Assembly (NCBI RefSeq): GCF_026914265.1 | Contig: NC_069133.1 | Coordinates: forward strand, 48,545,355-48,609,354 | DNA length: 64,000 nt | DNA from: Mya arenaria | Lineage: Eukaryota | Direction of reading: 5' to 3' | Shown: piece by piece, positions 1-64,000 of the stretch | How positions within the stretch are numbered: position 1 is the stretch's first letter | How the letters are laid out: each line of letters begins with the position of its first letter | Translations under genes and position numbers: made by a program | The notes under the pieces: model-generated | What the model saw: only the letters and a program-made list of their open reading frames with translations | Databases searched by the model: none | What the model was told of the DNA's origin: nothing

Positions 1-984
1 AGTCTTTGCATCAATACAAAATATATTTACTGATAATGCAATGATCGTTTATTCCCATCAAATGCTGTCTGTATTTGAAAGTCATATTGTTATCTTAACG
101 AATGAAATATAGAACATGCAATTATAACCTTGAATATACTAAAACGAACAGTGCTAAAACTGTCACAGCACCCAATATTAACTAAATGGCAATATTTAGA
201 ACAAAGGGACATAGCTCTAAATGTCAATAACTATCTCATTGGCGGATCTATGAAATAAAATAAAATGGGTCAGAACATAGGGGTACGAAATGGATCATTT
301 TTAAAAGAATTTCGACGTGTTAAGAGTGAGGTGGTGGCTTACATCACTTGTGAATAATAGGGATTAATATGCTAGTTAACACTGTACAAACTTTCAGTTC
401 TCTAAGATTATGTAGGATAACGGATGCATGAGCTGTGCAGTAACGAAAAAAGGAACTCAATGTAATAAGTACATTTTCAATTAACGTTTTATATCATTCT
501 GCGTGATTTTAATGTAATATCGTATTGTAAGGACACGTTTTGTTCAGGTATTTACACTAACAAAAAAGGTGACGAAATCTACTCCAATAAATATTAGCTC
601 ATACGCCTGTGCAATCATGTTATCATGTGTCCTAAAGTAAACTTCAACCGACCAAAGGACTGTAATCTATTCATAAAGCTGTTCAACCCATATTTGTAGT
701 AATCGAAGTACTCTAACAAGGATGTAAAACATATTATCAGTTATTTTACTATTTTATTATTTATTAGAAAAAAACAGTATTTCATTATTAATGGAATAAG
801 TCTTAACTTGTTATAGAAATATCGGATTTTATCTGTTTTCGGTTTCACTTATTGTATGTAATCACGTGGCTAATGAAGGAGTGTTTTATATAGGGTATAA
901 CTTATTTATCATAGTGGCTTTACCCTTTGGATACATATCAGTTACGAAAATGGTCGTATAAACGCAGTAAGTTGATGGAAGTTT

Positions 985-1740
<756 letters not shown>

Positions 1741-2572
1741 TATGCACTATATTGACTGTACACCGCATGTCTATTTTAGTTCTAAATCGTATGTTGTAAA
1801 ACAATACTTAGTCAACTATAAGAAGAAGAGAAAAGGTTATCAAGTGTATACTATTTCCTTGAGAGACAGTTGTTCCATACTAGAATACACTCTTTTTATA
1901 TGTATATGTTCGGTTTATTTATTTCAGGTTTTTGTTATTTGATATTGAGAGGTGAGATTCAAGCTTAAACCTTCCTTCTCGCTTAGGTCATTATTTATGA
2001 TATAACTTTATCATTGCGCAATCATCTATTATCTAATCTTACGCACAATCAGTATTAAAACGCGACCACAAATAAACACAGCCTTCCAAAACACATATGT
2101 TTAATGATCATGTCATCTTCTTCTTCGTATACCTTTTTCCTTATTAGCTTTTGCTTCTGGATATATGTATGACCGAAAATATAACATGTTCAGCTGATGG
2201 TATAAAAGTGGCTAATTCTTTGGTCAAAGTTAGCCGAAAATTTAAGTGATCCAATGAGTTTCATTAACCAATCAAATCCTTTAAATGTGCAAACTAAGCG
2301 AAATATATTTCGTGGATAACTTAACCACGTTTTATATAAATGGCTGCAGTAGTCCATTGACCAAATAGTCGTCTTCATTTGTAAGGAAGATCACTTTGAA
2401 AGAAGTAAAGTATATAATAATTTTAATTATTGTATATATAATATGATTGTAATTTGTCCTTAAGATCGTGAAAAGAAGCCAGTTGGCAAATAAAATAGTA
2501 TAAACTAGTGTGATTCCGTTTAGTAGTGTACGGTGTTCTAAAAGCATTCGTCAATTTTTCAGGTTGACATGA

Positions 2573-2617
2573 ATGGCCGGATCAATGGTTCTACTTATCT
2601 GCATACTTCTACGAGTA
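2573..2617 (+). CDS. Gene A (death-domain receptor paralogue A), first coding exon: signal peptide MAGSMVLLICILLRV, phase 0
   Basis: ATG followed by a hydrophobic core, then a GTAAGT donor at 2618. Conserved with gene B at 32155-32199. An acceptor-like TTTTTCAG sits immediately upstream, so a 5' UTR exon may lie further upstream. Confidence 0.5.
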
Positions 2618-3016
2618 GTAAGTATGCGAATACGTTTCTAAGCCACCGTAGGCTGTCATACAGTATTTTCAAAGTCCGGCTATTTGTCCGTCCTTAACGT
2701 CTGTTACAAAAATGTGTCTGCACAAAGACTCTAGAATGGCCTCGCCTAGAACTATCAAAATTGAATAATAGGTTTGGGGATCACTAAGTCAAGGGAGTTT
2801 TCAATAGTATTATGATTTGGATATAACATCATTACAAATGCATTCAAATAAATTTAAATTTGTGTAATAATAACAATGCAGAAAATAATTGATTGTATTA
2901 AACTACTATCTAAAAAAAGAAAATTTGAGACATGAAACTTTTATGACAATAAAGCGCAGTGTAACTTAATCATTATTAACGCACAGGTTGAGTTCTGGCT
3001 TTCAAATTTATTTCAG

Positions 3017-3278
3017 TTTCTGGAGGTCGGTGGAGATAGAGTCTTTCGACCTGTGGACACTAAGTGTATCCCAATATGTTCAAATCGGAAAGTGAAAGAC
3101 TGGGCCTTCAACTGTGATGGGGACAATACCACATGTGACTGGCAGTGTTCGGCCCAGAGGAAGGCGTGTCCAGAGGGCCTCACGTATCACTGCGCGGCTG
3201 ACTACGCGGACTTTGAACTACATACCGGCAATATCATCCACTTGGAAGAATGTGCGCTGGAAAAGCCATGCAAGAGAG
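3017..3278 (+). CDS. Gene A exon 2: Cys-rich ectodomain, part 1 (...FNCDGDNTTCDWQCSAQRKACPEGLTYHCAADY...)
   Basis: TTTCAG acceptor at 3011-3016. In frame with ORF 3053..3283. AG|GT donor at 3279. The 3' half is ~95% identical at protein level to gene B exon 2. Confidence 0.7.
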
Positions 3279-3730
3279 GTTGAATAAGAAAAAAATCCTT
3301 ATACATAACACCATGGCAGGGGCGAGTCCAGGATTGGGCGTTAGAGAGGGTGGGATAATTAAGAGGCAAAGCCTTTTGACTGCGCCCTCAGAAAATTACA
3401 AGAAAATGTAAACAATTTCCTATCCGAAATATCGCATTTGGGGCGTATTTTATTACTCTTTTACTATATCGAAATAAAAAATAAACATGCGGATATTTAA
3501 GAGGGGGCGCGCGCCGGGTTTACCCCTGGATCCGGTAGCTCTTACCTTCTATACTTCAGCAGTATTTACATTTAAGCTGTTGCTGTTCCACAATATAACC
3601 TGTTGCTACGGGTTTAATAACAAACAATGTTTTATAATCCGTATAGGGTGATACTTTAGTGAGGTGTTTAGATAATCAACGCAACATTTAAGAAATGTAT
3701 TTCAAATTTCATCGAATGTATTTGTTTCAG

Positions 3731-4081
3731 GCGAAGAACCGAGTATTACTCTATACGCCAATGGAGAAAAACTACCTCCGAACGAGGCAAAGATTAATTG
3801 TATTTCTTGCTCAAACAAATATTTCTACAACAGCCAAGACGGCAGATTGTCCTCGTCATATAGCAGGTGTTTCCAAGAAAAGTTTAACAAGTGCATTCCG
3901 GAGGACAACAAAATTGACTGTGGTGAGTCGTGGCTTAAGCGAACGGAGAGTGATGGCTACTGCAGATGCGATGCGAGGAGAGGGTTCGCTCCTGAGAATG
4001 AAAACATCGACTCCATGTGCTTCTACACTGACGCACATTGTATGTTAAAGAAATGTCCGTCTGCACAGGAGCTGGCTTTAA
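3731..4081 (+). CDS. Gene A exon 3: Cys-rich ectodomain, part 2 (117 codons, 12 Cys)
   Basis: TTTCAG acceptor; A|GTAAGT donor at 4082; phase 1 to 1. Collinear with gene B 33157-33507, same length. Confidence 0.75.
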
Positions 4082-4577
4082 GTAAGTGCTTTTAAGGAAA
4101 ATTGTATTTTGTTTTATAAAATACAGAAAGAGATATAGACGAATAGTGATTGAAGATTGTATATTATATAGATAAGCAAACTCATCTATTTTTAAGTTTT
4201 AAGCACTTTGGAAGTACGACGAGCATTTAGTATGCAATGCTGTCGGGTAGTTTTTCGGTACAGGAAGACATTCAGTAAAATCACAATTAAGCAAAAAACA
4301 AATTATTTGAAGAGCTTTATAATGATCTTATAGGCATCAGGGGGAGCCCAGACCGGTTCCGTTCTGGTGATAGATCGGGTCCACGGAGTATGCTACCGTC
4401 GCAAGACCCGTTTCAAATAAATAAATGTGTGTGTTTTATATAAACGATATCTCAATATAAATGTATATACATGTTATCACTGTGTGTTGATTTGGTGACT
4501 GTGTGTGTCATGTTACAAGCTAATAGATTAAAGTTTTGACCTACTAGTTCAATTAATTAGTCTTTGATTTCTCCTAG

Positions 4578-4659
4578 ATTACTCCTGCATAATCAACTGT
4601 CCAGACGGTTATTACAGGACGGACGATTCAGATGCATGTGTTGAAAGAGCAAGCGCAAC
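4578..4659 (+). CDS. Gene A exon 4: Cys-rich ectodomain, part 3 (NYSCIINCPDGYYRTDDSDACVERASA)
   Basis: CTCCTAG acceptor; GTAAGT donor at 4660. Same 82-nt length as gene B 37393-37474. Confidence 0.7.
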
Positions 4660-4979
4660 GTAAGTACATCGTCTAATTCAATCTTAAGGCCATCTGAGCC
4701 CGTTTTAGGTCTGTGAATAGTTGCTTGAATTGACATCTCCTCTAGAACCGTATGGTCTGTTTTTATGAACCTTGACATTAATCATCCTTATTGGAGCCTC
4801 AATCCACATTGCTTTAACAAAACAATTACATTTAAAACTCATAGAAATCTCTTAAAATCATTACCTCTGAAGTCAATAATAAGTATTTAGACCTTTTATA
4901 AAAAATGCTAAAATTAGTATATCCAACAACATTCCCGCTAGAACACGGGACCTGTTTTACCTATACGACTATAATTTTC

Positions 4980-5530
4980 TTTTTCATAATTTATAATACC
5001 TTGGTCAAGTCAGTATACGCTTGTTGATTTTCTCGTACGTATGATACTTGTGTCTAGTCAGTAAAAGTGTGTTAAATTTCTTGTGCTTATGATGCAGTTG
5101 TATTTTCAGTAAATGTGAGTTTATTTCTTCGATTGTTAAATACATTTGTCTAAGCAGTAAAAGAGTAATTTCCTCGTTTGCATGATACAGTTATCTGGTA
5201 TGCAAATGTGTGTTTATCACCTTGAATGTTTAAAACTTTAATGTTTGGTACGTATGTCTAGTCAGTTAGCGTCTGTCGATTTATTGAATGTTTGATACTT
5301 TTGTCAAGTCAGTTAAAGTTTATTGATTTACTTGTAGGAATGATACTTTTGTATAGTTTGCAAACGCTAGTTGACTTACTCATATGTATGGTACGTTTGC
5401 TTAGTCAGTTAATGCTATTTGATTTCCTCGTTTATTTTACACTATTGTCTCTTCAGTACACGCTTACTGGTATTCTCGTATGATTGATACTTTTGTCGAG
5501 TCAGTAAACGTTTGTTGATTTCGTTTTAAT
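4980..5530. repeat. Intronic satellite with a ~48-bp unit, about 11 degenerate copies, in intron 4 of gene A
   Basis: Recurring ...gtc[ta]agtcagtaaa[ac]g[ct]ttgttgatttcctcgtttgtatgatac... at ~48-bp spacing. The same family is in the homologous intron of gene B. Confidence 0.8.
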
Positions 5531-5830
5531 TATTGTATGAAACATTTCCGCGTATAGCGTATATTCGTTTGTTCCTCTATCTTCTCACCAAACTTACCTG
5601 AAATATTTAGTAGTACAGATGTTTGAAAAACTTCACAATGTGTTCTAAATAGATATACATATTTAACAATGCAAATCATGTTATCATTTACTTGATATCA
5701 TCTTGAAAAAATACACAAATATTTATTCCAGTCCATGATATCTGTAACTTTAAGGCATAAACCATCCTTGATTTATGATACACTTCACTGATTAAATTTA
5801 TTTAAAGTTTTATCAGCTTGATTTGTTTAG

Positions 5831-5916
5831 AGCAAAAACGAAGCCACCAACGACAGCTTCTTCAACAACTGATCAAACATACACTCAGTCTACAATTGAT
5901 TCCACAACCGGAAAAG
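5831..5916 (+). CDS. Gene A exon 5: Ser/Thr-rich stalk (TAKTKPPTTASSTTDQTYTQSTIDSTTGK)
   Basis: TTTAG acceptor; G|GTGGGT donor; phase 2 to 1. Same 86-nt length as gene B 38829-38914. Confidence 0.65.
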
Positions 5917-7196
5917 GTGGGTTCTTTTGGATACTTGTAGTCGAATCTAATGGTGTTCTTCAAATTGAAACATATACGAGTAAACGTGTAATTAAAGGTT
6001 ACGTAAAAACACCATCAATGATGGCTGGAATCCTTCTGATTGAAGCATCCTTTCTCAAGAACTATCGCCTTAAATGACTTCAAAAACGGAAGTATTCAAA
6101 TGCTATGTTAAATCCTTAGTGCAACCTAGGATTAAATAATTTGAGAAAAAAAAATATCGTGCATGTTACTATTATAATTGAGTCTCATATGATGTCTGAT
6201 AATTTACCGAGGTCCACGCGATACGATACTTTAGTAAAAAGATATTTTAAGAAAATAAACCTGAAATTCTCAACTGGATCACCGACTCACAATATGCCAA
6301 TGAGGTAGATATGTGGGTGGAGCATAGCGCTTTGCTAACAGTACCTGAACAATCGCCGGAACAGTCTAAAGAAGATACTAGAGAAATACTGAACATTTTC
6401 AAATCGATTTCGCATAAAGAAATTAAGCTCCTGTTTTTAAAATAAATGTGATGTAAGAGTTTTCGAATGAAAACTTAATAATGGTGTTTAGTATAAAATC
6501 GTAGATTTCTTTACGCTCGTGTTTTTTTGTGCATGACGAGATAAAGGGTGGCAAATCTAAGATACCAAAATCTGGAACCCTTCAGCAAATGTTGATATTT
6601 GCTCAAATATCGTTTTTGAAGACAATTTTAAATAGCGTAAACAGCTTTGTTGTTGCGAAATTGGTTGTTTACCATCATTATGTGATGTTATCAATGTTTG
6701 GTTAGCACGTCAAAATATATTATTGTTGAAGCAAAGTCGTGGCGGTCTAGTGGTCCAAAGGTTGATTATATTGGGTTATTTTTTCTTGACTTCTAAGAAC
6801 ATCTTTCTAGTTAAAAACTGTAAATCATTAGGTTTTCAGAAAGTCACGTGATAAGCAAATTTCTTATTGACGTTGTGTGCGATAAATCATAAACATATAC
6901 TTAGAGTATCTTTCGGTTTTGTTGCATTTTTTAATCGAGATAAATCCATTTATTGGGGTTAAAAAATGTAAAAGTTGAAAAGAAGTCATTTGGATATACA
7001 AACAATCAAATAAGTTTACATATTTAAATCATAATGAATCCTTTATACTTAAATAACAACAACAACAACATTTCTCCAAAAACAAGTTCCTTTGAGTGGC
7101 AAGCATGGAAATGCATTTGTTCCGAAATAACTGAAAATGTGAATATGTGATTTAATGTATATTTTATTTATGGCCTTTTTTTCTCATATAATCTAG

Positions 7197-7292
7197 AGAA
7201 AGTTGTCATCAGCTCGAAGAAGACAGACAAAGTAACAGGAGCAGAATTTGCACCATTTGTCGTCATAATTGCATGGCTATTGATAACGATAT
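7197..7292 (+). CDS. Gene A exon 6: transmembrane helix (...EFAPFVVIIAWLLITI) followed by a basic stop-transfer stretch
   Basis: ATCTAG acceptor; T|GTAAGT donor. A 16-residue hydrophobic stretch. The gene B homologue is 39698-39805. Confidence 0.7.
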
Positions 7293-8469
7293 GTAAGTGA
7301 AAACAACTTTCTCACGGTTTATCCAGGTGCCAGTATTCGTTTATAGTTTTTGTTATTGTAGTAAAGTTATTGTATATGCTTCATAATTTAACACTTATGA
7401 CAATGGTATCGGCCACATTTCTTAATTTTCGACAAATACCCATAAATTACCTAAACAGAACATTTTAGCGGAACAGTATTTCTTATTTGCAGTTTTTCGA
7501 CACGCGTAAGCTTTGATCTAATCGAATAATTTGAAGTATCACATGTTAGAATTCAACATATATTTCTAGTCAATGAAATTGCACATAGGCAGTCATAAAG
7601 TACTAGGCGTAAACATTGAGAATTTCAACTTTCGCGGGTGTTTTAAACGTTTGCCTACTGCCACTCTTCTAATTCATACTCTCTGCGTCAAATTTTGCGT
7701 TAAAAATGTGCCAGCCAATGAGTTTGTATTTTTAGCTATCTAGATGACCAGAATTAATATTTGATAAAAAAGAGCTCATTCGCTTCGTTTTATCAACCCA
7801 TTCTTAGTCATCAAGATTCGACTTCATGCCATCTTATTATAATAAATAAATATTCGCGAATATTTTATTTCGGGAAATGATTTTCCATAGCAAAGCATGC
7901 GCGCGGGAGGTTTAAAAAAGAGAAAGATGAATTCCGCGCCAAGCATATCCACAACTATTATATATTTTCATTTTTAGAAAAACACTTCTCTACATTTTAC
8001 AACACGCGATAATGTATAATCTTAATACTCTTTACGGCAAATTAAATGGTCCCTCCTTGTAGTAAAATGTATTAAATCCATAAAATGTATCATATAGGTC
8101 AACCACAGGTGATAGTAACATAGCCGGGATTGAACGTTTGTTTTTACTTTTAGTTTTGGCCGAAATTTGAGAGCCATCTAATTAATTTATTAATGTTGTA
8201 AAGCCGAATTCATTGGTCAGCAATGAAACAGTCCACTCTTCTTGCATTCAAAGCATAACCGGTGCGCGGTCAAGATCAACATTGCAACACGGGTTTTGAT
8301 AGTGAAAGTAGATACTGTAACAAAATTATTTCGGATCGGATAGAGACTCGTCTAAATCATAATGGTAGGAATAATATTTTAAGCTACTTTGTTGACAGGC
8401 CATTGTTCTCTTATCCCGCTAAATACATTAAGTACTGTATATATAGTTGGTTTATATCATTATTTCTAG

Positions 8470-8574
8470 GTTGTCACAAAGGAAGGATTTTGAAAGAAAA
8501 AAACGAAAAAGGCCTTATGAAGGCAGCCAGATTAATCGTGAAATTAGCACTCTGCCAACGCTCTACTAGTTTAA
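8470..8574 (+). CDS. Gene A exon 7: juxtamembrane cytoplasmic segment (CHKGRILKEKNEKGLMKAARLIVKLALCQRSTSL)
   Basis: TTTCTAG acceptor; A|GTAAGT donor. Same 105-nt length as gene B 41645-41749. Confidence 0.7.
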
Positions 8575-8914
8575 GTAAGTTTTTATCAATTAAAAGTGTA
8601 CCAATTTATTAACGTTTTTAACAAGGACTTTATTTCTTTTTCAAAACTCCGCAAACTTTTTGAACAATCCTCGTGAAACGTTAACAGCAACTTTTTTGTA
8701 AACCCTTGATTAGCGAGGTTGATTTCTTTTAACCACTGGGCCTATATGTTATCATAACTAAATTACTTATATTTATGTAATAATAATTTTAAAGGAAATG
8801 ACGACTCTTGAGTGTGTCGTAGTTTTGCTTACTGGAAGTGCATACATCGAGATTGGTATATATATATATATCATAACATCTTCGTAAGCTTTGTCTCTTT
8901 GTTCTGCAAAAAAG

Positions 8915-9031
8915 TGGAAACCTCCGGCGAAGCTGTTAGTACACACAATGCCGAGTCACAGCAAAACACGGAGGAGGACAAACAGAGTCGAGTGAAACTT
9001 CTTTCAGGCGTCGAACAAGAGGGTAGGAAAG
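8915..9031 (+). CDS. Gene A exon 8a: cytoplasmic linker (METSGEAVSTHNAESQQNTEEDKQSRVKLLSGVEQEGRK), symmetric exon, phase 1 to 1
   Basis: AAAAG acceptor (weak); G|GTAACT donor at 9032. Homologous to gene B exon 41937-42014. Confidence 0.5.
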
Positions 9032-9295
9032 GTAACTGCAATGATATTTATTTCTTAAAAATGTGTTTTAAAGTACTTTAAAAACAAAGAATCCGAAACA
9101 AACGATAAAAACGTGTGGGTCAAAACTGGGACTATATGTTATTTAAACTAAACTGCTTATATTTATGTAAAACATTTTTAAAGGAACGACGACTCTTTAG
9201 TGTGTCGTAGTTTTGCTTAATAGAAGTGCATTCAACGACATTGGTATATAGTCAAACCATCTTCGTAAGCTTTGTCTCTTTGTTCTGCAAAACAG

Positions 9296-9412
9296 TGGAG
9301 ACCTCCGGTGAAGCTGTTAGTACACACACTGCCGGGTCACAGAAAGAAACGGAGGTGGACAACCTGAGTCGAGTGAAACTTCTTTCAGGCGTCGAACAAG
9401 AGGGCAGGAAAG
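9296..9412 (+). CDS. Gene A exon 8b: duplicated copy of exon 8a (…ETSGEAVSTHTAGSQKETEVDNLSRVKLLSGVEQEGRK), 117 nt, phase 1 to 1
   Basis: ACAG acceptor, stronger than that of 8a; G|GTAACT donor at 9413. The ORF is intact. It could be spliced in tandem with 8a, alternatively to it, or be a pseudo-exon. Confidence 0.5.
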
Positions 9413-9942
9413 GTAACTGCAATCATATTTATTTTTTTAAAAATGTGTTTTAAAGTACTTTAAAAACAAAGAATCCGAAACAAACGGAAATGAACTTGTG
9501 GTTCAAAATTTTGAAAATATACTGTTTAGAAAGATTTATTCATACCGACAGTACGTCAAAATTAACTAAATATACTCGTATAGCATATATTGAAGTCGTC
9601 AATGCACACATTTGTCCCTCTTATGAGAGGATTGATCCGAAAATAGCATTTAAAAAAAACTAGATAAAAGTTCACATAGTCGCATGGTTTTGACAGATCT
9701 GAACAGCTTCATTAATTTATTTATGTTTTAGTATTTGGCTCTATATTTTTCATCGTTCAGTTTATAAGGGACTACAGTTTGTTGTTGTTTTTCCACAATA
9801 ATCATGCCATATTTATAATGCAATTACCTGTACTGAATGTTCCTAAACATTGTTTGTTTATAGACTGACTTACGTAGTACAAACGATTGTCTTGAAAAAC
9901 AATATCATTTGATTTTTGAAAGAAGCACAATTCATATTTTAG

Positions 9943-10218
9943 CTCCCTGGAAGAAAAAAAGTCCAAGTGACATAGAACTATTGCACGTTGCGTCGCTAAT
10001 TGGAAAAGGCTGGAGAGGTTTGGGTGCTCATCTGGACATCAGAACCTCCCTATTAGACCAAATAGAAAAAAATAACTGTGGCCATAAAGATATTGTTTAT
10101 GAAATGCTGAGAGAATGGCGAAATTCCAGCTCTCAACCAACATTGAGTCATTTAGAGGATGCAATTCGTGAGTCAGGCGTTGTGTTTGACTGGGACTTTG
10201 TAAAACAGGATATTTTAG
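9943..10218 (+). CDS. Gene A exon 9: death domain (...IELLHVASLIGKGWRGLGAHLDIRTSLLDQIEKNNCGHKDIVYEMLREWRNSSSQPTLSHLEDAIRESGV...)
   Basis: TTTTAG acceptor at 9937-9942; G|GTAGGT donor at 10219. Typical death-fold signature: a conserved Trp in helix 1, LxxxW/L-R in helices 3 to 4, and ...L..AL... in helix 6. The paralogue is 42330-42614. Confidence 0.75.
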
Positions 10219-10506
10219 GTAGGTCTCCCACTTTCACCTTTTCTTTAAATAAACCATATGCCATTGTTTGTTGTTGTTGTTTTTTTCCTTTTTGTGACCA
10301 CATTTCAATTAATTTTATAGTATTGAATAATATTAAGTTTATTTACTTTTCATCCAAGCATTATATTGTCATATTTTTATTTTGCTTTTATTGTTAAATT
10401 CTAATTGTTTTTCCTTTCAGTAAGTCTGTATCATATATATATATATGTAAATATATACTAGTATTTACCAATACTATTCATTATTAATCAATTCTTTAAA
10501 ACAAAG

Positions 10507-10730
10507 ACAAGCGTCACCAAAATGCTGCCTTGAATAATACTCCGGACGAGGGTGAAAAAAACGCTGCCACGAATGATATTCCGGACGAGGGTGACAAAAA
10601 TGCTGTCTCGGTTGATAATGAGATGAACAACACTCTCAATGCTAGAGTAGAGGCACATTTATCTGGTAGAAGCATAGCCAGTTCTTGCAACATAGCCAGT
10701 AGAAGCAGGACAGACGAAACACAATTTTAA
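10507..10730 (+). CDS. Gene A last coding exon: acidic tail with two copies of the N-x-[ST]-P/T-D-E-G-x-K-N-A motif, stop at 10728-10730
   Basis: ACAAAG acceptor. The frame continues into ORF 10530..10730. The 3' UTR 10741-11000 is homologous to 43886-44110. Confidence 0.7.
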
Positions 10731-13700
10731 CAATACTTCTCAGTTTGCATATGTTGTGTAAGAGTACTTAAGTTATTACTGAAGTTACCGTCGCAGCGTT
10801 TGAAACTTACTGAGTCCAAGGATCCCTAGGACACAGCATTTTTTGGAGGGACTAAATAACCTCGAAGTCAGGTGTCCATATTGTGCAATATTGTTTTGGC
10901 AGAAAAATAGATTGAAACCCAAAATACATGTTAAGTTCAATAAGAATTAATTAACAATCGATAAGAAATTGTATGTTTGTGTCCCTTCTGGATCCCTTGG
11001 AAATATAGTTAATTTCGACCATTGCGGTGTAGAGCAAAGACTTTTCTTAGATTATATTTAAAGGAAGCTGCATATGTTATAAAATTACGTTGTCAAGAAT
11101 TGTTTCTTATATACAAAAATATATATCATAATTGAATTGTGGGAAAATTTGTGAATGCAATATATCCTTCATTTGCTTCAAGGGCGGAGTTTTTTTATCT
11201 GGTGATTGACTAATCACGTAGAAACACTAAAACTATTAGTTAACGATATAGTTTCATTGTTATAAATGGAATTTAAATAACTTTAGAAGAAAACAACCTG
11301 CAAGTTGGCAAACTATTCATTGACGTCAATGATGTGTATGTGTCCATTGTCAGATTGATGTCTGACTTAATAAAACGTGAGCGAGACCCTTATGTACGGG
11401 GCAGTGTATCAATTTGTTTTGGACTATTGCCTATATCCACCGTGTGTGTATCAAAGTTGAAGTCTGAAACTGCTTCTTGCCGTCAGTCAAACAGCGGTTC
11501 CGTTGTGAAATTGATCCAAATTATCATTATATGATATAACAAATATATTTTAATACTCATTTCAGTTTTGCTAGATGCGTTTGAATGAAGATTAAAAGTA
11601 TCTTCCATGGCCGCTCGTGTAAGATAGGTTCATTCCAACCCGAGCGTGAGGTTTACCGAGTTTCCGCAGAACACCCTCCCCGAGGGCTCAGGCGAATCTA
11701 TCCTACCCGATTAGCCATGAAAGATACGTTTTCTTTCACCTCAGTTAAACTAAATAAAGTTGAAACGTACTATTTCACTGGAATCCTTTTGTGCGTAGTG
11801 AAAATAGTTCGCGTATAGATATGTGATAATATGTTGTTTTCATAGATATGCGTGCAGTAATTCAAATATTTAAATAGTCAAGTCGTTCTTTAAATAGTTC
11901 TAAGGGGATTGCAACATAATTTCTTGAAAGTAGCGTTAAAACCTTTTTGTGTCAGTTAAAGTGAGGAATGATTTATTTGGATTTTAAACATTACCACTAG
12001 ACAAGGTTCCCATGGTGCTACAGACGACGATCTTTTACAAGGGAGATAATTGTGTGATGACAATACAAAATAAGTTCCAAATGGGTCCTTATTTAACTTT
12101 GCCCGTGGGCAAGATAAGGATTTCCAGCATGCCCAAATCTACTTTTCTTGGATTGGAGAAGAAAATATCTTAATATGTGATTTATCTACACTTAATTCAT
12201 TATCAATCATATTGCCTCTCCTCAAAAGTCATCATTTTATGCAATCAATTTGACTGAGTATTGTTCAGTGAATTCTCCTTCATGTATGATTAAATTATAC
12301 AAACATATAACTCATTGATATTTACACCATGGCTGTGAAGTTTGGGGTGTAAAAAGCATATATAAAGAAATAGTGCAGTTGAAGTTTTGTAAAGAAAGGC
12401 ATTAGAACTCTAACTCAAGTAAATATATACTGTTTTTGTTAACATAAAACTCGGTAGAACACCATTAATGACTAGAAGAGTTGTAAATGTGATAGAGCAT
12501 TGGTTTAACACTTTACATATCAAATGTTCCAAACAGTTTATAGTTATTGTTTATTGTTAAGAGATTTAGACGCTTACTGTAAATTAAGGACAATAAGTGC
12601 TAGAATTTGAAGCCGTTAGGCATTATAATCTGAATTTATTTCAAGTTTAAATATTCATTTCATATCGATTCAAATCCTGTACCTGTTAAATCTGCACTCT
12701 CACAGATTGAACATTTTGACAACATTTTTAATTTTTGGTCTTAGAACGATCCAATTTATGCGAAATGCATGTAAACCAGTAATATAAGACTGCTGACAAA
12801 ACACTAGATTGCAGTTTGTTATATTTAAGTTCAAAAATTAATGTTTTATGCATTTTTTCTAAAAGCGTTAGTAACGGTTTTAGCCATAAAGCATTACTTT
12901 TTGGAACAGAAATATGAAAATCTGCGATCAGATCTTATTTCAGCAGTCTTCTATCACTGGTTTACAGATATGTACGCAAACAAAGACTCATTCCAAGACA
13001 AAGAATAAAAAATGTAAAAACGGTAAATCTGTGAGAGTGCATCTTTAATGATATAAACTGCCAAATATGTAATGCTTTTAGAAGATGACTTTAATTTCCT
13101 TTTTAAATCTTCTCAAGAGCGAGGTTGTGCACACAAACTGGTTAAAAACCCCAGTAAATTTACATTTTACTGACCGTTTCAACGCGGTACCTAACAATCC
13201 TTGATAAACATACCTAGTTTTTTTATATATATATAGTATATATGCACTGTGCTGCTTGTGGGCTGTCCATGTTTCTTGTTTGTGATTTTATGTTCTATAT
13301 TTTTGGCGATTACCCAGTGTCATTAACTCGGGTTTATGTTTAAACTGTTTGCCACTGAGCTGGTTTCTGTAGCTTTTCGCATGAATATTAATAGCATGAG
13401 TGAACCAAAGATTTTTGGACTCATTACAAATACGAACAAAACTATGTGTAAAAACTCCACCTTTTTATATTTAATAAGTTTATATAAAATGTTCTAATGG
13501 TACTGGTAACACAAACTCCTAACGGTCACCATATACTGTATAATATATATTTATAATGCGACTTCATGTACGTATATGTATGTAACTAGTTATTGATTAA
13601 CATGTTTATTATATGACTTGCCTAGGAAAATAAGGACAAAGACCAACTAACATTTCATTTGTTATTGTTGACATATACTTCTTTTCATACATCATTGTAT

Positions 13701-14189
13701 ACATATTATGGATATAAATGCATGAAATCGAATTCAGTTGTAAATTAAGTTTTTTGGGATAGTTTGATCGCGAAATCGGATAGCCTCGCTAGGATCGTTC
13801 GTCACCATAGCTGAGACCCTGAAGAAAAATTCCCAACGGTCAGATCCGAGCCCCAGTGCACGGTTATGAATGGCACTGAACTTGTTATGTATTTGGGATT
13901 TGAGAACCACCGCACACTGGCCTACGCTACCACTGACAGCCTACTAGTACTACCGTAAACTATTGTTTGTATTATCATGTATATATGCCCCAATACAACT
14001 ACTACAACGGGGACTGTACACGGACAAATTTTGACAAATCCCGTCATTCTGTATGATCGTGCATATAGACAATGCAACTACTACAACATGTAAACCGACA
14101 CAACCACATGTGTGTCGACACAACCACATGTGTGTCACTGCACAAAACATTCGTCTATGCTTGTATCCAAAATATATAGACAGAGGAAC

Positions 14190-14675
14190 CTACATGGACG
14201 TGTCTGCTCGAACGAACAACAACCCACGGGCTGGTTCAAACCCCTTACCCGCGACAGGTATGCGCTCAGTTAAAATGCTTGCCTCCACCTGCGAGCTAGC
14301 ACAAATACCTACATTTGGACTATCAGCCGTAATAACTGGCGTTAAACATAAAATAAAACCCCCGCACCCAGTTACATTCCTTGCGTAATCATGACAGACA
14401 TGAGACCGTTGCGTGACATTGCTATCGGTATTATTATTGATGGATCTTGATTCTTTTAACAATGCTCTGTAAGGATCTAAATCAACAATATCACCATCAC
14501 CTGAAGCTTCTTCTCCGGCGCTAGCCAAACACAACGTCTCCATCTCACACGACCTCGACTCCTGTCTGCTCTGCTGCTGCTCTTCACTCACTGGCAGTGT
14601 TGCTGCTGAAGAATCACGAGGGGGGGGGGGCGACGACGTCCTTCTCTTGCCCCTTGGTTTGCCTCTCCCCGACAT
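14190..14675 (-). CDS. Possible first coding exon of an unidentified minus-strand gene (MSGRGKPRGKRRTSSPPPPRDSS...); only the 5' part is likely coding
   Basis: A 161-aa ORF with a basic, low-complexity N-terminus. A GTAACT donor candidate lies after ...HDYARN at ~14390. A CRE palindrome TGACGTCA sits ~190 bp upstream at 14862-14869. A G11 homopolymer at 14622-14632 lies inside the ORF. I could recognise no family. Confidence 0.2.
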   Translation of the reverse strand: MSGRGKPRGKRRTSSPPPPRDSSAATLPVSEEQQQSRQESRSCEMETLCLASAGEEASGDGDIVDLDPYRALLKESRSINNNTDSNVTQRSHVCHDYARNVTGCGGFILCLTPVITADSPNVGICASSQVEASILTERIPVAGKGFEPARGLLFVRADTSM

Positions 14676-16379
14676 TGCTGAAGATTCTTATCACGATCTA
14701 TGTAAAGTTCGTCACTTCAAATTTAATATTATAAACTAATTGTAATGAGACGGATGCCTAATATTCTTAACTTTTGAATTTTCGTAGACTGCTCTGCAAC
14801 AAAACTTTAAACATTCTACTTCAATGTTTTAAACGGAATTGCTGGCAGGCGTTCTTTTGATGACGTCACAGAATAGCATGTCAGTGATGACGTAGCATCT
14901 CGTGATTTGCCAATTAGTGTCTTAACTAATTAACATAATTAATGATAATCGACATCCGTCTCAGTCAGCTTACAACAACGCTAGCAAGGCTCGCAAAATA
15001 AATGCAGTTATTATTCAATTCATAACTGATCTTATATTACAGTAGCCATATGCATATTTTAATTAATACCATTGTATACCAATGCATAAAAAACATTTTA
15101 AACAGTATCACCCGTAATTCTTTTATATAAAATATTTTATTGTGTTTAAATGTAAAAGATGGTCCATTAAATCAAATACTGAAACGTCCGCAACGCGAAT
15201 CGTTGCATTGTTTAACAGTGGGTTGGGTCTTCTTTTTTATGAATTCCGACCTTATAAGAAGACTGTCTTTATCTTTTAAATGCAATGAAATAAAACAAGT
15301 TGATAAATTATACATGCGCCTACGAGTTGTGAACTTATAAAGTCAAATAATCACAAAAAGACATAAAGCATTGGGCTACTTGCCAAACGTTATTTTGTTG
15401 ATGATGTGATTAAATATTTAAATATAAACAGTACAGCTGAAAAAATGTCCTCAGATCTAATAGGAAATACAGCAGATCACTAGTTTATCCAAAACACAGA
15501 GCATTAATTATTTGAAAGTTAACAACGATGACTTTACCCTTGTTCTTAGCTTGAACAAAGATCTAAACAATCAAAGTGTCAGCGTGTGTTGTGAAAATGA
15601 AAACGTGTAAGATGGCCAAAGCCTAAATCATTTGCTTATATCTATCTTGTGAATGCACGTTGATTCTTCATAAATAAAGCTGCTTTTACCACATGCATTG
15701 GCTTAAACATTGATTATGCATGGTAATGATTGCAAGTTTTCGAATATGATGTATATCATCAAGGAATGAACAGTTCAGCGAATAAGAGCTGGTATTACAT
15801 ATTGGTCTTTATTATATCTAAGAATCGGATTACTTGCTTTTTATAACCGACAAATATAGTGAATGAATTCAATCATGTATGACCCTAAGATTAACTTAAG
15901 TTGAATATTGAATACCAAATAGAAATCAACAATAGTAAGAAACCGCATTTTGTATGAAACTTATCATGGCTAGGACAGTCGAAAGAGCTGATATAGCCAG
16001 TCGCCTTTCTTCTTTACTATTTTAAACAGTTCTTTCAAAAAGTAGATGGTTTTTTTTAACCTTGCCTTATTCGTGCTCATTGTCAACATGAGCATAAGCC
16101 TATACTAGTAGTCGGACATCGTTGTGGCTATTCTTATGGCTCTTATTCTATCGGGGACACACGGGATGAACGGTGAACGAATGTTATTTCGGTAAATAAA
16201 TGAGTCACGTACCAAAATATGGCAAACAATTCTATAAACATATGATCTGACAATTTCTATTACAGTCAACAAGAAAAAATATAGTATGAAATTAGAATTA
16301 TGCAACGATTCAAATAAAACAAGGATTTATGATGAAGATTTATTAATGCAATAACGAAAAACACATAAACTGGTCACTA

Positions 16380-16940
16380 AATGACATAGATGACAGAGAC
16401 CCAGACATGAATTGTAACAACGATAACGGAAGACGCAATACCTATGATGTACCTTTTAGTTATTTCGACGGCGCTTGAAGCATTTACGAAAGATTAGAAG
16501 ATATTAACAGTCACATCGACTAGAAAGAAGTGACAATGGCGACAGGAGTTTGAAGAACATTCAAATGAGACTACTCAACGCAAGCTAGTTTGAAACAACG
16601 AATAGGTTAGGGTTAGTTTACAGCGACGGCATTTCAAATAACGACGGGAGAAGAAAATACTACAGCAAAGGGAAACATAGAAACTGTAAACAACGATGAC
16701 GATATATGAGAACGCAACGACGTAAGTGGAAACAAAAGCAATGATAATACAAGTAATAGCAACACAAATTGAACCATCGGTATTGGAAGGGATTGCGGTG
16801 ATTTGGTCGGTAACAACGAACAAAGGAAGGCGAATCATGCGGCAGGAATGGATACAACGGAGACGTGCAACAACGGCGATATGATGGGAAGGGGAAACAA
16901 CGTCATCGTTGGTAGAGGTGTGAAATATGGTGATGAGATG
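16380..16940. repeat. Degenerate tandem repeat built around the core [ac]aacaacg[ag][tc]ga
   Basis: Irregular 35-70 bp spacing of the core motif. The overlapping minus-strand ORFs look like repeat artefacts. Confidence 0.4.
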
Positions 16941-18769
16941 CATTGAGAAGATTACAGGGAGGTAATGGAAAGGGTATTAGAATATTATCCCAAATGGTTT
17001 AAGAAATTGGTCTCATGGCTTGATATATTTTTTGAAAATATTTTTCGAATATGGAGCGAGCATTTCAGACATTTCTGAAAACATTTTAAAATATCACCAA
17101 ACAGATTAGTTTAAATGTATGTATGTGAAACACACAATCAGTTTACATGTCATTTGTCGCTGTTTAAAGTGTCAATGGTTTAATAGCCGTTGTTTGATTT
17201 TTTGCGCACATAATTTGGGATTGATTCAGACTGATTATACAAGCTAAATTGCAGATCATTCAGATCATATATAAAAGTATCATACGCCGGATGGTTGTTC
17301 CTTCAGAGTGGCAATACAAAGAAGCACTATTGTAATACTATATCATAGTATTCCTGCCAAAAACTTACATTGATACAAGATTTCTTCTTAATACTCCAAT
17401 GTATGTACCGTTTTTTCACATGATAGATGCGTTTCAGAGTCCTGCCAGACGAAGTGAAGGATACCTGTAAGGCTGTAACAGTTACTGATATTGTTCTTGG
17501 CTTCACTGGGATTAAGACATTCGGGAATGTAATGCACGCGGATGGCGTCTGTCACTGTTTCGCAATGTCTGCATGTGCATCGGACCGTGTAATAATTAAC
17601 TTTTATTGTTTAGTGTAGCATATTATATGTCTTGATGACGATGTAGAGGTTGGTTAATGCTCACCCTGTCAAGCTATTAGTAAAGGTTGAGTCTGATTTT
17701 GAATATTGTGTATTCAAATGTTATAGAAGTGTAACCGCCTTAACAATTCGTTATTTTCATGTACTTCCCATTTTGGTAGTTGTTAAACTATGGTTTTGCA
17801 AGACTTACAAATTGTCTCCCTCTGACCATTAGTTTTATGATTTGTGTTTATATAAAGTCAGGCGTGAAAACATCGCGCATTTGTGTGGTTTTAATCCTAA
17901 ACTTTGTCTTGTGACATTGTGCTGTTTTATGAAAGTTTTGGAGAAAGCGGACATCCATTCTTTGTCCCTTAATGAAATCAAAGTATTATTTTATTTGTTA
18001 GATATTTGTGGATGATGAGGTTCGTTTTGTATCTATTTATCTTTTGCATTTGAAGTGTGTTGCAAATGAGCATTATGTGGTAAAAGTATTATTATAAGTT
18101 AGCCGGTTATAATTCGGTATAGCAATCCAGTTAACTTCGCGCATGCGTGGCAGCGAGGGGGGCTCTTAAACCGCTAACCCTGGACCCAACAAGACGTGTT
18201 TGAGGGATTCATCCTAGTATACGACCAGCCTACAGTAACCGTAAGTTGTGATTATACAATAATTCATTTGTTTGTTTACGTTTTGGTAATAGTTTGTGTA
18301 CATGACCGTGTACATGTGTAGTTCAGTATGACGGCTTATTTCTAATTATCTAGTTATGTATTGCATGAATTATATAATAGAGTCACTACCTCTATCTAGA
18401 TCACTATTTATAATGTTGTAGTAGAACAAAATCCACACGTACAGATTGAGAGAGACGGTGAAGGGGCTAGTAAATGATAACCTGATCCTGAATTGTAAGG
18501 TTTTGTGTAAACTTGTGAAATTGTTGTCATGCTTTGTATATGTTTTATATGTTCTTATATGTCTATTGTTGCCACGTGATTGTATTGTTATTTGTTATCT
18601 GAGTTTGCTAGTATCGGCCACAAAAGAGTTAGTGCCCAAAGTGTGGGATCGAACCCGGGTGCGCATTATTCAGGTCCTAAGTTAGTTGGTGAAACTAATG
18701 AGCGCACTATTGAATATATAGTTTGCTGTTTTAGATACTGGCAGTTGTGTCCGAAAGTTATCATAAAGA

Positions 18770-20040
18770 TCAATTGCTTGGTATTGATATTCAACCTCTT
18801 GATAATATTTTAAATATTGAGTGTGCTAATGGAAACAGTTTGCCATATCTAGGTTACATTGAAGTTGATATGAGAACATGTGAAGGGTTAACTTAGTCTA
18901 CTTCACACTCGTGTGTCAGTTTTTAGTTTCACCAGATACTTAGTATTCTGCAATCAACCCAATCATTATTGGTACAAACATTTTATATGAATAAATGATA
19001 GGAAAGAGAACTTCGGCAAACAATTTCTCCAGAAAGCTTACATAACCCATGGTACTTGAGCTTTAGAAACATTGACATAAGAGAAAAGAAGTTAGAGCAT
19101 TTAAAAGAAAGGATAGCTGTAATTAAGAGTGCATCATCATTAAAGATTACCATAAGGCCAAATGAAACTTTTGAAGTAGCCTCATATCTTGACAAGGAGA
19201 TGGCTTACCCAACAACTACTGCCATTATACAGGATACAGAATAAGGTTGGATTGAAGAATTTGACATTATATCTACAGAACAGAAGGGCCATTTCATAGA
19301 GCTTTTGTTAAAGCATTAAGATTTATCTTCCGTAGATAATACGCGCATTGGTCTTTGCAGTATAATAGGAAGGGAAAGACTTGGTGAATGTCATCCCATT
19401 AAAACAGAGGCATAGGCTTATTCCACCAACCATGCTAAGTGAAGCGAGACAGCATATTGAAAGTTTACTTGTAAGTGGAGTGACTATCGCATGCTGAACA
19501 AGCGCACTGGCGATGATTCTTTTGCACTTCCACACATCGAGGAGACATTAGACAGCCTTCATGGAGCAAAGTATTTCACTAGCCTTGATATGAAGTCAGG
19601 GTATCATCAACTGGAACAAGAAGAAATTCATACACCACGCACAGCATTGGGTTCTTTAAGTGTAATCTTATGACACTTGGGTTGAAAAATACACCTGCTA
19701 CATATCAGCGCGTAATCCAGGAGTGTCTAGGAGAACACAATGGGAAAATCTGCCTTGTCTATATGGATGGTGTTATGATTTTTAGCGTAGCTTTTGAACA
19801 ACGCTTTGAATGATTAGATCTTGTATTAAAATAATTAAAGCCCGCAATATGAAACTAGCTCCTGAAAAATGCCACTTCTTTAGACCAAAAACTCTATTTC
19901 TTGGACATGTCTTATGATGCAATAGCATTGCGACAGACCCTGACAAGATTGTGAAGGTGAAGAACTGGCTAAAACCATCCAATTCAGACGAACTGAGATC
20001 CGTTTTAGGGTTTGCGGGTTTGCGGGTTATTAGGTATTTC
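18770..20040 (+). mobile_element. Ty3/Gypsy-like LTR-retrotransposon pol remnant: protease end and reverse-transcriptase domain, with frameshifts and stops
   Basis: Translated motifs ...DSFALPHIEETLDSLHGAKYFTSLDMKSGYHQ..., ...TPATYQRVIQECL...YMDGVMIFS... and ...ELRSVLGFAGL... match the Gypsy RT consensus (YPLPRIDDLLD..GAKYFS.LDL.SGYHQ; F.GL.NAPA.FQR; Y.DDI.I.S; E.R.FLGLAGYYR). Confidence 0.7.
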
Positions 20041-22909
20041 TAACGTATAGCGAGGCCTACTTTTGATGTCGGATGGCGATAAATTATTAAGAATTAATGG
20101 GGATTTTCTCAAACTTGTGACCCGTGTTTAAATCCCCACTGCGGTGTTTATTTCATAATTTTGTTTTCACAACATTGATGTGAAATACATCAGGATTATA
20201 CGATGATTTGCCATATAAAATACAAAATTGTCAACAGGTCCTTAAGAATGCTAAGATACACCTTAACGTATCAGTATTTAAATCGCACGAGTTTTCCGTG
20301 TACTAGAATACTGTAGTAAATACAAAAAAAAATGTGTATATTTTTATAAAAAAAGAAAATAATGAATACTGGTAAGTAATGTGTATTGTTCATGTAGTTT
20401 ATTTTTATTTTATATATAATGCTTTTCAGTTATTGACCAATGTAAATATCTAAACTTGTTAACAAATTTAAACCTTTATTATATTCAATGCTCGTACGAA
20501 ATTAAGGCGGAATTTATGCGGAATCGGCACGGAATCAGTGAATTCCGCCTGAAGTAGGGACGGAATCATTATTTTTGCCCGATATCAATTCATGTTTCTT
20601 GTAGATTCTGGGCGTAAAATTATTGGAAGTTTCAGGCGTAAACAAATTACGTGCGTATTTATATACTTTAACATTTGTGTGACATGGAATTTCGTACTTC
20701 GGTTTTTCTATACAAACTATGGGGCGGAATATCCTACTTAAACATTTTAGTGGAGCGTAATTTCGAACTTAGCCTAAAGTTTCAGACAACAAATCCACAC
20801 TCATTCGAATGCATTGGGAAATTATTGAATTGTTTGTGTTCCCTTTATCATTTACATTTCACATAGCGAGGTAAAAGGTAAACATCTTCCATGTTATTAT
20901 CTGTACACTGCAAACTCCTTGTTTTAAAATAAAAGATGCAAACAAAAATATAAAACTACAAAGGGAAGCAAAAACATGAAAGAAAAAACATGACCCCATG
21001 ATATAAAATACACTCATTTTTATGAACTTTAAAGTCCACTTACTTATGACAGTTGTTGGAATATTACAACATTAATTACTTAAAGCAATTGAGCATAAGT
21101 AACTTTCACTCGATTCGAGGCCATCGTGTAAAATACTGTGCTACAATATCAATATTTGACTCACTGATAAGCCTCAAGGGCTTTTAATGGGGTACAAGAT
21201 CCAGCTGTTTATAAAACCTCGCCTTATCTTTTCAGATTTTCCTCCGCGAACCTTAACCTTTATTTATTCTTGTCGTGTGTTTCTCAAGATGCCCACACGG
21301 AGACCATTACTGATAAGGCATACATGCACGCTTTCGAGCCGTCATTAACAACGGATAACTAGAATTTTTTATTTAAAAAACATTTGAACTTGCGTGACTA
21401 ATGTTATAGTTAAAACTGTATTTGTTGTGTGTATTTTCCAAAAAGTTGGAACTTACTAGGCCATGATTGATGAAAATTATGCGCACTTCATATGAATTTT
21501 GAATCGCGAAATAAGATATATGCTGTGTACGACTGGTGGATAATCAACAACAATAATTCGAAGGGGTATGGTCATGAAAGATGGAGGTAACTTTTCTATT
21601 ACTCGTTTCACCAGGACTTGTTCTGAAATTGTATTTGTCTGTTCTCACTTTTTAACTATTTTGTTTGATTTGCATCGAGTAGTAGTTCTGTGCGATTAAG
21701 AATGCTTTATGTTTAACAAAATGTTTTGTTGGTTATCAATATCATGTTGCATACGACCATTCTACCTTATATTCTGCCTTGTTTCATAATTGTTCGCCCG
21801 AAAACATTAGTTTATCCTTTCCTTCTGTGATATCTCGCAATCATTACACTTCACAAAGGAATTCATATGTGCCAGGAAAAAAAACTATCAGCATTAAACC
21901 TTGGCTTTCCGCGAACGTTTCCGAGAAGTAACAATTGCTGTCGGTGTTATCATAATGAAACTTGACAATTATTATCTTCATTTTAATATGTTCGTATAAT
22001 CAACAAAATGATAATAAAGTTTTACATTATGCTGATTTCAGGGTTTTGGTCGTATTTTTAAAACAAGTATTCAAACTAATAAATTCATGAAATGGAAAGT
22101 ATTACATATGCATGCGTTATTCATAATATTTCAGCAGCCACATTCACACGCAGAATTCGACTGCATCTCCATCAACAGATTTGGCAGCAAAGGTATTAAA
22201 TGGCTTTCTTGATTAAACCTCTTAAGTGCTTAAATAGTTTACATGTACCCTATATATTATAGTAAGGGTAGAAAGGAGAACATAGTTATATCAAAATAAT
22301 ATGGATTGTTTAAACAACTTAATATCATTTAACTGTTATAAGGTAACTGTTGCAATTAATCAAACTATTTTTACAGTTATCGGAGCAACCTAGAAGGTCA
22401 ACTTCGCAAGAAAATTCATGTCAGTCATCTCCACTCCTGTAACCCCAGGCAACTCTGTGGTAAGAATACATTTCAATATTGCTTGACGCTTAACACTCAA
22501 TATTGCTTGACCTTCTGTCATCACGTCCTCTGGCTTCCCGAAACATAAGCTTGTTCTTAACTTTTTATTGTCATAAATAACAATAAAGTTAATCAAACGG
22601 TTGTAACAGAAGTCGATGTTAGCTTAATGGGTATATCCATGAAATTTCAGTTACTAATGAAATGTTTTATGAACAATATTTATTAGAAATAATGAACCCC
22701 GCATTTAACGCTTAACTGTTTTAATGTGTGTGCTACAAGAAACACTCCAAATTTTGAAATTTTGTTATACCTGTTTTTTAATAATATAGTTATGATACTA
22801 TATGGTACTTTATAACATAACTTACAGCGCAGGAGTGATATAACCCCATGCAATATTTTTCATATATAACTAGTGTAATAACTATGCAAATTAGGTAACC
22901 GCATCACAA

Positions 22910-23300
22910 AATATGTATTCATACGCGCTGTCAAAAAACGTGAACAAACATCAGAAACAATGTTTCAAAATAAATCTTGTCGGTCTCAACAAACTCAGCT
23001 CCACGATGAAACGAATGGGGAAGAAGGCTGGGCTTAATCCAAACAAACGACCCCCTGATCACAGCGCCAGAAAATATCTCGTCCAGGAATTGAATTATGA
23101 ATGACAACAATGTTCCTGCGAACCAGATTATGCAAATATCGGGACACAAGAACATTGCATCTTTAAACAACCAAAGCCACATAAATCCAAATCAACACAA
23201 GGAAATATCCAACATCCTGTACTTCAGTGAAAATACCTGCACAATGTTCAGTCTATGCACACAGTTCGACAGGAATGCTCAAGTTAACACAGTCACTGAT
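22910..23300 (+). mobile_element. Crypton/DUF3504-like tyrosine-recombinase C-terminal fragment, with a frameshift
   Basis: ...KRMGKKAGLNPNKRPPDHSARKYLVQ...VPANQIMQISGHKNIASLNN... fits the HxxR...GH box of Crypton-derived YR and DUF3504. The expected terminal Tyr is replaced (SLNNQ). A +1 frame break lies between the two halves. Confidence 0.45.
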
Positions 23301-25235
23301 TCCACATGAAATCTCGATTTCTTTTTGGATTTTAAAACATTTTTGATAGTTGAGACATGAACTATGTTTTTTATTGTAAATAAAATGTTTTATGTCGGAC
23401 TATTTTCTTTCCTGCGGATTAGGCACCTAATAACACTCAATGTAAATTCTTCGCTCTAGGACACGAGAATGTGTATAGAAGAAACTTTAACCTATATTTC
23501 GACCGTAATTGGGTTATGTTATAAATAAAATCTCAAATTCGTAATTATTTTGTATCAAATTTATAAAACTGGTCATTTAAAATCGATGAAATGACGTTTT
23601 TAAATGAACTCGTTTCATACATTTGATACAAAATAAACACTCATTTGAGATCCTCTATATAACGGCAAATAAATCCTTAAGCCCAAAAGTTTGTGACTTA
23701 GTAAAAAAAAACTTACTTCAAAGGGCATTTATTTGAAATACAATTCAGCCAGCCTTGTAATGCAGCATGTGACGTATGACTTTATTTCTGTAATTGTTGA
23801 CAGCATGTGTTACAGGGTTATCCATAGATCATGTTTCAATTCAGGGGTGTAAATATACAATAATATCAAATAAACCTGAAGTATACAATTTCTATCAAAG
23901 GGTACCATTAAAACTGTGTTTACAGTTTACAGTATAAGCAAACACTAAGGTTTCAACTTATTTACAGGTGAGGCTATTACCTCACAGTGGGGTTTATAGA
24001 ACGAAATATGCAACAATGCTCTCCGAAAAGGGACAAAAAGAGACTACTTGATGTACGACCTCCTTGACCAATTGTTCACCATTACTAACCTGGCGAACTC
24101 CATGGGAGACAGGTATTGGGCTTCTCCGCCCTGAAGAGGAAAATAAAGAAAAAGAAATAATATCTAGATTACTGGCGATACTTGAAGGTAAATACTGTAT
24201 TTCAAGTGTAGATTAATAAATACCATTTTAGGTATGGCTGCATAAAATATAAGCATGAGACAGAAGTCAAGACTCATGATTACCCTTTTAAAAGTCATTG
24301 TGAAAAATAATCTACCTAGGACTTAGCTTACCATACACAGAGTTCAGCATTATAACACTCTTCTCATAACTCTGCCTTTCATAAGTGTGTTTTCTTTTTG
24401 AAAAAAAACTTTCGTTTTTCTTATGATAAGAACGTTTGTGATTTCCGTTGAAGGACATTTACCAAAAATATGTTTTTTTTGCAGATTATGTGATATTACG
24501 GAAAATGCTGCCATGACGTTCTCTAAAGTAGAATTAAATTGGTCCACCACTGAAAGCAACACGTATGCGTGATAACGGTTGAAACATAACCGACTGTGAA
24601 GTGTTCTAGTGACTGCAATTATATTTTATACCCAATATGATAAAATAGTGTAAATTTTATTATACTTGGTATTAATATTTGAAATGCAGAATTAATTGAG
24701 CAAGCTTTTTGTATGGTTGTTCACATGTCTTTTTATTCCATTTTTTCTCCTATAAATCATTGCGCACATACAATTAAAATCAATTAAACTCCATGTGACA
24801 TAATGTATAAAAATACACACGTTCACTTAATCGGGCGAAAAATTGTGTACGGGTGTTTACATGTAAGAACAATACTTTGGCTGTACATGATTATCTCGTG
24901 ACATTTCATTTCGATTCAACCTAGCCTGCATGCATCGTATTACGCTGTTAAGGCCAAGCAAGTATATTTATTCGTTGGCTTTACAGGCACTATTCTTTGA
25001 CGAAAAAAAAGCATTTGTAAAGTCTCTAAAAAGAGACGAAACTAATTTTGCACTCATACGGGGAACATTCAAGTCGATCAGCTCGTGTATTTGTCAGAAC
25101 CTTGCCAGGCAGAACCTGAAACGAGTTCCTGAGCCAGAAAAATAACCTTATAAAGGTGGTGTAGTGAAGCAACTCTGAGACCGGATGTCCGTTAAACTCG
25201 CGAAACTGATGGCTCTGCACCTTAATCACATCTTG

Positions 25236-26165
25236 CGCCTGTACCAGGTCCCACGCTTGTACCAGGTCTCACACATGTACCAGGTCCCGCGCATGTACCA
25301 GGTCCCACGCCTGTACCAGGTCCCACGCCAGAACCAGGTCTCACTGTACCAGGTCAAGCGCCTGTACCAGGTCCCACGCCTGAACCAGGTCCCAAGCCTG
25401 TACCAGGTCCCACACCTGTACCAGGTCTCACGCCTGTACCAGGTCCCGCGCCTATACCAGATCACTTACCTGTACCAGGTCCAGTGCCTATACCAGATCA
25501 CTTACCTGTACCAGGTCCAGTGCCTATACCAGATCAATCGCCTGTAGCAGGTCCCGTGCCTATACCAGATCCATTGCCTGTACCAGGTCCCACGCCTATA
25601 CCAGGTCCCGTGCCGATCGCTTGTACCAGGTCCCGTGCTTATACCAGATCCATCGCCTGTACCAGGTCCCGTTCCTATACCAGATCCATCGCCTGTACCA
25701 GGTCCCGCGCCTGTACCAGGTCCCACGCCTATACCAGACCCCTCGCCTCTACCAGATCCCTCTCCTGTACCAGGTCCAACGTCTGTACCAGGTCCCGTGC
25801 CTATACCAGATCATTCGCTTGTACCCGATACCTGGCATGTACTAGATCCCGCGCCTGTACCAGGTCCCACGCCTATACCAGACCCCTCGCCTGTTCCAGA
25901 TCCCTCGCCTGTACCAGTTCCCGTGCCTGTACCAGTTGCCTCGCCTGTACCAGGTCCAACGCCTATACCAGGTCCCGCGCGTTACCAGGCCGCGCACCTT
26001 TACCACATCTTGTGCCTGTAACAGGTCCCACGCCTGCACCAGATCCCACGCCTATACCACGTCGTGCGCCTATACCAGGTATACAGTGTACCAGGTCCTG
26101 CACGTGTACTAGGTCCTTCGTATTTACCAAGTCATGCGACTGTACCAGGTCACGAGCCTGTACCG
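25236..26165. repeat. 18-bp minisatellite (CCTGTACCAGGTCCCRCG)n, about 50 copies
   Basis: Seen directly. Every frame gives periodic Pro/Val/Gly or Tyr/Gln/Val ORFs on both strands, which I read as repeat artefacts. It abuts the Gypsy RH remnant. Confidence 0.9.
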
Positions 26166-26189
26166 GGTTAGAAGGCGACTAGCCGACCT

Positions 26190-27340
26190 TATTCGAGAGA
26201 ATAACGAAAGGTATAATGCTTTTATGTGGAACACAGTACCAAGAGTCCTCACAGACCTTGTCATCACTGAAAAAAAATCTGATTATTTAGCTCTGATTCA
26301 TTTTTCGGTTTTGACGGAAAACAATCCACTCACATATCAAAAACAGCCAAACTTGACGCAACGGGTCAGAGATGGGCATCTGCTCTAGGTCAGTTTTCTT
26401 TTGACATAGAATACAGAGCTAGATTAAAGAACATGATGCGAACGACACGAATCATAGGGGTATCCCTTATGATTAGAAGCTGAGAACAACGAAGAAATTG
26501 TAAAATTTGATGATTCAACAGTTAAGGCCATTTGATCTTGCATTATTTTACAACCATACATTGAAAGCTTGCCAACATTCAGCTTGAACATTGAGGAAGC
26601 CTTTCAGGATCAAGGCCAAGTTTTAGCTCAAAAAGAACTCCGAAAAATTAGAGCAATGCAACGACAAGAGGCATCAATTGAGAAGTGGAGACGAGCGGTC
26701 ATTTACCAATTCATACCAAAACAGAGACTAGACGAGAAATATTTGATAAGGAGCCAGCATAAGGTGTGAGTAATGTGTTGAATATCACTGACCATTATAC
26801 CAAGAGCGGTTTAAATAGAGAAGTCTGTTACAGCATGAACATTAAGAAAAGTCACCCAACACCATACCATCCTCACGGCAACGCCGGACCCGAGCGCTTC
26901 AACAGGACATTGTTAAGTATGCTAGGAACACTAGAAATCGAAGAAAGGTTGTTTGCAAGAAGTACGTAAGCTCATGATGTGAAAGATAATGATATAACTG
27001 AAGATGTTCAGTCGACACCCCATGCTGACAACAGACGCTTAGATGATATAGAACCGGAGCCTGACGTCGAAGCAATACAGGTAGAACTCGAACATAAGAT
27101 AGAGGTGAATCCTGAGATAGATAAGGATATACCTGTACCTCAACCAAGAGGTTTAGGAAGAGAGCAAAAACTACATAAAAATGTTGAAGACTACCACATT
27201 AACCAGATGGTGCCTATGAGCGACACAGTTCAAGCAATCAACGCTTTGGTTGAATCTGGTGTTTTGAATAAAGTAAGTAGTGATAAGGCTTATAGGCTGT
27301 TAGATGCTATTACAATAAGTGATTACATGATATGATGTTG
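26190..27340 (+). mobile_element. Ty3/Gypsy-like pol remnant: RNase H end and integrase core/C-terminus, degenerate
   Basis: ...RWASALGQFSFDIEYRARLKNM... matches the RH end motif RW.L.L..FDF.I.YRPG. ...HPTPYHPHGNAGPERFNRTLLSML... matches the integrase core SPYHPQ.NG..ER.N.TL..ML. Same strand as the RT fragment at 18770-20040. Confidence 0.65.
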
Positions 27341-28063
27341 TTTTACCATTTCTTTAGAAATATATTAAGTCATTAATTTGTTACTGTTTCTTTTAATTCA
27401 CTTCATATAACATAACTATTTGTTCGTTTGTATGTGTGCTGTAACTCAATGATATTGCGTAGACGCAATTGATTTTTTGCGATGAAGGATTATACCATAT
27501 ATTTTAAAAGAAATACACGGTGTTTGAGGTGATTTTGAGACGTTGATGTGAATATGTAGCGTGATTTTGCGTATTAAGTACGCTGTAAAGAGTTATAGTA
27601 ATGGTGTCAAGTTCTGGTACTAGATAGGTAGTAGACATAAGGTTAGGGTTATGGTTACTTTGTATTAGTGTCTACATTACTGTGATAAAAGTATAGCAAA
27701 GGTAGAGCCTATAGTCAGTGGATAGTTATGTAGAGAGAGTGGCAGTAAGAGTTAGCACACTAATTACGCTTCCAGTAAATAAGCATCCCGTTAATGTTCG
27801 GAGCGCCCTAAATCCCAATGACGGGTGCACTAGAAATCCGTGCTTAATGGTCGTACAAAATAACCATGCATCGAACACCGGCACTTGTTTGTTTCAAAAC
27901 GAAAGCAGTACTCTCTGGGTGTGAATTATCCATGCAAGACATGGACACCGTAGGAATACCGAGAATGTGTATCTGCTCTGCAAGCTGAAAAGCTCTTTCA
28001 AATTAAGCTACCGGTCTCCATTATATACAGCTCCTGAAATACGTTTTCTAGTCTGTGTCTCAA

Positions 28064-28064
28064 T

Positions 28065-28148
<84 letters not shown>
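28064..28148. repeat. (TA)n microsatellite, about 42 units, at the left boundary of block B
   Basis: Seen directly. Confidence 0.95.
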
Positions 28149-28151
<3 letters not shown>

Positions 28152-28781
28152 CCACAAACATATATTCCCATAACGTGCTGTATGTATTTGAAAATCCTAT
28201 TATTATCTTAACGAATAAAATATAGAATTTGCAATTATAACCTTCAATATACCAAAAAGAACAACGCTAAAGAAAGCAATTAGACGTCTATATTTGGAAC
28301 AAAGAGTTTTTACCTCATTTTAATGTCAATAACTTAAACCAAAGGGTGTGTAATTTAGGGGAACAAACCTTCCCTCAGAACAGAAATTTAAATAGTTTAA
28401 CATGTTGACAGGGTACATTTTGGTACTCCTCCAAGGCAAATGTAATAATTTCTAGGCCGAAAAGGGACATTTTCAGAGTATTTTATTACTTATTTTGCCA
28501 GGAATTGATATAAAAAGTTAATTTGGACGATTTAAAGGAGGTAAATATCTATTATACGCTAGTACAGAAATTTTCCTGACAGTAACTTATGTTAGATAAC
28601 GGATGCATGAGCTCTGAAGTAACAACGAATTAAGCACAATGTAATAATCCATTTACAGTCTACTTTATATTAATGCCTGAGGCGACTATAAATTAATTGC
28701 TGTTTTTTTATCCCCGCCCGCCCCCTCTTTTTCCACCGCCCCTTAAATTTTATGACTCAAATTAAAAAGTTGAACAATGGT

Positions 28782-29515
28782 CTGTACTTGCGCATCGGTC
28801 AGGAACTGTCCGGGAACGGCGTTTAATCATACCTACGGTGTCGAATGAAAATTGTTATTATCCTGTTCGTTGATCGTCTAGAAACATATATATGGTCGAA
28901 TTATGTATCCACGGCGAGCGCGACACACGAGTTATGTGTATACAACAAGCGCGACACTCGGTTTTGGACACACGGCCAGCGTAATACACGCGTTATATAT
29001 ACACTGCGAGCGCGACACATGGGTTATGTATACGCGGCGATCGCGACACACGGGTTATGTATACACGGCGATCGCGACACACGCGTTTTGTATATACGGC
29101 GAGCGTGACACACGCGTTATGTATACACGGCGATCGCGACACACGCGTTTTGTATACACGGCGAGCGTGACACACGCGTTATGTATACACGGCGATCGCG
29201 ACACACGGATTATGTATACAAGGCGAGCTCGACACACGGATTATGTATACACGGCGATCGCGACACACGGGTTATGTATACAAGGCGAGCGTGACACACG
29301 GATCATGTATACACGGCGATCGCGGCACACGGGTTATGTATACAAGGCGAGCGTGACACACGGATTATGTATACACGGCGATCGCGACACACGGGTTATG
29401 TATACACTGCGAGCGCCACACATGGGTTATGTAAACACGGCGAGCCCGTGATCTGTATTTGCGCATCGGTCAGGAACTGTCCGGGGACGGCGTTTAATCA
29501 TACCTACGGTGTCGA
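28782..29515. repeat. Composite insertion private to block B: 62-bp direct repeats (28782-28844 and 29453-29515) flanking a 31-bp tandem array of ~17.5 copies (28903-29452; unit ggcgatcgcgacacacgggttatgtatacac)
   Basis: The direct repeats are 60/62 identical: ctgta[ct]ttgcgcatcggtcaggaactgtccggg[ag]acggcgtttaatcatacctacggtgtcga. Array units alternate between the GAGCG and GATCG variants. The whole 28660-29740 segment is absent from block A at ~480-600. Confidence 0.85.
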
Positions 29516-30138
29516 TGTGTAACATTCAAATGTTACAAAGGAATAATGTTATGAAGCATCTATATGGTCCCTAATGAAATAAAAAAGGGCTTATACATAT
29601 ATTCAACGGTAAAACAGACGAACATCTAAGAACAAAAACATATGTCACCTCCGCCCAAATTTAAAAGAATTTAGCAAATCATTATATTGGCCTTATTGTA
29701 AGCAGTTCTTTGGATAAGGTATAAATTTACAATTACAACTCATGTTACGAAATCTGATCGATTAAATTTGAGCTCACACGTCTGTGCATTCATACTGTCA
29801 TTTACAGAGGTGTACAGGTCGCTAACAAACCAATCCCTATACAGTCATCCGTATAAATAGATATGAAGTAGAAAATACTAACAAGGAAGTAAAAATCTGT
29901 TTTAAGTTAATGTTCAATTTTATTATTTAAAGGAGAAAAACAGTCTTAAAAAGTTTCATATTATAAATTAATGGAATTAAATTATGTTTGTTATTCATAA
30001 GAACATTGTCGGATTTAACCTCTGTGCCGTTTCCCGTAATTGGTCTTATGTAGGAGTGTTTATATGCAGGGTATAACCTATCAATCATAGTGACTTCATT
30101 CGTTAAATGGTTGTATAAACGCAGTAAGTTATTTAAAG

Positions 30139-30141
<3 letters not shown>

Positions 30142-30209
<68 letters not shown>

Positions 30210-30218
30210 GTAGTAGTG
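30142..30218. repeat. (ATT)n microsatellite, the short orthologue of the 985-1740 array
   Basis: Seen directly. Same flank as in block A: gtataaacgcagtaagtt. Confidence 0.9.
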
Positions 30219-32154
30219 GTGTATCAGTCACTATCGTTCATACAAGTTTCACAACGTCATACTATGTTTCAATCTTTGTACTCTTTTAACTTGAGGAATG
30301 AATTGCGGGGTTGATGTCATTTTCAGGGTATGAACGCAATTGGGCTGGTCAAAGTGTGTGGAGTATATTTACACCAATAGTTCTTTAATTCATTCAAGAA
30401 TTGTTAAAAAATTAATTCATTTCAGTTTAGAAAATCTTTCAGTAATCCTTTCTTACCCATTCTGTAAATAGAACGACCCGACTGTAACCGGAAACATCTT
30501 TTTAAATGACGTCACAATAACGCGGGAAAAGAACAACCACTTGAAATGACTTTTAAACGTAAAATTGCAACCCTTTTGGCAACAATACATTTAAAATATA
30601 ATAAATTAACACTTTCTTAAATGTTGATTTATATTTTACGGGACCTGCTGACAAAATACAAACAATAACAAGATCAATAGTTTTCATGTATATTGTTATG
30701 CGATGAATTGCGATCCGAACATATCCGAAGATGTTGCGGTCATCGATTCATGAACGCAATTGCCAAAAGGCATTTCATGTAAGGAATGGAAGTTGAGGTG
30801 TAAATATTGTTCTATGAACTGAAAACTGCATGTCTACTTCAGTTCTATATGATCTAGTGATTATTTCGTATTAAATCGATACTCAGCTATTATTCAAAGA
30901 AGGGAAAAGGTTATTAAAGTTTGTTTTTTATTTCATTTAATAAATATATATAATATTTACAGATTTGGGAGACCAGGACATGTGTCAATTGTTTTTTAAG
31001 TGTATACTATATATAGCTGTTAGTATTGATTCCAATTTTGGTTTATTTATAATAAGTTGTTTATGATATTTGATAGTAAGGCGAAAATCAAGGTTATTTA
31101 GCATGCCATCTTGCTAAGGTCATTATTTAATATCATGTAATGGCTTTATCATGACGTAAGCACGTATAACCAAATATTACGAACTATTAGCAATAGAACA
31201 CGCAATCATGACTAACCCAACCTTTCAACACATATTTTTGCAGATCATGTCATCCAATTCTTCGTATACATAATTCCTTATTAATATTTGCCTCTGGATT
31301 TATCCATTACAGAAAATATACATTATACATAACAATATCCTACAGAATTTATTTGCTAACATTATAAATATTTTGTTTAACGCACTTCACAATGCAAAGT
31401 GGGTAGGGAAGTCTTTAAATTTAAAACGCTTCAAAATGTATTTTTTCTTCTAAGTTAAGAGGTACAATATTATGCGAGAATATTAACACCTCAACATCCA
31501 TTCCTTTAATGAACGGCCTTACGGCAATTGCGATTATTTAACGATGAACCCAACACCTACGGATATGTTCGGATCACGAATCATCGCGTGTTTATACCCA
31601 CTGAAAATTGTTTATCTTATTATTAACTGTATTGTGTAAGCAGGCAACGACAAACTTAAATCAACATTTTGAAAAGTGTAAAAAAGGTATATGAATGTCG
31701 TCATACGCGTGTCAATGGTACGTTAAAATCAACTATAAATGTGATTATTTTTCCCACGTTATTATTACATCATATGATAAAGTGTGTTTGGTTGCGCTCG
31801 TGTCGTTCTACTTACAGAATGGGTGAGAAAGAATAACTGTTAGGTTTTTTAAATAGTTAGGTATTTTTTTAACAATTCTGAAAAGGAATAATGAACTATT
31901 GGTGTAAAGGTAAGACATAATTTGCGTTAAACCGTTTGGCAAATAATACAGGAAAACCCCATGTGATTTTTTAAATTTTATTTATAATTTCTTGAACCAG
32001 CACTCCCTCACTTTTCGGTAAATATTTTCTTAAAAGTATTTTCTGTGTATTTACATTTTAGATGATAAACTTACTTTGTTCTTATGTATCTCCATGTGTC
32101 GATTTTCTACGATGTCCTATGAACATTTATTATTGTTTCAGGATGGAGACATGA

Positions 32155-32199
32155 ATGAACGTATCAATGATTCTACGAATATGCCTAATTCTACGAGTA
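32155..32199 (+). CDS. Gene B (death-domain receptor paralogue B), first coding exon: signal peptide MNVSMILRICLILRV
   Basis: Conserved with gene A 2573-2617. GTAAGT donor at 32200. TTTCAG immediately upstream. Confidence 0.45.
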
Positions 32200-32692
32200 G
32201 TAAGTATGATAATTAGTTCCTAAGTCCCCGAAGGGTGTCATACAATATTCTCACAGTCTGTCCATCCGGACGTCCGTGTAACCGGTCTTAATTCCGTTAG
32301 TTCGGCTGTTACAAAAATGTGTCTGCACAATTACTCCTGAATGGTTTCACCTAGCTCTATCAAACTTGAGTGGTAAGATGACGAGTAGATGACCCCTATT
32401 GTTTTCGAGGTTACCAGGTCGAATGTTATGATTATAGAATTATAATATAAATTAACGGCCATCCGTTCGTCTATGCTTTGGATTTAAAATTATTCCAAAT
32501 GCATTAAAATGATGAAGTAATACTTTGAATGTATAATGATAACAATACAGCTAATGATCGTAATGATTGTATTTAACGGTTATCAGAAAAAAGAAAGCTT
32601 GAGACATAAAAGTTTAATGACAATAAAGCGCAGTGTTACCTTAAACTAGTATTAATGCACAGAGTGAGTACGGGTTTACAAATTTATGTCAG

Positions 32693-32945
32693 ATCCACGA
32701 GGTCAGTGGAGGTTTTATACCTGTGGAGTCTCGGTGTGCCAAAACATGTTCGAGACAGGAGATGGGCTGGTCCTTCAACTGTGATGGGGACAATACCACA
32801 TGTGACTGGCAGTGTGCGGCCCAGAGGAAGGATTGTCCAGAGGGCCTGACGTATCACTGCGCGGCTGACTACGAGGACTTTGAACTGCATACCGGTAATA
32901 TCAACTACTTGGAAGAATGTGCCCTGGAAAAGCCCTGCAAGAGAG
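32693..32945 (+). CDS. Gene B exon 2: Cys-rich ectodomain, part 1 (...CAKTCSRQEMGWSFNCDGDNTTCDWQCAAQRKDCPEGLTYHCAADYEDFELHTGNINYLEECALEKPCKR)
   Basis: GTCAG acceptor; G|GTTTGT donor. Three codons shorter than gene A exon 2. In frame with ORF 32723..32953. Confidence 0.7.
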
Positions 32946-33156
32946 GTTTGTAGTAACGAACTCATACGTAACACCTTGCCTGCTCTACTGTATTAGGATT
33001 TACATTCTAAATGTCGCCGTTCTTCAATTCAAACTGCTGCTAGGGGCTAATAAGCAAACATCAATGTTTTATATTTTGTACTAGGTGAGAGGCTCAGTTG
33101 ATATACGCATCTTATAAAAAATGTATTTCGATTCATATCGAATGTATTTGTTTTAG

Positions 33157-33507
33157 GTGAAGAACCAAGTATCACTTTATACGCCAATGGAGAAAAACTT
33201 CCCCCGAACAAAGCCAGGATAAATTGTATACCTTGCTCAAACAAACTCTTCTTCAACAACATAGACGGCAGATTGTCCTCGTCATATAGCAGGTGTTTCA
33301 GGCAAAAGTTTAACAAGTGCATTCGGGAGCGCAACAAAATAAACTGTGGTGAGTCCTGGCTTGAACGAAAGATGACTGACGGCTTCTGCAGGTGCGATGC
33401 AAGGAGAGGGTTCGCTCCTGAGAATGAAAACATCGAAACAAAATGTTTCTTCGCTTCTGAACTTTGTACGTTGAGGAAATGTCCGTCTACACAGGAGCTG
33501 GCTTTAA
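33157..33507 (+). CDS. Gene B exon 3: Cys-rich ectodomain, part 2
   Basis: TTTTAG acceptor; A|GTAAGT donor at 33508. 351 nt, as in gene A. ORF 33273..33521 is in frame. Confidence 0.75.
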
Positions 33508-33639
33508 GTAAGTGTTTTTAAGGAAAATTAAACAAATATTGTTATAAGATATTATATATCATATAGATAATCAAACTCGTATATTTATATGCATATAGCA
33601 TTTTCAAAGTACGATGGGCATTCAGTATGTTATGCATCC

Positions 33640-33900
33640 GGCCCCAATTTCTCGAAACTTCTTAAGTCCCTTATAACAGGATTAAGCTAAACTCGCTATT
33701 TTTGTTCTTCAATAATTTGCATAATATTAACTTCTTAAAGAGGTTTTATTCTTCGCATAGGAGTTATATTTATGATGATCTAATGAACCATTTTTCATTT
33801 ATCAAAATTCAATTTCAGTATGTATTTTATCTAATTGAAATAAGCTACTTAAGCCTGTCAAGCTTAAGAAGTTTCGAGAAATTGGGGCCCGAAGCTTGTT
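33640..33900. mobile_element. MITE-like element (~260 bp) with ~27-bp terminal inverted repeats GGCCCCAATTTCTCGAAACTTCTTAAG, in intron 3 of gene B
   Basis: The left terminus at 33641-33667 and the reverse complement of the right terminus at 33871-33897 (cttaagaagtttcgagaaattggggcc) are perfect inverted repeats. The AT-rich interior has no ORF. It is absent from gene A intron 3. Confidence 0.7.
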
Positions 33901-36900
33901 TCTATGAGTATATGTTTAACTTTAACGAGAAGGCAGGTTTGCACGCTTCAAAAATGATAGGAGGAAATTCAGTAAAATCGAAATTAAGCATATACAAAGA
34001 TTTAGTAGAGCTTGATAATTATTTAACAGTAATGCTATGAGTCAAGACATATATATCAAACCTGGAGAGAGAGAAAAAGTTGTCTTGAGAAGTTAGGCTT
34101 ATCTGCTTTCAGGGCCATGTATAAAAATGTAAGAGGTAAACGCATCTGTGTTTTGGACACTGCCACTCTTCTGTATCGTTTTTAAACGGAATAATTGTAG
34201 CTATTTTCAATCGTAGCAAAACAATAAAAAAGATATTGAAAAAAGATCTTAAAGAAATGTTTGGCAAATTAAATTGTAGGTTACTTTAGGTTTACCAGTT
34301 TTATTCAAGGGCTATGTCCATGTGGGCATCAGTTTCATAACAAATATATACCAAGATAAACACAAGGATGTATGGCAAATGATAACAAAACAGTTTAGTG
34401 ATACATGAAACAGAAATAAGAAAACGCATATCTGCATATATTTCGTTAAAAAGGCAAAGTGATATTTAGATATTAGTTATTCTAGTGGAGTATGAAATGT
34501 ATTATATTGATGTTGTTTTTTCCGCTGAATTAGGAAGATGGACAGAAGGAATTGATTAACAACTTGCACTAATGTTTCGCAAAACTAAATAATTTTAGGA
34601 GGATATTTATATCAATAGTTTTGAAAAATAAGAGTATTCTGTCTGCATATGGAATTGTTTATGTCTTTACTTTTTATTAAATTAGATTTTGTACATTGGA
34701 AAGTCATGTTTAGAGCACATGTGACATATTCTATCAAAAGGTTCATTATATATAATTAAATGTACTTTTTCAATAGGCAACCTATGATTACAAAACCATA
34801 TATAAAACTATGCTTTGCATCAGCTGATCATAAGATAAAACACGTAATTCACCGAATATTGTGATATTTGGTGTTGACCTTTTAATATTCATAATGAGTA
34901 GAGTTGAAACTAAGCAATCATTTATTTTTTTCTTAAAACCTCATAACTCAGAGCTATATATTAATATAGAAATGATCATAGCATCAATTACATCGAGTTG
35001 TAGATCAAGGTAAAAAACAATGACCTTGAAGTTACAAAAAAGAGAACATGGACGCACAAGAGCCTTTTCGTTTATTTAACTTGGCGCTATAGTTGAAACA
35101 GACACTCAGGTAGCTACTGGAGTTGTAAAAAAAATATGTCCAATCTGTTATTGATATAAATAAGTAAAAATGGTAGATTACTACATTCTTCTTTAGAGAA
35201 TATAACAAAATAATATTGGAATTGATTGCTAATTTTCACCAATTACAAAACAATGTATGGCACATAAAGCATACTGTAAACCAGAGGCTGATTCTGACAA
35301 AGTAGCAGTGCTTTCAGCATTCACCAACATATAAAGCCTTAAAATGTTTTGAATTGACTCAGATAAATCCTTATGAAGCTCAGTCAAATGTGCCACCAAG
35401 TCATTTAAGAAATAAAAACAAAATCAGAGATAACATTTCTCCTTGAAGTTCCCAAAAAGAACTTAAAAATTAATAAGATAAGCCGCCATGTCTTATTACG
35501 CAACACGTTGCATTTCCATAAATAAAGTATATACTTTTGAATACTTTATTTTTAATAGCATTACGTAATAAATGTGCTAGAGTGACACACGTCTAACTGA
35601 GACAAACGCCTTACGGTTATCAACAATTGCACCCTTGTAGGCACCCACTAATATCTTTAGAGGAAATACATGATTCACAGACCACAGTGCTGTAAATTTT
35701 TCTAAAACCAACCTGTTTCTCGCACAAATGGCCTGAATCTTCTAAAAATATACTATCTTTCTATTTATAATACTTGTAAATAATTTTCTAAAACAGCTAA
35801 ATATGGTTATACCTCTATAATTATCAGATTTATTTAATTCCCCGTTCTTGTAATGTTTGGAAAGCATTGTAACTTTATACAATGTACCATTCTTCGGGAC
35901 TAAGACTTGTATCCAAAATAAGATCGAACAATTTACATATATTGTATTGCATTCAAATCATACCAATTATCAAAATATGTTGTTTGATCTTGTCCTGGAT
36001 TCGTTTTTGTGTTATGCCTTCTTTGTTTTCATGGCAAAGATAATCAATAACTCGGGAGAACAACGCACATAATCAATAGGACTTATCCTTCTATTTTGAA
36101 ACTTTTTTACATTGCCACATCTTCCGTTAGCAATATGGATATCAAATGAATTGCACATCTCAATAAGTCTATAACCATGGTTATAAGTGATTAATCACAG
36201 GAGTGTCTTTATACAGAAATGGCTAATTTACTCAGCTAAATGTTGTCTTTTTTAAACGAAATTGGTATAAACCACACATTTATCATGACCAATGTTTTCT
36301 TCTATATGTAAATATTCCAACTTTGTTCCAAATATATCATTCAAATCATCAATCAATTAGGCATACATGACAATTTTCAGAAGCATTTGTTAAAATATCA
36401 TTTACAAAAGACTCATCAAATAATTCTACAGAACTTGATATTGACCCTTCAGGAGGAATATAAACTAATCAGAATATAACATTTGCAAAAATACAGTTTA
36501 ATCAAATGTTAACAAAAATAGTTTCAGTTGTCATAGTTTAAAACTCTTATGAAGGGAGCTAAAATAGTTTTGATCAAAACACCAACCCGACAGATTAATG
36601 TTGACATATTTGATGGTAAAAGCCAAAGATATTATATTCATCGATGTTTACAGTATCCAAATCATCAAGCTTTGTTTCAGACAAACCAGTGGCATCATAT
36701 TCAATGATAAAGTTATAAAAATCACAAAAAACAATATATCTAACAAACAACACACATTGAAGGATACAAACTTTAATAAGACAGAAACGTTAGAATTAAA
36801 CTTACCAAAAGAACAATAATTATGATAATGACTAGAACACTTGGTTATGAGACCCTAGTGAAATGACCTTCCTGTATGTCCTCATCATAATTTGCCAGGT

Positions 36901-37302
36901 CAATGATGGCTTTTAACACAATTCGTGGTGGTAAATAATAAAATGAAAACTACAGGGACAAGTCCAGCCCTGTTATTAGACACAAGGCAATGGTCTAAAT
37001 GACAATGAACAAGCCATAATGCAGCAAAATGGCGCACACAGACCTGAGTTCACTTGATGGATTGTTTAATAAAATCCTTCAAATGAACGTATTGAATCTG
37101 GTGTCAAAGGGGATTATTGTAAAGAATACATCCAACAAATAGAATTGCAACAATTTCATATATAACAAAGTTGTTACAGCAGCTAACCCATGTGTTGCAT
37201 GAATGTCTGTCATACCTTCAGTTAAGTGCTACGTATTTCAAATGACTAGTTTTAATTCAAAACGTACAAGCCATTTGTTAAACATGTATACAACAATACA
37301 AA

Positions 37303-37311
37303 TTATTATTA

Positions 37312-37366
<55 letters not shown>
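37303..37366. repeat. (ATT)n microsatellite just upstream of gene B exon 4
   Basis: Seen directly. Confidence 0.9.
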
Positions 37367-37392
37367 TTTAACTTTATTTATGTTATTTGTAG

Positions 37393-37474
37393 ATTACACC
37401 TGCATCAGCCATTGTCCAGACGGTTACCACAGAACGGACGATTCAGATAAATGTGTTGAGAGAGCAAGCGCCAC
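37393..37474 (+). CDS. Gene B exon 4: Cys-rich ectodomain, part 3 (NYTCISHCPDGYHRTDDSDKCVERASA)
   Basis: TTTGTAG acceptor; GTAAGA donor at 37475. 82 nt. Confidence 0.7.
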
Positions 37475-38159
37475 GTAAGAATTGCTTCTATTTCCATTCA
37501 TACTGTGCCCCTTGTATGTCCGATATAATTCCAACAAACGACATCTCATATTAGCCCGCGTGATCATTTTTAAGGATCATACATTGATCAAACAAAATAG
37601 TTACATTTTTAACTTTTCCCAAAAAAATTCACCTCTTAAGTCAATGGACAGAAATCAGACCCTTTCTCAAAATTGCTAAAATGATCCTGTACGTCAAAAT
37701 GCAAGGCCGATATAAGAATGAAACTGTTGTCCCTATTTGACTATATTAAAAGATCTTCTCTGAAATAAATGGTTAGAATTCAAATTAATTGGACAGAAAT
37801 GGCAATTATGGGAACCATTTATATAATTTGCTAAACATTAAAACATTTAACAACTTAATCGATAAAAACATCTACCAGAGGCAGGACCGATTTTCCCTCT
37901 GAAACCAATTTTTAAAAATCAGTATTATTTCACTCAATGATTATTGGGTGACCCTTTATTGAACAATCGCCGAAACGAAACTGGTCCGTACAAAAGCGCG
38001 GGGCTTGATTTCCGTATAGGACTATTAAAATCTTCATGAGATGACATTTTATCGTAACTATAACAAAGAAACTCCTTAAAAAATCCAAATAAACTATACT
38101 GATTTTCTAAGTGTGCGTATTAGATTTAGTTTGTTTTACTTGATAGTACTCCACTTTCG

Positions 38160-38790
38160 TTTGTAAATGCTATGTTTTGTAGTCAGTAAACGTTGTTTTT
38201 TTTCATGTACATTGTATGCATGATATGTTTGTCTAATCAGTAAACGCTTGTTGATTTCCTCGTATGTTTGATACGTTTTGTCTAATCAGTTAACGCTTGT
38301 TGACTTCCTCATTTTTTTATACTTTTATCTAGTCAGTAAACGCTTGTTTATTTCCCCGTGTGTTTGAAATGTTTGTCTTATCAGTAAACACGTGTTGATT
38401 TCATCGTTTGTATTATTCTCTTGTCAAGTCAGTAAACGCTTGTTGATTTTCTCGTTTGTATGATACTCTTGTCAAGTAAGTAAGCACGTGTTGATTTCCT
38501 CGTTTGTATGATACTCTTGTCAAGTCAGTAAACACGTGTTGATTTCCTCGTTTGTATGATACTCTTGTCAAGTCAGTAAACGCTTGTTGATTTCCTCGTT
38601 TGTATGATACTCTTGTCAAGTCAGTAAACGCTTGTTTATTTCCTCGTTTGTATGATACTAAGTAAGTAAACGCTTGTTGATTTCCTCGTTTGTATGATAC
38701 TCTTGTGAAGTCAGTAAACGCATAATGATTTCCTCGTTTGTATGATACTCTTGTCAAGTCAGTAAACGCTTGTGGATTAACTCGCATGCA
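38160..38790. repeat. Intronic 48-bp satellite, about 13 copies, well homogenised, in gene B intron 4
   Basis: Unit cctcgtttgtatgatactcttgtcaagtcagtaaacgcttgttgattt, with period 48-49 bp. ORF 38413..38796(-) is a repeat artefact. Confidence 0.9.
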
Positions 38791-38828
38791 TTTCAAAATT
38801 CAAACTTTTATCAGCATAATTATTTTAG

Positions 38829-38914
38829 AGCCAAAACGAAGACGCCAAAGACAGCTTCTTCTACAGCTGATCAAACACACACTCAGGTTACAATCGCCAC
38901 CACAACTGAAAATG
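38829..38914 (+). CDS. Gene B exon 5: Ser/Thr-rich stalk (TAKTKTPKTASSTADQTHTQVTIATTTEN)
   Basis: TTTTAG acceptor; G|GTATGT donor. 86 nt. Confidence 0.65.
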
Positions 38915-39697
38915 GTATGTTGTATTTGGATATTGTTGTGGCATAATACTGCAGTAAGATAGCCTGATACCGTTCTCGAATTGTTTTGTGTTAACTACTT
39001 TACTTTCGCGATAATTATCTAGCTATCTAGTTAATATTCGCGAAACGTTTTGGTAAATTAAATTACATAAGGCTAGAGACAGGCTTGACAGTTCTCGGAA
39101 CTGCAACTTGTTACCTTTTCATGCTTTACAATACTAACAGGTTATCTCGTTATTGTTTACGAATTCTACGTAATAAGTAACATAAACACTGGTTAACTAG
39201 ATAAGATTCGTGTAACCAATTATCTATAAATACATTTCTGTCTCTTTGCAGTATTTGGTTATCTTGTTATAATTTGTGAATACCACTTAATACGTAACAT
39301 CATAACCAAGCGACTAGATACGATTCGTGTTACCAGTTATCAGTAATATGCCACCATAGCATAATTGTATTCTAATGTTATGTTGTTGGGTTTTTTTTCA
39401 CATTGAAACACATCTATAATTGTTTGAACAAAAATGTTTTCAAGATCCTTTATCCTTTTCATTGTAGCTTCTTATCTCAAGTATATACGCTTTTAATTAC
39501 TATAATTTGAAGTATTCAAATTATATCTATAAGATCTTTCGTACTAAAAAACATCAAAATATCACCATAAACAAGCCTTTACAGGGTCTTTTGAGTGGCT
39601 AGCATGGAAATGCATTTGTTCCGAATTAACTGAATTGCATTTATGTGTATTAATGTATATCACATTTATGACATTTGCTTTTTCTCGTCTAATTCAG

Positions 39698-39805
39698 AGA
39701 AAGTTGTCGTCAGTACAAAGAAGACAAATGTTCTGGGTATAGTCATTGGAGTAGTACTTGGAACAGTTGTCGTAGGCCTTATTGCATGGATATTGATGAA
39801 GATCT
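39698..39805 (+). CDS. Gene B exon 6: transmembrane helix (LGIVIGVVLGTVVVGLIAWILM)
   Basis: ATTCAG acceptor; T|GTAAGT donor. Four codons longer than gene A exon 6. Confidence 0.7.
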
Positions 39806-41644
39806 GTAAGTAAATACAATTTATTAACGGTAAGCCTCGGTGACTGTTTTCGTTTTTAAGAAATACTTGAATATGCTTTATATCTTTACTAGTATGATAA
39901 GGGTATCTGTCACATTGTTCGATAAATTCCAATTAATAACTTTAATATGACATATTTAACTATACTGTGTTTGGTTGTTTTTTGCCGATTTTCGGCACGC
40001 TTTGATATATTAGGAATTGTCTCACATTAGAATACAACCTACATTTGCAAAAATTAAGTCATTAAGACATAGACTAAATCATTGAGATATTTTTTGCGGG
40101 TGTTTGAACGTCCGTCTACTGTTACCCATCTAATAACACACTCTCTGTGACAGACTTGGCATTGACAATATGTCAGCCAATGAGGTTGTATTCCAAGTCA
40201 GTTTAATGACCAGAAGTATTATCTTGATTAACAAGAGCTCGTTCGATACGCTAAATCAGCCCATTCCTAGCAAATAGGATTCTACTCCATGTCATCTTAT
40301 CGCGAAAATTTTATTTCGGAGAATGATTCTCCATCGAGAAACTTGCGCGCGCGAGGTTTAACTGCGAGAAAGATGATCACGACACATGAACTGCCAAATA
40401 TTTGCGCCGATCAGTTTAAAAAAAACACTGTTTGTTCTTTACGTTTAACAAAAAACTTCTTGAAAAAAAGTTATAAATGTTGTAATACGAACACTGGACA
40501 AAAGGTCGAAATTGCAACATGGGTATTGAAAGTGAAAGTAGCTATACTGAAACAAGAATGATTCGATTCGGGTAAATACGCGCCTTAATCATCGAGGTCA
40601 TAATGGTAGGGATGATATTTTAAGCTACTTTTTTTAAATGCATTCGCAAAATATGCATGTTAGCCTCTATGAATCGTGTTTTAGAGGGGAATTGTTGAAA
40701 CTAAGTTTTCAAACCTCTTTATTTTTTCGTTATATGTATTTTCAGAGACGAGTCTGCGCATTTCGTCTAATTATGCAATAATTAGTAGCAGGAACTATCA
40801 TTAAGGTTGTGTTTTTCTTGTAGCTGAGTCTTTCATCTTTCTGGCGATATTAGAGTTGTATAACCATAATAAATACATCCACACGCACGTTTTTCATAAT
40901 GCATTTTGAAGACTATATCTGCATGCACAATGTCCTTTCTTGGGGCAGATAAATATAGTAAAATATAAACATGTGCTTCAACTATAATAAATGCGTCATA
41001 TGAAAATAGAATATAAAATATTGTAAAATATAGAGAGATAATATATAAATAATATAGTATACGGTCAGTAATCTAGCGTAATAACATAGCTATAAATAAT
41101 TGTATAAATTTGGTTTGACCAACTTAAAGATAGTTCCTCCGTCACATAATTGCATTCAAAAATAGAAATGCATGCGCATATACTTGAAATTCTGCCAGTC
41201 AAAATTTAATCATAAAAAATAATGTATTTCTGGGCAAGTAAATAAATAATTAATTAAACGTTTAATCTTTTAACCTTGAATCATATCTTAGGAAAATATA
41301 CTTGTTATTTGTCGTGATTGTCATCAAATATTGTCGAAATTCGCTATGTCGAACTCCGTTATCTCGATGCTCTGAATATGTTGAACTTCATTCGATTTTT
41401 TCCGTTTAATCATACACTTAATACATTTCGGTTATATCGAATGTTCGTTATCTCAAAATATTTTCCAAGATCCCAAAGGCTTTGACTGTGTATGAATTTA
41501 CCAAATTAATCTTTAAATGTTTACATATATTTGTTCAGAAAATATAGAGGCATATTATAAGTGAATCATATACGTACTATATATACATTTGGTTATTCAA
41601 TATCATCAAGACTTCCAACGTATATTTTTCCCTATGATTTTTAG

Positions 41645-41749
41645 ATTGGCACAAAGAAATTATTAGGAAGGAGTACAACGAAAATGGAAGGAAAGAGGCA
41701 GCCAGATTAATGGTGGAAAAAGCACTCTGCCAATACTCTTCCTGTTTAA
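41645..41749 (+). CDS. Gene B exon 7: juxtamembrane segment (YWHKEIIRKEYNENGRKEAARLMVEKALCQYSSCL)
   Basis: TTTTAG acceptor; A|GTAAGT donor. 105 nt. Confidence 0.7.
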
Positions 41750-41936
41750 GTAAGTTTTTATCAATAAAATGTGTACCAATTTATAAACGTTATCAACAGG
41801 GACATTATTTTTATTTCAAAATTCCGCAAACTTTCTGAACAACCCTCGTAAAACTTTAAAAACATATTTTCCTGACCTCCTGGGCATATATTATATGTTA
41901 ACTAAATTGCTTATATCTATGTAATATTTTTTAAAG

Positions 41937-42014
41937 AGTCACAGGGAGACTCGGATGAAAACAACCAGAATCGTGTTAATCTTCTTACACACGTCGAACA
42001 AGAAGGCAGGGGAG
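41937..42014 (+). CDS. Gene B exon 8: linker (KSQGDSDENNQNRVNLLTHVEQEGRG), single copy
   Basis: TTTTTTAAAG acceptor; G|GTAACT donor. 78 nt against 117 nt (x2) in gene A. Confidence 0.6.
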
Positions 42015-42177
42015 GTAACTGCAATAATGTTTATTTTTTCAAATAATTGTTTGAAAGTACTTTCAAAACGAAGAAACCGAAACGAAAATCTTGTCGTTCG
42101 AAATGTTAAAGACATATTGTTAAGTAAGATTTATTTATACCAACAGGCAGTCGAAATTAGTTATATATAATTTATAT

Positions 42178-42236
42178 AAAGAAACAAATTGTTGAAACAT
42201 TAAATACATGTAAATGTTTCAACAATTTGTTTCTTT
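42178..42236. repeat. Perfect inverted repeat with 24-bp arms (aaagaaacaaattgttgaaacatt ... aatgtttcaacaatttgtttcttt) and an 11-nt loop, in gene B intron 8, ~95 bp upstream of the death-domain exon
   Basis: Seen directly. The rest of this intron aligns with gene A (9850-9900), and there the second arm is missing. Confidence 0.85.
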
Positions 42237-42329
42237 AGAGATTGACTTACGTAGTACAAACGATTGTCTTGAGAAACAATTATTAATATTATTAATTGAT
42301 TTTTGAAAGTTTCATGATTCATATTTTAG

Positions 42330-42614
42330 TTTCTTGGAAAAGAAAAATACCAAGTGACCGAGAACTATGGAACGTTGCGTCGCTCATTGGAGAAAACTGG
42401 AAAGGTTTGGGTTTAGATCTGGGGCTCAGCAGAGTCACGATACACCACATTGAATATGACAACAATATAAATGGTCATATTGATGTTGTTCATCGTATGC
42501 TGATAGAATTGCGCAACTCCAGACCTGATGCAACACTAAATGATTTAAAGGAAGCAATTATTCGGTCAGGCGTTGACTTTAACTGGGGCTCTGAAAAAAA
42601 TCAGGAGCTTTACG
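42330..42614 (+). CDS. Gene B exon 9: death domain (...RELWNVASLIGENWKGLGLDLGLSRVTIHHIEYDNNINGHIDVVHRMLIELRNSRPDATLNDLKEAIIRSGV...)
   Basis: TTTTAG acceptor; G|GTAGGT donor. About 50% identity to the gene A death domain, with death-fold positions conserved. Confidence 0.75.
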
Positions 42615-42913
42615 GTAGGTGTTCCAGTTTTATCTTTTCTTAAAACTAAGCATTTGCCGGTGTTTCAAATATAGGTAAAATGTTTGGCCGATTTCGCTTT
42701 TGTGACCACATTTTAATTACATTAGATTGAACCAGATCAAGAGTTTATTTCCTTTTCATAACAACTTTATATTGTAATATATAGTTTGTTTCACATTCTC
42801 ACGACCGTCCCTGTAAAATTCCGATAACCCCTTCTTTCCCAATTAGTTCATCTGTATAAAATACTTGTATTTCTATATACTATTGTTTATCAATTACTTC
42901 TTTTAAAACATAG

Positions 42914-43809
42914 ACGAGCGTGATCAAAACGCTGCTTTGAATGATACTACAGACGAACATGACCAAAACGCTGTCTTGAATGATTCTATGGATGAACAGG
43001 AGCCAAACGCTGTTTTCAATGATTATACTGACGAACGTGGCCAAAACGCTGTCTTGAATGATACTACGGTCGAACGTGAGCCAAACGCTGTCTTCAACGA
43101 TTCTACGGACGAACGTGGCCAAAACACTGTCTTGAATGATACTACGGTCGAACGTGAGCCAAACGCTGTCTTCAACGATTCTACGGACGAACGTGGCCGA
43201 AACGCTGTCTTGAATGATACTACGGTCGAACGTGAGCCAAACGCTGTTTTCAAAGATACTACGGACGAATGTGGCCAAAACGCTGTCTTGAATGATACTA
43301 CGGTCGAACGTGAGCCAAACGCTGTTTTCAAAGATACTACAGACGAACGTGGCCGAAACGCTGTCTTGAATGATTCTACGGTCGAGCGTGAGCCAAACGC
43401 TGTTTTCAATGATAGTACAGACGAACGTGGCCGAAGCGCTGTCTTGAATGATTCTACGGTCGAGCGTGAGCCAAACGCTGTTTTAAATGATACTACAGAC
43501 GAACGTGGCCGAAACGCTGTCTTGAATGAATCTACGGTCGAGCGTGAGCCAAACGCTGTTTTAAATGATACTACAGACGAACGTTGCCGAAGCGCTGTCT
43601 TGAATGATTGTACGGTCGTGCGTGAGCCAAACGCTGTATTCAATGATTCTACGGACGAACGTGGCCCAAACGCTGTCTTGAATGATTCTACGGATGAGCT
43701 AGGCATTAACGCTGTCTCGAATGACACTACGGGCGATGGTGACCGAAACGCTGTCTTTATTGATATTGAGACGAACAGCAATATCGATGTTGAAGGTGAC
43801 AGCTTGTAG
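42914..43809 (+). CDS. Gene B last coding exon: expanded acidic repeat tail (~10.5 copies of a 26-aa / 78-nt unit, NDTTVEREPNAVF-NDSTDERGRNAVL), stop at 43807-43809
   Basis: CATAG acceptor. ORF 42937..43809. The gene A homologue, 10507-10730, has about one unit. The gene A C-terminal residues (...SRTDETQF) are out of frame or lie after the stop in gene B. Confidence 0.7.
42937..43750 (+). repeat. Coding minisatellite: 78-nt unit made of two 39-nt half-units, about 10.5 copies
   Basis: Seen directly. The antisense ORFs 43023..43781(-) and 42880..43278(-) are artefacts of the repeat. Confidence 0.9.
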
Positions 43810-46099
43810 CAGCGGTGTCAGTACTAGCAGCATAGTCAGTACTAGTAGCATAGCTACTACATCAAGGACAGATGAAACTCAAATGTAACACTACTTATTA
43901 AGTTTGCATTTGTTGTGTATGAGTTCTTAAGTTACAAAAGTTACTGTCGCAGGTTTCGACACTAGCCGTGTCCCGGGACCCAAAGGACAGCATTTTTTTT
44001 GGCGAGACTCAAGAGCCTTCAAGTCAGATGTCCTAATTGTGCCATATTGTTTTAGCAGAAAAATTTAGATAGAAACCCAAAATATATATTAAGTGCAATC
44101 AGAAATCAACAGTCGGATTCTTGGAAAGTAGTATTGGTGTCGAACATTGTGCTGTGCAGCAAATACACGAGTGGTCAAACACTTCTTAGATTATAATTCA
44201 AAGAAGCTGCAAATGTTGTAAATGATGATGGCAAGAATTGTTTCCATGTACAAAAATGAATTCGTCATAATGGATATATGCAATTTTTTAAAGTGGTCGT
44301 CATCTGCTGATTGGCTAATCATGAAGAAGCATGTGAACTATTAGCACACAATATAGTTTAATTATAATAAACGGAATTTGGACAATTCTTGAAGAAGGCA
44401 ACATTTAAACGCAGCTGTACGTTATTCCATTACAGCCATGCAACCTCAGTGATGTGTATGTGCCCATCGTCTTTGAGTGTATCAAAATGGGTCAGTCGTG
44501 GGTATGTTGGCATGAGTTTATGAAACTTGCTCAAACTGGGTAATGTTTCCTACTTTTAAGAACAAACTTCAAACATATATTAATTTGAACAAAATGTTTT
44601 GGGCATACTAAGTATTGTTTTGTGACATTTTAAAATACATGTTAACAGCTGTTATTTAAATTGTTAATGATGTTTGACTATTATTGCGATCATCTATCAT
44701 CTTGTTCGCATGGTCAGACCCTACAACACATGAGCGAGTCCCTGTAAATATGTTTGTGTATCTGCTTATGCCTAATCAATTGCTTTCTGCAGTCAAACTG
44801 CGTTTATTAAATGAATTCACAATGGTATTTTTATATCAGATATTGCTAAACATGTGCAATTACTGGCGAGCATTTGTAGTATATGTGTATGTGGTGTTCA
44901 TGTGTTTTTGTTTATATTTATCGTTTGGGCCCTTACCTTATGCCTCTAAAGTGGGTTTATTTTTTTTAATTTTCAACTACTGACATTGTCACATCAGTCT
45001 TCGTTGTATAATTGTACGCATATCATTTCAGCTGTTATAGTAGCGTCTGTATTAAGATATAAGTATACCATTGTGTAATTTAACTTCACATTCAACATTA
45101 TCCATCATATTGCTTCAGCTCAAAACAAATAATTATATCAAATTGTACAGATAATTCATCTTTAGAACTTGTCTTCATGCATGTTTATATGAGTGTATAC
45201 ATACAACTTATTGAAAATTATACTATGGCTGTTAAGTTTAGGGTTAAAATAGCTTTAACATAGAAAGAGTATGTTTAAACTTTTGTCAAGAAATTCTTAG
45301 TGTTGAAAGAATAACTCAAATTAATTTTGAGCATAGAGAACTAGGTATAACACCATCAGGGACTAGAAGAGTTGTAAATGTGATGTGGTATTGGTTCATC
45401 AGTTTAGAATATAATCATATCAAATAAGTTAAACAGTTTATACAGCCTTACAGATATTCATGTACAAGACATCCGAAATAATCAAATTTAAGGCCATCCT
45501 AATCTTTATGACTTTTAATATGACTATATGTTATGTTGTTTTTGTGATAAACTTTTATTCTGGCATCATGCATAACATACATTTTACAATATCATATATT
45601 TTATATCAATAAAAAATAAGTTTAGAGGTGTCTGTTATATAGATATTACTCCAATATTGATATTGGTATATGTTGCACATGAGATGGAAATGTTTGTTTT
45701 TCGTTTAGTTACCTAAGGAAAAAATAAAGTTTTGTAAAAAAAGGGGCAAACATGTTGTTTTTTTAAGTCAAATAAGAAAATAAAAATCCAATAAAGTAAG
45801 AGATGTAAGTAAAATAATAAAACATGTAATAAAACATGAAAGGTTACCTTGAAAAATTATTTCAATTTATATTGATTTGGTTCCATTTTAGGTCATGTAG
45901 CTGTATTTTGCCCTTAGATTCTGCCAAACATCTCTCTTTTTTGTTTTCTTTGTTTGAGATATATGACAAAGCTTTCAAAAGCTGGAATATCGTTTATAAG
46001 TTTACATTTATGAATATAAAATTTTGATAATAGGAAAATAAAATTGATAAGCATCACTCTCGGAGTCTGTTTCTCTATAATTCCAAAAGAGACATTTTT

Positions 46100-49000
46100 T
46101 AATGTTATTTCAGTTTGAATATTGTTCCTGTCAAGGAATAATTTAAATTTTGACCAGAAATGTTGTACTTTGGAACACTCCCATAAAGATGATTTATATC
46201 CTCAATATACATATTGCAGAAACCGCAGAGGTTTGAATTTGCGAGTTTATATTTAAACAACATTTTGTTTACTGGCAAAATCCTCTTAATATATTTATAC
46301 TGAAAGCTCCTTAATCTGTTTTCGATAGTGCAATAAAAACAGTTTAGATATATACTTTTCCATTCTAAAAGCATGAATTCATTTTCCCATTTTACTTCTG
46401 GTTTGTTGACTATTTGGCCTTTATGCTTGTTTATGTAGTTTTCATATAAAAGTCTGTTCGGTTTCTTTATTCTTAGCATTCTGTCAAGCAGTAGATTATT
46501 TGTAAGCGGTTGTGTAATGGTATGTAAATCAATATTTTTAAGTTCGTCTTTCCAGTTAGTTGGAATGCAAGAAATTAAAGCATGGTAGTTTAAAAATTCT
46601 GAAGGGTGTAGATCATATAAATTTCTAAATTGCTCAAAATCATAAAATCTGTGTCTTCTAAAATCATAGAAGTGTTCAATATACTTAATTCTTCGCATAA
46701 ACTAGGTCTTAAAAAAAGCCGGCTTGCTATTTATATTAATAAACGAGTTATTCCATTTCGGAAGTATTTGTTTCGGAATAGATTTCGGATTTTAGTCGAA
46801 ATTTATCGATGTCCAACCTAAGAGTATATCTCTCAGAAAAGTATTCTTTATTATACGTTTTCTTTTAAATTTGATTCGAGCAATATTTTACTTCCGTGAT
46901 CCTGAAATTCTTGTAAATAAAACTTTTTCCAGTCGCCTTCATTGTTTTCATCTAATAGACGTGTTAACCACCCTGCTTTCAGCGAATGTATATATGAAAA
47001 AATATCAGTCATTTTAATTCCTCCCCCTTCATGATTATTGATTAATGTGTGTCTAGATATTTTATCAGGTTTCCCATCCCAAATAAAATTAAACAGTTTT
47101 TGATTAAGTACTTTAAGGATATTATCTGGTGGGTTTCAAAGAACAGTCAATGGATAGATTATCTTTGGCAACGCGTATGTCTTAATAAAAGTCACTTTGC
47201 CAAGTAATGAAAGGTTGTGTTTCCTCCATCTATCTAAGCAGGTGTATAATTCACGTAGTTTGGAGAAATAGTTAAGATCAAAGGTTTTGTGTTTTTCATT
47301 TGTGAATATCATTCCGAGAGTGCATGCTTTATCAGATGTCCATGTAAAATTATTGCGTTTGCAATAAACAACATTAGTGTCTTTTAAAGAACCAATTCTA
47401 AGAATAAAAGATTTCTTTATGTTTAGTTTTAGACCAGATATACTACTAAATTTGTCAATAGTTTCTACAAGTTTTTCAAATGACTTTTTTGTGTCGTCAG
47501 TGATAAACGTTGCATCATCGGCAAACATAGTATTTTTTAAATCTTCAATTGCTACAGTTATACCTTTAATTGAGTTGTTTGATCGTACGGCAATGGATAA
47601 CATTTCTATAGATATAATGAACAGGTAAGGGGATAGTGGACAGCCTTGTCGTACACCTCTTTCAATGTCGAAGAAATCGGACAGGTGACCATTATTCGAA
47701 ACACAACTTTTAATTCCATTATAAAACGTAAAAATCCATTGTATTAGTGAGCTGCCGAAATTGAAGGAATCAAGTGTCTTCATTAAAAAAGTGTGATTTA
47801 AACTGTCAAAAGCTTTTTCAAAGTCTGCGAAGAATAGCAGTCCTGGATTGTTATTTTCGTTTAAATTATCGATCGTCTCAAAGAGAAGCCTAATGTTTTC
47901 ATCTAGTATGTATCTGCTTTTAACAAATCCAGTTTGAGATTTATGTATAATAGAAGGCAACACATTTTATACGGTTTGCTATTGCCTTTGTGGTTTTTTT
48001 GTAGTCAATGTTAAGAATGAAATTAGTCTCCAGTTATTTAGTGATGTTCTTTGTCTTTTTTAGGAATAAGGTTAATAATACCTTGCTTTTGAAGGCCAGT
48101 TAAAGTTTTGTTTTCGAAAGAGTAATTGATAAAATTCAGAAGGTAAACTTTCAGATCCTGCCAAAATATTTTATAAAACTCAGTTGTTATTCCATCTGAT
48201 CCTGGGCTCTTGTTATTTGGCATATCTAAACGGGCTGTTGCACATTCATTTTCCGTCAATAAGCCTTCACATGATTGTCTCTGTGTGTCTTTTAGTTGAA
48301 TTATATTTTCACGTTCACCAAAGAATTTATTTATATCGTTAACATCAATATTATCATGTTTATAGAGTTTACTGTAAAAAAGGTTTGTATGTTAGTATAT
48401 CTTTAGTTTTTGTAATTTCATTTCCATTTACAGATAGACATGTTATAGTTTTCGTTTCACTTCGTTTCACTTCTTTTTTTTCTCTAAATTTGACAATATT
48501 TTGAGTTTTTATCCATACCATCAATTTGAGCTGCCTACGACCTTATATATAAACCCTGTGTTTTAATTCGGTGTATTTCTTCTAAACGATTTTTCATTTC
48601 TGTAAGAGTATCTAAGGTAGTATAGTCCGTATCAGTGTAACTTATTGAAAATTCAAGTTCTTCAATATCATTAATCAACTTTGTTTCTTCTAAAGCTTCT
48701 GTTTTCTTTTTGAAAGAACAATATTTAATAGTAGCATATTTCTTTTAATTTCTTTTTGATATTTATCATCAAGTAAAACTGAATTATTTATTTTGAAATA
48801 TCCTGGACCACGTGGTTCAGATAAAAAGTTCATTTCAAAAGATACTATTGAGTGGTCTGACCTTAGACCAGTAGATATTTTACATTTCGAGATGCAATTT
48901 AAAATATTTGTAGAGACCAAAAAATAGTCCAACCTGCAAAATATAGGAGGCCTGTGGTTTGAATGCCAAGTAAAATGGCGAATGTCTGGGTTATTTAACC

Positions 49001-49450
49001 GCCACACATCTTTAATATCATAATTATTGATTAATTTTTGAATTATATCTCTACTTTTACAATGTGTTTTATTGTGACTGTTCTTTTTATCGTTTTCAAC
49101 ATCAATTACTACATTAAAATCACCTCCAATAATCATGGTTTCATCTTCTTTATCGTTAACAAAATTTTGTATTATTTTAAAGAAATCGTCATCGTCATTA
49201 TTTAGTCCATATACATTTAAAAAAACACGTTTTTTCTTGGATGTTTAACTTTAGATATTGTAATCTTCCAATTATTAATTCGTTAAGCTCTATTATCTCA
49301 TAATCTCTATTTAACAAGATGCCTACTCCTTGATTATTTGAACAATTGCCGCTTAAATAAATAATATTGCCCCATTCTCTTTGCCATACCGTTAGATCAG
49401 AACTTGTACAATTCTTGTGTAATTCTTGTAAAAGAATATATCATAATTAT
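46100..49450 (-). mobile_element. Non-LTR retrotransposon (LINE) with AP-endonuclease (APE), reverse-transcriptase (RT) and C-terminal Cys/His domains, broken into four or more ORFs by frameshifts
   Basis: The APE domain spans ~48690-49450 on the minus strand, with the ORF 48690..49136 showing ...IIGGDFNVVID... RT motifs are present: ...GFVKSRYILDE..., ...FADFEKAFDS..., ...GVRQGCPLSPYLF... and ...FADDATFI... (47136-48259). The C-terminal ORF 46105-46698 has a C..C...H...C signature. Confidence 0.85.
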
Positions 49451-49804
49451 GCTGTTTTAACCAATTAAAAATCTGGGCTCTTTTCTTGACATTCCTAAGC
49501 CTCTAACATTAAATGTGCCTATTTTAATCATATCGATGTTTATTATTTTGTTTCACCAAAGCCGATCTACAATGATGATACGAGCAGGTAACAGCTGCAT
49601 ACCCATAAATGGAACTCACTGAGAATGACATGGCAACCATATTATAATAGTGTACTGGTGTCATATTTGAAAAAAAAAAAAACAACTATAAATGGAAAAT
49701 AATAAAACACCTTGACAGTTGGACAGATATGAATACAACACAATCAAAGAATATGTATGAACATATGAAAAAATAAGTAAACTGGCTTTCAAGTAACAAA
49801 AGAG

Positions 49805-49805
<1 letters not shown>

Positions 49806-49892
<87 letters not shown>
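49806..49892. repeat. (TA)n microsatellite, about 40 units, followed by a short (GT)n
   Basis: Seen directly. Confidence 0.95.
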
Positions 49893-50449
49893 TATGTTGT
49901 TTCTATATTAAGAATTCATGCATTACTTAATATTTAAGTATTATATTATTGATATGTCATATTTAGCAACGCATACTCGTGTAGGTAAGTCATATGTACC
50001 GTTCCATCTCGCCCATATCTTTGAGGACATGGATGATATATATTAGGCTTACGAATACCTATTGCAACAAGTCATTGACGAGCATGCTTCAGTAAAACAG
50101 AAAACCCCAAAAAAGGAATCCACCACCTTAAATGTAATCTAGGTACCTTAACCTATTTACAAGGCTCGTCAAGCAAGAAACACCTATTACGGAAACCAGA
50201 TCATGGCTTACTGGTTAAGCTATCTTATGTTCAGAAATCTTGAAACCATGGTCGAAGGAGAATCTATAGCTGTTTATTTACAAGAAAGGTGTAGTGGAAG
50301 ACCCGTATCTAAAGACTTCTGGTCGTATATATATATATTGGAATATCTGGAACTCAACTTAAAGGTTAACACCCTAGTCTTGACAAAATACAGGGAAATT
50401 GCCAAATGTCACCTGACTTTCATTTTACCGATATAGATATTGGAATATA

Positions 50450-51600
50450 TAGTGACAGGTAAATCCAAAAAAGAAACTGGAATAGATCTAATTCCTCCGA
50501 ACTAGCACAAGCTACCCCTATTTTCAAGAAAGATGACCCCTTTATTGAAAAGAACTATAGAACAATAAGTATTTACCAGCACTTTCCAATATATATGAAC
50601 GGGTCATTAGTGAGCAACTGATTTGTCATTTTTTGCCCTTTCTTGGCAGCTTTTAAAACTGCATTTTGATGTCAAATTACTCTGTTAAGGCTGGTGGTAG
50701 ACTTGAGAAAAAGTCCATGATGACCTTTCAAAAGCATTTGACTGCCTGCCCCATGATCTCATCTTAGGCAAGCTTAATGTATATGGTATCTCAGCCCCAG
50801 CATGTAAACTTATGCACAGCTATCTTACAAACAGAAAACAACGTGTCAAACTTGGTCAAATAACCAGTGCGTAGGACTACATACTGAAAGACGTGTCACA
50901 AGGATCATTAATAGGGCCTCGAGTTTTCAACATCTTTTTCAACGACATCATCTACTTTATCAGTAATGCAGCTTTGTATAATTATGCAGATGACAAAATT
51001 CTTTATGTGTGTGATAGATATCCTGATGTTGTAAATACCACTATTGAAGAAGAGAGAAACAGTTTGATCAACTGGTTTACTTCCAATCAAATGCAGGCTT
51101 ACCCTGACAAATACCAAGCAATTTCTGTGGGCTCAAAGTCTGAAATAAAACAACTAAATATACTTAATCACACTATTGTTTGTGAAAAGCTAGATAAATT
51201 TTTAGGCGTTGAGGTAGATAGTTTATTAAATGTTGGTGCCTAGATTTCTAAAATGTGCGAAAAAGCAGCTATGCAACTGAATATCCTTCAAAGACTAAGC
51301 AAACTTTTGATAGCAATACTAGGCTCATTATCTTTAAATCTTTTATCTGATCCAAACTCAACTATTGTTCTGTTGTTTGGCATTTTTGTAACACGACCAA
51401 CACAGAAACTTTAGAAAAGATTCAATACAGAGCTCTTTAAATTGTTTTTAAAGATTACACCTCAACTTACGAACGTCTTCTTCATAGAGTTCAATATCCA
51501 ACATAGAATCTGAGCAGGGTAAGATACATCGCTATTAAAGCCTACCAATGTCTGAACGGTATCTCACCCGAATATGTTCAAAACCTTGAAACTTTAAAGA
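50450..51600 (+). mobile_element. Degenerate LINE reverse-transcriptase fragment (CR1/L2/RTE-like), with frameshifts
   Basis: ...ATPIFKKDDPFIEKNYRTIS..., ...[17 protein letters not shown]...[13 protein letters not shown]..., ...SQGSLIGPRVFNIFFNDI...YADDKIL... match RT domains 0 to 5. A conserved 3' tail ...KAYQCLNG... follows. Confidence 0.75.
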
Positions 51601-52343
51601 CATGAAATTTTAATATCATATATAAAAATTGTGTAGATGTGCCATCAGTAAAAACAAGCATCGCTTGAAGATTTTTTGCTGTATAAAAACTATTCATGTT
51701 TTTAAACTATATGAAAGGACATATTCCGTAGGTTTTTGTTTCACTTCCTAAAAAGTATCTTAATAAACATTCGCCCTGCCCTTAATGGTTTGACCCTGTT
51801 AGATACACTTCAAGAAATCAGAATTTTAGTAGAGAAAGCTATGCGTTGCAAGATTTTCTGCATTTAAAACTATTCTAACTTGAAACGAAACGAATGACGT
51901 TTCACGAAAGAACACGTTCAGATACTTAGAAGAGGATACTTGTTTGTTTCAGTGTAAGACCATGATATATTTCACAGAGTCAGCACCAAATTTGATATCT
52001 CGCGAGTTGCGTAGCCACGAGTGAAATGTATAACGTTGGTATCTACGAGGAGAAATACACTGCGATTTCACATGGAACAAAACATTATTTTTTTATGATT
52101 ATATGCTTAAACGTTGCAATCAAAGGCTCATCCAAGTTTAGTATAAAGACTGTACTAATACAATTAGGGCGTTCTAACACATGGCAATAGAGAAATTATA
52201 TTTATTAACCTAGTAGAGATATGTACAAACAATATGTCCAAAACATTCTCGAAAAAGAGTTTTGTGAAACGTCTAAAATAATTAAATATTTTGTGACATG
52301 AGTGTTAAGTTTGCATTTTCAAACTCGTCGTCTGACAAAATAT

Positions 52344-53398
52344 TTATTCAGTGAAACACTCAAACGTCATTAACGCTTCTTTTCCCGTGAATGCGTTCTT
52401 TGTCATCACTAGCAACTCCGTATCCCCGAACATAAACGTAGTTGTTATATCTTGTTCTTCAAACGGAATGTCCAAGCTGTTTTCCAGTGTAATTGTCCCT
52501 ATTAGTTCACATTCGGGGTCTGTTGTGTACTCGGGGCTCACCTGTGTGGTCCTGTAGATGGGTGTGATGGATATTTCACTGTTAGGAATACTCTCCATGG
52601 TAACCTGTTGGTCTACTCTCACCTCCTCGTTTATCCTCACGTACACATCGAAACATTTAGGAACATACCAATTTCCATTCATCCAAACCGTCTCCTCCTG
52701 ATATTTCTTTTCATCAAACATTCGATACACTTCTGTCCCATACGTGTACTTCATCAGCCTAGAAGAGACAATGAAGGGGTTGTGTCCAAACCTTACGGCG
52801 CCTTTCAACACGGCGAGGCCCGCGTCAGGAGGAACGATCAGTCTCACGCCGGGTAATTCATTCCTCATTCTCTTATGAACGTAAAGGCTTTCACCGAAGC
52901 CGCCGACAAGAATAGCTGTTTGCACGCTTTTCATATTTGGTTCTGCTAAAAGAGACTTTATATGATGAACCAACTTATCTATTGGTCGTTCAAACCATGA
53001 TTGGACAAGTACTGAATCAATCTTTAGCTTGTCTTTGCCCTTTTGTGTGATGGAATGTTCCTGTACTTTTAAGGCCGTAATTCGTTCCTCTAGGGAAATC
53101 GATGAATACTTGCACGCAAGGTCCCTCAGTGAAGCAGAAATACGAACAATTATCTGCGTTGTTTTGTCAGGTTCAAATGACCGTTTCTTGTATTCAAATT
53201 CCCGAGTGACGTCAAAATAATCGCTCATTTCCGTATTTCGGAGGTCAGTGAGAGCTTTTTCTCCGAAAAGTTCATTCAACATTTTCACATAATTTTCATC
53301 CACAGATATGCCTCCCCATGGACCTCCACTGGCTTTGTGGATTTCCTTCAGGGTTCCGTCTGGTTTCCTCTCATGAACAGATATATCGGCCGTTCCTC
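52344..53398 (-). CDS. HSPA12-like (atypical Hsp70 family 12) last coding exon, (G)GTADISVHERKPDGTLKEIHKASGGPWGGISVDE ... FECFTE*
   Basis: The minus-strand acceptor ...ttaaatcaag|gagg is at 53399-53400. The reading frame stays open to the stop at 52344-52346. The N-terminal 62 aa of the ORF-track protein 52344..53585 are intron read-through. Confidence 0.7.
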
Positions 53399-53606
53399 CT
53401 TGATTTAAAATAAATATATTTGTTTTCGTTTTATATATGTATGTATAGGTGACTGGTTGAGCAACATTCCAGAAAAAAAAAACTTTCGAGCGTTTCATTA
53501 TATTGCAATCAAATAAATTAGAGAATTGCGACAAGAAACCGTGAACGAGTGAAGCTTTGCGACAGATATAATACTTAAAAAACATGATTTAATAAATGTT
53601 CCCGAC

Positions 53607-53742
53607 CTCCAAGATCGATGACCATGTACTGTGCTCCTTGATCAGCCAGAGCGCCCTTAACGTCCATATCCAACGTTTCGCACCAGATCGAGGCACACTC
53701 CGACTCCAGGGCCAGCTTAAGGCGATTTGGGTCAATTCCAGC
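53607..53742 (-). CDS. HSPA12-like exon 3: AGIDPNRLKLALESECASIWCETLDMDVKGALADQGAQYMVIDLG(G)
   Basis: Acceptor ...tgtaaag|GCT; donor GGAG|GTCGGG; a 208-nt AT-rich intron follows. The ...VIDLGG | GTADISVHE junction recreates the conserved HSPA12 motif VVDCGGGTVDITVHE. Confidence 0.65.
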
Positions 53743-54366
53743 CTTTACAACAAAGTTTAGAAACTTATCATCATATTGAAACACAATTTTACTTAAACCA
53801 TAGTAGCCACATTTTCCAACCGTTTGCTATTCACTAATACTTGTTTAACACCTGTATTGCAATGGGTAATGAAAAATTAATGCGAAGAGTTATGCCCTTG
53901 TATACTTTTTCTAACAGGTTTCATTTAATATATGTAGTATATGATATATAATATACTTTTGGCAAAGCTATTTGAAGGCAGTCATTTATATTATTACTTT
54001 GGCGTTCCATTTGTTTACATTGCATTATATTAGGAGAGTACATATATTTTCGTAGAAGCATGAAATGCGGAACAAAACAGGTCTGTTATAATGTAGCCAT
54101 AATCGAAATGAAATATATGAATTTATGTAGGTTGTAAGGAAAGTTTTTTTTTCTAAGAATGCAATTTGTTTGGTTTGATATGATAAATAGAACATTTTCC
54201 TCTTTGGGTCGGATGTAACTATAAAGACAGACAAGTATCCCACGACATTAAACGGACCTCAGTCAATCTACTTCGTCAGGGCGGACTGGTAGATCATTAT
54301 TATTCCAACCGAAACTCAGTGGTGTGCATACTTTTAATTACAAACAAACTGAGGGGAAAGTCTTAC

Positions 54367-54585
54367 TTCTTCCGCCGCATCCCTCATAAATCTCTTTGCA
54401 TTCTCATCCCAGATAGCCGGGACGGTCAACACGTACAAAATGTCCGTCTCTTCGATTCCAATCTTTTGTTTGGTAACCGCCTCCAGTAGGTGTTCTCTCA
54501 GATATTTTAACGACATAACAAACAACGGGAAAGCGGTCATCTGTTTTCCGCAAACGTCCTCAACCGTAACATCTTTTGTCAAGTG
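54367..54585 (-). CDS. HSPA12-like exon 2: HLTKDVTVEDVCGKQMTAFPLFVMSLKYLREHLLEAVTKQKIGIEETDILYVLTVPAIWDENAKRFMRDAAEE
   Basis: Acceptor ...tctctag|CAC; donor GAA|GTAAGA; phase 0 to 0. TVPAIWD..AK.FMR.AA is a family signature. Confidence 0.7.
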
Positions 54586-55391
54586 CTAGAGATGACAGTA
54601 TTTGTGTAAGCTATTAATCGTTTGGCTTTATTGTCTTCAAGTTCATGTTGGCTCAAGTAAAGCCGTAAAGTTTTCGGTTTTTGATATTATGATAGATGTG
54701 AGATTTAATATTCTTAAACAGTTTAAACCCCTTCCGATCCACAGCGAACCCCAACCAATCCTCAGTGAACCCAACCCGACCCATATAGTGAACACTCCCG
54801 GATCCCAAGTGACCCCCTGGTTTACTGACTATCCGTTCCTAGGCGACAAAAAGAACATATATGGATGAGGATATGATTGGTTATGTAATCTGTGTATCTA
54901 TAATGATGACTCTACAGGTGTGTTTCTCAATGAACGTGTTGAGGCCTTGAATCGTTTCGTTGGCTACTTGGCGTTCTGTTGTTTGACTACTTGGCTTTTT
55001 GCCTTCATGGTAACTTGGCTATATGGAAATTGGGCTACTGGCCACTTGGCTACTAGCTACATGACTTGACTCAGTAGTATCCATAATATCCATGATGGTT
55101 AAAAATATACGTGACGTATTATGCGAAAATGGGTCGTTGCACGTTAAAAATAGTGTGCCTATTAAACATAACATTAATCTGGAAATGGAACTTTACACAT
55201 TGTGTCACTTCTGATCCAATCGTTTCTTTAAGTTTTAGTTTTTGATGAGTGTAAATGCTTCCATATGACTTGTTTTCGCAGATAATTTTACATATTTAAC
55301 ATTATTCTGTTGACATATGTCGCATATACAGGCCAAAGTCGAACAAAAAAAAACAATTTAAACAAGTAAACATATTTCTAAATTAGCTTAC

Positions 55392-55703
55392 CTTATTATT
55401 ATGCAACATCATCTTAAACCTCCTAAAAAGCCTCCAGCCGTGGTGCTCATCGTCGTCAGCTAGGTTTGCGTACTTGTCTTCGGCCTCGTAACCAAATTTG
55501 TCAAACTCTCCAATTGTGTTTAATAGGACAGATGTTGGGGTCTTTAAAGAGACCAATCTTGATGTCACACCCCCTGCGTACCAGCTCTGGTTTGTCTGAA
55601 TCTTGTTTGGGTCGTCTCGGAAAGAGAAAGCATAGCCACTGTAAGTGGTTCCGAAGTCGAAAGCGGCAACCAGCAGGGTCAGGCTTTGAGCATCGCTTGC
55701 CAT
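55392..55703 (-). CDS. HSPA12-like first coding exon: MASDAQSLTLLVAAFDFGTTYSGYAFSFRDDPNKIQTNQSWYAGGV...FGYEAEDKY...MMLHNNK
   Basis: The ATG is at 55703-55701; an in-frame upstream ATG at 55721 is also possible. AAG|GTAAGC donor at 55391. AFDFGTTYSGYAF is the HSPA12 N-terminal ATP-binding (phosphate-1) motif. Confidence 0.7.
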
Positions 55704-56217
55704 GGCTAAGTAAAACAACACGCCACTCTAAAACAAGACAGACATGTAAGGCTGAAGGTGATTTTGTAGTTACCGCTTCTGAGCCATTAGTTCACCATGC
55801 GTTTCAAAGTATCTTCAATAGACTAAGAAATAATCTGTATGCGACATTCTTTTATTTACTTTTGGTATATTTAAGAAAAGGTTTCAATCCCACTGACGGT
55901 TAGGATTTTTTTAATGAGCACTCATTTCATTTTGCGGTTATTTCAACAGAAAGCTTTTGAACGAATGTTCACGCGCGTGCCATAGTAATAGATGATTTAG
56001 ATGTTCACACATGGAGCAGCAAATATTGTAAGTCAGTTATCATCCCCGACGTTAAGTTCTGACTTTTAATTCAATTAAATTTAACAAGGTAATAACAACG
56101 TTTCCAGAAACTGATTTATCGCCTTTAATTGTGTACGTCCGCGAACAAGGAATAATGTGAAAGAGTGTTTTAGATAGAGTCGCAAACGCAAATGTTTCTC
56201 GTATCCTACTCAGGGTG

Positions 56218-56290
56218 CGTGAATCGGGCCCCAATTTCTCGAAACTTCTTAAGCTTAACAGGCTTAAGTCCCTTATTATTGGGACCAGGT
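56218..56290. repeat. Partial (one-end) copy of the MITE family seen at 33640-33900
   Basis: gggccccaatttctcgaaacttcttaagcttaacaggcttaagtccc matches the left TIR and the adjacent sequence of the 33640 element. I found no second terminus nearby. Confidence 0.5.
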
Positions 56291-59200
56291 GTTTATGCTA
56301 CATTTATTGATTGTTTTAAGTAGATAATTTCATCAATTAAAGCGCTTAAAGCGTAGACAGCTGCCTACTACGTTTTGAGAGTAAAGTCATGTAATGCCGA
56401 ATGCAGCGGAAAGTGTATGCAGATTTCCCAGTTTGTCTCAGTAATTTCAACCCAGACTCATAAGCATGTTGCATATGTATTTAATGTTTAAACCACAGAC
56501 TGATATAAATCTAAATTCATTGTGTCCACGAGTAATATACCTTTGGAGCAATATTTAGATACATCAATACATTTAAGGAATACATTATACGTAGGTGTTT
56601 CGATCCAGAGGAATTTTGCGCGATAATCCTATCATTGTAGAGCGAAACCTTAGACGTTATTAACATGTCTAATGTATTTAGATTGATGCATGTGGTCGAG
56701 CATTGTAAATTTAATACGACTCATGTTTGAAGTGTAGATTTTGTTTGCTAAACAAATGCCTAAATGCTTTATCTGTGTCAAGCCGTTATTTATGAAACCA
56801 ACGTTCCAGATAAGGTTTCATATACAATTGATGATAATTCTTTACTTTTGCAATTAATTTGGTATTACATAAAGTCATTGAGTATTTCAAGAAACAGTAA
56901 CTCAATGATTTTGATTTAGTTGAGTTCAGCATAAAACAATCTATAAATATTTGCGGAAAAAATCATGAACATGCATATACTATCGTAGATGTTTTATTTG
57001 TTTTACAATTACATGACTAAACTCACAAAACATAGCAGGCCTCAAGTCTTTCGACGCTTTAAACACTTTCATTCCAAATCTGAGGCCACTTTACAAAATT
57101 ATTTGATTGTGATATTAAACACCTTTTTCTTCCTATCTATATGGCATTTTGCTGGAAACTGATCACTATTCTAAAACGCTTGCATAAAATAATTATGGGA
57201 TTTCTCGCCTGTTTCCGGATATAATCGTTTTTACCAAGCCGTCAACGATAAGCTTCTTGTGTCATACGTCGAGATCTAAGTTGACATTCTGTTTGGTTCC
57301 GATAAAACAGCCAATCACAAAAAAACAAAGACACAGATTTTTTTTAACCGATAGTTTCTAGATCCCCGCAAGTATTATAAAATGTAAACATAGATATATA
57401 AATGCAAGCGGGATGGAGTATCCTATATTCATTTTGGTTCAGAACGCGTTCATTTTGATTTTTTACATAGTCTGCTTTAAGAATTCCTTTTTGGTCCTTA
57501 TCATTATTGAAATAATTGCGTTTTCTAGGATTTTAATTGCGTTATAACGCAAGTACGGTGCTTATACGCATTTTTTTTTTATCTTAACCACACAAAACAT
57601 TGTATGAATATTTATTACAGAGCTACTTAAGTAGCTACTGAAGCATAAAGCAGATTCGTAGTTATTAGAGCAGATTAATAATGTAAAATATGTTGTTGAC
57701 CACCGCAGTTCTCACAGTGCTGGGGTTGATACGCCCGTGGTGCATTAATACTTGAATTATTTAAAATGTGTCGATCTGCCGATGGTAATTCTGATTCACG
57801 GTTAAAAAACATTGCAGTCCTAAAAAACGAATATACAATCAAACATTACACCATTAATGTTTTAGATCGTGTTTTCGTTTAGTTTAATATTTTAATAAAG
57901 CATGTTTTTAAACGACAAGTGCTTTCGATCTATGAAAGGAATAAATTAGACCTTAAAGAATTTGAAAAACTTAACTACTTCCTTGTTTATCAAATATCAA
58001 TCAATATTCCAAAAGTAAATTTTGAAAAGTTGATCATAAAACACTATTCATTAGTTTTACTCGTATTTTCATACGACGTTAGTAAAACAATTATTTGTAC
58101 ATGTTTTGCAACAATGATTAAGAATAATAGCGTAATTAATGAGTGAATTAAATGAGTTACCTTGATGATCCTCGAGACCAGGTTGTATCAATATCTGCCC
58201 GGGTTTCTTTGTAATATGTTATCTGTTAAAATATTGCAGCCAGTAATCTTCTTAATATTCTGTGAACCAGTCATGTGTATGACTACATTCAAACACCGTT
58301 TATCCGAAATCATCTGGACCCAGATAAAAAAAAATTCTGAAAAGCAATATTTCCGATTAACAATTTTTAGAAAATAACAACGTTTGCGATTTATAGATAA
58401 TGTAAATTATTAAGTCGTGAAGAGTGCAATGTCGGCTACACGTTACCAACAGGTTACATTTAGTTTGAGAGATCATTAATGAATAATAGTTTGCTATTAT
58501 ACTTCTTATAAGGGACTGTACACCAGATTGGCACCAAAAAAAAGTGTTTTTTTCTGTAACGAATCTCAGGACAATTATTTAATAAAATGTTTTTCTCTTT
58601 AATATCATAATTGGAAAACAAATACCAAAATGTAAAATCAAATCGAGTCGGACACCAGGTTCGAATCGGTGTCGCCAAAATTGCAGTCCAGTGTTGTAAC
58701 CATTGTGCCACGAAGGCTTACACTATACATTTGGAATATTTAAGCTATATACCTAACTTGGTAATATTACGTGATAAAATCGACTAGCCAATCACGCATA
58801 AGGAATGAATTCTACTAGGTAGACATACCTAGTAATCTTTTTAATTGAAAAATACGAAAAAAACTGCGAACAATGAATTAATTGTAAACTATGTGGTACT
58901 TCAGTTAGTAAGTTTCAAAGCATTGTTACACATCGATACCAAGTTTATATCAGTTTTCGACAATGTTATTTTTTTTCGCTATTTCATCATACGGAGTACA
59001 GCCCCTTTAATACTTGTTTTATTGAAACAACATTATACATTTCATTTTAAAACTTCTAAAACCAACAAAAAATGTCTGTTTGATAATCGTGTTATTGTTG
59101 ATTTCTGTTGTTGATTTTCAATTATTACAATATGGTCAAATCCCATTACCCGAAAAAGAGATATTATGTTTTTCAGAAACATTTTCCATCTTTTTGACAC

Positions 59201-62200
59201 GTGACCAAGCGAAAATTCACTGTCAGGTCATGTGACCGCAGTGATATTTTGAATGTCATACAAGAGCAAATTACTGCTTCAATATTTTAGCTAAATCATG
59301 ACGTGATTGCCTCCCTTATACAGATACAGCAGTGACGTCATTGTTCAATGTGTACACAAAATCTCAGACGATAGGAACTATCAGAAATGAAACAGTGGAC
59401 TTTTGTACTAGAAATTATTATTTGTATATGTTATATTTTGTCTACATTGTTAAAATTGTTTAATTAAATGAATTAAAAACATTTTAAAACTGTTTTATGT
59501 TGTTAATTTTGTTCGGTATAATAACATAAATATAATATGATATTTTTATAATGCCATTCCTTAACAAGCGCTTATTGTGGTTCATTATCACCTTAAGCCT
59601 ATGCCCGAGTGCTATTGCAGTATGTTGTGAAAAACAATGAGATGATCGAGTTCAAAATAAGGATTGATAAATAGGTGTGAAATACCAATTCCGGACCGTA
59701 TTTTTTACTTCGAAATAGCGATTTCGGATAATTGATTAAAACATGATTTAGTTTAACAAGAAAGAATAAAATCGGGACATATTTTTTTCTCGAAATAGCG
59801 ATAATATATATTAAAGCCTCAGTGTCACTTAAAATTAAGTAATTAGAGAAAAAAATAAAAGAGTAAATAACTATGATAGAGACTCATATATTATCTGATG
59901 AATTCTCGAGGTTATATAAAAACGAAATCAATGGAAAACACCAACGAAATTCCAAACTGGTCCACTGACTATATGCTAATGAGGCAGAAAAGTGAGCGGA
60001 TCATAGCATCAATGTTGTATAGTTAAAAACGAGAAATGGTGTCATTTTTGAGAGGCAACTAGGTACTCGCTCATATTTTTGTAAAATGTATGTTTTGTGT
60101 ATACCGAAATATAGTGTGACACATTATAAGGAGCGTTAAAACTAAGATACTCAGTAAACCTGGAACCCTTCAGCAAATATTTGCTAAAAGATCGTTTTTG
60201 AAGACAACAATTTTCATGGTTTGTTGTTGAGCTATTGGTTGATTTACATTATCACTTGATGTTATTAATGTATTGCAAAGATGTCAAAATATCGATTTGA
60301 CCGGCAAGGGACTTTCAACCCCACTAGAACCAAAATAGTGTTTATACTATAACTGTACTTTTTCTGCAATTTCGATATCCTTGCTTAAAATAATGATAAA
60401 ATATGAAAAAAATAAGTGTTCATTGTCGGGAAAAACTTGAGAAAAATCCGACCCGAGACTGCGTTGCCAGGTAACGCGGATTGCCGATATTTTTCTAGCA
60501 TACATTAGATTACGTTTTTTGTGAAAAACAGGCTAAGAAAAACATTTTTTTGTAAATTTCACCAACAAGCGTATGCGATTATGATTACTGACGTCATGAC
60601 GCCCAGTATTTTGTATTCACTGCAAACGTCAAGAAGTTCCTTCAATATAACGTCTTTAAAGGATTATTTTACTCTGAAATGTCATAATTATGTTTACATA
60701 AAGTGCATAATAAAAGAAATAGAAAGTATTGCGTCACAGCGCGTGACTTGGCTAGCATGGGGTGGGGGTACCAGATAGAGTTTTCCAGCACGGCTAAATT
60801 CACCGGCAATGCCTTTCCGGTGTGCTAGAATACCGATAATGGCTCTCCATTAAGATTAGACAGCACTACGGAACGAATAGTGAAAAAACAACATGTATTA
60901 CTATCCTCAATGATATAAAATGTCCTATCATTGATCGCAGTCCTACGGATCGGATAGGTCGGCCAAGCACTCCAGAAAATCGTAATAATATTCTGTGTTA
61001 TTTGGACGTCGTCCTATTGAACGGACATGATCAAGATAAAAAAAATCATTGCGTTACCCTTACCCATCATCACGTGTAACGGTTTTTTAAGGACGTCTTC
61101 CGTCAGCATCAGATCGGAGAATCAGGACGCTGTCGGGACAGGTTTGTTCTTTACAATGAACAATATTTATTTGTTGTCGTCATTCGATAAACGTTTTAAA
61201 AATTATATTATAAAGTTTAATTTTTAATCGGAACTGGTTCTTTCAAGTACGGCAATACAAATCCTGGATGTGTGACTTAGGTTTAAAAACTGTCTGTCAA
61301 TAAACGTCCAATAAATGTCCAAATACTAACGGCTTTTTGTCCAACGAAAACTTTCGGGGGCATTTGGTAAGTTCTTTTGATAGTGTTTGTTTATAATTTG
61401 AGAAATCGGAGATTGCATTGCCATTTAAATATGTTTAATCTTCACACGCACTACCGGTATTTTGTAAACATACTGTTCATGGAGAAAGAAGAGCGATTCT
61501 CGCATCAAACACATGCATGTTTACAAATAAAAGTAGACAATTGCATTAATTTTCAGCTGAATTTCACTTAAAGTGACACTCTTATTCAAAATCAATACAT
61601 ACACTTGTATACCAAACATCAGTTTTGACTGATAAACCTTTTAGCTACTTACTAAATAATGCATTTATGGAAAATATTAATCACTGATAACGATATTGTA
61701 ACCGTGTATTCAATAGCAGAAAGCGCAAAATATTAAATGATTGGTGAATGTTAAAAGATTTACTGTGGTCTACTATAGTCTTATAAGATAGAAATACCGT
61801 CGTTCATGCTCATTTCTATCAAATTAAACTCGGTATCCTTCACAAGAACCATTGTTTTCGACATGTATTCATCCTTTATGGAATATTAAAACAATATTAT
61901 TAATTGTGGTAAATCTTATCTTGGAGTAAGAGTGCATCTTTAAGAAGTTTACATTTTTTTAAGAGACAACCAGTATTATCGAGTGCATGTATTAACAAAA
62001 GAACGTTATTGAACGTTATGTTTTCCCTGTATTGACACTTAATGTAAATAAAATTATTCAGAATATATTGCGTAATCTTACGCGTTGGTTTCAGAAGGAG
62101 TAATATGTATCAATCACCTGCAGTTTCTTCCAAATGAGAAACAGCTATATAGCATATAGGACGAATAAGCTGTATTACGAGTTTGGGTCTCAAGAACATA

Positions 62201-64000
62201 AAATAATCAACGAGTTAGCCAGATACAGCCACCAGCTAAATTAGGTAGTCATTTACGTGAAAACTGCCTTATTAAAGTCTTGTTTTTATTACTATTAATT
62301 TTCTCACCGTATCAGCATCCGTATATCTAATTATTTTGAAAACAAACAATACGGAAAATTTCCTCATTCGGTTGCGAACAGTCGACACTTTGATACAATC
62401 TCGAGGTCATGTCTCGACAGCTTGAAAGGTACAGTACTGTTTAAACTAATAAAGATTTATATGGGTGCTTATTCTAACGTTTAATTAAATAAAAGTACAT
62501 CACCTTATATGCAATGAAGTAAAAATGTTAAGGCTTTCGCTGTATATGAAGTTACTTATCTGATAATGGGAAATTATTAATTTCCAAATATTAAAACGAT
62601 AATCAATGTTCAGAAGTGTGTTTTTTAAATGAATGAAACACTTTAAATATATTATTAATACAGTCATAGTTGCTTAAAACAGAATATCATTTGTAAACTA
62701 GAGGTGCTATTAGTATCTCGTTCCTTGTTTTGTTGAACTATATTTTAGCTTCTAGATTGCCATCATGTCCAAGTGCTATTGTCTCCTTAGGCCTTAAACA
62801 TATTATGAACCCCTTAACAAAGTTGTCGTTTAGTATTGCCTATAAACTGTCTGAAGTTCCCGTTGTATTATTGACAATAATATTCTATAAGAAGTTAAAA
62901 AAATACCTAGAAGGATGAGACTTTGACACGTTGATGGAATTTGGCGTTCCTAAGACATGTATAAACACTTTTACATTGTTGCAAAAGCATTGCCAAGTTG
63001 TTTTGTTCTTGTGCTGTAGAATTAATTATGTACCATGTACATCATAATACAAAAACGAAGATGGCTATGAAGACAAATTATACCATACAAACAAATTTCC
63101 CATACGAAACGCATTAATTCATTAAAAAAAAAAAACATACCTATCAATCTGTTTGAAACAAGCAACAGCTAAAATGACGCATTTGCTTGTATGTGTCTGT
63201 CCTGTAGAAAAATAGCATAACAAAATACATGGTATGATTGTAAGTGCACGTTGACTCTGCATTTAATGTGTGCCCCTTTCCGATAGCATTAGTTTCAACA
63301 GCAATAATGTTAAGCAATAACCGCAACATTTAAAGTATCAAAGAAATAAAAAGAAGGGAAAAAACAGCACACTTAGGTAGAATTGCAATCACGAACAGGG
63401 CTGTTCACAGCAGGGCGTGGCATGTATGGGATATTTCCGATCTTTTGTTGTCCACACGTTTGTCATTGGGATTCACTTGGTAATATGAGACAGGTCATGT
63501 GGAGCTTCGGACCAACATGAAATTTAACAATTGGCACCAGAATGAGAAGAAGGGGGAAACTGACTACTTATTTTTAGACATAACCTCAACGACCAGACGC
63601 GTTTAAAGCCATTTCCTTTTAAACATATTTAACATCCGGGGGAAGAATAGCGACGGGTTTTATCATGTTATCGAAATACAATATACGGTGTAACGGACAA
63701 AAATTGACCATCACCTGAACAGGCTAGATAGATGTACACACTTGTTTAAACGAAAAGTTACTGTACCTACTCACACTCAATTATGTCGTGTCTATATGCC
63801 TTTAAATGGGCACCATATACCTTGATGCAAACAGATAGGTTTTTTAATGCATTATTAATTACGTTTAACTCATTTTAGTTCAATTATCAAAATAAATAAT
63901 GCACCAGTCAATTGTAACCACGCCCCCCCCCCCCAGGTCCGGGGGTATACCGGGGATAGCCGGGGGAATGGGCCGTGTTTTTACCTTTCAGGTGGCCCCG

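What the first reader, a model, noticed from the sequence alone, without database searches (positions are those of the whole stretch)
2573..43809. Tandemly duplicated genes for a death-domain receptor with an unusual domain architecture
Both paralogues encode signal peptide, Cys-rich ectodomain, Ser/Thr stalk, one transmembrane helix, cytoplasmic death domain, and an acidic repeat tail. The roughly 22 ectodomain cysteines (spacings such as C-x3-C-x12-C-x6-C-x3-C-x6-C-x7-C) do not look like a classic TNFR (tumour necrosis factor receptor) cysteine-rich domain (C6 module), an immunoglobulin domain, or an LRR (leucine-rich repeat). A death domain on this ectodomain would be a receptor family without an obvious vertebrate counterpart. 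The duplicated pair ~33 kb from an HSPA12-like gene fits the lineage-specific immune and stress gene expansions reported in bivalves.
Basis: partly seen in the sequence, partly recalled or inferred. Interest (0 to 1): 0.8.

Follow-up and report, generated by a model that had tools for sequence, protein, structure and literature searches.

The report
Divergent TNFR-like death receptors, clam
Two neighbouring soft-shell clam genes encode membrane receptors with a death domain; their cysteine-rich outer part has no recognisable sequence family, but its predicted structure resembles TNF receptors, so this is a strongly diverged, clam-lineage version of a known receptor type, not a wholly new one.

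Summary
The window is Mya arenaria DNA. It carries two intact tandem paralogues: gene A at 2573-10730 (11 exons, 586 aa) and gene B at 32155-43809 (10 exons, 762 aa). My splice models are residue-identical to RefSeq LOC128211945 and LOC128210999.

Both genes encode a signal peptide, an ectodomain with exactly 22 cysteines, a Ser/Thr stalk, one transmembrane helix and a death domain. Only gene B has a large acidic repeat tail (78 bp x 10.9).

- **By sequence, the ectodomain is not TNFR.** It has no Pfam hit. The PROSITE TNFR pattern matches 0 of 28 family members. hhalign against TNFRs gives 3.7% probability.

The architecture is therefore that of a classic death receptor or p75NTR.

An exhaustive HMMER search of 1.84 billion proteins found only 43 homologues. 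Every one that carries a name is an uncharacterised protein (one is labelled twitchin-like) from a heteroconch bivalve. In other members the same ectodomain sits on CARD, OTU-like, B-box or fn3/Ig modules.

Verdict: a new, lineage-restricted variant of a known kind, of moderate interest.

The parts
2573..2617 (+). Gene A (LOC128211945) exon 1: start codon and signal peptide MAGSMVLLICILLRV
   Evidence: Donor is GTAAGT. The 11-residue Kyte-Doolittle hydropathy peak is 3.04. The full model is identical to P0001.
3017..3278 (+). Gene A exon 2: N-terminal half of the ectodomain, Cys 1-9
   Evidence: AG/GT boundaries; the exon ends in phase 1. Three helices and longer strands are predicted here.
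3731..4081 (+). Gene A exon 3: C-terminal half of the ectodomain, Cys 10-19, including C-x2-C...C-x7-C modules
   Evidence: In unionid homologues this position keeps 'CEPCPxGYY'.
4578..4659 (+). Gene A exon 4: last cysteine module, C-x3-C-P-D-G-Y-Y-R-x7-C
   Evidence: This is the only stretch that hhalign aligns to the start of a TNFR cysteine-rich domain.
5831..5916 (+). Gene A exon 5: Ser/Thr-rich stalk
   Evidence: The stalk is 43% Ser+Thr.
7197..7292 (+). Gene A exon 6: end of the stalk and the transmembrane helix (aa 291-309)
   Evidence: The 19-residue Kyte-Doolittle peak is 2.28, followed by the basic stretch HKGRILKEK.
8470..8574 (+). Gene A exon 7: cytoplasmic juxtamembrane segment
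8915..9031 (+). Gene A exon 8: acidic linker
   Evidence: 117 nt, phase 1 in and phase 1 out.
9296..9412 (+). Gene A exon 9: in-frame tandem duplicate of exon 8
   Evidence: 90.6% identical to exon 8. It is included in the RefSeq protein P0001.
9943..10218 (+). Gene A exon 10: death domain (aa 421-512)
   Evidence: Pfam PF00531, E = 2.4e-10, 40.9 bits. The FADD death domain is the best single-sequence PDB hit.
10507..10730 (+). Gene A exon 11: short acidic tail with about three degenerate 13-14-aa units, then the stop codon
32155..32199 (+). Gene B (LOC128210999) exon 1: start codon and signal peptide MNVSMILRICLILRV
   Evidence: The full model is identical to P0003.
32693..32945 (+). Gene B exon 2: N-terminal half of the ectodomain
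33157..33507 (+). Gene B exon 3: C-terminal half of the ectodomain
37393..37474 (+). Gene B exon 4: last cysteine module (CPDGYHR)
38829..38914 (+). Gene B exon 5: Ser/Thr-rich stalk
39698..39805 (+). Gene B exon 6: transmembrane helix (aa 284-302)
   Evidence: The 19-residue Kyte-Doolittle peak is 2.83.
41645..41749 (+). Gene B exon 7: juxtamembrane segment
41937..42014 (+). Gene B exon 8: linker, single copy and shorter than in gene A
42330..42614 (+). Gene B exon 9: death domain (aa 370-464)
   Evidence: Pfam PF00531, 25.6 bits on the exon alone and 22.0 bits in the 464-aa construct, against a cut-off of 22.6. It is 83% identical to the death domain of the third paralogue P0002.
42914..43809 (+). 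Gene B exon 10: acidic tail built from a coding minisatellite (78 bp x 10.9 at 42915-43764, equal to alternating 13-aa units NAVLNDTTVEREP / NAVFNDSTDERGR), then the stop codon
   Evidence: TRF score 1192, 90% matches. Net charge is -47 over 298 aa.

Best explanation
These are two tandemly duplicated, intact genes of the soft-shell clam Mya arenaria. A third close paralogue, LOC128211946, is recorded on a sequence of the same length (70,040,107 bases, presumably the same chromosome) but lies outside the window. Both genes encode type I membrane death receptors.

The ectodomain is a disulfide-stapled module of about 225 residues with 22 cysteines. Its sequence has diverged beyond recognition, but at least its membrane-proximal half is predicted to fold like the cysteine-rich-domain rod of TNF-receptor-superfamily proteins. 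Behind it come an O-glycosylation-type Ser/Thr stalk, one transmembrane helix, and a death domain of the CRADD/RIPK1/FADD type.

Most likely mechanism (inferred, not shown):
1. An extracellular protein ligand, possibly one of the many bivalve TNF-family ligands, clusters the receptor.
2. The clustered death domains nucleate a death-domain oligomer with a cytosolic adaptor. FADD and CRADD exist in bivalves (PMC11463336).
3. That complex drives caspase activation and/or NF-kB-type stress and immune signalling.

The ectodomain family is confined to heteroconch bivalves. It behaves as a shuffled module, carried on death domain, CARD, OTU-like, B-box or fn3/Ig partners in other members.

Shown: the gene structures, the domain order, the death domain, the taxonomic restriction, and the predicted fold similarity. 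Inferred: homology to TNFRs, the ligand type, and the downstream pathway.
For: - **Gene models.** They have clean GT-AG introns and conserved phases, and are identical to the RefSeq proteins.
- **Death domain.** Pfam Death is above threshold in A and in the paralogues P0002 and P0013. The death-domain profile hits CRADD at 3.8e-10, RIPK1 at 4.6e-9 and FADD at 9e-7. Gene A's death domain alone hits FADD at 4e-5, then NRADD, RIPK1 and DR3.
- **Topology.** One transmembrane helix and a signal-like N-terminus.
- **Structure model.** AF2 with the 28-sequence alignment gives pLDDT 89.8 and pTM 0.79, and all five models score 87-90.
- **Foldseek against PDB.** Ranks 1-38 are all TNFRSF ectodomains (CD40, TNFR1, RANK, p75NTR, HVEM, DR5, Fas, 4-1BB, CD27). 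Best E = 6.6e-4, probability 0.97-0.99.
- **Foldseek against BFVD.** The best viral hits include annotated TNFR homologues.
- **Motif.** Unionid members keep 'CEPCPxGYY'.
- **Selection.** Ectodomain dN/dS is 0.32.
- **Distribution.** 43 homologues among 1.84e9 representative proteins. All that carry names are bivalves of Mya, Dreissena, Mactra, Mercenaria, Ruditapes, Potamilus and Sinanodonta.
Against: - **No sequence link to TNFRs.** Pfam TNFR_c6 is absent. PF25314 TNFR_nem hits only 3 of 28 members, with best E = 0.058.
- **Pattern and profile tests fail.** The PROSITE pattern matches 0 of 28 members against 6 of 6 controls. hhalign gives 3.7% probability over 16 columns. Against a single-CRD profile the score is 15.7, compared with at most 12.9 in 20 column shuffles.
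- **The N-terminal part is unlike a TNFR.** The first 100 or so residues are predicted to contain three helices and have no structural match.
- **Cytoplasmic constraint looks weak.** dN/dS between A and B is 1.37 in the death domain and 1.06 in the transmembrane/juxtamembrane part. One copy may therefore be under relaxed constraint.
- **Nothing functional was examined.** There is no expression, ligand or signalling evidence here.
Confidence: 0.6

Rival explanations
1. The ectodomain is an independently evolved, bivalve-born cysteine-rich module. Its resemblance to TNFR rods is convergent or generic to small disulfide ladders. It was joined to a death domain by exon shuffling. On this reading the receptor works like a death receptor but is not a TNFR-superfamily member and need not bind a TNF-type ligand. 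It could, for example, bind a microbial or lectin-like ligand.
For: - No sequence-level homology appears by any method.
- The helix-containing N-terminal half has no match.
- The same ectodomain sits on CARD, OTU-like, B-box and fn3/Ig partners, which is typical of a freely shuffled module.
- The death-domain exon has a different history from the ectodomain exons.
- The family is absent outside heteroconch bivalves in 1.84e9 proteins.
Against: - The structure hits are very specific. TNFRSF fills Foldseek ranks 1-38. EGF, furin-like and laminin-type ladders appear only at E above 0.29.
- The 'CEPCPxGYY' motif in unionid members and the terminal 'CPDGYYR' module are classic starts of TNFR cysteine-rich domains.
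Confidence: 0.27
2. The genes are clam counterparts of p75NTR/NRADD-type receptors. These bind cystine-knot, neurotrophin-like dimers and act mainly in the nervous system, not in immune or apoptotic death-receptor signalling.
For: - The architecture is the same as p75NTR: TNFR-like rod, Ser/Thr stalk, transmembrane helix, long juxtamembrane linker, death domain.
- p75NTR structures appear among the fold hits (3buk_C at E = 0.015, 1sg1_X, 3ij2_X).
- NRADD is the second-best family for gene A's death domain (E = 0.03).
Against: - p75NTR is not the best fold hit.
- The death-domain profile prefers CRADD, RIPK1 and FADD.
- A true p75NTR orthologue would be expected (from my own knowledge of that family) to be widely conserved and to match TNFR_c6. 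This family is confined to one bivalve clade and is tandemly expanded, with at least 9 close paralogues in Mya.
Confidence: 0.05
3. One or both copies, gene B especially, no longer signal. They would be decaying duplicates or decoy/regulatory receptors with a degenerate death domain and a runaway repeat tail.
For: - dN/dS is 1.37 in the death domain and 1.06 in the transmembrane/juxtamembrane part between A and B.
- Gene B's death domain sits at the Pfam threshold, 22.0-25.6 bits against 22.6.
- The 78-bp minisatellite has expanded to 10.9 copies in B only.
Against: - Both reading frames are fully open across 10-11 exons, with intact splice sites.
- Ectodomain dN/dS is 0.32.
- B's death domain is 83% identical to that of the third paralogue P0002, which passes the Pfam Death threshold. 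The high A-B dN/dS therefore reflects two distinct death-domain lineages, not decay.
- The repeat keeps the reading frame for 290 codons.
Confidence: 0.08

Closest known systems
Vertebrate TNFR-superfamily death receptors (Fas/TNFRSF6, TNFR1, DR5, DR3)
   Same: - Type I topology.
- A single transmembrane helix.
- A cytoplasmic death domain of the FADD/RIPK1/CRADD-related type.
   Different: - No TNFR_c6 or PROSITE signature, and no profile-profile similarity.
- 22 cysteines in a single block of about 225 residues, with a helix-containing N-terminal half that has no TNFR counterpart.
- A Ser/Thr stalk, a 110-residue acidic linker, and in gene B a 298-residue acidic repeat tail after the death domain.
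- Restricted to heteroconch bivalves.
p75NTR (TNFRSF16) and NRADD
   Same: The overall order is the same: TNFR-like rod, O-glycosylated Ser/Thr stalk, transmembrane helix, long juxtamembrane region, C-terminal death domain. Both appear among the fold hits and the death-domain hits.
   Different: - Neither is the top hit.
- There is no sequence similarity in the ectodomain.
- The family is tandemly expanded and lineage-specific, not a conserved single-copy orthologue.
Canonical molluscan TNFRs (for example the scallop Chlamys farreri TNFR, and the Crassostrea gigas TNFRs of which some carry a death domain)
   Same: They are bivalve type I receptors with a cysteine-rich ectodomain and a death domain, and they belong to expanded immune and stress gene families (PMC4979521; PMC4346834).
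   Different: Those proteins were identified through the recognisable TNFR cysteine-rich-domain signature. The family here fails that signature, so domain-based surveys would miss it. No homologue was found in the 1.84-billion-protein search that carries a name from oysters, mussels or scallops.
Cysteine-rich domains of the calcium-sensing/taste receptors and of Eph receptors
   Different: They align over only 56-90 residues. Their domain context is entirely different (class C GPCR, receptor tyrosine kinase). They have no death domain.

Membership tests
TNF receptor superfamily (TNFRSF) | Cysteine-rich domains that match the sequence signature (Pfam PF00020 TNFR_c6; PROSITE PS00652) | tested here: not met
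   - No TNFR_c6 hit at E<=10 for gene A, gene B or any of the 28 family ectodomains.
- The PS00652 regular expression, written from memory, matches 0 of 28 members against 6 of 6 human TNFR controls.
TNF receptor superfamily (TNFRSF) | Detectable homology to TNFR ectodomains by profile-profile comparison | tested here: not met
   - hhalign of the family profile A2 against the TNFR profile A3 gives probability 3.7% over 16 columns. A3 was validated against the PDB, with E down to 1e-60.
- Against a single-CRD profile the score is 15.7, compared with at most 12.9 for 20 shuffles. The match covers only the terminal CPDGYYR module.
TNF receptor superfamily (TNFRSF) | Three-dimensional fold: an elongated ladder of disulfide-linked A/B modules | tested here: inconclusive
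   - The AF2 model has pLDDT 89.8.
- Foldseek ranks 1-38 in the PDB are all TNFRSF, with probability up to 0.99 and best E = 6.6e-4.
TNF receptor superfamily (TNFRSF) | Type I membrane topology: signal peptide, extracellular cysteine-rich domains, single transmembrane helix | tested here: met
   Hydropathy shows an N-terminal hydrophobic segment and one transmembrane peak followed by basic residues. SignalP and TMHMM were not available.
TNF receptor superfamily (TNFRSF) | Binds a trimeric TNF-family ligand | not testable with these tools
   This needs binding assays, or at least complex prediction with Mya TNF-family ligands.
Death receptors (death-domain-bearing TNFRSF subgroup) / death-domain superfamily | A cytoplasmic death domain (Pfam PF00531) | tested here: met
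   - Gene A scores 38.2-40.9 bits against a cut-off of 22.6.
- Gene B scores 25.6 bits on the exon alone and 22.0 bits in the 464-aa construct.
- The paralogue P0002 scores 22.9 bits.
- The death-domain profile hits CRADD at 3.8e-10, RIPK1 at 4.6e-9 and FADD at 9e-7 in the PDB.
Death receptors (death-domain-bearing TNFRSF subgroup) / death-domain superfamily | The death domain recruits an adaptor (FADD or TRADD type) and activates caspase or NF-kB | not testable with these tools
   This is inferred only. FADD and CRADD orthologues are reported in bivalves (PMC11463336).
p75NTR/NRADD | Orthology to p75NTR: four TNFR_c6 cysteine-rich domains, a type II death domain, conservation across bilaterians | tested here: not met
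   - There are no TNFR_c6 domains.
- p75NTR is not the best fold hit.
- NRADD matches gene A's death domain only at E = 0.03.
- The family is confined to heteroconch bivalves.

The most novel reading that the evidence does not exclude
The 22-cysteine ectodomain would be a previously undescribed extracellular sensor module born in heteroconch bivalves. It would combine a novel helix-containing cap with a TNFR-like stalk, and evolution would have plugged it directly onto different intracellular signalling heads: death domain, CARD, an OTU-like putative deubiquitinase, B-box. It also occurs with fn3/Ig arrays. Receptors that carry a CARD or an OTU-like protease directly behind the membrane have, to my knowledge, no vertebrate counterpart. 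They would amount to an adaptor-free shortcut from ligand sensing to inflammasome-like or ubiquitin signalling. The two genes in this window would be the death-domain branch of that system.
Probability: 0.3. Interest if true: 0.7.

Novelty: new variant of a known kind. Interest (0 to 1): 0.5.

Why it matters
**Missed by standard surveys.** Surveys of invertebrate apoptosis and immune receptors find TNFRs through their sequence signature, so this family is invisible to them. All members that carry a name are annotated 'uncharacterized', 'hypothetical' or, in one case, 'twitchin-like', and there is no Pfam family. The death-receptor repertoire of clams and freshwater mussels may therefore be undercounted.

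**A natural experiment in receptor wiring.** The family carries one ectodomain on different cytoplasmic heads: death domain, CARD and OTU-like.

**Relevance to Mya arenaria.** This species is the host of a transmissible leukaemia (my own knowledge, not tested here), so lineage-specific death receptors are plausible players in cell-death control.

**Limits.** The kind of molecule, a type I receptor with a TNFR-like rod and a death domain, is well known. Domain-shuffled immune gene expansions are already a recognised feature of bivalve genomes (PMC4346834).

Tried and rejected
- **AF2 with only the 7 Mya paralogues.** It gave pLDDT 38 and was unusable. It was replaced by the 28-sequence alignment.
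- **Sequence searches of the ectodomain profile against the PDB.** Profiles A1 and A2 gave nothing at E<=10.
- **Pfam on every family ectodomain at E<=10.** Only sub-threshold noise came back: TNFR_nem in 3 of 28 members at E = 0.058, and cEGF and Ephrin_rec_like in 1 each.
- **hhalign against TNFR profiles.** Both the whole-ectodomain profile and the single-CRD profile were negative apart from the terminal CPxGYY module.
- **Foldseek against afdb50.** The library was not installed.
- **The search for homologous proteins with the diverse alignment.** It added no new taxa.
- **The look-up of encoding contigs for P0001 and P0002.** Neither is on record, so the position of the third paralogue and any transcript contigs could not be checked.
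- **IL-17R/CIKS death-domain paper (PMC11087794).** Read and judged irrelevant.
- **OTU assignment for the shared C-terminal domain of P0014, P0019, P0020, P0021 and P0034.** It stays below threshold at 22.3 bits against 23.3, and there is no PDB hit. I call it only 'OTU-like'.
- **HSP70 Pfam and PDB searches on the HSPA12-like ORFs.** Both were negative or weak. The identity was settled by homologue names.
- **Rfam and tRNA scans of the window.** Both were empty.
- **Ig, LRR and EGF readings of the ectodomain.** Rejected, because there were no hits in Pfam or in the fold searches.

Full report
**1. What is in the sequence**

The window is AT-rich eukaryotic DNA. A blastn of its first 22 kb against the next 24 kb gives a colinear chain of matches at 67-86% identity. 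The chain runs from about 50-12,540 to about 28,160-45,440, which marks a tandem segmental duplication.

Starting from the long cysteine-rich and death-domain ORFs, I read the sequence directly and assembled two gene models.
- Gene A has 11 exons, from 2573 to 10730.
- Gene B has 10 exons, from 32155 to 43809.
- Every intron is GT-AG.
- The intron phases are the same in the two copies, and both reading frames are open from ATG to stop.

A protein search then identified the source as Mya arenaria. It returned proteins identical, residue for residue, to my models: P0001 = LOC128211945 (586 aa) and P0003 = LOC128210999 (762 aa). A third close paralogue, LOC128211946 (P0002), is recorded on a sequence of the same length, presumably the same chromosome. 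Its cysteine-rich exons occur only twice in the window, so it lies outside it.

**2. Check of the described features**

- **Cysteines.** Each ectodomain has exactly 22, with identical spacing in A and B except for one loop. The 22 are conserved across the Mya paralogues.
- **Stalk.** It is 40-43% Ser+Thr.
- **Membrane topology.** Hydropathy shows an N-terminal signal-like segment and a single transmembrane helix followed by basic residues.
- **Death domain.** Pfam Death is clearly present in gene A at 38-41 bits against a cut-off of 22.6. It is borderline in gene B, at 25.6 bits for the exon alone and 22.0 in the longer construct.
- **Death-domain type.** A profile of the death domains of A, B, P0002 and P0013 hits CRADD (3.8e-10), RIPK1 (4.6e-9) and FADD (9e-7) in the PDB. 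Gene A's death domain alone is closest to FADD.
- **Tail.** In gene B it is a coding minisatellite of 78 bp x 10.9 at 90% identity. This gives alternating 13-residue units and a net charge of -47. Gene A has only about three degenerate units.
- **Exon 8.** Gene A carries an in-frame tandem duplicate of exon 8, 117 nt at 90.6% identity. The death domain is therefore exon 10 in A and exon 9 in B.
- **HSPA12-like neighbour.** It is real: 100% identical to 'HS12A-like protein [Mya arenaria]', with 497 homologues at E<=1e-10. It lies 8.5 kb beyond gene B.

**3. What the ectodomain is**

*Sequence evidence.* By sequence the ectodomain belongs to no described family.
- Pfam gives nothing at E<=10 for A or B.
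- For the 28 family ectodomains scanned one by one, Pfam gives only sub-threshold noise. The best recurring match is PF25314 TNFR_nem in 3 of 28 members at E = 0.058.
- Profile searches against all PDB sequences find nothing at E<=10.
- I built a control alignment of six human TNFR ectodomains from memory and validated it against the PDB, with E down to 1e-60. hhalign between the family profile and this TNFR profile gives 3.7% probability over 16 columns.
- A single-CRD profile aligns only to the last module, C-P-D-G-Y-Y-R. It scores 15.7 against at most 12.9 in 20 column shuffles.
- The PROSITE TNFR pattern, recalled from memory, matches 6 of 6 controls and 0 of 28 family members.

*Structure evidence.* This points the other way.
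- With only the seven Mya paralogues, AlphaFold failed at pLDDT 38.
- An exhaustive HMMER search of 1.84 billion representative proteins with the ectodomain profile found 43 homologues.
- A 28-sequence alignment of these raised the model to pLDDT 89.8 and pTM 0.79, with all five models at 87-90.
- Foldseek against the PDB returns TNFR-superfamily ectodomains at every rank from 1 to 38: CD40, TNFR1, RANK, p75NTR, HVEM, DR5, Fas, 4-1BB and CD27. The best E is 6.6e-4 and probabilities reach 0.99. Furin-like and EGF ladders appear only at E above 0.29.
- In the viral structure library the best hits include annotated viral TNFR homologues, but none reaches E<=0.001.
- In the unionid members the position that aligns with C105-x2-C108 of gene A reads 'CEPCPxGYY', a classic TNFR cysteine-rich-domain motif.

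*Limits of this evidence.*
- TM-scores are low, which is expected for bendy rods.
- At most about 112 of 225 residues superpose.
- The first 100 or so residues are predicted to contain three helices, which TNFR cysteine-rich domains lack, and match nothing.
- I had no access to the coordinates, so I could not check disulfide pairing.

I conclude that at least the membrane-proximal half is TNFR-like in fold. Common ancestry with TNFRs is likely but not proven.

**4. Distribution and modularity**

All named homologues come from heteroconch bivalves:
- Imparidentia: Mya, Dreissena, Mactra, Mercenaria and Ruditapes.
- Unionida: Potamilus and Sinanodonta.

Two further homologues come from unnamed sequencing-run assemblies. 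No homologue carries a name from an oyster, mussel, scallop or any non-bivalve, and nearly all are annotated 'uncharacterized' or 'hypothetical' (one is 'twitchin-like'). I found no paper that describes the family.

The ectodomain is combined with different partners:
- Death domain: P0001, P0002, P0013.
- CARD: P0020 at 1.7e-9 and P0026 at 9.4e-7.
- A conserved C-terminal domain with an invariant Cys and an invariant His that scores just below the Pfam OTU threshold.
- A weak B-box match.
- fn3/Ig arrays.

Within the local cluster the exons have different histories. Ectodomains of A and P0002 are 91% identical, and each is 77-78% identical to B. Death domains of P0002 and B are 83% identical, and each is 48% identical to A.

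This mosaic explains the dN/dS values between A and B. They are 1.37 in the death domain and 1.06 in the transmembrane/juxtamembrane part, against 0.32 in the ectodomain. The high cytoplasmic values therefore need not mean decay.

**5. Mechanism**

The best-supported reading is a death receptor. A ligand clusters the TNFR-like ectodomain. The death domains then assemble with a cytosolic death-domain adaptor, and caspase or NF-kB-type signalling follows. FADD and CRADD orthologues are reported in bivalves (PMC11463336). TNF and TNFR families are expanded and stress-responsive in oysters (PMC4346834; PMC4979521). All of this is inference from domain content. Ligand, partners and expression were not testable here.

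The rivals are:
- Convergent origin of the ectodomain (0.27).
- A p75NTR/NRADD-type role (0.05).
- Loss of signalling in one copy (0.08).

**6. Comparison with what is known, and novelty**

The protein works like a TNFRSF death receptor or p75NTR and shares their architecture. As a member of that superfamily it fails the sequence-defined criteria and meets the fold criterion only inconclusively. I therefore file it as 'TNFR-like', not as a TNFR.

It is a new, lineage-restricted variant of a known kind. Two things make it interesting: standard annotation cannot see it, and its ectodomain is reused on CARD and OTU-like heads. Interest is 0.5.

**7. Other features of the window**

- Several micro- and minisatellites.
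- Remnants of non-LTR retrotransposons.
- No Rfam family or tRNA gene.

Noticed in passing
window 8915-9031 and 9296-9412: Exon 8 of gene A is tandemly duplicated in frame: 117 nt each, 90.6% identical, together with flanking intron sequence. Both copies are in the RefSeq protein. Gene B and the third paralogue have one, shorter, copy.
   Followed up: partly
window 9943-10218 versus 42330-42614 (and P0002): The exons have mosaic histories. The ectodomains of gene A and P0002 are 91% identical, and each is 77-78% identical to B. The death domains of P0002 and B are 83% identical, and each is only 48% identical to A. This suggests exon swapping or gene conversion among paralogues, and it explains the dN/dS of 1.37 in the death domain between A and B.
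   Followed up: partly
relatives P0014, P0019, P0020, P0021, P0034, P0022, P0026, P0030, P0043, P0045 (other bivalve proteins, not in the window): The same 22-cysteine ectodomain is fused to other modules: CARD (E = 1.7e-9 and 9.4e-7), a conserved OTU-like C-terminal domain with an invariant Cys and an invariant His (22.3 bits against a cut-off of 23.3), a weak B-box match, or long fn3/Ig arrays. A membrane receptor with a CARD or OTU-like head directly behind the membrane is unusual.
   Followed up: partly
window 42915-43764: Gene B's tail is a coding minisatellite: 78-bp unit, 10.9 copies, 90% matches. The opposite strand also shows a 252-aa ORF (43023-43781), which is probably an artefact of the stop-free repeat.
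   Followed up: partly
window 38229-38778 and 4990-5522: Intron 4 of gene B holds a 48-bp tandem repeat of 11.6 copies. Intron 4 of gene A holds a degenerate homologous array. The repeat therefore predates the duplication.
   Followed up: no
window 33508-37392 versus 4082-4577: Intron 3 is 3.9 kb in gene B and 0.5 kb in gene A. Together with the tail expansion, this accounts for most of the length difference between the two duplicated blocks, about 17.3 kb against 12.5 kb.
   Followed up: no
window 25236-26168: An 18-bp tandem repeat of about 52 copies sits between the two genes, in the most GC-rich part of the window (GC 0.45). It produces several long spurious ORFs on both strands.
   Followed up: no
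window 28901-29445: A 31-bp tandem repeat of 17.6 copies lies upstream of gene B. Its ORF gave a spurious Peptidase_S9 Pfam hit with no significant stretch.
   Followed up: no
window 1020-1742: A trinucleotide (TAG/CTA-type) microsatellite of about 241 copies lies about 0.8 kb upstream of gene A. It gives long poly-Thr, poly-Val and poly-Ile ORFs.
   Followed up: no
window 46105-49136 (minus strand) and 50893-51243 (plus strand): These are remnants of non-LTR retrotransposons. They contain endonuclease (Exo_endo_phos), reverse transcriptase (RVT_1, E = 4.8e-25) and zf-RVT pieces split over several ORFs, plus a second reverse-transcriptase fragment on the plus strand.
   Followed up: partly
window 52344-55721 (minus strand): This is an HSPA12-like gene with at least three coding ORFs. 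It is 100% identical to 'HS12A-like protein [Mya arenaria]' and belongs to a very large expansion, with 497 homologues at E<=1e-10, mostly from Mya. The local Pfam copy gives only a sub-threshold HSP70 hit at 12.1 bits.
   Followed up: yes
window 14190-14675 (minus strand) and 26979-27335 (plus strand): Two ORFs of 161 and 118 aa lie between the paralogues. Neither has a Pfam match. The first begins with a basic, Pro/Ser-rich stretch. Whether either one is coding is unknown.
   Followed up: no

Follow-up and report, generated by a model that had tools for sequence, protein, structure and literature searches.

We analysed a 64,000-nt stretch of Mya arenaria DNA (the window) in which a receptor gene, here called gene A, contains a tandem direct repeat that doubles its exon 8. 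The repeat unit is ~385 bp long (381-390 bp, depending on indels), its copies lie head-to-tail, and they are ~88% identical. The duplication is genuine, lineage-specific and fairly young, and it is an ordinary kind of event. We give about an even chance to a reading in which this lineage-specific duplication left the two exon copies, 8a and 8b, as independent, non-exclusive in-frame exons, the balance between them being set by two opposing cis features (see below).

Gene A could be rebuilt as an intact 11-exon receptor with a signal peptide, a Cys-rich ectodomain, a transmembrane (TM) helix, exon 7, exons 8a and 8b, a death domain and a tail; the 586-aa ORF was complete and each of the 20 splice sites was intact. 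Pseudogenisation of the 5' end was considered and rejected, given that an upstream ATG/signal-peptide exon homologous to that of paralogue C (see below) is present. The parts of the gene other than exons 8a and 8b are as follows:

2573..5916, + strand: 5' half of gene A, Cys-rich ectodomain and Thr/Ser-rich stalk, aligning end to end with paralogue C
2573-2617, + strand: exon 1, ATG and signal peptide, aligning with paralogue C
3017-3278, + strand: exon 2, aligning with paralogue C
3731-4081, + strand: exon 3, aligning with paralogue C
4578-4659, + strand: exon 4, aligning with paralogue C
5831-5916, + strand: exon 5, aligning with paralogue C
7197..7292, + strand: exon 6, stalk and TM helix (…GAEFAPFVVIIAWLLITI), phase 1-1 (hydropathy scan, frame check)
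8470..8574, + strand: exon 7, basic juxtamembrane segment CHKGRILKEKNEKGLMKAARLIVKLALCQRSTSL, phase 1-1 (homologous segments in paralogues B and C)
9943..10218, + strand: exon 9, death domain, 276 nt, phase 1-1 (Pfam, acceptor phase scan)
10507..10730, + strand: terminal coding exon, AAG acceptor aaaacaaag/AC, with ~3 copies of a 39-nt repeat

The signal peptide in exon 1 (MAGSMVLLICILLRV) and the single TM helix, which is the hydrophobic stretch FAPFVVIIAWLLITICC of exon 6 between the ectodomain and the death domain, were each recognised by hydropathy alone. The death domain matched Pfam PF00531 (E=7e-11, 42.5 bits against a cut-off of 22.6); its nearest solved structure was the FADD death domain (E=3e-5), and its PDB matches included the death domains of FADD, NRADD and RIPK1. 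The general plan resembles that of the TNFR superfamily and of p75NTR/NRADD-type receptors, i.e., a type I single-pass protein with a Cys-rich ectodomain, a flexible linker and a cytoplasmic death domain, the latter being closest by sequence to those of FADD, NRADD, RIPK1 and TNFRSF25. Unlike the TNFR superfamily, the gene A ectodomain matched neither TNFR_c6 nor any other Pfam family at E<=10 (Death was the only family matched in the gene), none of 10 family members matched TNFR_c6, and relatives of the receptor were found in Mya arenaria only. As judged from sequence, gene A belongs to a family of single-pass receptors restricted to Mya arenaria, in which a Cys-rich ectodomain and a TM helix are followed by a disordered acidic spacer, then by a death domain and finally by a repeat tail.

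Two paralogues have one exon 8 each: paralogue B, which lies in the window and is collinear with gene A, and paralogue C (RefSeq XP_052773062), found by searching with the gene A ectodomain exon. The exon order TM, exon 7, exon 8, death domain and tail is independently present in paralogue C and reads open in gene B, whose sole exon-8 homologue is:

41937..42014, + strand: gene B exon 8, 78 nt, phase 1-1, acceptor ttttttaaag/AG, donor G/gtaact

This exon is shortened. Relative to the A-type exon it lacks the initial 39 nt; it uses a different acceptor with the same donor, and gene B has no segment that matches the acceptor -3 base of the A-type exon 8. The length of the exon-8 spacer varies freely among the paralogues (twice 117 nt in A, 78 nt in B and ~102 nt in C). 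An AF2 model of paralogue C, built on a 10-sequence family alignment, was unusable (mean pLDDT 38, pTM 0.23); its exon-8 segment had pLDDT 25-34 and no secondary structure, which says little in so poor a model.

RefSeq proteins were found for paralogue C and for neither gene A nor gene B. The sole annotated product of gene A is MAR_015998 in GenBank, which includes exon 8b (its residues 139-177, a 100% match) and leaves out 8a. It is a partial MAKER model from which the TM exon and the death-domain exon are also absent, so that its exon choice is unreliable and carries little weight. Nearly all introns of this receptor family are phase 1, and gene predictors can therefore drop exons without a break of frame; the deposited model, with no TM, 8a or death-domain exon, is probably wrong. 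Word-indexed searches of a 5.8-billion-protein set, made with 8a, 8b and the death domain, with the gene B chain, and with the ectodomain, TM and exon 7 of gene A, returned MAR_015998 alone for gene A, no product with the 8a peptide and no gene B protein. An exact look-up of P0001 and P0002 (the latter being paralogue C) in the contig collection gave no match, and the supplements of PMC11978232 did not mention MAR_015998, the '015998' strings in them being unrelated numbers.

The original prediction placed a 381-bp unit, duplicated head-to-tail, at 8740-9485. The repeat search, self-blastn and global alignment all agreed on the duplication and on its location; its limits proved wider, 8735-9508, and the 381 bp hold for the spacing of the core but become 381-390 bp once indels are counted. 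Self-blastn of the window aligned 8735-9125 with 9125-9508 (87.8% over 393 columns, E=1.6e-126), far beyond chance, and the repeat search gave a 191-nt core at 8871-9061 and 9252-9442 (91%, spacing 381 nt) flanked by blocks with spacings of 382-390 nt. The two units, delimited by self-blastn and global alignment, are:

8735..9124, + strand: duplication unit 1, the 3' part of intron 7, exon 8a and the 5' part of the next intron
9125..9508, + strand: duplication unit 2, with exon 8b

The junction at 9124/9125 joins ...GGGTCAAA to ACTGGGAC, with microhomology of at most 1-2 nt, and 3' of 9508 the intron sequence is collinear with gene B. About 180 nt of intron upstream and ~95 nt downstream of exon 8 were co-duplicated, which together with the head-to-tail layout points to a genomic event and not to retroposition. 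The 8a/8b unit pair was not among the repeats that Tandem Repeats Finder listed with default settings, presumably because there are just two copies and these differ by indels. An origin of the unit from a transposable element was rejected, as the window holds no further copies and gene B has a collinear single copy. That the duplication is confined to gene A, as had been claimed, was borne out by paralogue B, which matches the unit once, and by paralogue C, which has one exon-8-like segment. The unit copies differ by ~10% and by five or six indels, one of them a microsatellite length change. The duplication postdates the split of A and B, given a unit divergence of ~0.10 against an A-B intron divergence of 0.11-0.19 and a dS of 0.3-0.4. 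Bivalve genomes are highly heterozygous, and the second copy might be a collapsed or mis-joined haplotype instead of real tandem DNA; we regard such an artefact as extremely improbable, since the ~10% divergence with five or six indels is far above allelic divergence, the junction is unique, and the assembly is a chromosome-scale PacBio/Hi-C one polished with 10x reads.

The duplicated exons, established by alignment and frame check, are:

8915..9031, + strand: exon 8a, 117 nt, phase 1-1, acceptor ctgcaaaaaag/TG, donor AAG/gtaact
9296..9412, + strand: exon 8b, 117 nt, phase 1-1, acceptor ctgcaaaacag/TG, donor AAG/gtaact

They are identical at 106 of 117 nt and encode the peptides ETSGEAVSTHNAESQQNTEEDKQSRVKLLSGVEQEGRK (8a) and ETSGEAVSTHTAGSQKETEVDNLSRVKLLSGVEQEGRK (8b). 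Several parts of the original prediction stood unchanged here: both 117-nt copies are open in phase 1-1 (with 2 nt left over on the 5' side and 1 nt on the 3' side) and keep the AAG/GTAACT donor, the variable peptides had been quoted exactly, and the exons do lie between the TM helix and the death domain, with the TM exon and exon 7 upstream and the death-domain exon downstream. The better acceptor attributed to 8b is real at position -3 (C against A in 8a), but 8a is weakened rather than disabled, because AAG acceptors work elsewhere in the family, namely in gene A exon 10 (present in the GenBank model) and in gene B exon 8. A YTNAY scan found no canonical branch point 15-60 nt upstream of either acceptor, a result that is equal for 8a and 8b and hence uninformative. 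All exon-8 sites are GT-AG and U2-type, with no U12-type /RTATCCTT donor, and the intron between 8a and 8b measures 264 nt. Every combination keeps the frame of gene A: 586 aa with both exons, 547 aa with either one and 508 aa with neither.

Between 8a and 8b we counted three synonymous changes, all in the flanks of the exon, and eight nonsynonymous ones, all within codons 11-23. The exon divergence of 9.4% equals that of the intron (~9%) and the overall dN/dS is 0.78, so most of the signal is neutral. Across the 25 flanking codons the copies differ only by the three synonymous changes, and neither copy has a replacement in the motif that is conserved in paralogue B; in simulations the lack of replacements in the C-terminal 14 codons, defined as conserved a priori, had P=0.027, and the observed clustering of replacements had P=6e-4, although this second test was post hoc. 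That the replacements are confined to 13 central codons gives moderate evidence of past translation of both copies and suggests that both were exposed to selection on the protein. Polarised with B and C, two derived residues fall in 8a and four in 8b, which makes 8a the less derived copy at the protein level. Retention of an ORF after 11 substitutions is expected under neutrality with P=0.58 and is uninformative.

The introns around the exons carry a perfect 18-nt palindrome that was duplicated with them, together with the arms of a second predicted helix:

9066..9083, + strand: palindrome TTTTAAAGTACTTTAAAA, copy 1, 35 nt downstream of the 8a donor
9448..9465, + strand: palindrome copy 2, 36 nt downstream of the 8b donor
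9172..9185, + strand: upstream arm of a predicted 14-bp helix, in the intron 5' of 8b (MFE helices; inverted repeat I8)
9433..9446, + strand: partner arm of the 14-bp helix, downstream of the 8b donor (MFE helices)
42050..42067, + strand: gene B version of the palindrome, TTTGAAAGTACTTTCAAA, in the same position relative to the donor

The gene B palindrome is conserved through a compensatory change of T..A to G..C. In gene A the two copies bracket exon 8b with complementary 18-mers, 213 nt upstream and 36 nt downstream of it, and the partition function of a 1.37-kb fold gave their pairing a probability of p>=0.99 in the core; the pairing persisted in a 2.7-kb fold. The 14-bp helix 9172-9185/9433-9446, present in the MFE structure and also in the 2.7-kb fold, encloses 8b as well. 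The duplicated palindrome is thus predicted to loop out exon 8b. These helices are AU-rich equilibrium predictions, and if the 264-nt intron is spliced out during transcription, copy 1 could be lost before copy 2 has been synthesised. An Rfam search of 8300-10000 at E<=1 gave no match, so the conserved block is not explained by a known intronic RNA gene. A search for docker/selector pairs in 1.4 kb of the AT-rich intron yielded 39 inverted pairs, none of them convincing except the palindrome itself; the best docker candidate, 9616-9635, was only 70% complementary over 20 nt, ordinary among the 39. In silico, no site present once showed strong complementarity to selectors in both units, and the palindrome and the 14-bp helix enclose 8b alone.

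In the favoured reading, that of independent and non-exclusive exons, two cis features would act in opposite directions. The weaker acceptor of 8a, with A at -3, would work against 8a, and the helices of 18 and 14 bp, which enclose 8b with both its splice sites, would favour skipping of 8b. Transcripts with both exons would then encode a spacer extended by 39 aa, in which the RVKLLSGVEQEGRK motif occurs twice; transcripts with 8b alone would arise if the AAG acceptor causes 8a to be skipped, and 8a-alone transcripts would also be possible. The effect on the protein would be one of spacer length and local charge between the juxtamembrane helix and the death domain, with no switch of structured modules. 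The proposal in the original prediction, that alternative linkers arise through mutually exclusive or cassette splicing, seems only partly plausible.

A competing explanation, unlikely but by no means negligible, is that 8a is a pseudo-exon, a relic that stays unspliced within the intron and has so far escaped a stop codon, and that only 8b with its CAG acceptor is recognised. It would agree with the junction straight to 8b, without 8a, in the only annotated product (MAR_015998), with the A at -3 of the 8a acceptor, with the lack of the 8a peptide among the 5.8 billion proteins, with a dN/dS of 0.78 and equal divergence of exon and intron, and with an open frame that 11 neutral substitutions would leave intact 58% of the time. 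The same MAKER model, however, also skips the TM and death-domain exons, AAG acceptors function elsewhere in the family, and 8a is the less derived protein (two against four derived residues); moreover, the three flank differences in 25 codons are all synonymous and the B-conserved motif is unreplaced in both copies (P=0.027, a priori). Rather unlikely, in our judgement, is that the duplication is functionally inert however it is spliced, i.e., a neutral structural variant that provides no adaptive isoforms in a gene whose cytoplasmic half is decaying or unconstrained. Between A and B, omega was 0.96 for exon 7, ~1 for exon 8 and 1.14 for the death domain against 0.31 for the ectodomain, so that constraint may be relaxed across the cytoplasmic half. 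The death domain of gene A is 52% identical to that of C whereas that of gene B is 84% identical, the gene A TM exon is 12 nt shorter than that of B and starts with a charged residue, and the free spacer length and the finding of a RefSeq protein for C but not for A or B point the same way. Against decay stand the intact 586-aa ORF and 20 splice sites, a death domain still recognised by Pfam at E=7e-11, and flanks free of replacements in both exon-8 copies; besides, omega near or above 1 is also seen in fast-evolving immune receptors.

Strict mutual exclusivity, with one of 8a or 8b in each mRNA and two isoforms that differ in 7 spacer residues, is very unlikely. Homologous exons of equal length and phase with co-duplicated intron flanks are its typical substrate (PMC6071210, PMC9013439), the clustering of replacements in a 13-codon block is what functionally diverging variants would be expected to show, and a weak 8a acceptor together with looping out of 8b could approximate either/or use. 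Nothing in gene A seems to enforce it: double inclusion and double skipping stay in frame (117 = 3x39), so nonsense-mediated decay cannot act on such transcripts; the 264-nt intron imposes no steric block; the sites are all GT-AG and U2-type, with no U2/U12 incompatibility; and no single docking site with two selectors was found, the best one (9616-9635) reaching 70% over 20 nt. Duplication of the whole palindrome, moreover, is predicted to loop out one exon and not to create competition. A looser version is distinctly unlikely too. In this version the sites that bracket 8b, made by the duplicated palindrome, would cause 8b to be skipped or back-spliced into a circRNA each time the helix forms, which with the AAG handicap of 8a would give quasi-either/or use. 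Similarly doubtful is the corollary that gene A represents an early stage (~10% divergence) of a 'whole-stem-loop' variant of the Ivanov-Pervouchine route (see below), one that would do without a classical exclusivity mechanism.

Mutually exclusive clusters derived from tandem exon duplication are known in Drosophila Dscam1, 14-3-3zeta and Mhc, in human ATE1 (7a/7b) and in SCN exon 5a/5b (PMC9013439, PMC6071210). Exons 8a and 8b resemble them in being adjacent homologous exons of identical length and phase, with co-duplicated intron flanks and canonical splice sites kept, and in having their differences concentrated in one sub-segment of the exon. In contrast to those clusters, the gene A exon has a length that is a multiple of three, a long intron separates its two copies and the search revealed no docker/selector competition, so that nothing seems to enforce exclusivity. 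The gene A pair is also young (~10% divergence) and occurs in one paralogue of one species, whereas the majority of well-supported substitution events are ancient (PMC9741552). It codes for a probably disordered spacer, while no portion of a folded domain is involved.

In the model of Ivanov and Pervouchine, duplication of one arm of an intronic stem-loop gives birth to competing RNA structures: only arm a' is duplicated, and a' and a'' compete for one docker (PMC6071210). Gene A is similar in that a self-complementary intronic element was co-duplicated with the exon, creating new long-range complementarity that would loop one exon copy. It differs in that both arms, the complete 18-nt palindrome, were duplicated, which opposes local hairpins to one cross-pairing; this cross-pairing would loop 8b only, with no competition that also silences 8a. 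Exon 8b also resembles circRNA exons flanked by inverted Alu pairs, as 18-mers of perfect complementarity flank it (at 213 nt on the 5' side and 36 nt on the 3' side) and a 14-bp helix encloses it; the arms in gene A, unlike those of Alu pairs, are very short and AU-rich, and their pairing is predicted in silico. Exon looping or circularisation by complementary flanking intron sequences is known, inverted Alu pairs around circRNA exons being an example.

The duplicated exon of gene A is a further case of a common event, since roughly a tenth of animal genes have been reported to carry a tandem exon duplication (PMC9013439). In practical terms, the deposited model MAR_015998 is probably wrong, and the phase-1 introns of the family let predictors lose exons in frame. 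If both copies are spliced, gene A would be a datable young case of an in-frame exon duplication that alters the spacer between membrane and death domain of a receptor, and would put to a concrete test the idea that a duplicated intronic structure is enough by itself to generate alternative splicing, with the single-copy paralogues as built-in controls for the 8a/8b duplication.

Comparison of the window with itself by BLASTn delimited two collinear death-domain receptor paralogues, gene A (about 50-12500) and gene B (about 28160-45400), and placed a tandem duplication inside gene A (8735-9125 against 9125-9508; 87.8% identity, 393 columns, E=1.6e-126). Inspection of 8400-9900 and a repeat search recovered its core as a two-copy direct repeat of 191 nt (8871-9061 and 9252-9442, 91% identical, spacing 381 nt), flanked on both sides by further repeat blocks spaced 382-390 nt apart; the pair was not listed by the TRF run. 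Global alignment of units 1 and 2, the duplicated blocks, gave 339 matches, 34 mismatches and 21 gap columns. The original prediction of a 381-bp head-to-tail unit was right as to the duplication, but its limits are 8735-9508 and the spacing varies from 381 to 390 nt owing to indels. The unit junction reads …GGGTCAAA joined to ACTGGGAC…, with microhomology of at most 1-2 nt.

Gene A was rebuilt from ORFs, splice sites, hydropathy and homology, with exon 8 present as two copies, 8a and 8b.

Exons of gene A
2573-2617: e1, ATG and signal peptide
3017-3278: e2
3731-4081: e3
4578-4659: e4
5831-5916: e5
7197-7292: e6, transmembrane (TM) helix
8470-8574: e7, basic juxtamembrane segment
8915-9031: 8a, 117 nt, AG/GT-bounded, in unit 1
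9296-9412: 8b, 117 nt, AG/GT-bounded, in unit 2
9943-10218: e9, death domain (Pfam PF00531, E=7e-11)
10507-10730: e10

The ORF is intact, all introns are GT-AG, and from e2 on they are in phase 1 throughout, except at the e4/e5 junction. The solved structures nearest to the e9 domain are the death domains of FADD, NRADD and RIPK1. As predicted, each unit carries a 117-nt exon of phase 1-1 (two bases over at the 5' end, one at the 3' end), open in frame and followed by a GTAACT donor (AAG/GTAACT in both). The peptides are ETSGEAVSTHNAESQQNTEEDKQSRVKLLSGVEQEGRK for 8a and ETSGEAVSTHTAGSQKETEVDNLSRVKLLSGVEQEGRK for 8b, and the acceptors, ctgcaaaaAag/ and ctgcaaaaCag/, respectively, differ solely at position -3. 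Every defining feature of the tandem exon duplication class was found in 8a/8b, which is a textbook example; tandemly duplicated exons have been reported in about 10% of animal genes (PMC9013439).

The closest relative found with the ectodomain exon is paralogue C (P0002; RefSeq XP_052773062/3, LOC128211946), on the same 70-Mb chromosome and not encoded in the window. Its protein shows a signal peptide, a Cys-rich ectodomain, a TM helix, an e7-like and one e8-like segment, a death domain and a tail; this is the layout inferred for gene A, so that the exon order is independently supported, as is the earlier placing of exon 8 in a cytoplasmic linker between TM helix and death domain. The TM exon of gene A falls 12 nt short of that of gene B (39698-39805), its hydrophobic stretch having only about 17 residues preceded by GAE (…KVTGAEFAPFVVIIAWLLITICC); the TM helix in B and C is longer and glycine-rich. 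The ectodomain matched no Pfam family. An HMMER search of the ectodomain exon against 1.84 billion representatives returned 27 relatives, and every one whose source was looked up came from M. arenaria, as did all ten hits of a word-indexed protein search; judged by these searches, the receptor family appears restricted to M. arenaria. Gene A is comparable to death receptors in its mode of working, but by sequence its ectodomain did not qualify as a TNFR cysteine-rich domain.

A RefSeq protein was found for paralogue C, and none for gene A or gene B. The only database protein matching the exon-8 peptides was the GenBank model MAR_015998 (P0001, 'hypothetical protein, partial [Mya arenaria]'), which was built by MAKER with a Trinity transcriptome, bivalve proteins and SNAP (PMC10663159) and is probably mis-annotated. 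Its segments agree with the window at 97-100%, mismatches being confined to exon ends, and thereby identify the window as soft-shell clam genome. The model (3835-10727) joins e5 straight to 8b and 8b straight to e10, leaving out e6 (TM), e7, 8a and e9 (death domain); the frame survives the skipping only because the omitted exons are all of phase 1-1.

The duplication is confined to gene A, as had been proposed: gene B matches the unit a single time, and paralogue C has its one e8-like segment. Exon 8 of gene B (41937-42014) measures 78 nt and has another acceptor, ttttttaaag/AG. Relative to gene A (8796-8953 and 9183-9334), gene B (41860-42014) lacks about 158 bp, a stretch that takes in the acceptor of A type together with the exon's first 39 nt; the upstream ttttttaaag/ site serves as acceptor instead and the frame is kept. 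Since the paralogue C protein keeps the long form (…AGKAESTHSGESQQ…), the long exon is ancestral and that of gene B a deletion derivative. JC divergence between units was 0.12 in the upstream intron, 0.10 in the exon and 0.056 in the downstream intron, against 0.11-0.19 in adjacent introns between A and B (dS 0.29-0.51), which indicates that the exon duplication is younger than the gene duplication, yet not recent. A haplotype or assembly artefact is excluded by the divergence of about 10% and several indels; the assembly is PacBio/Hi-C, polished with 10x reads.

Several findings speak against both copies being real exons. They differ by 3 synonymous and 8 nonsynonymous changes (dN/dS 0.78), exon 8 is no more conserved between them than its introns, and an open frame would be expected to survive 11 random substitutions 58% of the time. 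The sole annotated model contains 8b and not 8a, but it also drops e6, e7 and e9, so its choice of exons carries little weight. Other findings speak for both being exons. Codons 1-10 and 24-38 differ at 3 sites, each time synonymously, and the 8 nonsynonymous changes are confined to codons 11-23. At least seven replaced codons within a span of at most 13 had P=6e-4 in 200,000 simulations (post hoc), and the absence of replacements from the C-terminal 14 codons RVKLLSGVEQEGRK, a segment set in advance by its conservation in gene B (RVNLLTHVEQEGRG), had a simulated P=0.027. Gene conversion would leave no such purely synonymous set of differences. Polarised with B and C, 8b has four derived residues (G13, K16, V20, L23) and 8a two (N17, K22), so that 8a is not the decaying copy. 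An AAG acceptor like that of 8a is in use at exon 10 of gene A (the junction is present in the GenBank model) and would be used at exon 8 of gene B. We regard it as moderately certain that both copies have been translated during most of the period after duplication.

Mutually exclusive splicing had been suggested for the pair, but on the present sequence data 8a/8b cannot be classed as a cluster of mutually exclusive exons, three of four enforcing mechanisms having been tested and found lacking. Frame incompatibility leading to NMD does not arise, as transcripts with both exons, either or neither are open (586, 547, 547 and 508 aa); the 8a-8b intron of 264 nt gives no steric hindrance; and sites are all GT-AG, without U2/U12 incompatibility. 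As for a docker/selector system, no convincing docker was seen in 1.4 kb of AT-rich intronic sequence, the best of 39 inverted pairs being 70% complementary over 20 nt. Usage would then be non-exclusive, with both exons included or each skipped independently of the other, and the -3A acceptor of 8a and a putative loop around 8b may act as opposing pulls.

This loop would arise from a perfect 18-nt palindrome, TTTTAAAGTACTTTAAAA, present at 9066-9083 and again at 9448-9465, in each case 35-36 nt downstream of the donor. Non-simple perfect palindromes of at least 16 nt number only nine in the 64-kb window, and this element accounts for three of these (8a, 8b and gene B); in the gene B copy (42050-42067), TTTGAAAGTACTTTCAAA, a compensatory double change, T..A to G..C, preserves the symmetry. 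Over 54 nt around the palindrome the A units are 98% identical, versus about 90% elsewhere. The palindrome may serve in splicing as an intronic element or bind a dimeric protein, or it may be a hotspot of templated mutation. Being self-complementary, it yielded on duplication two mutually complementary sites bracketing 8b. The ViennaRNA partition function for 8575-9942 predicted cross-pairing of the palindromes (core probability at least 0.99), with local hairpins near zero. A second predicted helix, of 14 bp (9172-9185 with 9433-9446), likewise encloses 8b; both helices were retained in a 2.7-kb context, and 8a has no equivalent bracket. In a published evolutionary model one stem arm is duplicated and the copies compete for one docker (PMC6071210), whereas in gene A one exon (8b) is predicted to be looped out and the other is not silenced. 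That the duplicated palindrome alone gave rise to regulated skipping of 8b, or to its circularisation, seems improbable.

Other features were noted in the window.

Repeats and ORFs outside the exons of gene A
983-1742, 25217-26168, 28897-29445, 38181-38778, also 4992-5522: long tandem-repeat arrays
46108-49244, minus strand: LINE-type retrotransposon ORFs downstream of gene B (Pfam Exo_endo_phos_2 endonuclease, E=3e-6; RVT_1 reverse transcriptase, E=4e-25)
50875-51240, plus strand: second ORF, RT-like by eye only
52347-55727, minus strand: a pair of long ORFs (414 and 114 aa), with …VAAFDFGTTYSGYAF… in the shorter one

The arrays upstream of the first coding exon of gene A are of tri- and hexanucleotides; the array between the genes is GC-rich (45%) and translates as a Pro-rich PVPGPTP-type repeat; gene B contains 31-nt and 48-nt arrays, the latter common to the corresponding intron of gene A. 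The 414-aa and 114-aa ORFs had no Pfam match at E<=0.001; we take the VAAFDFGTTYSGYAF motif to be reminiscent of HSP70/actin-like ATPase N-termini, such as those of HSPA12-type genes, which are expanded in bivalves. A 39-nt coding repeat (13 aa, …NAVLNDTTxER…) has about 3 copies in A (10506-10622) and about 22 in the terminal exon of B (42914-43885). The gene B frame from the death domain stops at 43809 and a different frame carries the conserved C-terminal motif, SSGVSTSSI…TDETQ (43799-43885), an apparent frameshift relative to A and C.

Between A and B, purifying selection acts on the ectodomain exon (omega, or dN/dS, 0.31), unlike the cytoplasmic exons (0.96 in e7, 0.69-1.09 in exon 8, 1.14 in the death domain). 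Identity to paralogue C was 93% for A and about 75% for B in the ectodomain exon, and 52% and 84%, respectively, in the death domain. It follows that the cytoplasmic half of gene A evolves fast or under relaxed constraint; the mosaic relationships suggest either gene conversion between the paralogues or a strongly accelerated evolution of that half. The spacer encoded by exon 8 is rich in E, S, T, Q and K and measures 2x117, 78 and about 102 nt in A, B and C; it had no secondary structure in the AF2 model of paralogue C, a model too poor to be relied upon. The duplication thus alters a flexible spacer in length and local charge, and is unlikely to swap a structured module.

Follow-up and report, generated by a model that had tools for sequence, protein, structure and literature searches.

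Coding minisatellites (in-frame VNTRs) are known from GP1BA, with a 39-bp unit encoding 13 aa, from exon 3 of DRD4 (48 bp), from MUC1 (60 bp), and from the FLO1 repeats of yeast. Bivalves, for their part, show lineage-specific expansions of death-fold immune/apoptosis genes. Among death receptors, p75NTR has a C-terminal ...SPV, and we know of no death receptor in which a repeat of ~280 aa lies between the death domain and the C terminus. Fas ends in SLV, a class I PDZ ligand to which Dlg1 and FAP-1 bind and which lowers DISC formation (PMC6219722).

The locus described here lies in a 64,000-nucleotide stretch of the Mya arenaria genome (NC_069133.1, positions 48,545,355 to 48,609,354; here called the window, GC content 34%), which carries two spliced paralogues, genes A and B. 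Coordinates are those of the window, and all features are on the + strand. The last exon of gene B holds a young in-frame coding minisatellite, fairly ordinary of its kind and already in RefSeq, though undescribed; the literature search found nothing specific on these loci or on coding repeats in bivalve death-domain genes. Like known in-frame VNTRs, the gene B array runs head to tail, has a unit of 10 to 100 bp that is a multiple of 3, and lies within the CDS. The reading we favor, and regard as fairly probable, is that an acidic, disordered tail has recently lengthened in frame, that this growth was tolerated and close to neutral, and that the receptor bearing it is otherwise intact, fast evolving, and lineage specific; a separate 10-nt frameshift has removed a conserved C-terminal motif from it.

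Gene B and its paralogues

Self-comparison of the window revealed a colinear tandem segmental duplication with 68 to 86% identity, comprising gene A (~50 to 12,540) and gene B (~28,160 to 45,440). With P0001 (Mya arenaria LOC128211946) as the template and the splice sites read directly from the sequence, gene B was modeled as 10 exons encoding 762 aa and gene A as 10 exons encoding 543 aa, all introns being GT..AG and both models being free of internal stops. The gene B model is identical over 762/762 residues to XP_052771325.1 (Mya arenaria LOC128210999), a RefSeq entry that is not named “LOW QUALITY PROTEIN.” Gene A corresponds to LOC128211945 (586 aa), in which RefSeq adds a second copy of the duplicated exon 8 and places the start codon four residues upstream. 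Gene B (LOC128210999) therefore belongs to a set of three paralogues, tandem or recombinant, the others being LOC128211945 (A) and LOC128211946 (P0001). In the submitters’ own annotation, produced by MAKER with a Trinity transcriptome on the repeat-masked genome, gene B is MAR_015999, of 139 aa only, and gene A is a partial model. Repeat masking can alone shorten a repeat-bearing gene and could account for this truncation; the two pipelines, with 762 aa versus 139 aa for the same gene, offer a caution for annotation.

Gene B exons 1 to 5 are located at positions 32155-32199, 32693-32945, 33157-33507, 37393-37474, and 38829-38914, and exons 6 to 8 are at 39698-39805 (which encodes the transmembrane segment), 41645-41749, and 41937-42014. 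Exon 9 (42330-42614) encodes the death domain (PF00531), with 83% identity to that of P0001, and is followed, through an AG acceptor at 42912-42913 and a phase-1 junction, by the terminal coding exon 10 (42914-43809, including the TAG stop). The encoded protein comprises, in order, a signal-like N terminus, a 23-Cys ectodomain, one transmembrane segment, a basic juxtamembrane stretch, the death domain, and the tail. Each of the three paralogues encodes a type I membrane protein whose Cys-rich ectodomain is lineage restricted and whose death domain is, by topology, cytoplasmic.

The Pfam Death model scored 38 to 41 bits in A, 22.9 in P0001, and 21 to 22.2 in B, against a cutoff of 22.6, with B marginally under it. 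The family profile matched solved death domains in the PDB, namely, RIPK1 (E = 1e-4), FADD, and CRADD, so that membership in the Death-domain superfamily (PF00531) is established at the level of the family profile, gene B by itself being marginally sub-cutoff. The single-sequence AlphaFold2 model had a pLDDT below 50 in the gene B death domain, and the six-helix death fold is therefore unconfirmed for B. The sequence-only reading of this DNA had placed the repeats in the last exon of gene B, on the cytoplasmic side and distal to a death domain. All three placements held: the exon model matches the RefSeq protein exactly, the topology (signal-like N terminus, Cys-rich ectodomain, single transmembrane segment, basic juxtamembrane stretch) fits a cytoplasmic tail, and the Pfam Death scores and PDB profile matches identify the domain that precedes the array.

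The ectodomain had no Pfam family and no match among PDB sequences. Searches for TNFR_c6 (PF00020) gave nothing for the exon peptides at E values of ≤1 or for the full proteins at E values of ≤0.01, and the sole TNFR-type match was a sub-threshold TNFR_nem hit (16.8 bits versus 27) on the 33-aa exon 4 peptide. Membership of the ectodomain in the TNF receptor superfamily, considered as a candidate assignment, was accordingly rejected at the sequence level for lack of Pfam support. Both Mya arenaria and Dreissena polymorpha have relatives of the ectodomain, joined there to a Death or a CARD domain. In an exhaustive search of 1.84 billion representatives, P0001 (which represents the cluster) and P0014 (a gene A fragment) alone matched the tail portion of the profile; one further hit, P0091, extended that far, but it was weak (E = 1.8e-5) and has an unrelated tail. 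Other death-domain proteins of Mya stop shortly beyond the domain and have unrelated tails. From these comparisons, the tail appears to be restricted to this three-gene cluster.

The repeat array and the altered C terminus

Tandem Repeats Finder (TRF) reported the array at 42915-43764 with a period of 78, 10.9 copies, 90% matches, 0% indels, and a score of 1192, i.e., a head-to-tail tandem array with a unit in the ~10- to 100-bp range of minisatellites. In the coding register it consists of an 8-codon partial module (42916-42939; ERDQNAAL, homologous to KRHQNAAL in A and ERDQHADS in P0001) followed by 21 full 13-codon modules (42940-43758), or ~10.5 units of 78 nt. Each unit is formed by two 39-nt modules of 13 amino acids that alternate between the consensus sequences NDTTDERGRNAVL and NDSTVEREPNAVF, the two types differing at 8 of 39 nt. 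The ~10.5 copies and alternating 13-aa modules originally proposed were in this way recovered almost exactly. A 20-mer specific to the array had 15 matches (≤3 mismatches) in the window, 15/15 of them inside the array, and 0 in 100 shuffles.

Read from 42916, the sequence stays open for 297 codons up to the TAG at 43807-43809 (GDSL followed by the stop), and this frame is joined to the death-domain exon via the phase-1 GT..AG intron; the other two sense frames of the last exon contain 14 and 37 stops. The array thus has a unit divisible by 3 and a continuous frame within an exon that is coding by annotation. The unique coding sequence that follows it, IDIETNSNIDVEGDSL (43759-43806), is homologous to NDTKTNNTIDIEAD in P0001 and VDNEMNNTLNARVE in A up to the frame shift described below. 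The tail amounts to 297 aa, ~281 aa of these in modules, and is somewhat longer than the ~270 aa first estimated. It was rightly described as acidic and Thr/Asn-rich, with a net charge of −46 and N, D, E, and T contents of 14%, 13%, 11%, and 11%. In a charge-hydropathy plot the tail (H = 0.385, absolute net charge 0.155, boundary −0.078) falls on the disordered side and a death-domain control falls on the folded side, so that the proposed disorder agrees with the composition; AlphaFold2 gave no confirmation of it. Taken together, the gene B product most likely carries, distal to its death domain, a disordered acidic tail rich in Asn, Asp, Glu, and Thr.

The unexpanded comparator, gene A exon 10 (10507-10730), has two full modules, NNTPDEGEKNAAT and NDIPDEGDKNAVS, at 10533-10610 (TRF, 39 nt by 2.5 copies) and P0001 has ~1.6, which bears out, with 21 full modules in B, the contrast drawn by the sequence-only reading between an expanded gene B and a gene A with about one degenerate unit. 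The gene A modules are identical to the gene B consensus modules at 25 to 30 of 39 nt, and the same stretch of gene A exon 10 aligns with both ends of the gene B array, indicating that the array grew in situ from ancestral coding modules rather than arriving as a foreign satellite. Up to the ancestral stop common to both genes, exon 10 spans 975 nt in B and 224 nt in A, a difference of 751 nt that equals 19 × 39 + 10. The 78-nt units are all distinct, with core neighbors differing by 2 to 5 nt and edge units by 10 to 22 nt; the farther apart two units lie, the more they differ (Mantel r = 0.51, reached in 0/5000 permutations), and the longest exact repeat within it is 72 nt. Such unique units, ordered in a distance gradient in a reference assembly made from PacBio long reads (clam MELC-2E11; Hart et al. 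2023), point to stepwise local duplication and make an assembler-generated expansion unlikely. The ancestral tail had ~2 copies of the 39-nt module, a number retained in A and P0001, and 19 modules (741 nt, 247 aa) were added in situ in gene B as the two-module 78-nt unit was locally duplicated again and again, presumably by unequal exchange or replication slippage. Since the unit is a multiple of 3, the frame was kept at every duplication step.

Downstream of the array, gene B departs from its paralogues. Between the shared anchor ([I/V]D[I/N]E) and the ancestral stop, also shared, there are 120 nt in A and 130 nt in B, and a P0001-type length would be 138 nt. This places at approximately 43805-43814, in an alignment gap of ambiguous position, a shift of net +10 nt versus A or −8 nt versus the P0001-type length. 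In the annotated frame, gene B continues after ...IDVEG with DSL and a stop, and the terminus of its paralogues (...SSGVSTSS...ETQ[F/L/M] followed by the stop) is out of frame. The +1 frame still reads TACSSGVSTSSIVSTSSIATTSRTDETQM up to the ancestral stop, TAA at 43886-43888, with 66% identity to the P0001 C terminus over 29 aa (tblastn with P0001). This out-of-frame relic (43799-43888) includes an 18-nt tandem duplication (VSTSSI × 2, 43817-43853) that TRF and protein comparison locate also in P0001 and that is absent from A, whose own exon 10 ends intact (...SRSRTDETQF and the stop). The 29-codon openness of the relic is not significant alone. A hexamer of the AATAAA/ATTAAA type lies further downstream, at 44366. 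The earlier claim that a frame change puts the gene B stop ahead of an A-like C terminus is therefore upheld by both the lengths and the relic. A cryptic intron restoring the frame was considered and discarded, the only GT..AG pair near the shift being 14 nt long and in the wrong phase. A change of +10 or −8 nt is not a 1-nt homopolymer slip, which makes a simple sequencing error unlikely.

Gene A ends in TQF and P0001 in TQL, both in the class I PDZ-ligand pattern; the gene B counterpart, TQM, falls outside the reading frame, whose annotated end is DSL. By its sequence pattern, the conserved ETQF/ETQL/ETQM end has the form of a putative class I PDZ ligand. A net +10-nt change separate from the array, and located just after it, has swapped the conserved Ser-rich segment plus ETQ[F/L/M]-COOH for ...GDSL-COOH, and if the conserved end is a binding site, gene B would have lost it.

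Constraint on the tail and alternative readings

Compared with the two module consensus sequences, the array contains 42 distinct variants, of which 11 are synonymous and 31 non-synonymous, the neutral expectation being 24 to 29% synonymous. This variation fits an omega of 1 (p = 0.74 to 1.0) and rejects the omega of 0.35 of the ectodomain (p = 0.0003 to 0.005), with the qualification that in units so young a neutral-looking ratio has limited power against weak selection or against selection on length or composition. Given that no amino-acid constraint is detectable, the array is better read as a tolerated near-neutral length expansion than as an evolved set of docking sites, and the tail may act as a spacer or entropic tail. 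Counting against the near-neutral expansion are the truncation of the MAKER model at 139 aa and a depletion of non-synonymous variants in the module core. In the NAV[LF]-ND codons these variants number 8 of 31, under the expected fraction of 6/13, the p value of 0.03 for this comparison being post hoc; because the same core is common to the A and P0001 modules, some motif-level constraint is possible.

That depletion, weak as it is, is one of the grounds for viewing the tail as a functional multivalent scaffold, whose modules would have been selected as docking or phospho-acceptor sites that multiply partner recruitment to the death-domain receptor. A core of N-A-V-[LF]-N-D-x-T is moreover almost invariant in the 21 modules and recognizable in those of A and P0001, and the tail contains 20 matches to the CK2-type pattern [ST]xx[DE]. 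We nevertheless consider a selected scaffold unlikely, as the overall synonymous/non-synonymous ratio is neutral and rejects ectodomain-like constraint, the closest paralogues work with ~2 modules, and the other death-domain relatives in Mya have unrelated tails and stop shortly beyond the domain. The suggestion that the repeats serve as multivalent docking or phospho-sites also fared poorly in a motif check: no TRAF2 or TRAF6 consensus was found in the tail, and the CK2-type matches are a by-product of its acidic, Thr-rich composition. The same composition gives rise to 17 NxS/T matches. As sequons, the latter are irrelevant in the cytoplasm.

It is also improbable, in our judgment, that gene B, or at least its 3′ part, is decaying or unexpressed, in which case the array would effectively be noncoding, its openness owed solely to a unit length divisible by 3. 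The array variation is neutral, as expected of such a copy, and the open frame itself is uninformative. Stop-creating changes make up ~2% of those possible, so that zero among 42 variants has a probability of 0.41 to 0.49, and three of the six frames across the array are largely open, two of them antisense. Openness of the ORF was hence rejected as evidence of coding constraint. Also compatible with decay are the frameshift, which removes a C terminus conserved in both paralogues, the end of the MAKER annotation at 139 aa, the Pfam Death score of gene B slightly below the cutoff, and a LINE element ~2.3 kb downstream. Against this, gene B retains 10 intact exons with GT..AG introns and 762 codons without a stop despite a dS of ~0.3 to 0.5 from A, its RefSeq model needed no frameshift correction, and the MAKER run, being on a repeat-masked genome, can itself have cut short a gene bearing repeats.

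Divergence outside the array points in the same direction. Between A and B, dN/dS was 0.35 for the ectodomain (exons 1 to 4), 1.03 for the cytoplasmic exons 7 to 9, and 1.14 for the death-domain exon alone. A three-way count assigned 36 lineage-specific residues in the death-domain exon to A, 3 to B, and 1 to P0001, and in the ectodomain 40 to B, 9 to A, and 6 to P0001, from which P0001 emerges as a recombinant with an A-like 5′ end and a B-like 3′ end. The high A-versus-B cytoplasmic ratio reflects two diverged death-domain types. Lineage-specific changes are not in excess in the gene B death domain relative to P0001 (3 versus 1), and on these counts the domain is conserved to the same degree as in its closest relative. 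Decay of the signalling half of gene B, which a dN/dS of ~1 had suggested, is weakened as an explanation by the same counts, the bulk of the changes being in A.

Another proposal gives the array a functional role through its length. The array would be length-polymorphic and tuned, with the tail modulating death-domain oligomerization, sterically or electrostatically, or serving as a multi-site kinase substrate, and the frameshift removing a PDZ-type anchor. We regard this as a distinctly unlikely reading. If it were true, receptor alleles would differ in death/immune signalling, which could matter in a species that carries a transmissible leukemia.

An assembly or polishing artefact, in the form of an inflated copy number or an erroneous +10-nt frameshift, is very unlikely, for while 10x short-read polishing can introduce errors within repeats and searches turned up no independent copy of the sequence (exact-protein look-ups of P0001 and P0002 in assembled contigs gave no record and a metagenome scan with the array 20-mer gave 0 hits), the 78-nt units are all unique and share variants with their neighbors in an ordered gradient, the array of 850 nt is far below PacBio read length, and the frame difference (+10 nt from A, −8 nt from the P0001-type) is of a kind other than single-nucleotide slippage.

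Equally hard to sustain is a genuine beta-solenoid, in which each 78-nt unit would encode one 26-residue coil and the array would form a rigid rod on the death domain. Single-sequence AlphaFold2 did model the array as regular beta strands with a 26-residue periodicity (pLDDT 65 to 81, pTM 0.51), the weak top PDB fold matches are all generic solenoids, and Asn and hydrophobic positions recur with the repeat. In a control, however, the antisense translation of the array, a meaningless repeat, gave a more confident solenoid (mean pLDDT 83.2, pTM 0.81), and because the antisense frame scores above the sense frame, the model carries no weight. According to Pratt et al. 2025 (PMC11795689), AlphaFold2 over-predicts solenoids when given near-perfect repeats, building models that are confident yet unrealistic. 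Foldseek found no PDB fold match to the array model at an E value of ≤0.001, and the tail has a strong net negative charge, low hydropathy, and modules free of amino-acid constraint. The predicted solenoid was consequently rejected as evidence.

Significance and comparison with known systems

If the near-neutral expansion is the correct reading, the locus would offer a worked example of how a tandemly duplicated immune-type receptor family varies its cytoplasmic tails, through growth of a minisatellite combined with a small frameshift. It would also show that selection cannot be deduced from an open frame spanning a repeat, nor folding from an AlphaFold2 solenoid built on near-perfect repeats. 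The array provides a ready-made and probably hypervariable marker in Mya arenaria, and the locus would matter more only if copy number affects signalling. The unnamed Cys-rich ectodomain family, with its Death and CARD fusions in Mya and Dreissena, may interest bivalve immunology more than the array itself.

Three groups of described systems bear comparison with the locus. The first is the bivalve death-fold expansions, which the clam genes resemble in being tandem paralogues with fast-evolving cytoplasmic parts (dN/dS of ~1.1 between A and B in the death-domain exon), in including a mosaic paralogue, P0001, and in an ectodomain that is fused to either Death or CARD in Mya and Dreissena. They differ from those expansions in that the ectodomain of the family belongs to no Pfam family and the loci are absent from the papers found.

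The second group is formed by Fas and p75NTR, with which the clam proteins share the layout of a type I receptor with a cytoplasmic death domain and then a short tail. The ends of A (TQF) and P0001 (TQL) fit the [S/T]-x-hydrophobic-COOH pattern of these receptors, a likeness of sequence pattern. Unlike Fas and p75NTR, the clam ectodomain has no detected homology to TNFR cysteine-rich domains, and the gene B frame no longer includes the motif, ending instead in GDSL-COOH.

The closest likeness in the array itself is to the in-frame VNTRs, with which gene B shares frame-preserving duplication of the unit, a homogenized center with diverged edges, and a low-complexity segment that tolerates changes in length. 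The gene B unit differs from these in its higher-order, two-module (78-nt) structure, and its host is an uncharacterized bivalve death-domain receptor; the variation in copy number between individuals that defines VNTRs is, for the gene B array, a prediction of the sequence-only reading. Unlike the extracellular repeats of mucin-like or adhesin stalks, moreover, the gene B repeat is located in a cytoplasmic tail.

Divergence and mosaicism among the tandem paralogues

The two tandem genes have not diverged evenly along their length. Between the death-domain exons (gene A, 9943-10218; gene B, 42330-42614), dN/dS was about 1.14 at a dS of about 0.32, compared to 0.35 for the ectodomain. Amino acid change was far faster in the signalling domain than in the ligand-binding part. 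The rapid death-domain change reflects selection on one death-domain type that was either positive or relaxed.

The third paralogue, P0001 (LOC128211946), which served as the template for the gene models, lies outside the window. In a three-way comparison its ectodomain was A-like, with 40 lineage-specific residues in gene B, 9 in gene A, and 6 in P0001, while its death domain was B-like (36 in gene A, 3 in gene B, and 1 in P0001). LOC128211946 is a mosaic of A-like and B-like parts, and the joining of an A-like ectodomain to a B-like death domain implies that tandem copies have exchanged sequence by recombination or gene conversion, the breakpoint falling around exons 5-8.

Exon 8 and the intron 4 array

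Exon 8 is present in gene A as two tandem copies of 117 nt each (8915-9031 and 9296-9412), both of which are contained in the RefSeq model LOC128211945, a gain of 39 aa. The homologous exon of gene B (41937-42014) is trimmed at its 5′ end to 78 nt through use of a different acceptor, with the frame kept. The noncoding sequence also differs: a tandem repeat scan identified a 48-nt minisatellite of 11.6 copies in intron 4 of gene B (38229-38778) versus about 2.1 plus 2.5 copies of the homologous repeat in intron 4 of gene A (4992-5093 and 5235-5352). Because this intronic array is larger in gene B, in addition to the coding array, gene B has grown at two independent arrays.

Other repeats and neighbouring elements

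Large simple repeats lie beside or inside the paralogues: upstream of gene A, (TAG) is repeated about 241 times (1020-1742); upstream of gene B is a 31-nt array of 17.6 copies (28901-29445); and there are a (TTA)23 run (30140-30208) and an (ATT)21 run (37302-37365). An 18-nt minisatellite of about 52 copies (25236-26168), within locally GC-rich sequence, has in one frame a Pro-rich, possibly coding open frame of 318 aa (PVPGPT-type), for which there was no Pfam match.

About 2.3 kb 3′ of the gene B stop lies a non-LTR (LINE-type) retroelement on the minus strand (46108-49244), with an RVT_1 domain (47139-47966, 89 bits) and an endonuclease (48693-49244). A possible second reverse transcriptase-like fragment, called by eye alone, lies at 50875-51240 on the plus strand. 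Long minus-strand open frames at 52347-53588 and 55386-55727 (e.g., LVAAFDFGTTYSGYAF) bear a putative, unconfirmed likeness by eye to HSP70 family 12 (HSPA12-like) proteins, with no Pfam match at E <= 0.001.

The Cys-rich ectodomain family

Word-indexed protein search missed the gene B product, XP_052771325.1, with verbatim queries from its own repeat or death-domain region and recovered it via the N-terminal part; negatives from this search for repeat-rich queries are unreliable. No Pfam family matched the Cys-rich ectodomain, which is encoded by exons 2-4 of gene A (3017-4659) and gene B (32693-37474), occurs in proteins P0004-P0030, and has the signature CDGDNxTCDWQCAAQR...GEEP...RCDAR.G[FY]AP... 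Many Mya arenaria paralogues and Dreissena polymorpha proteins carry it as a fusion to a Death domain, a CARD, or another cytoplasmic region, and together they constitute a receptor family without a name.
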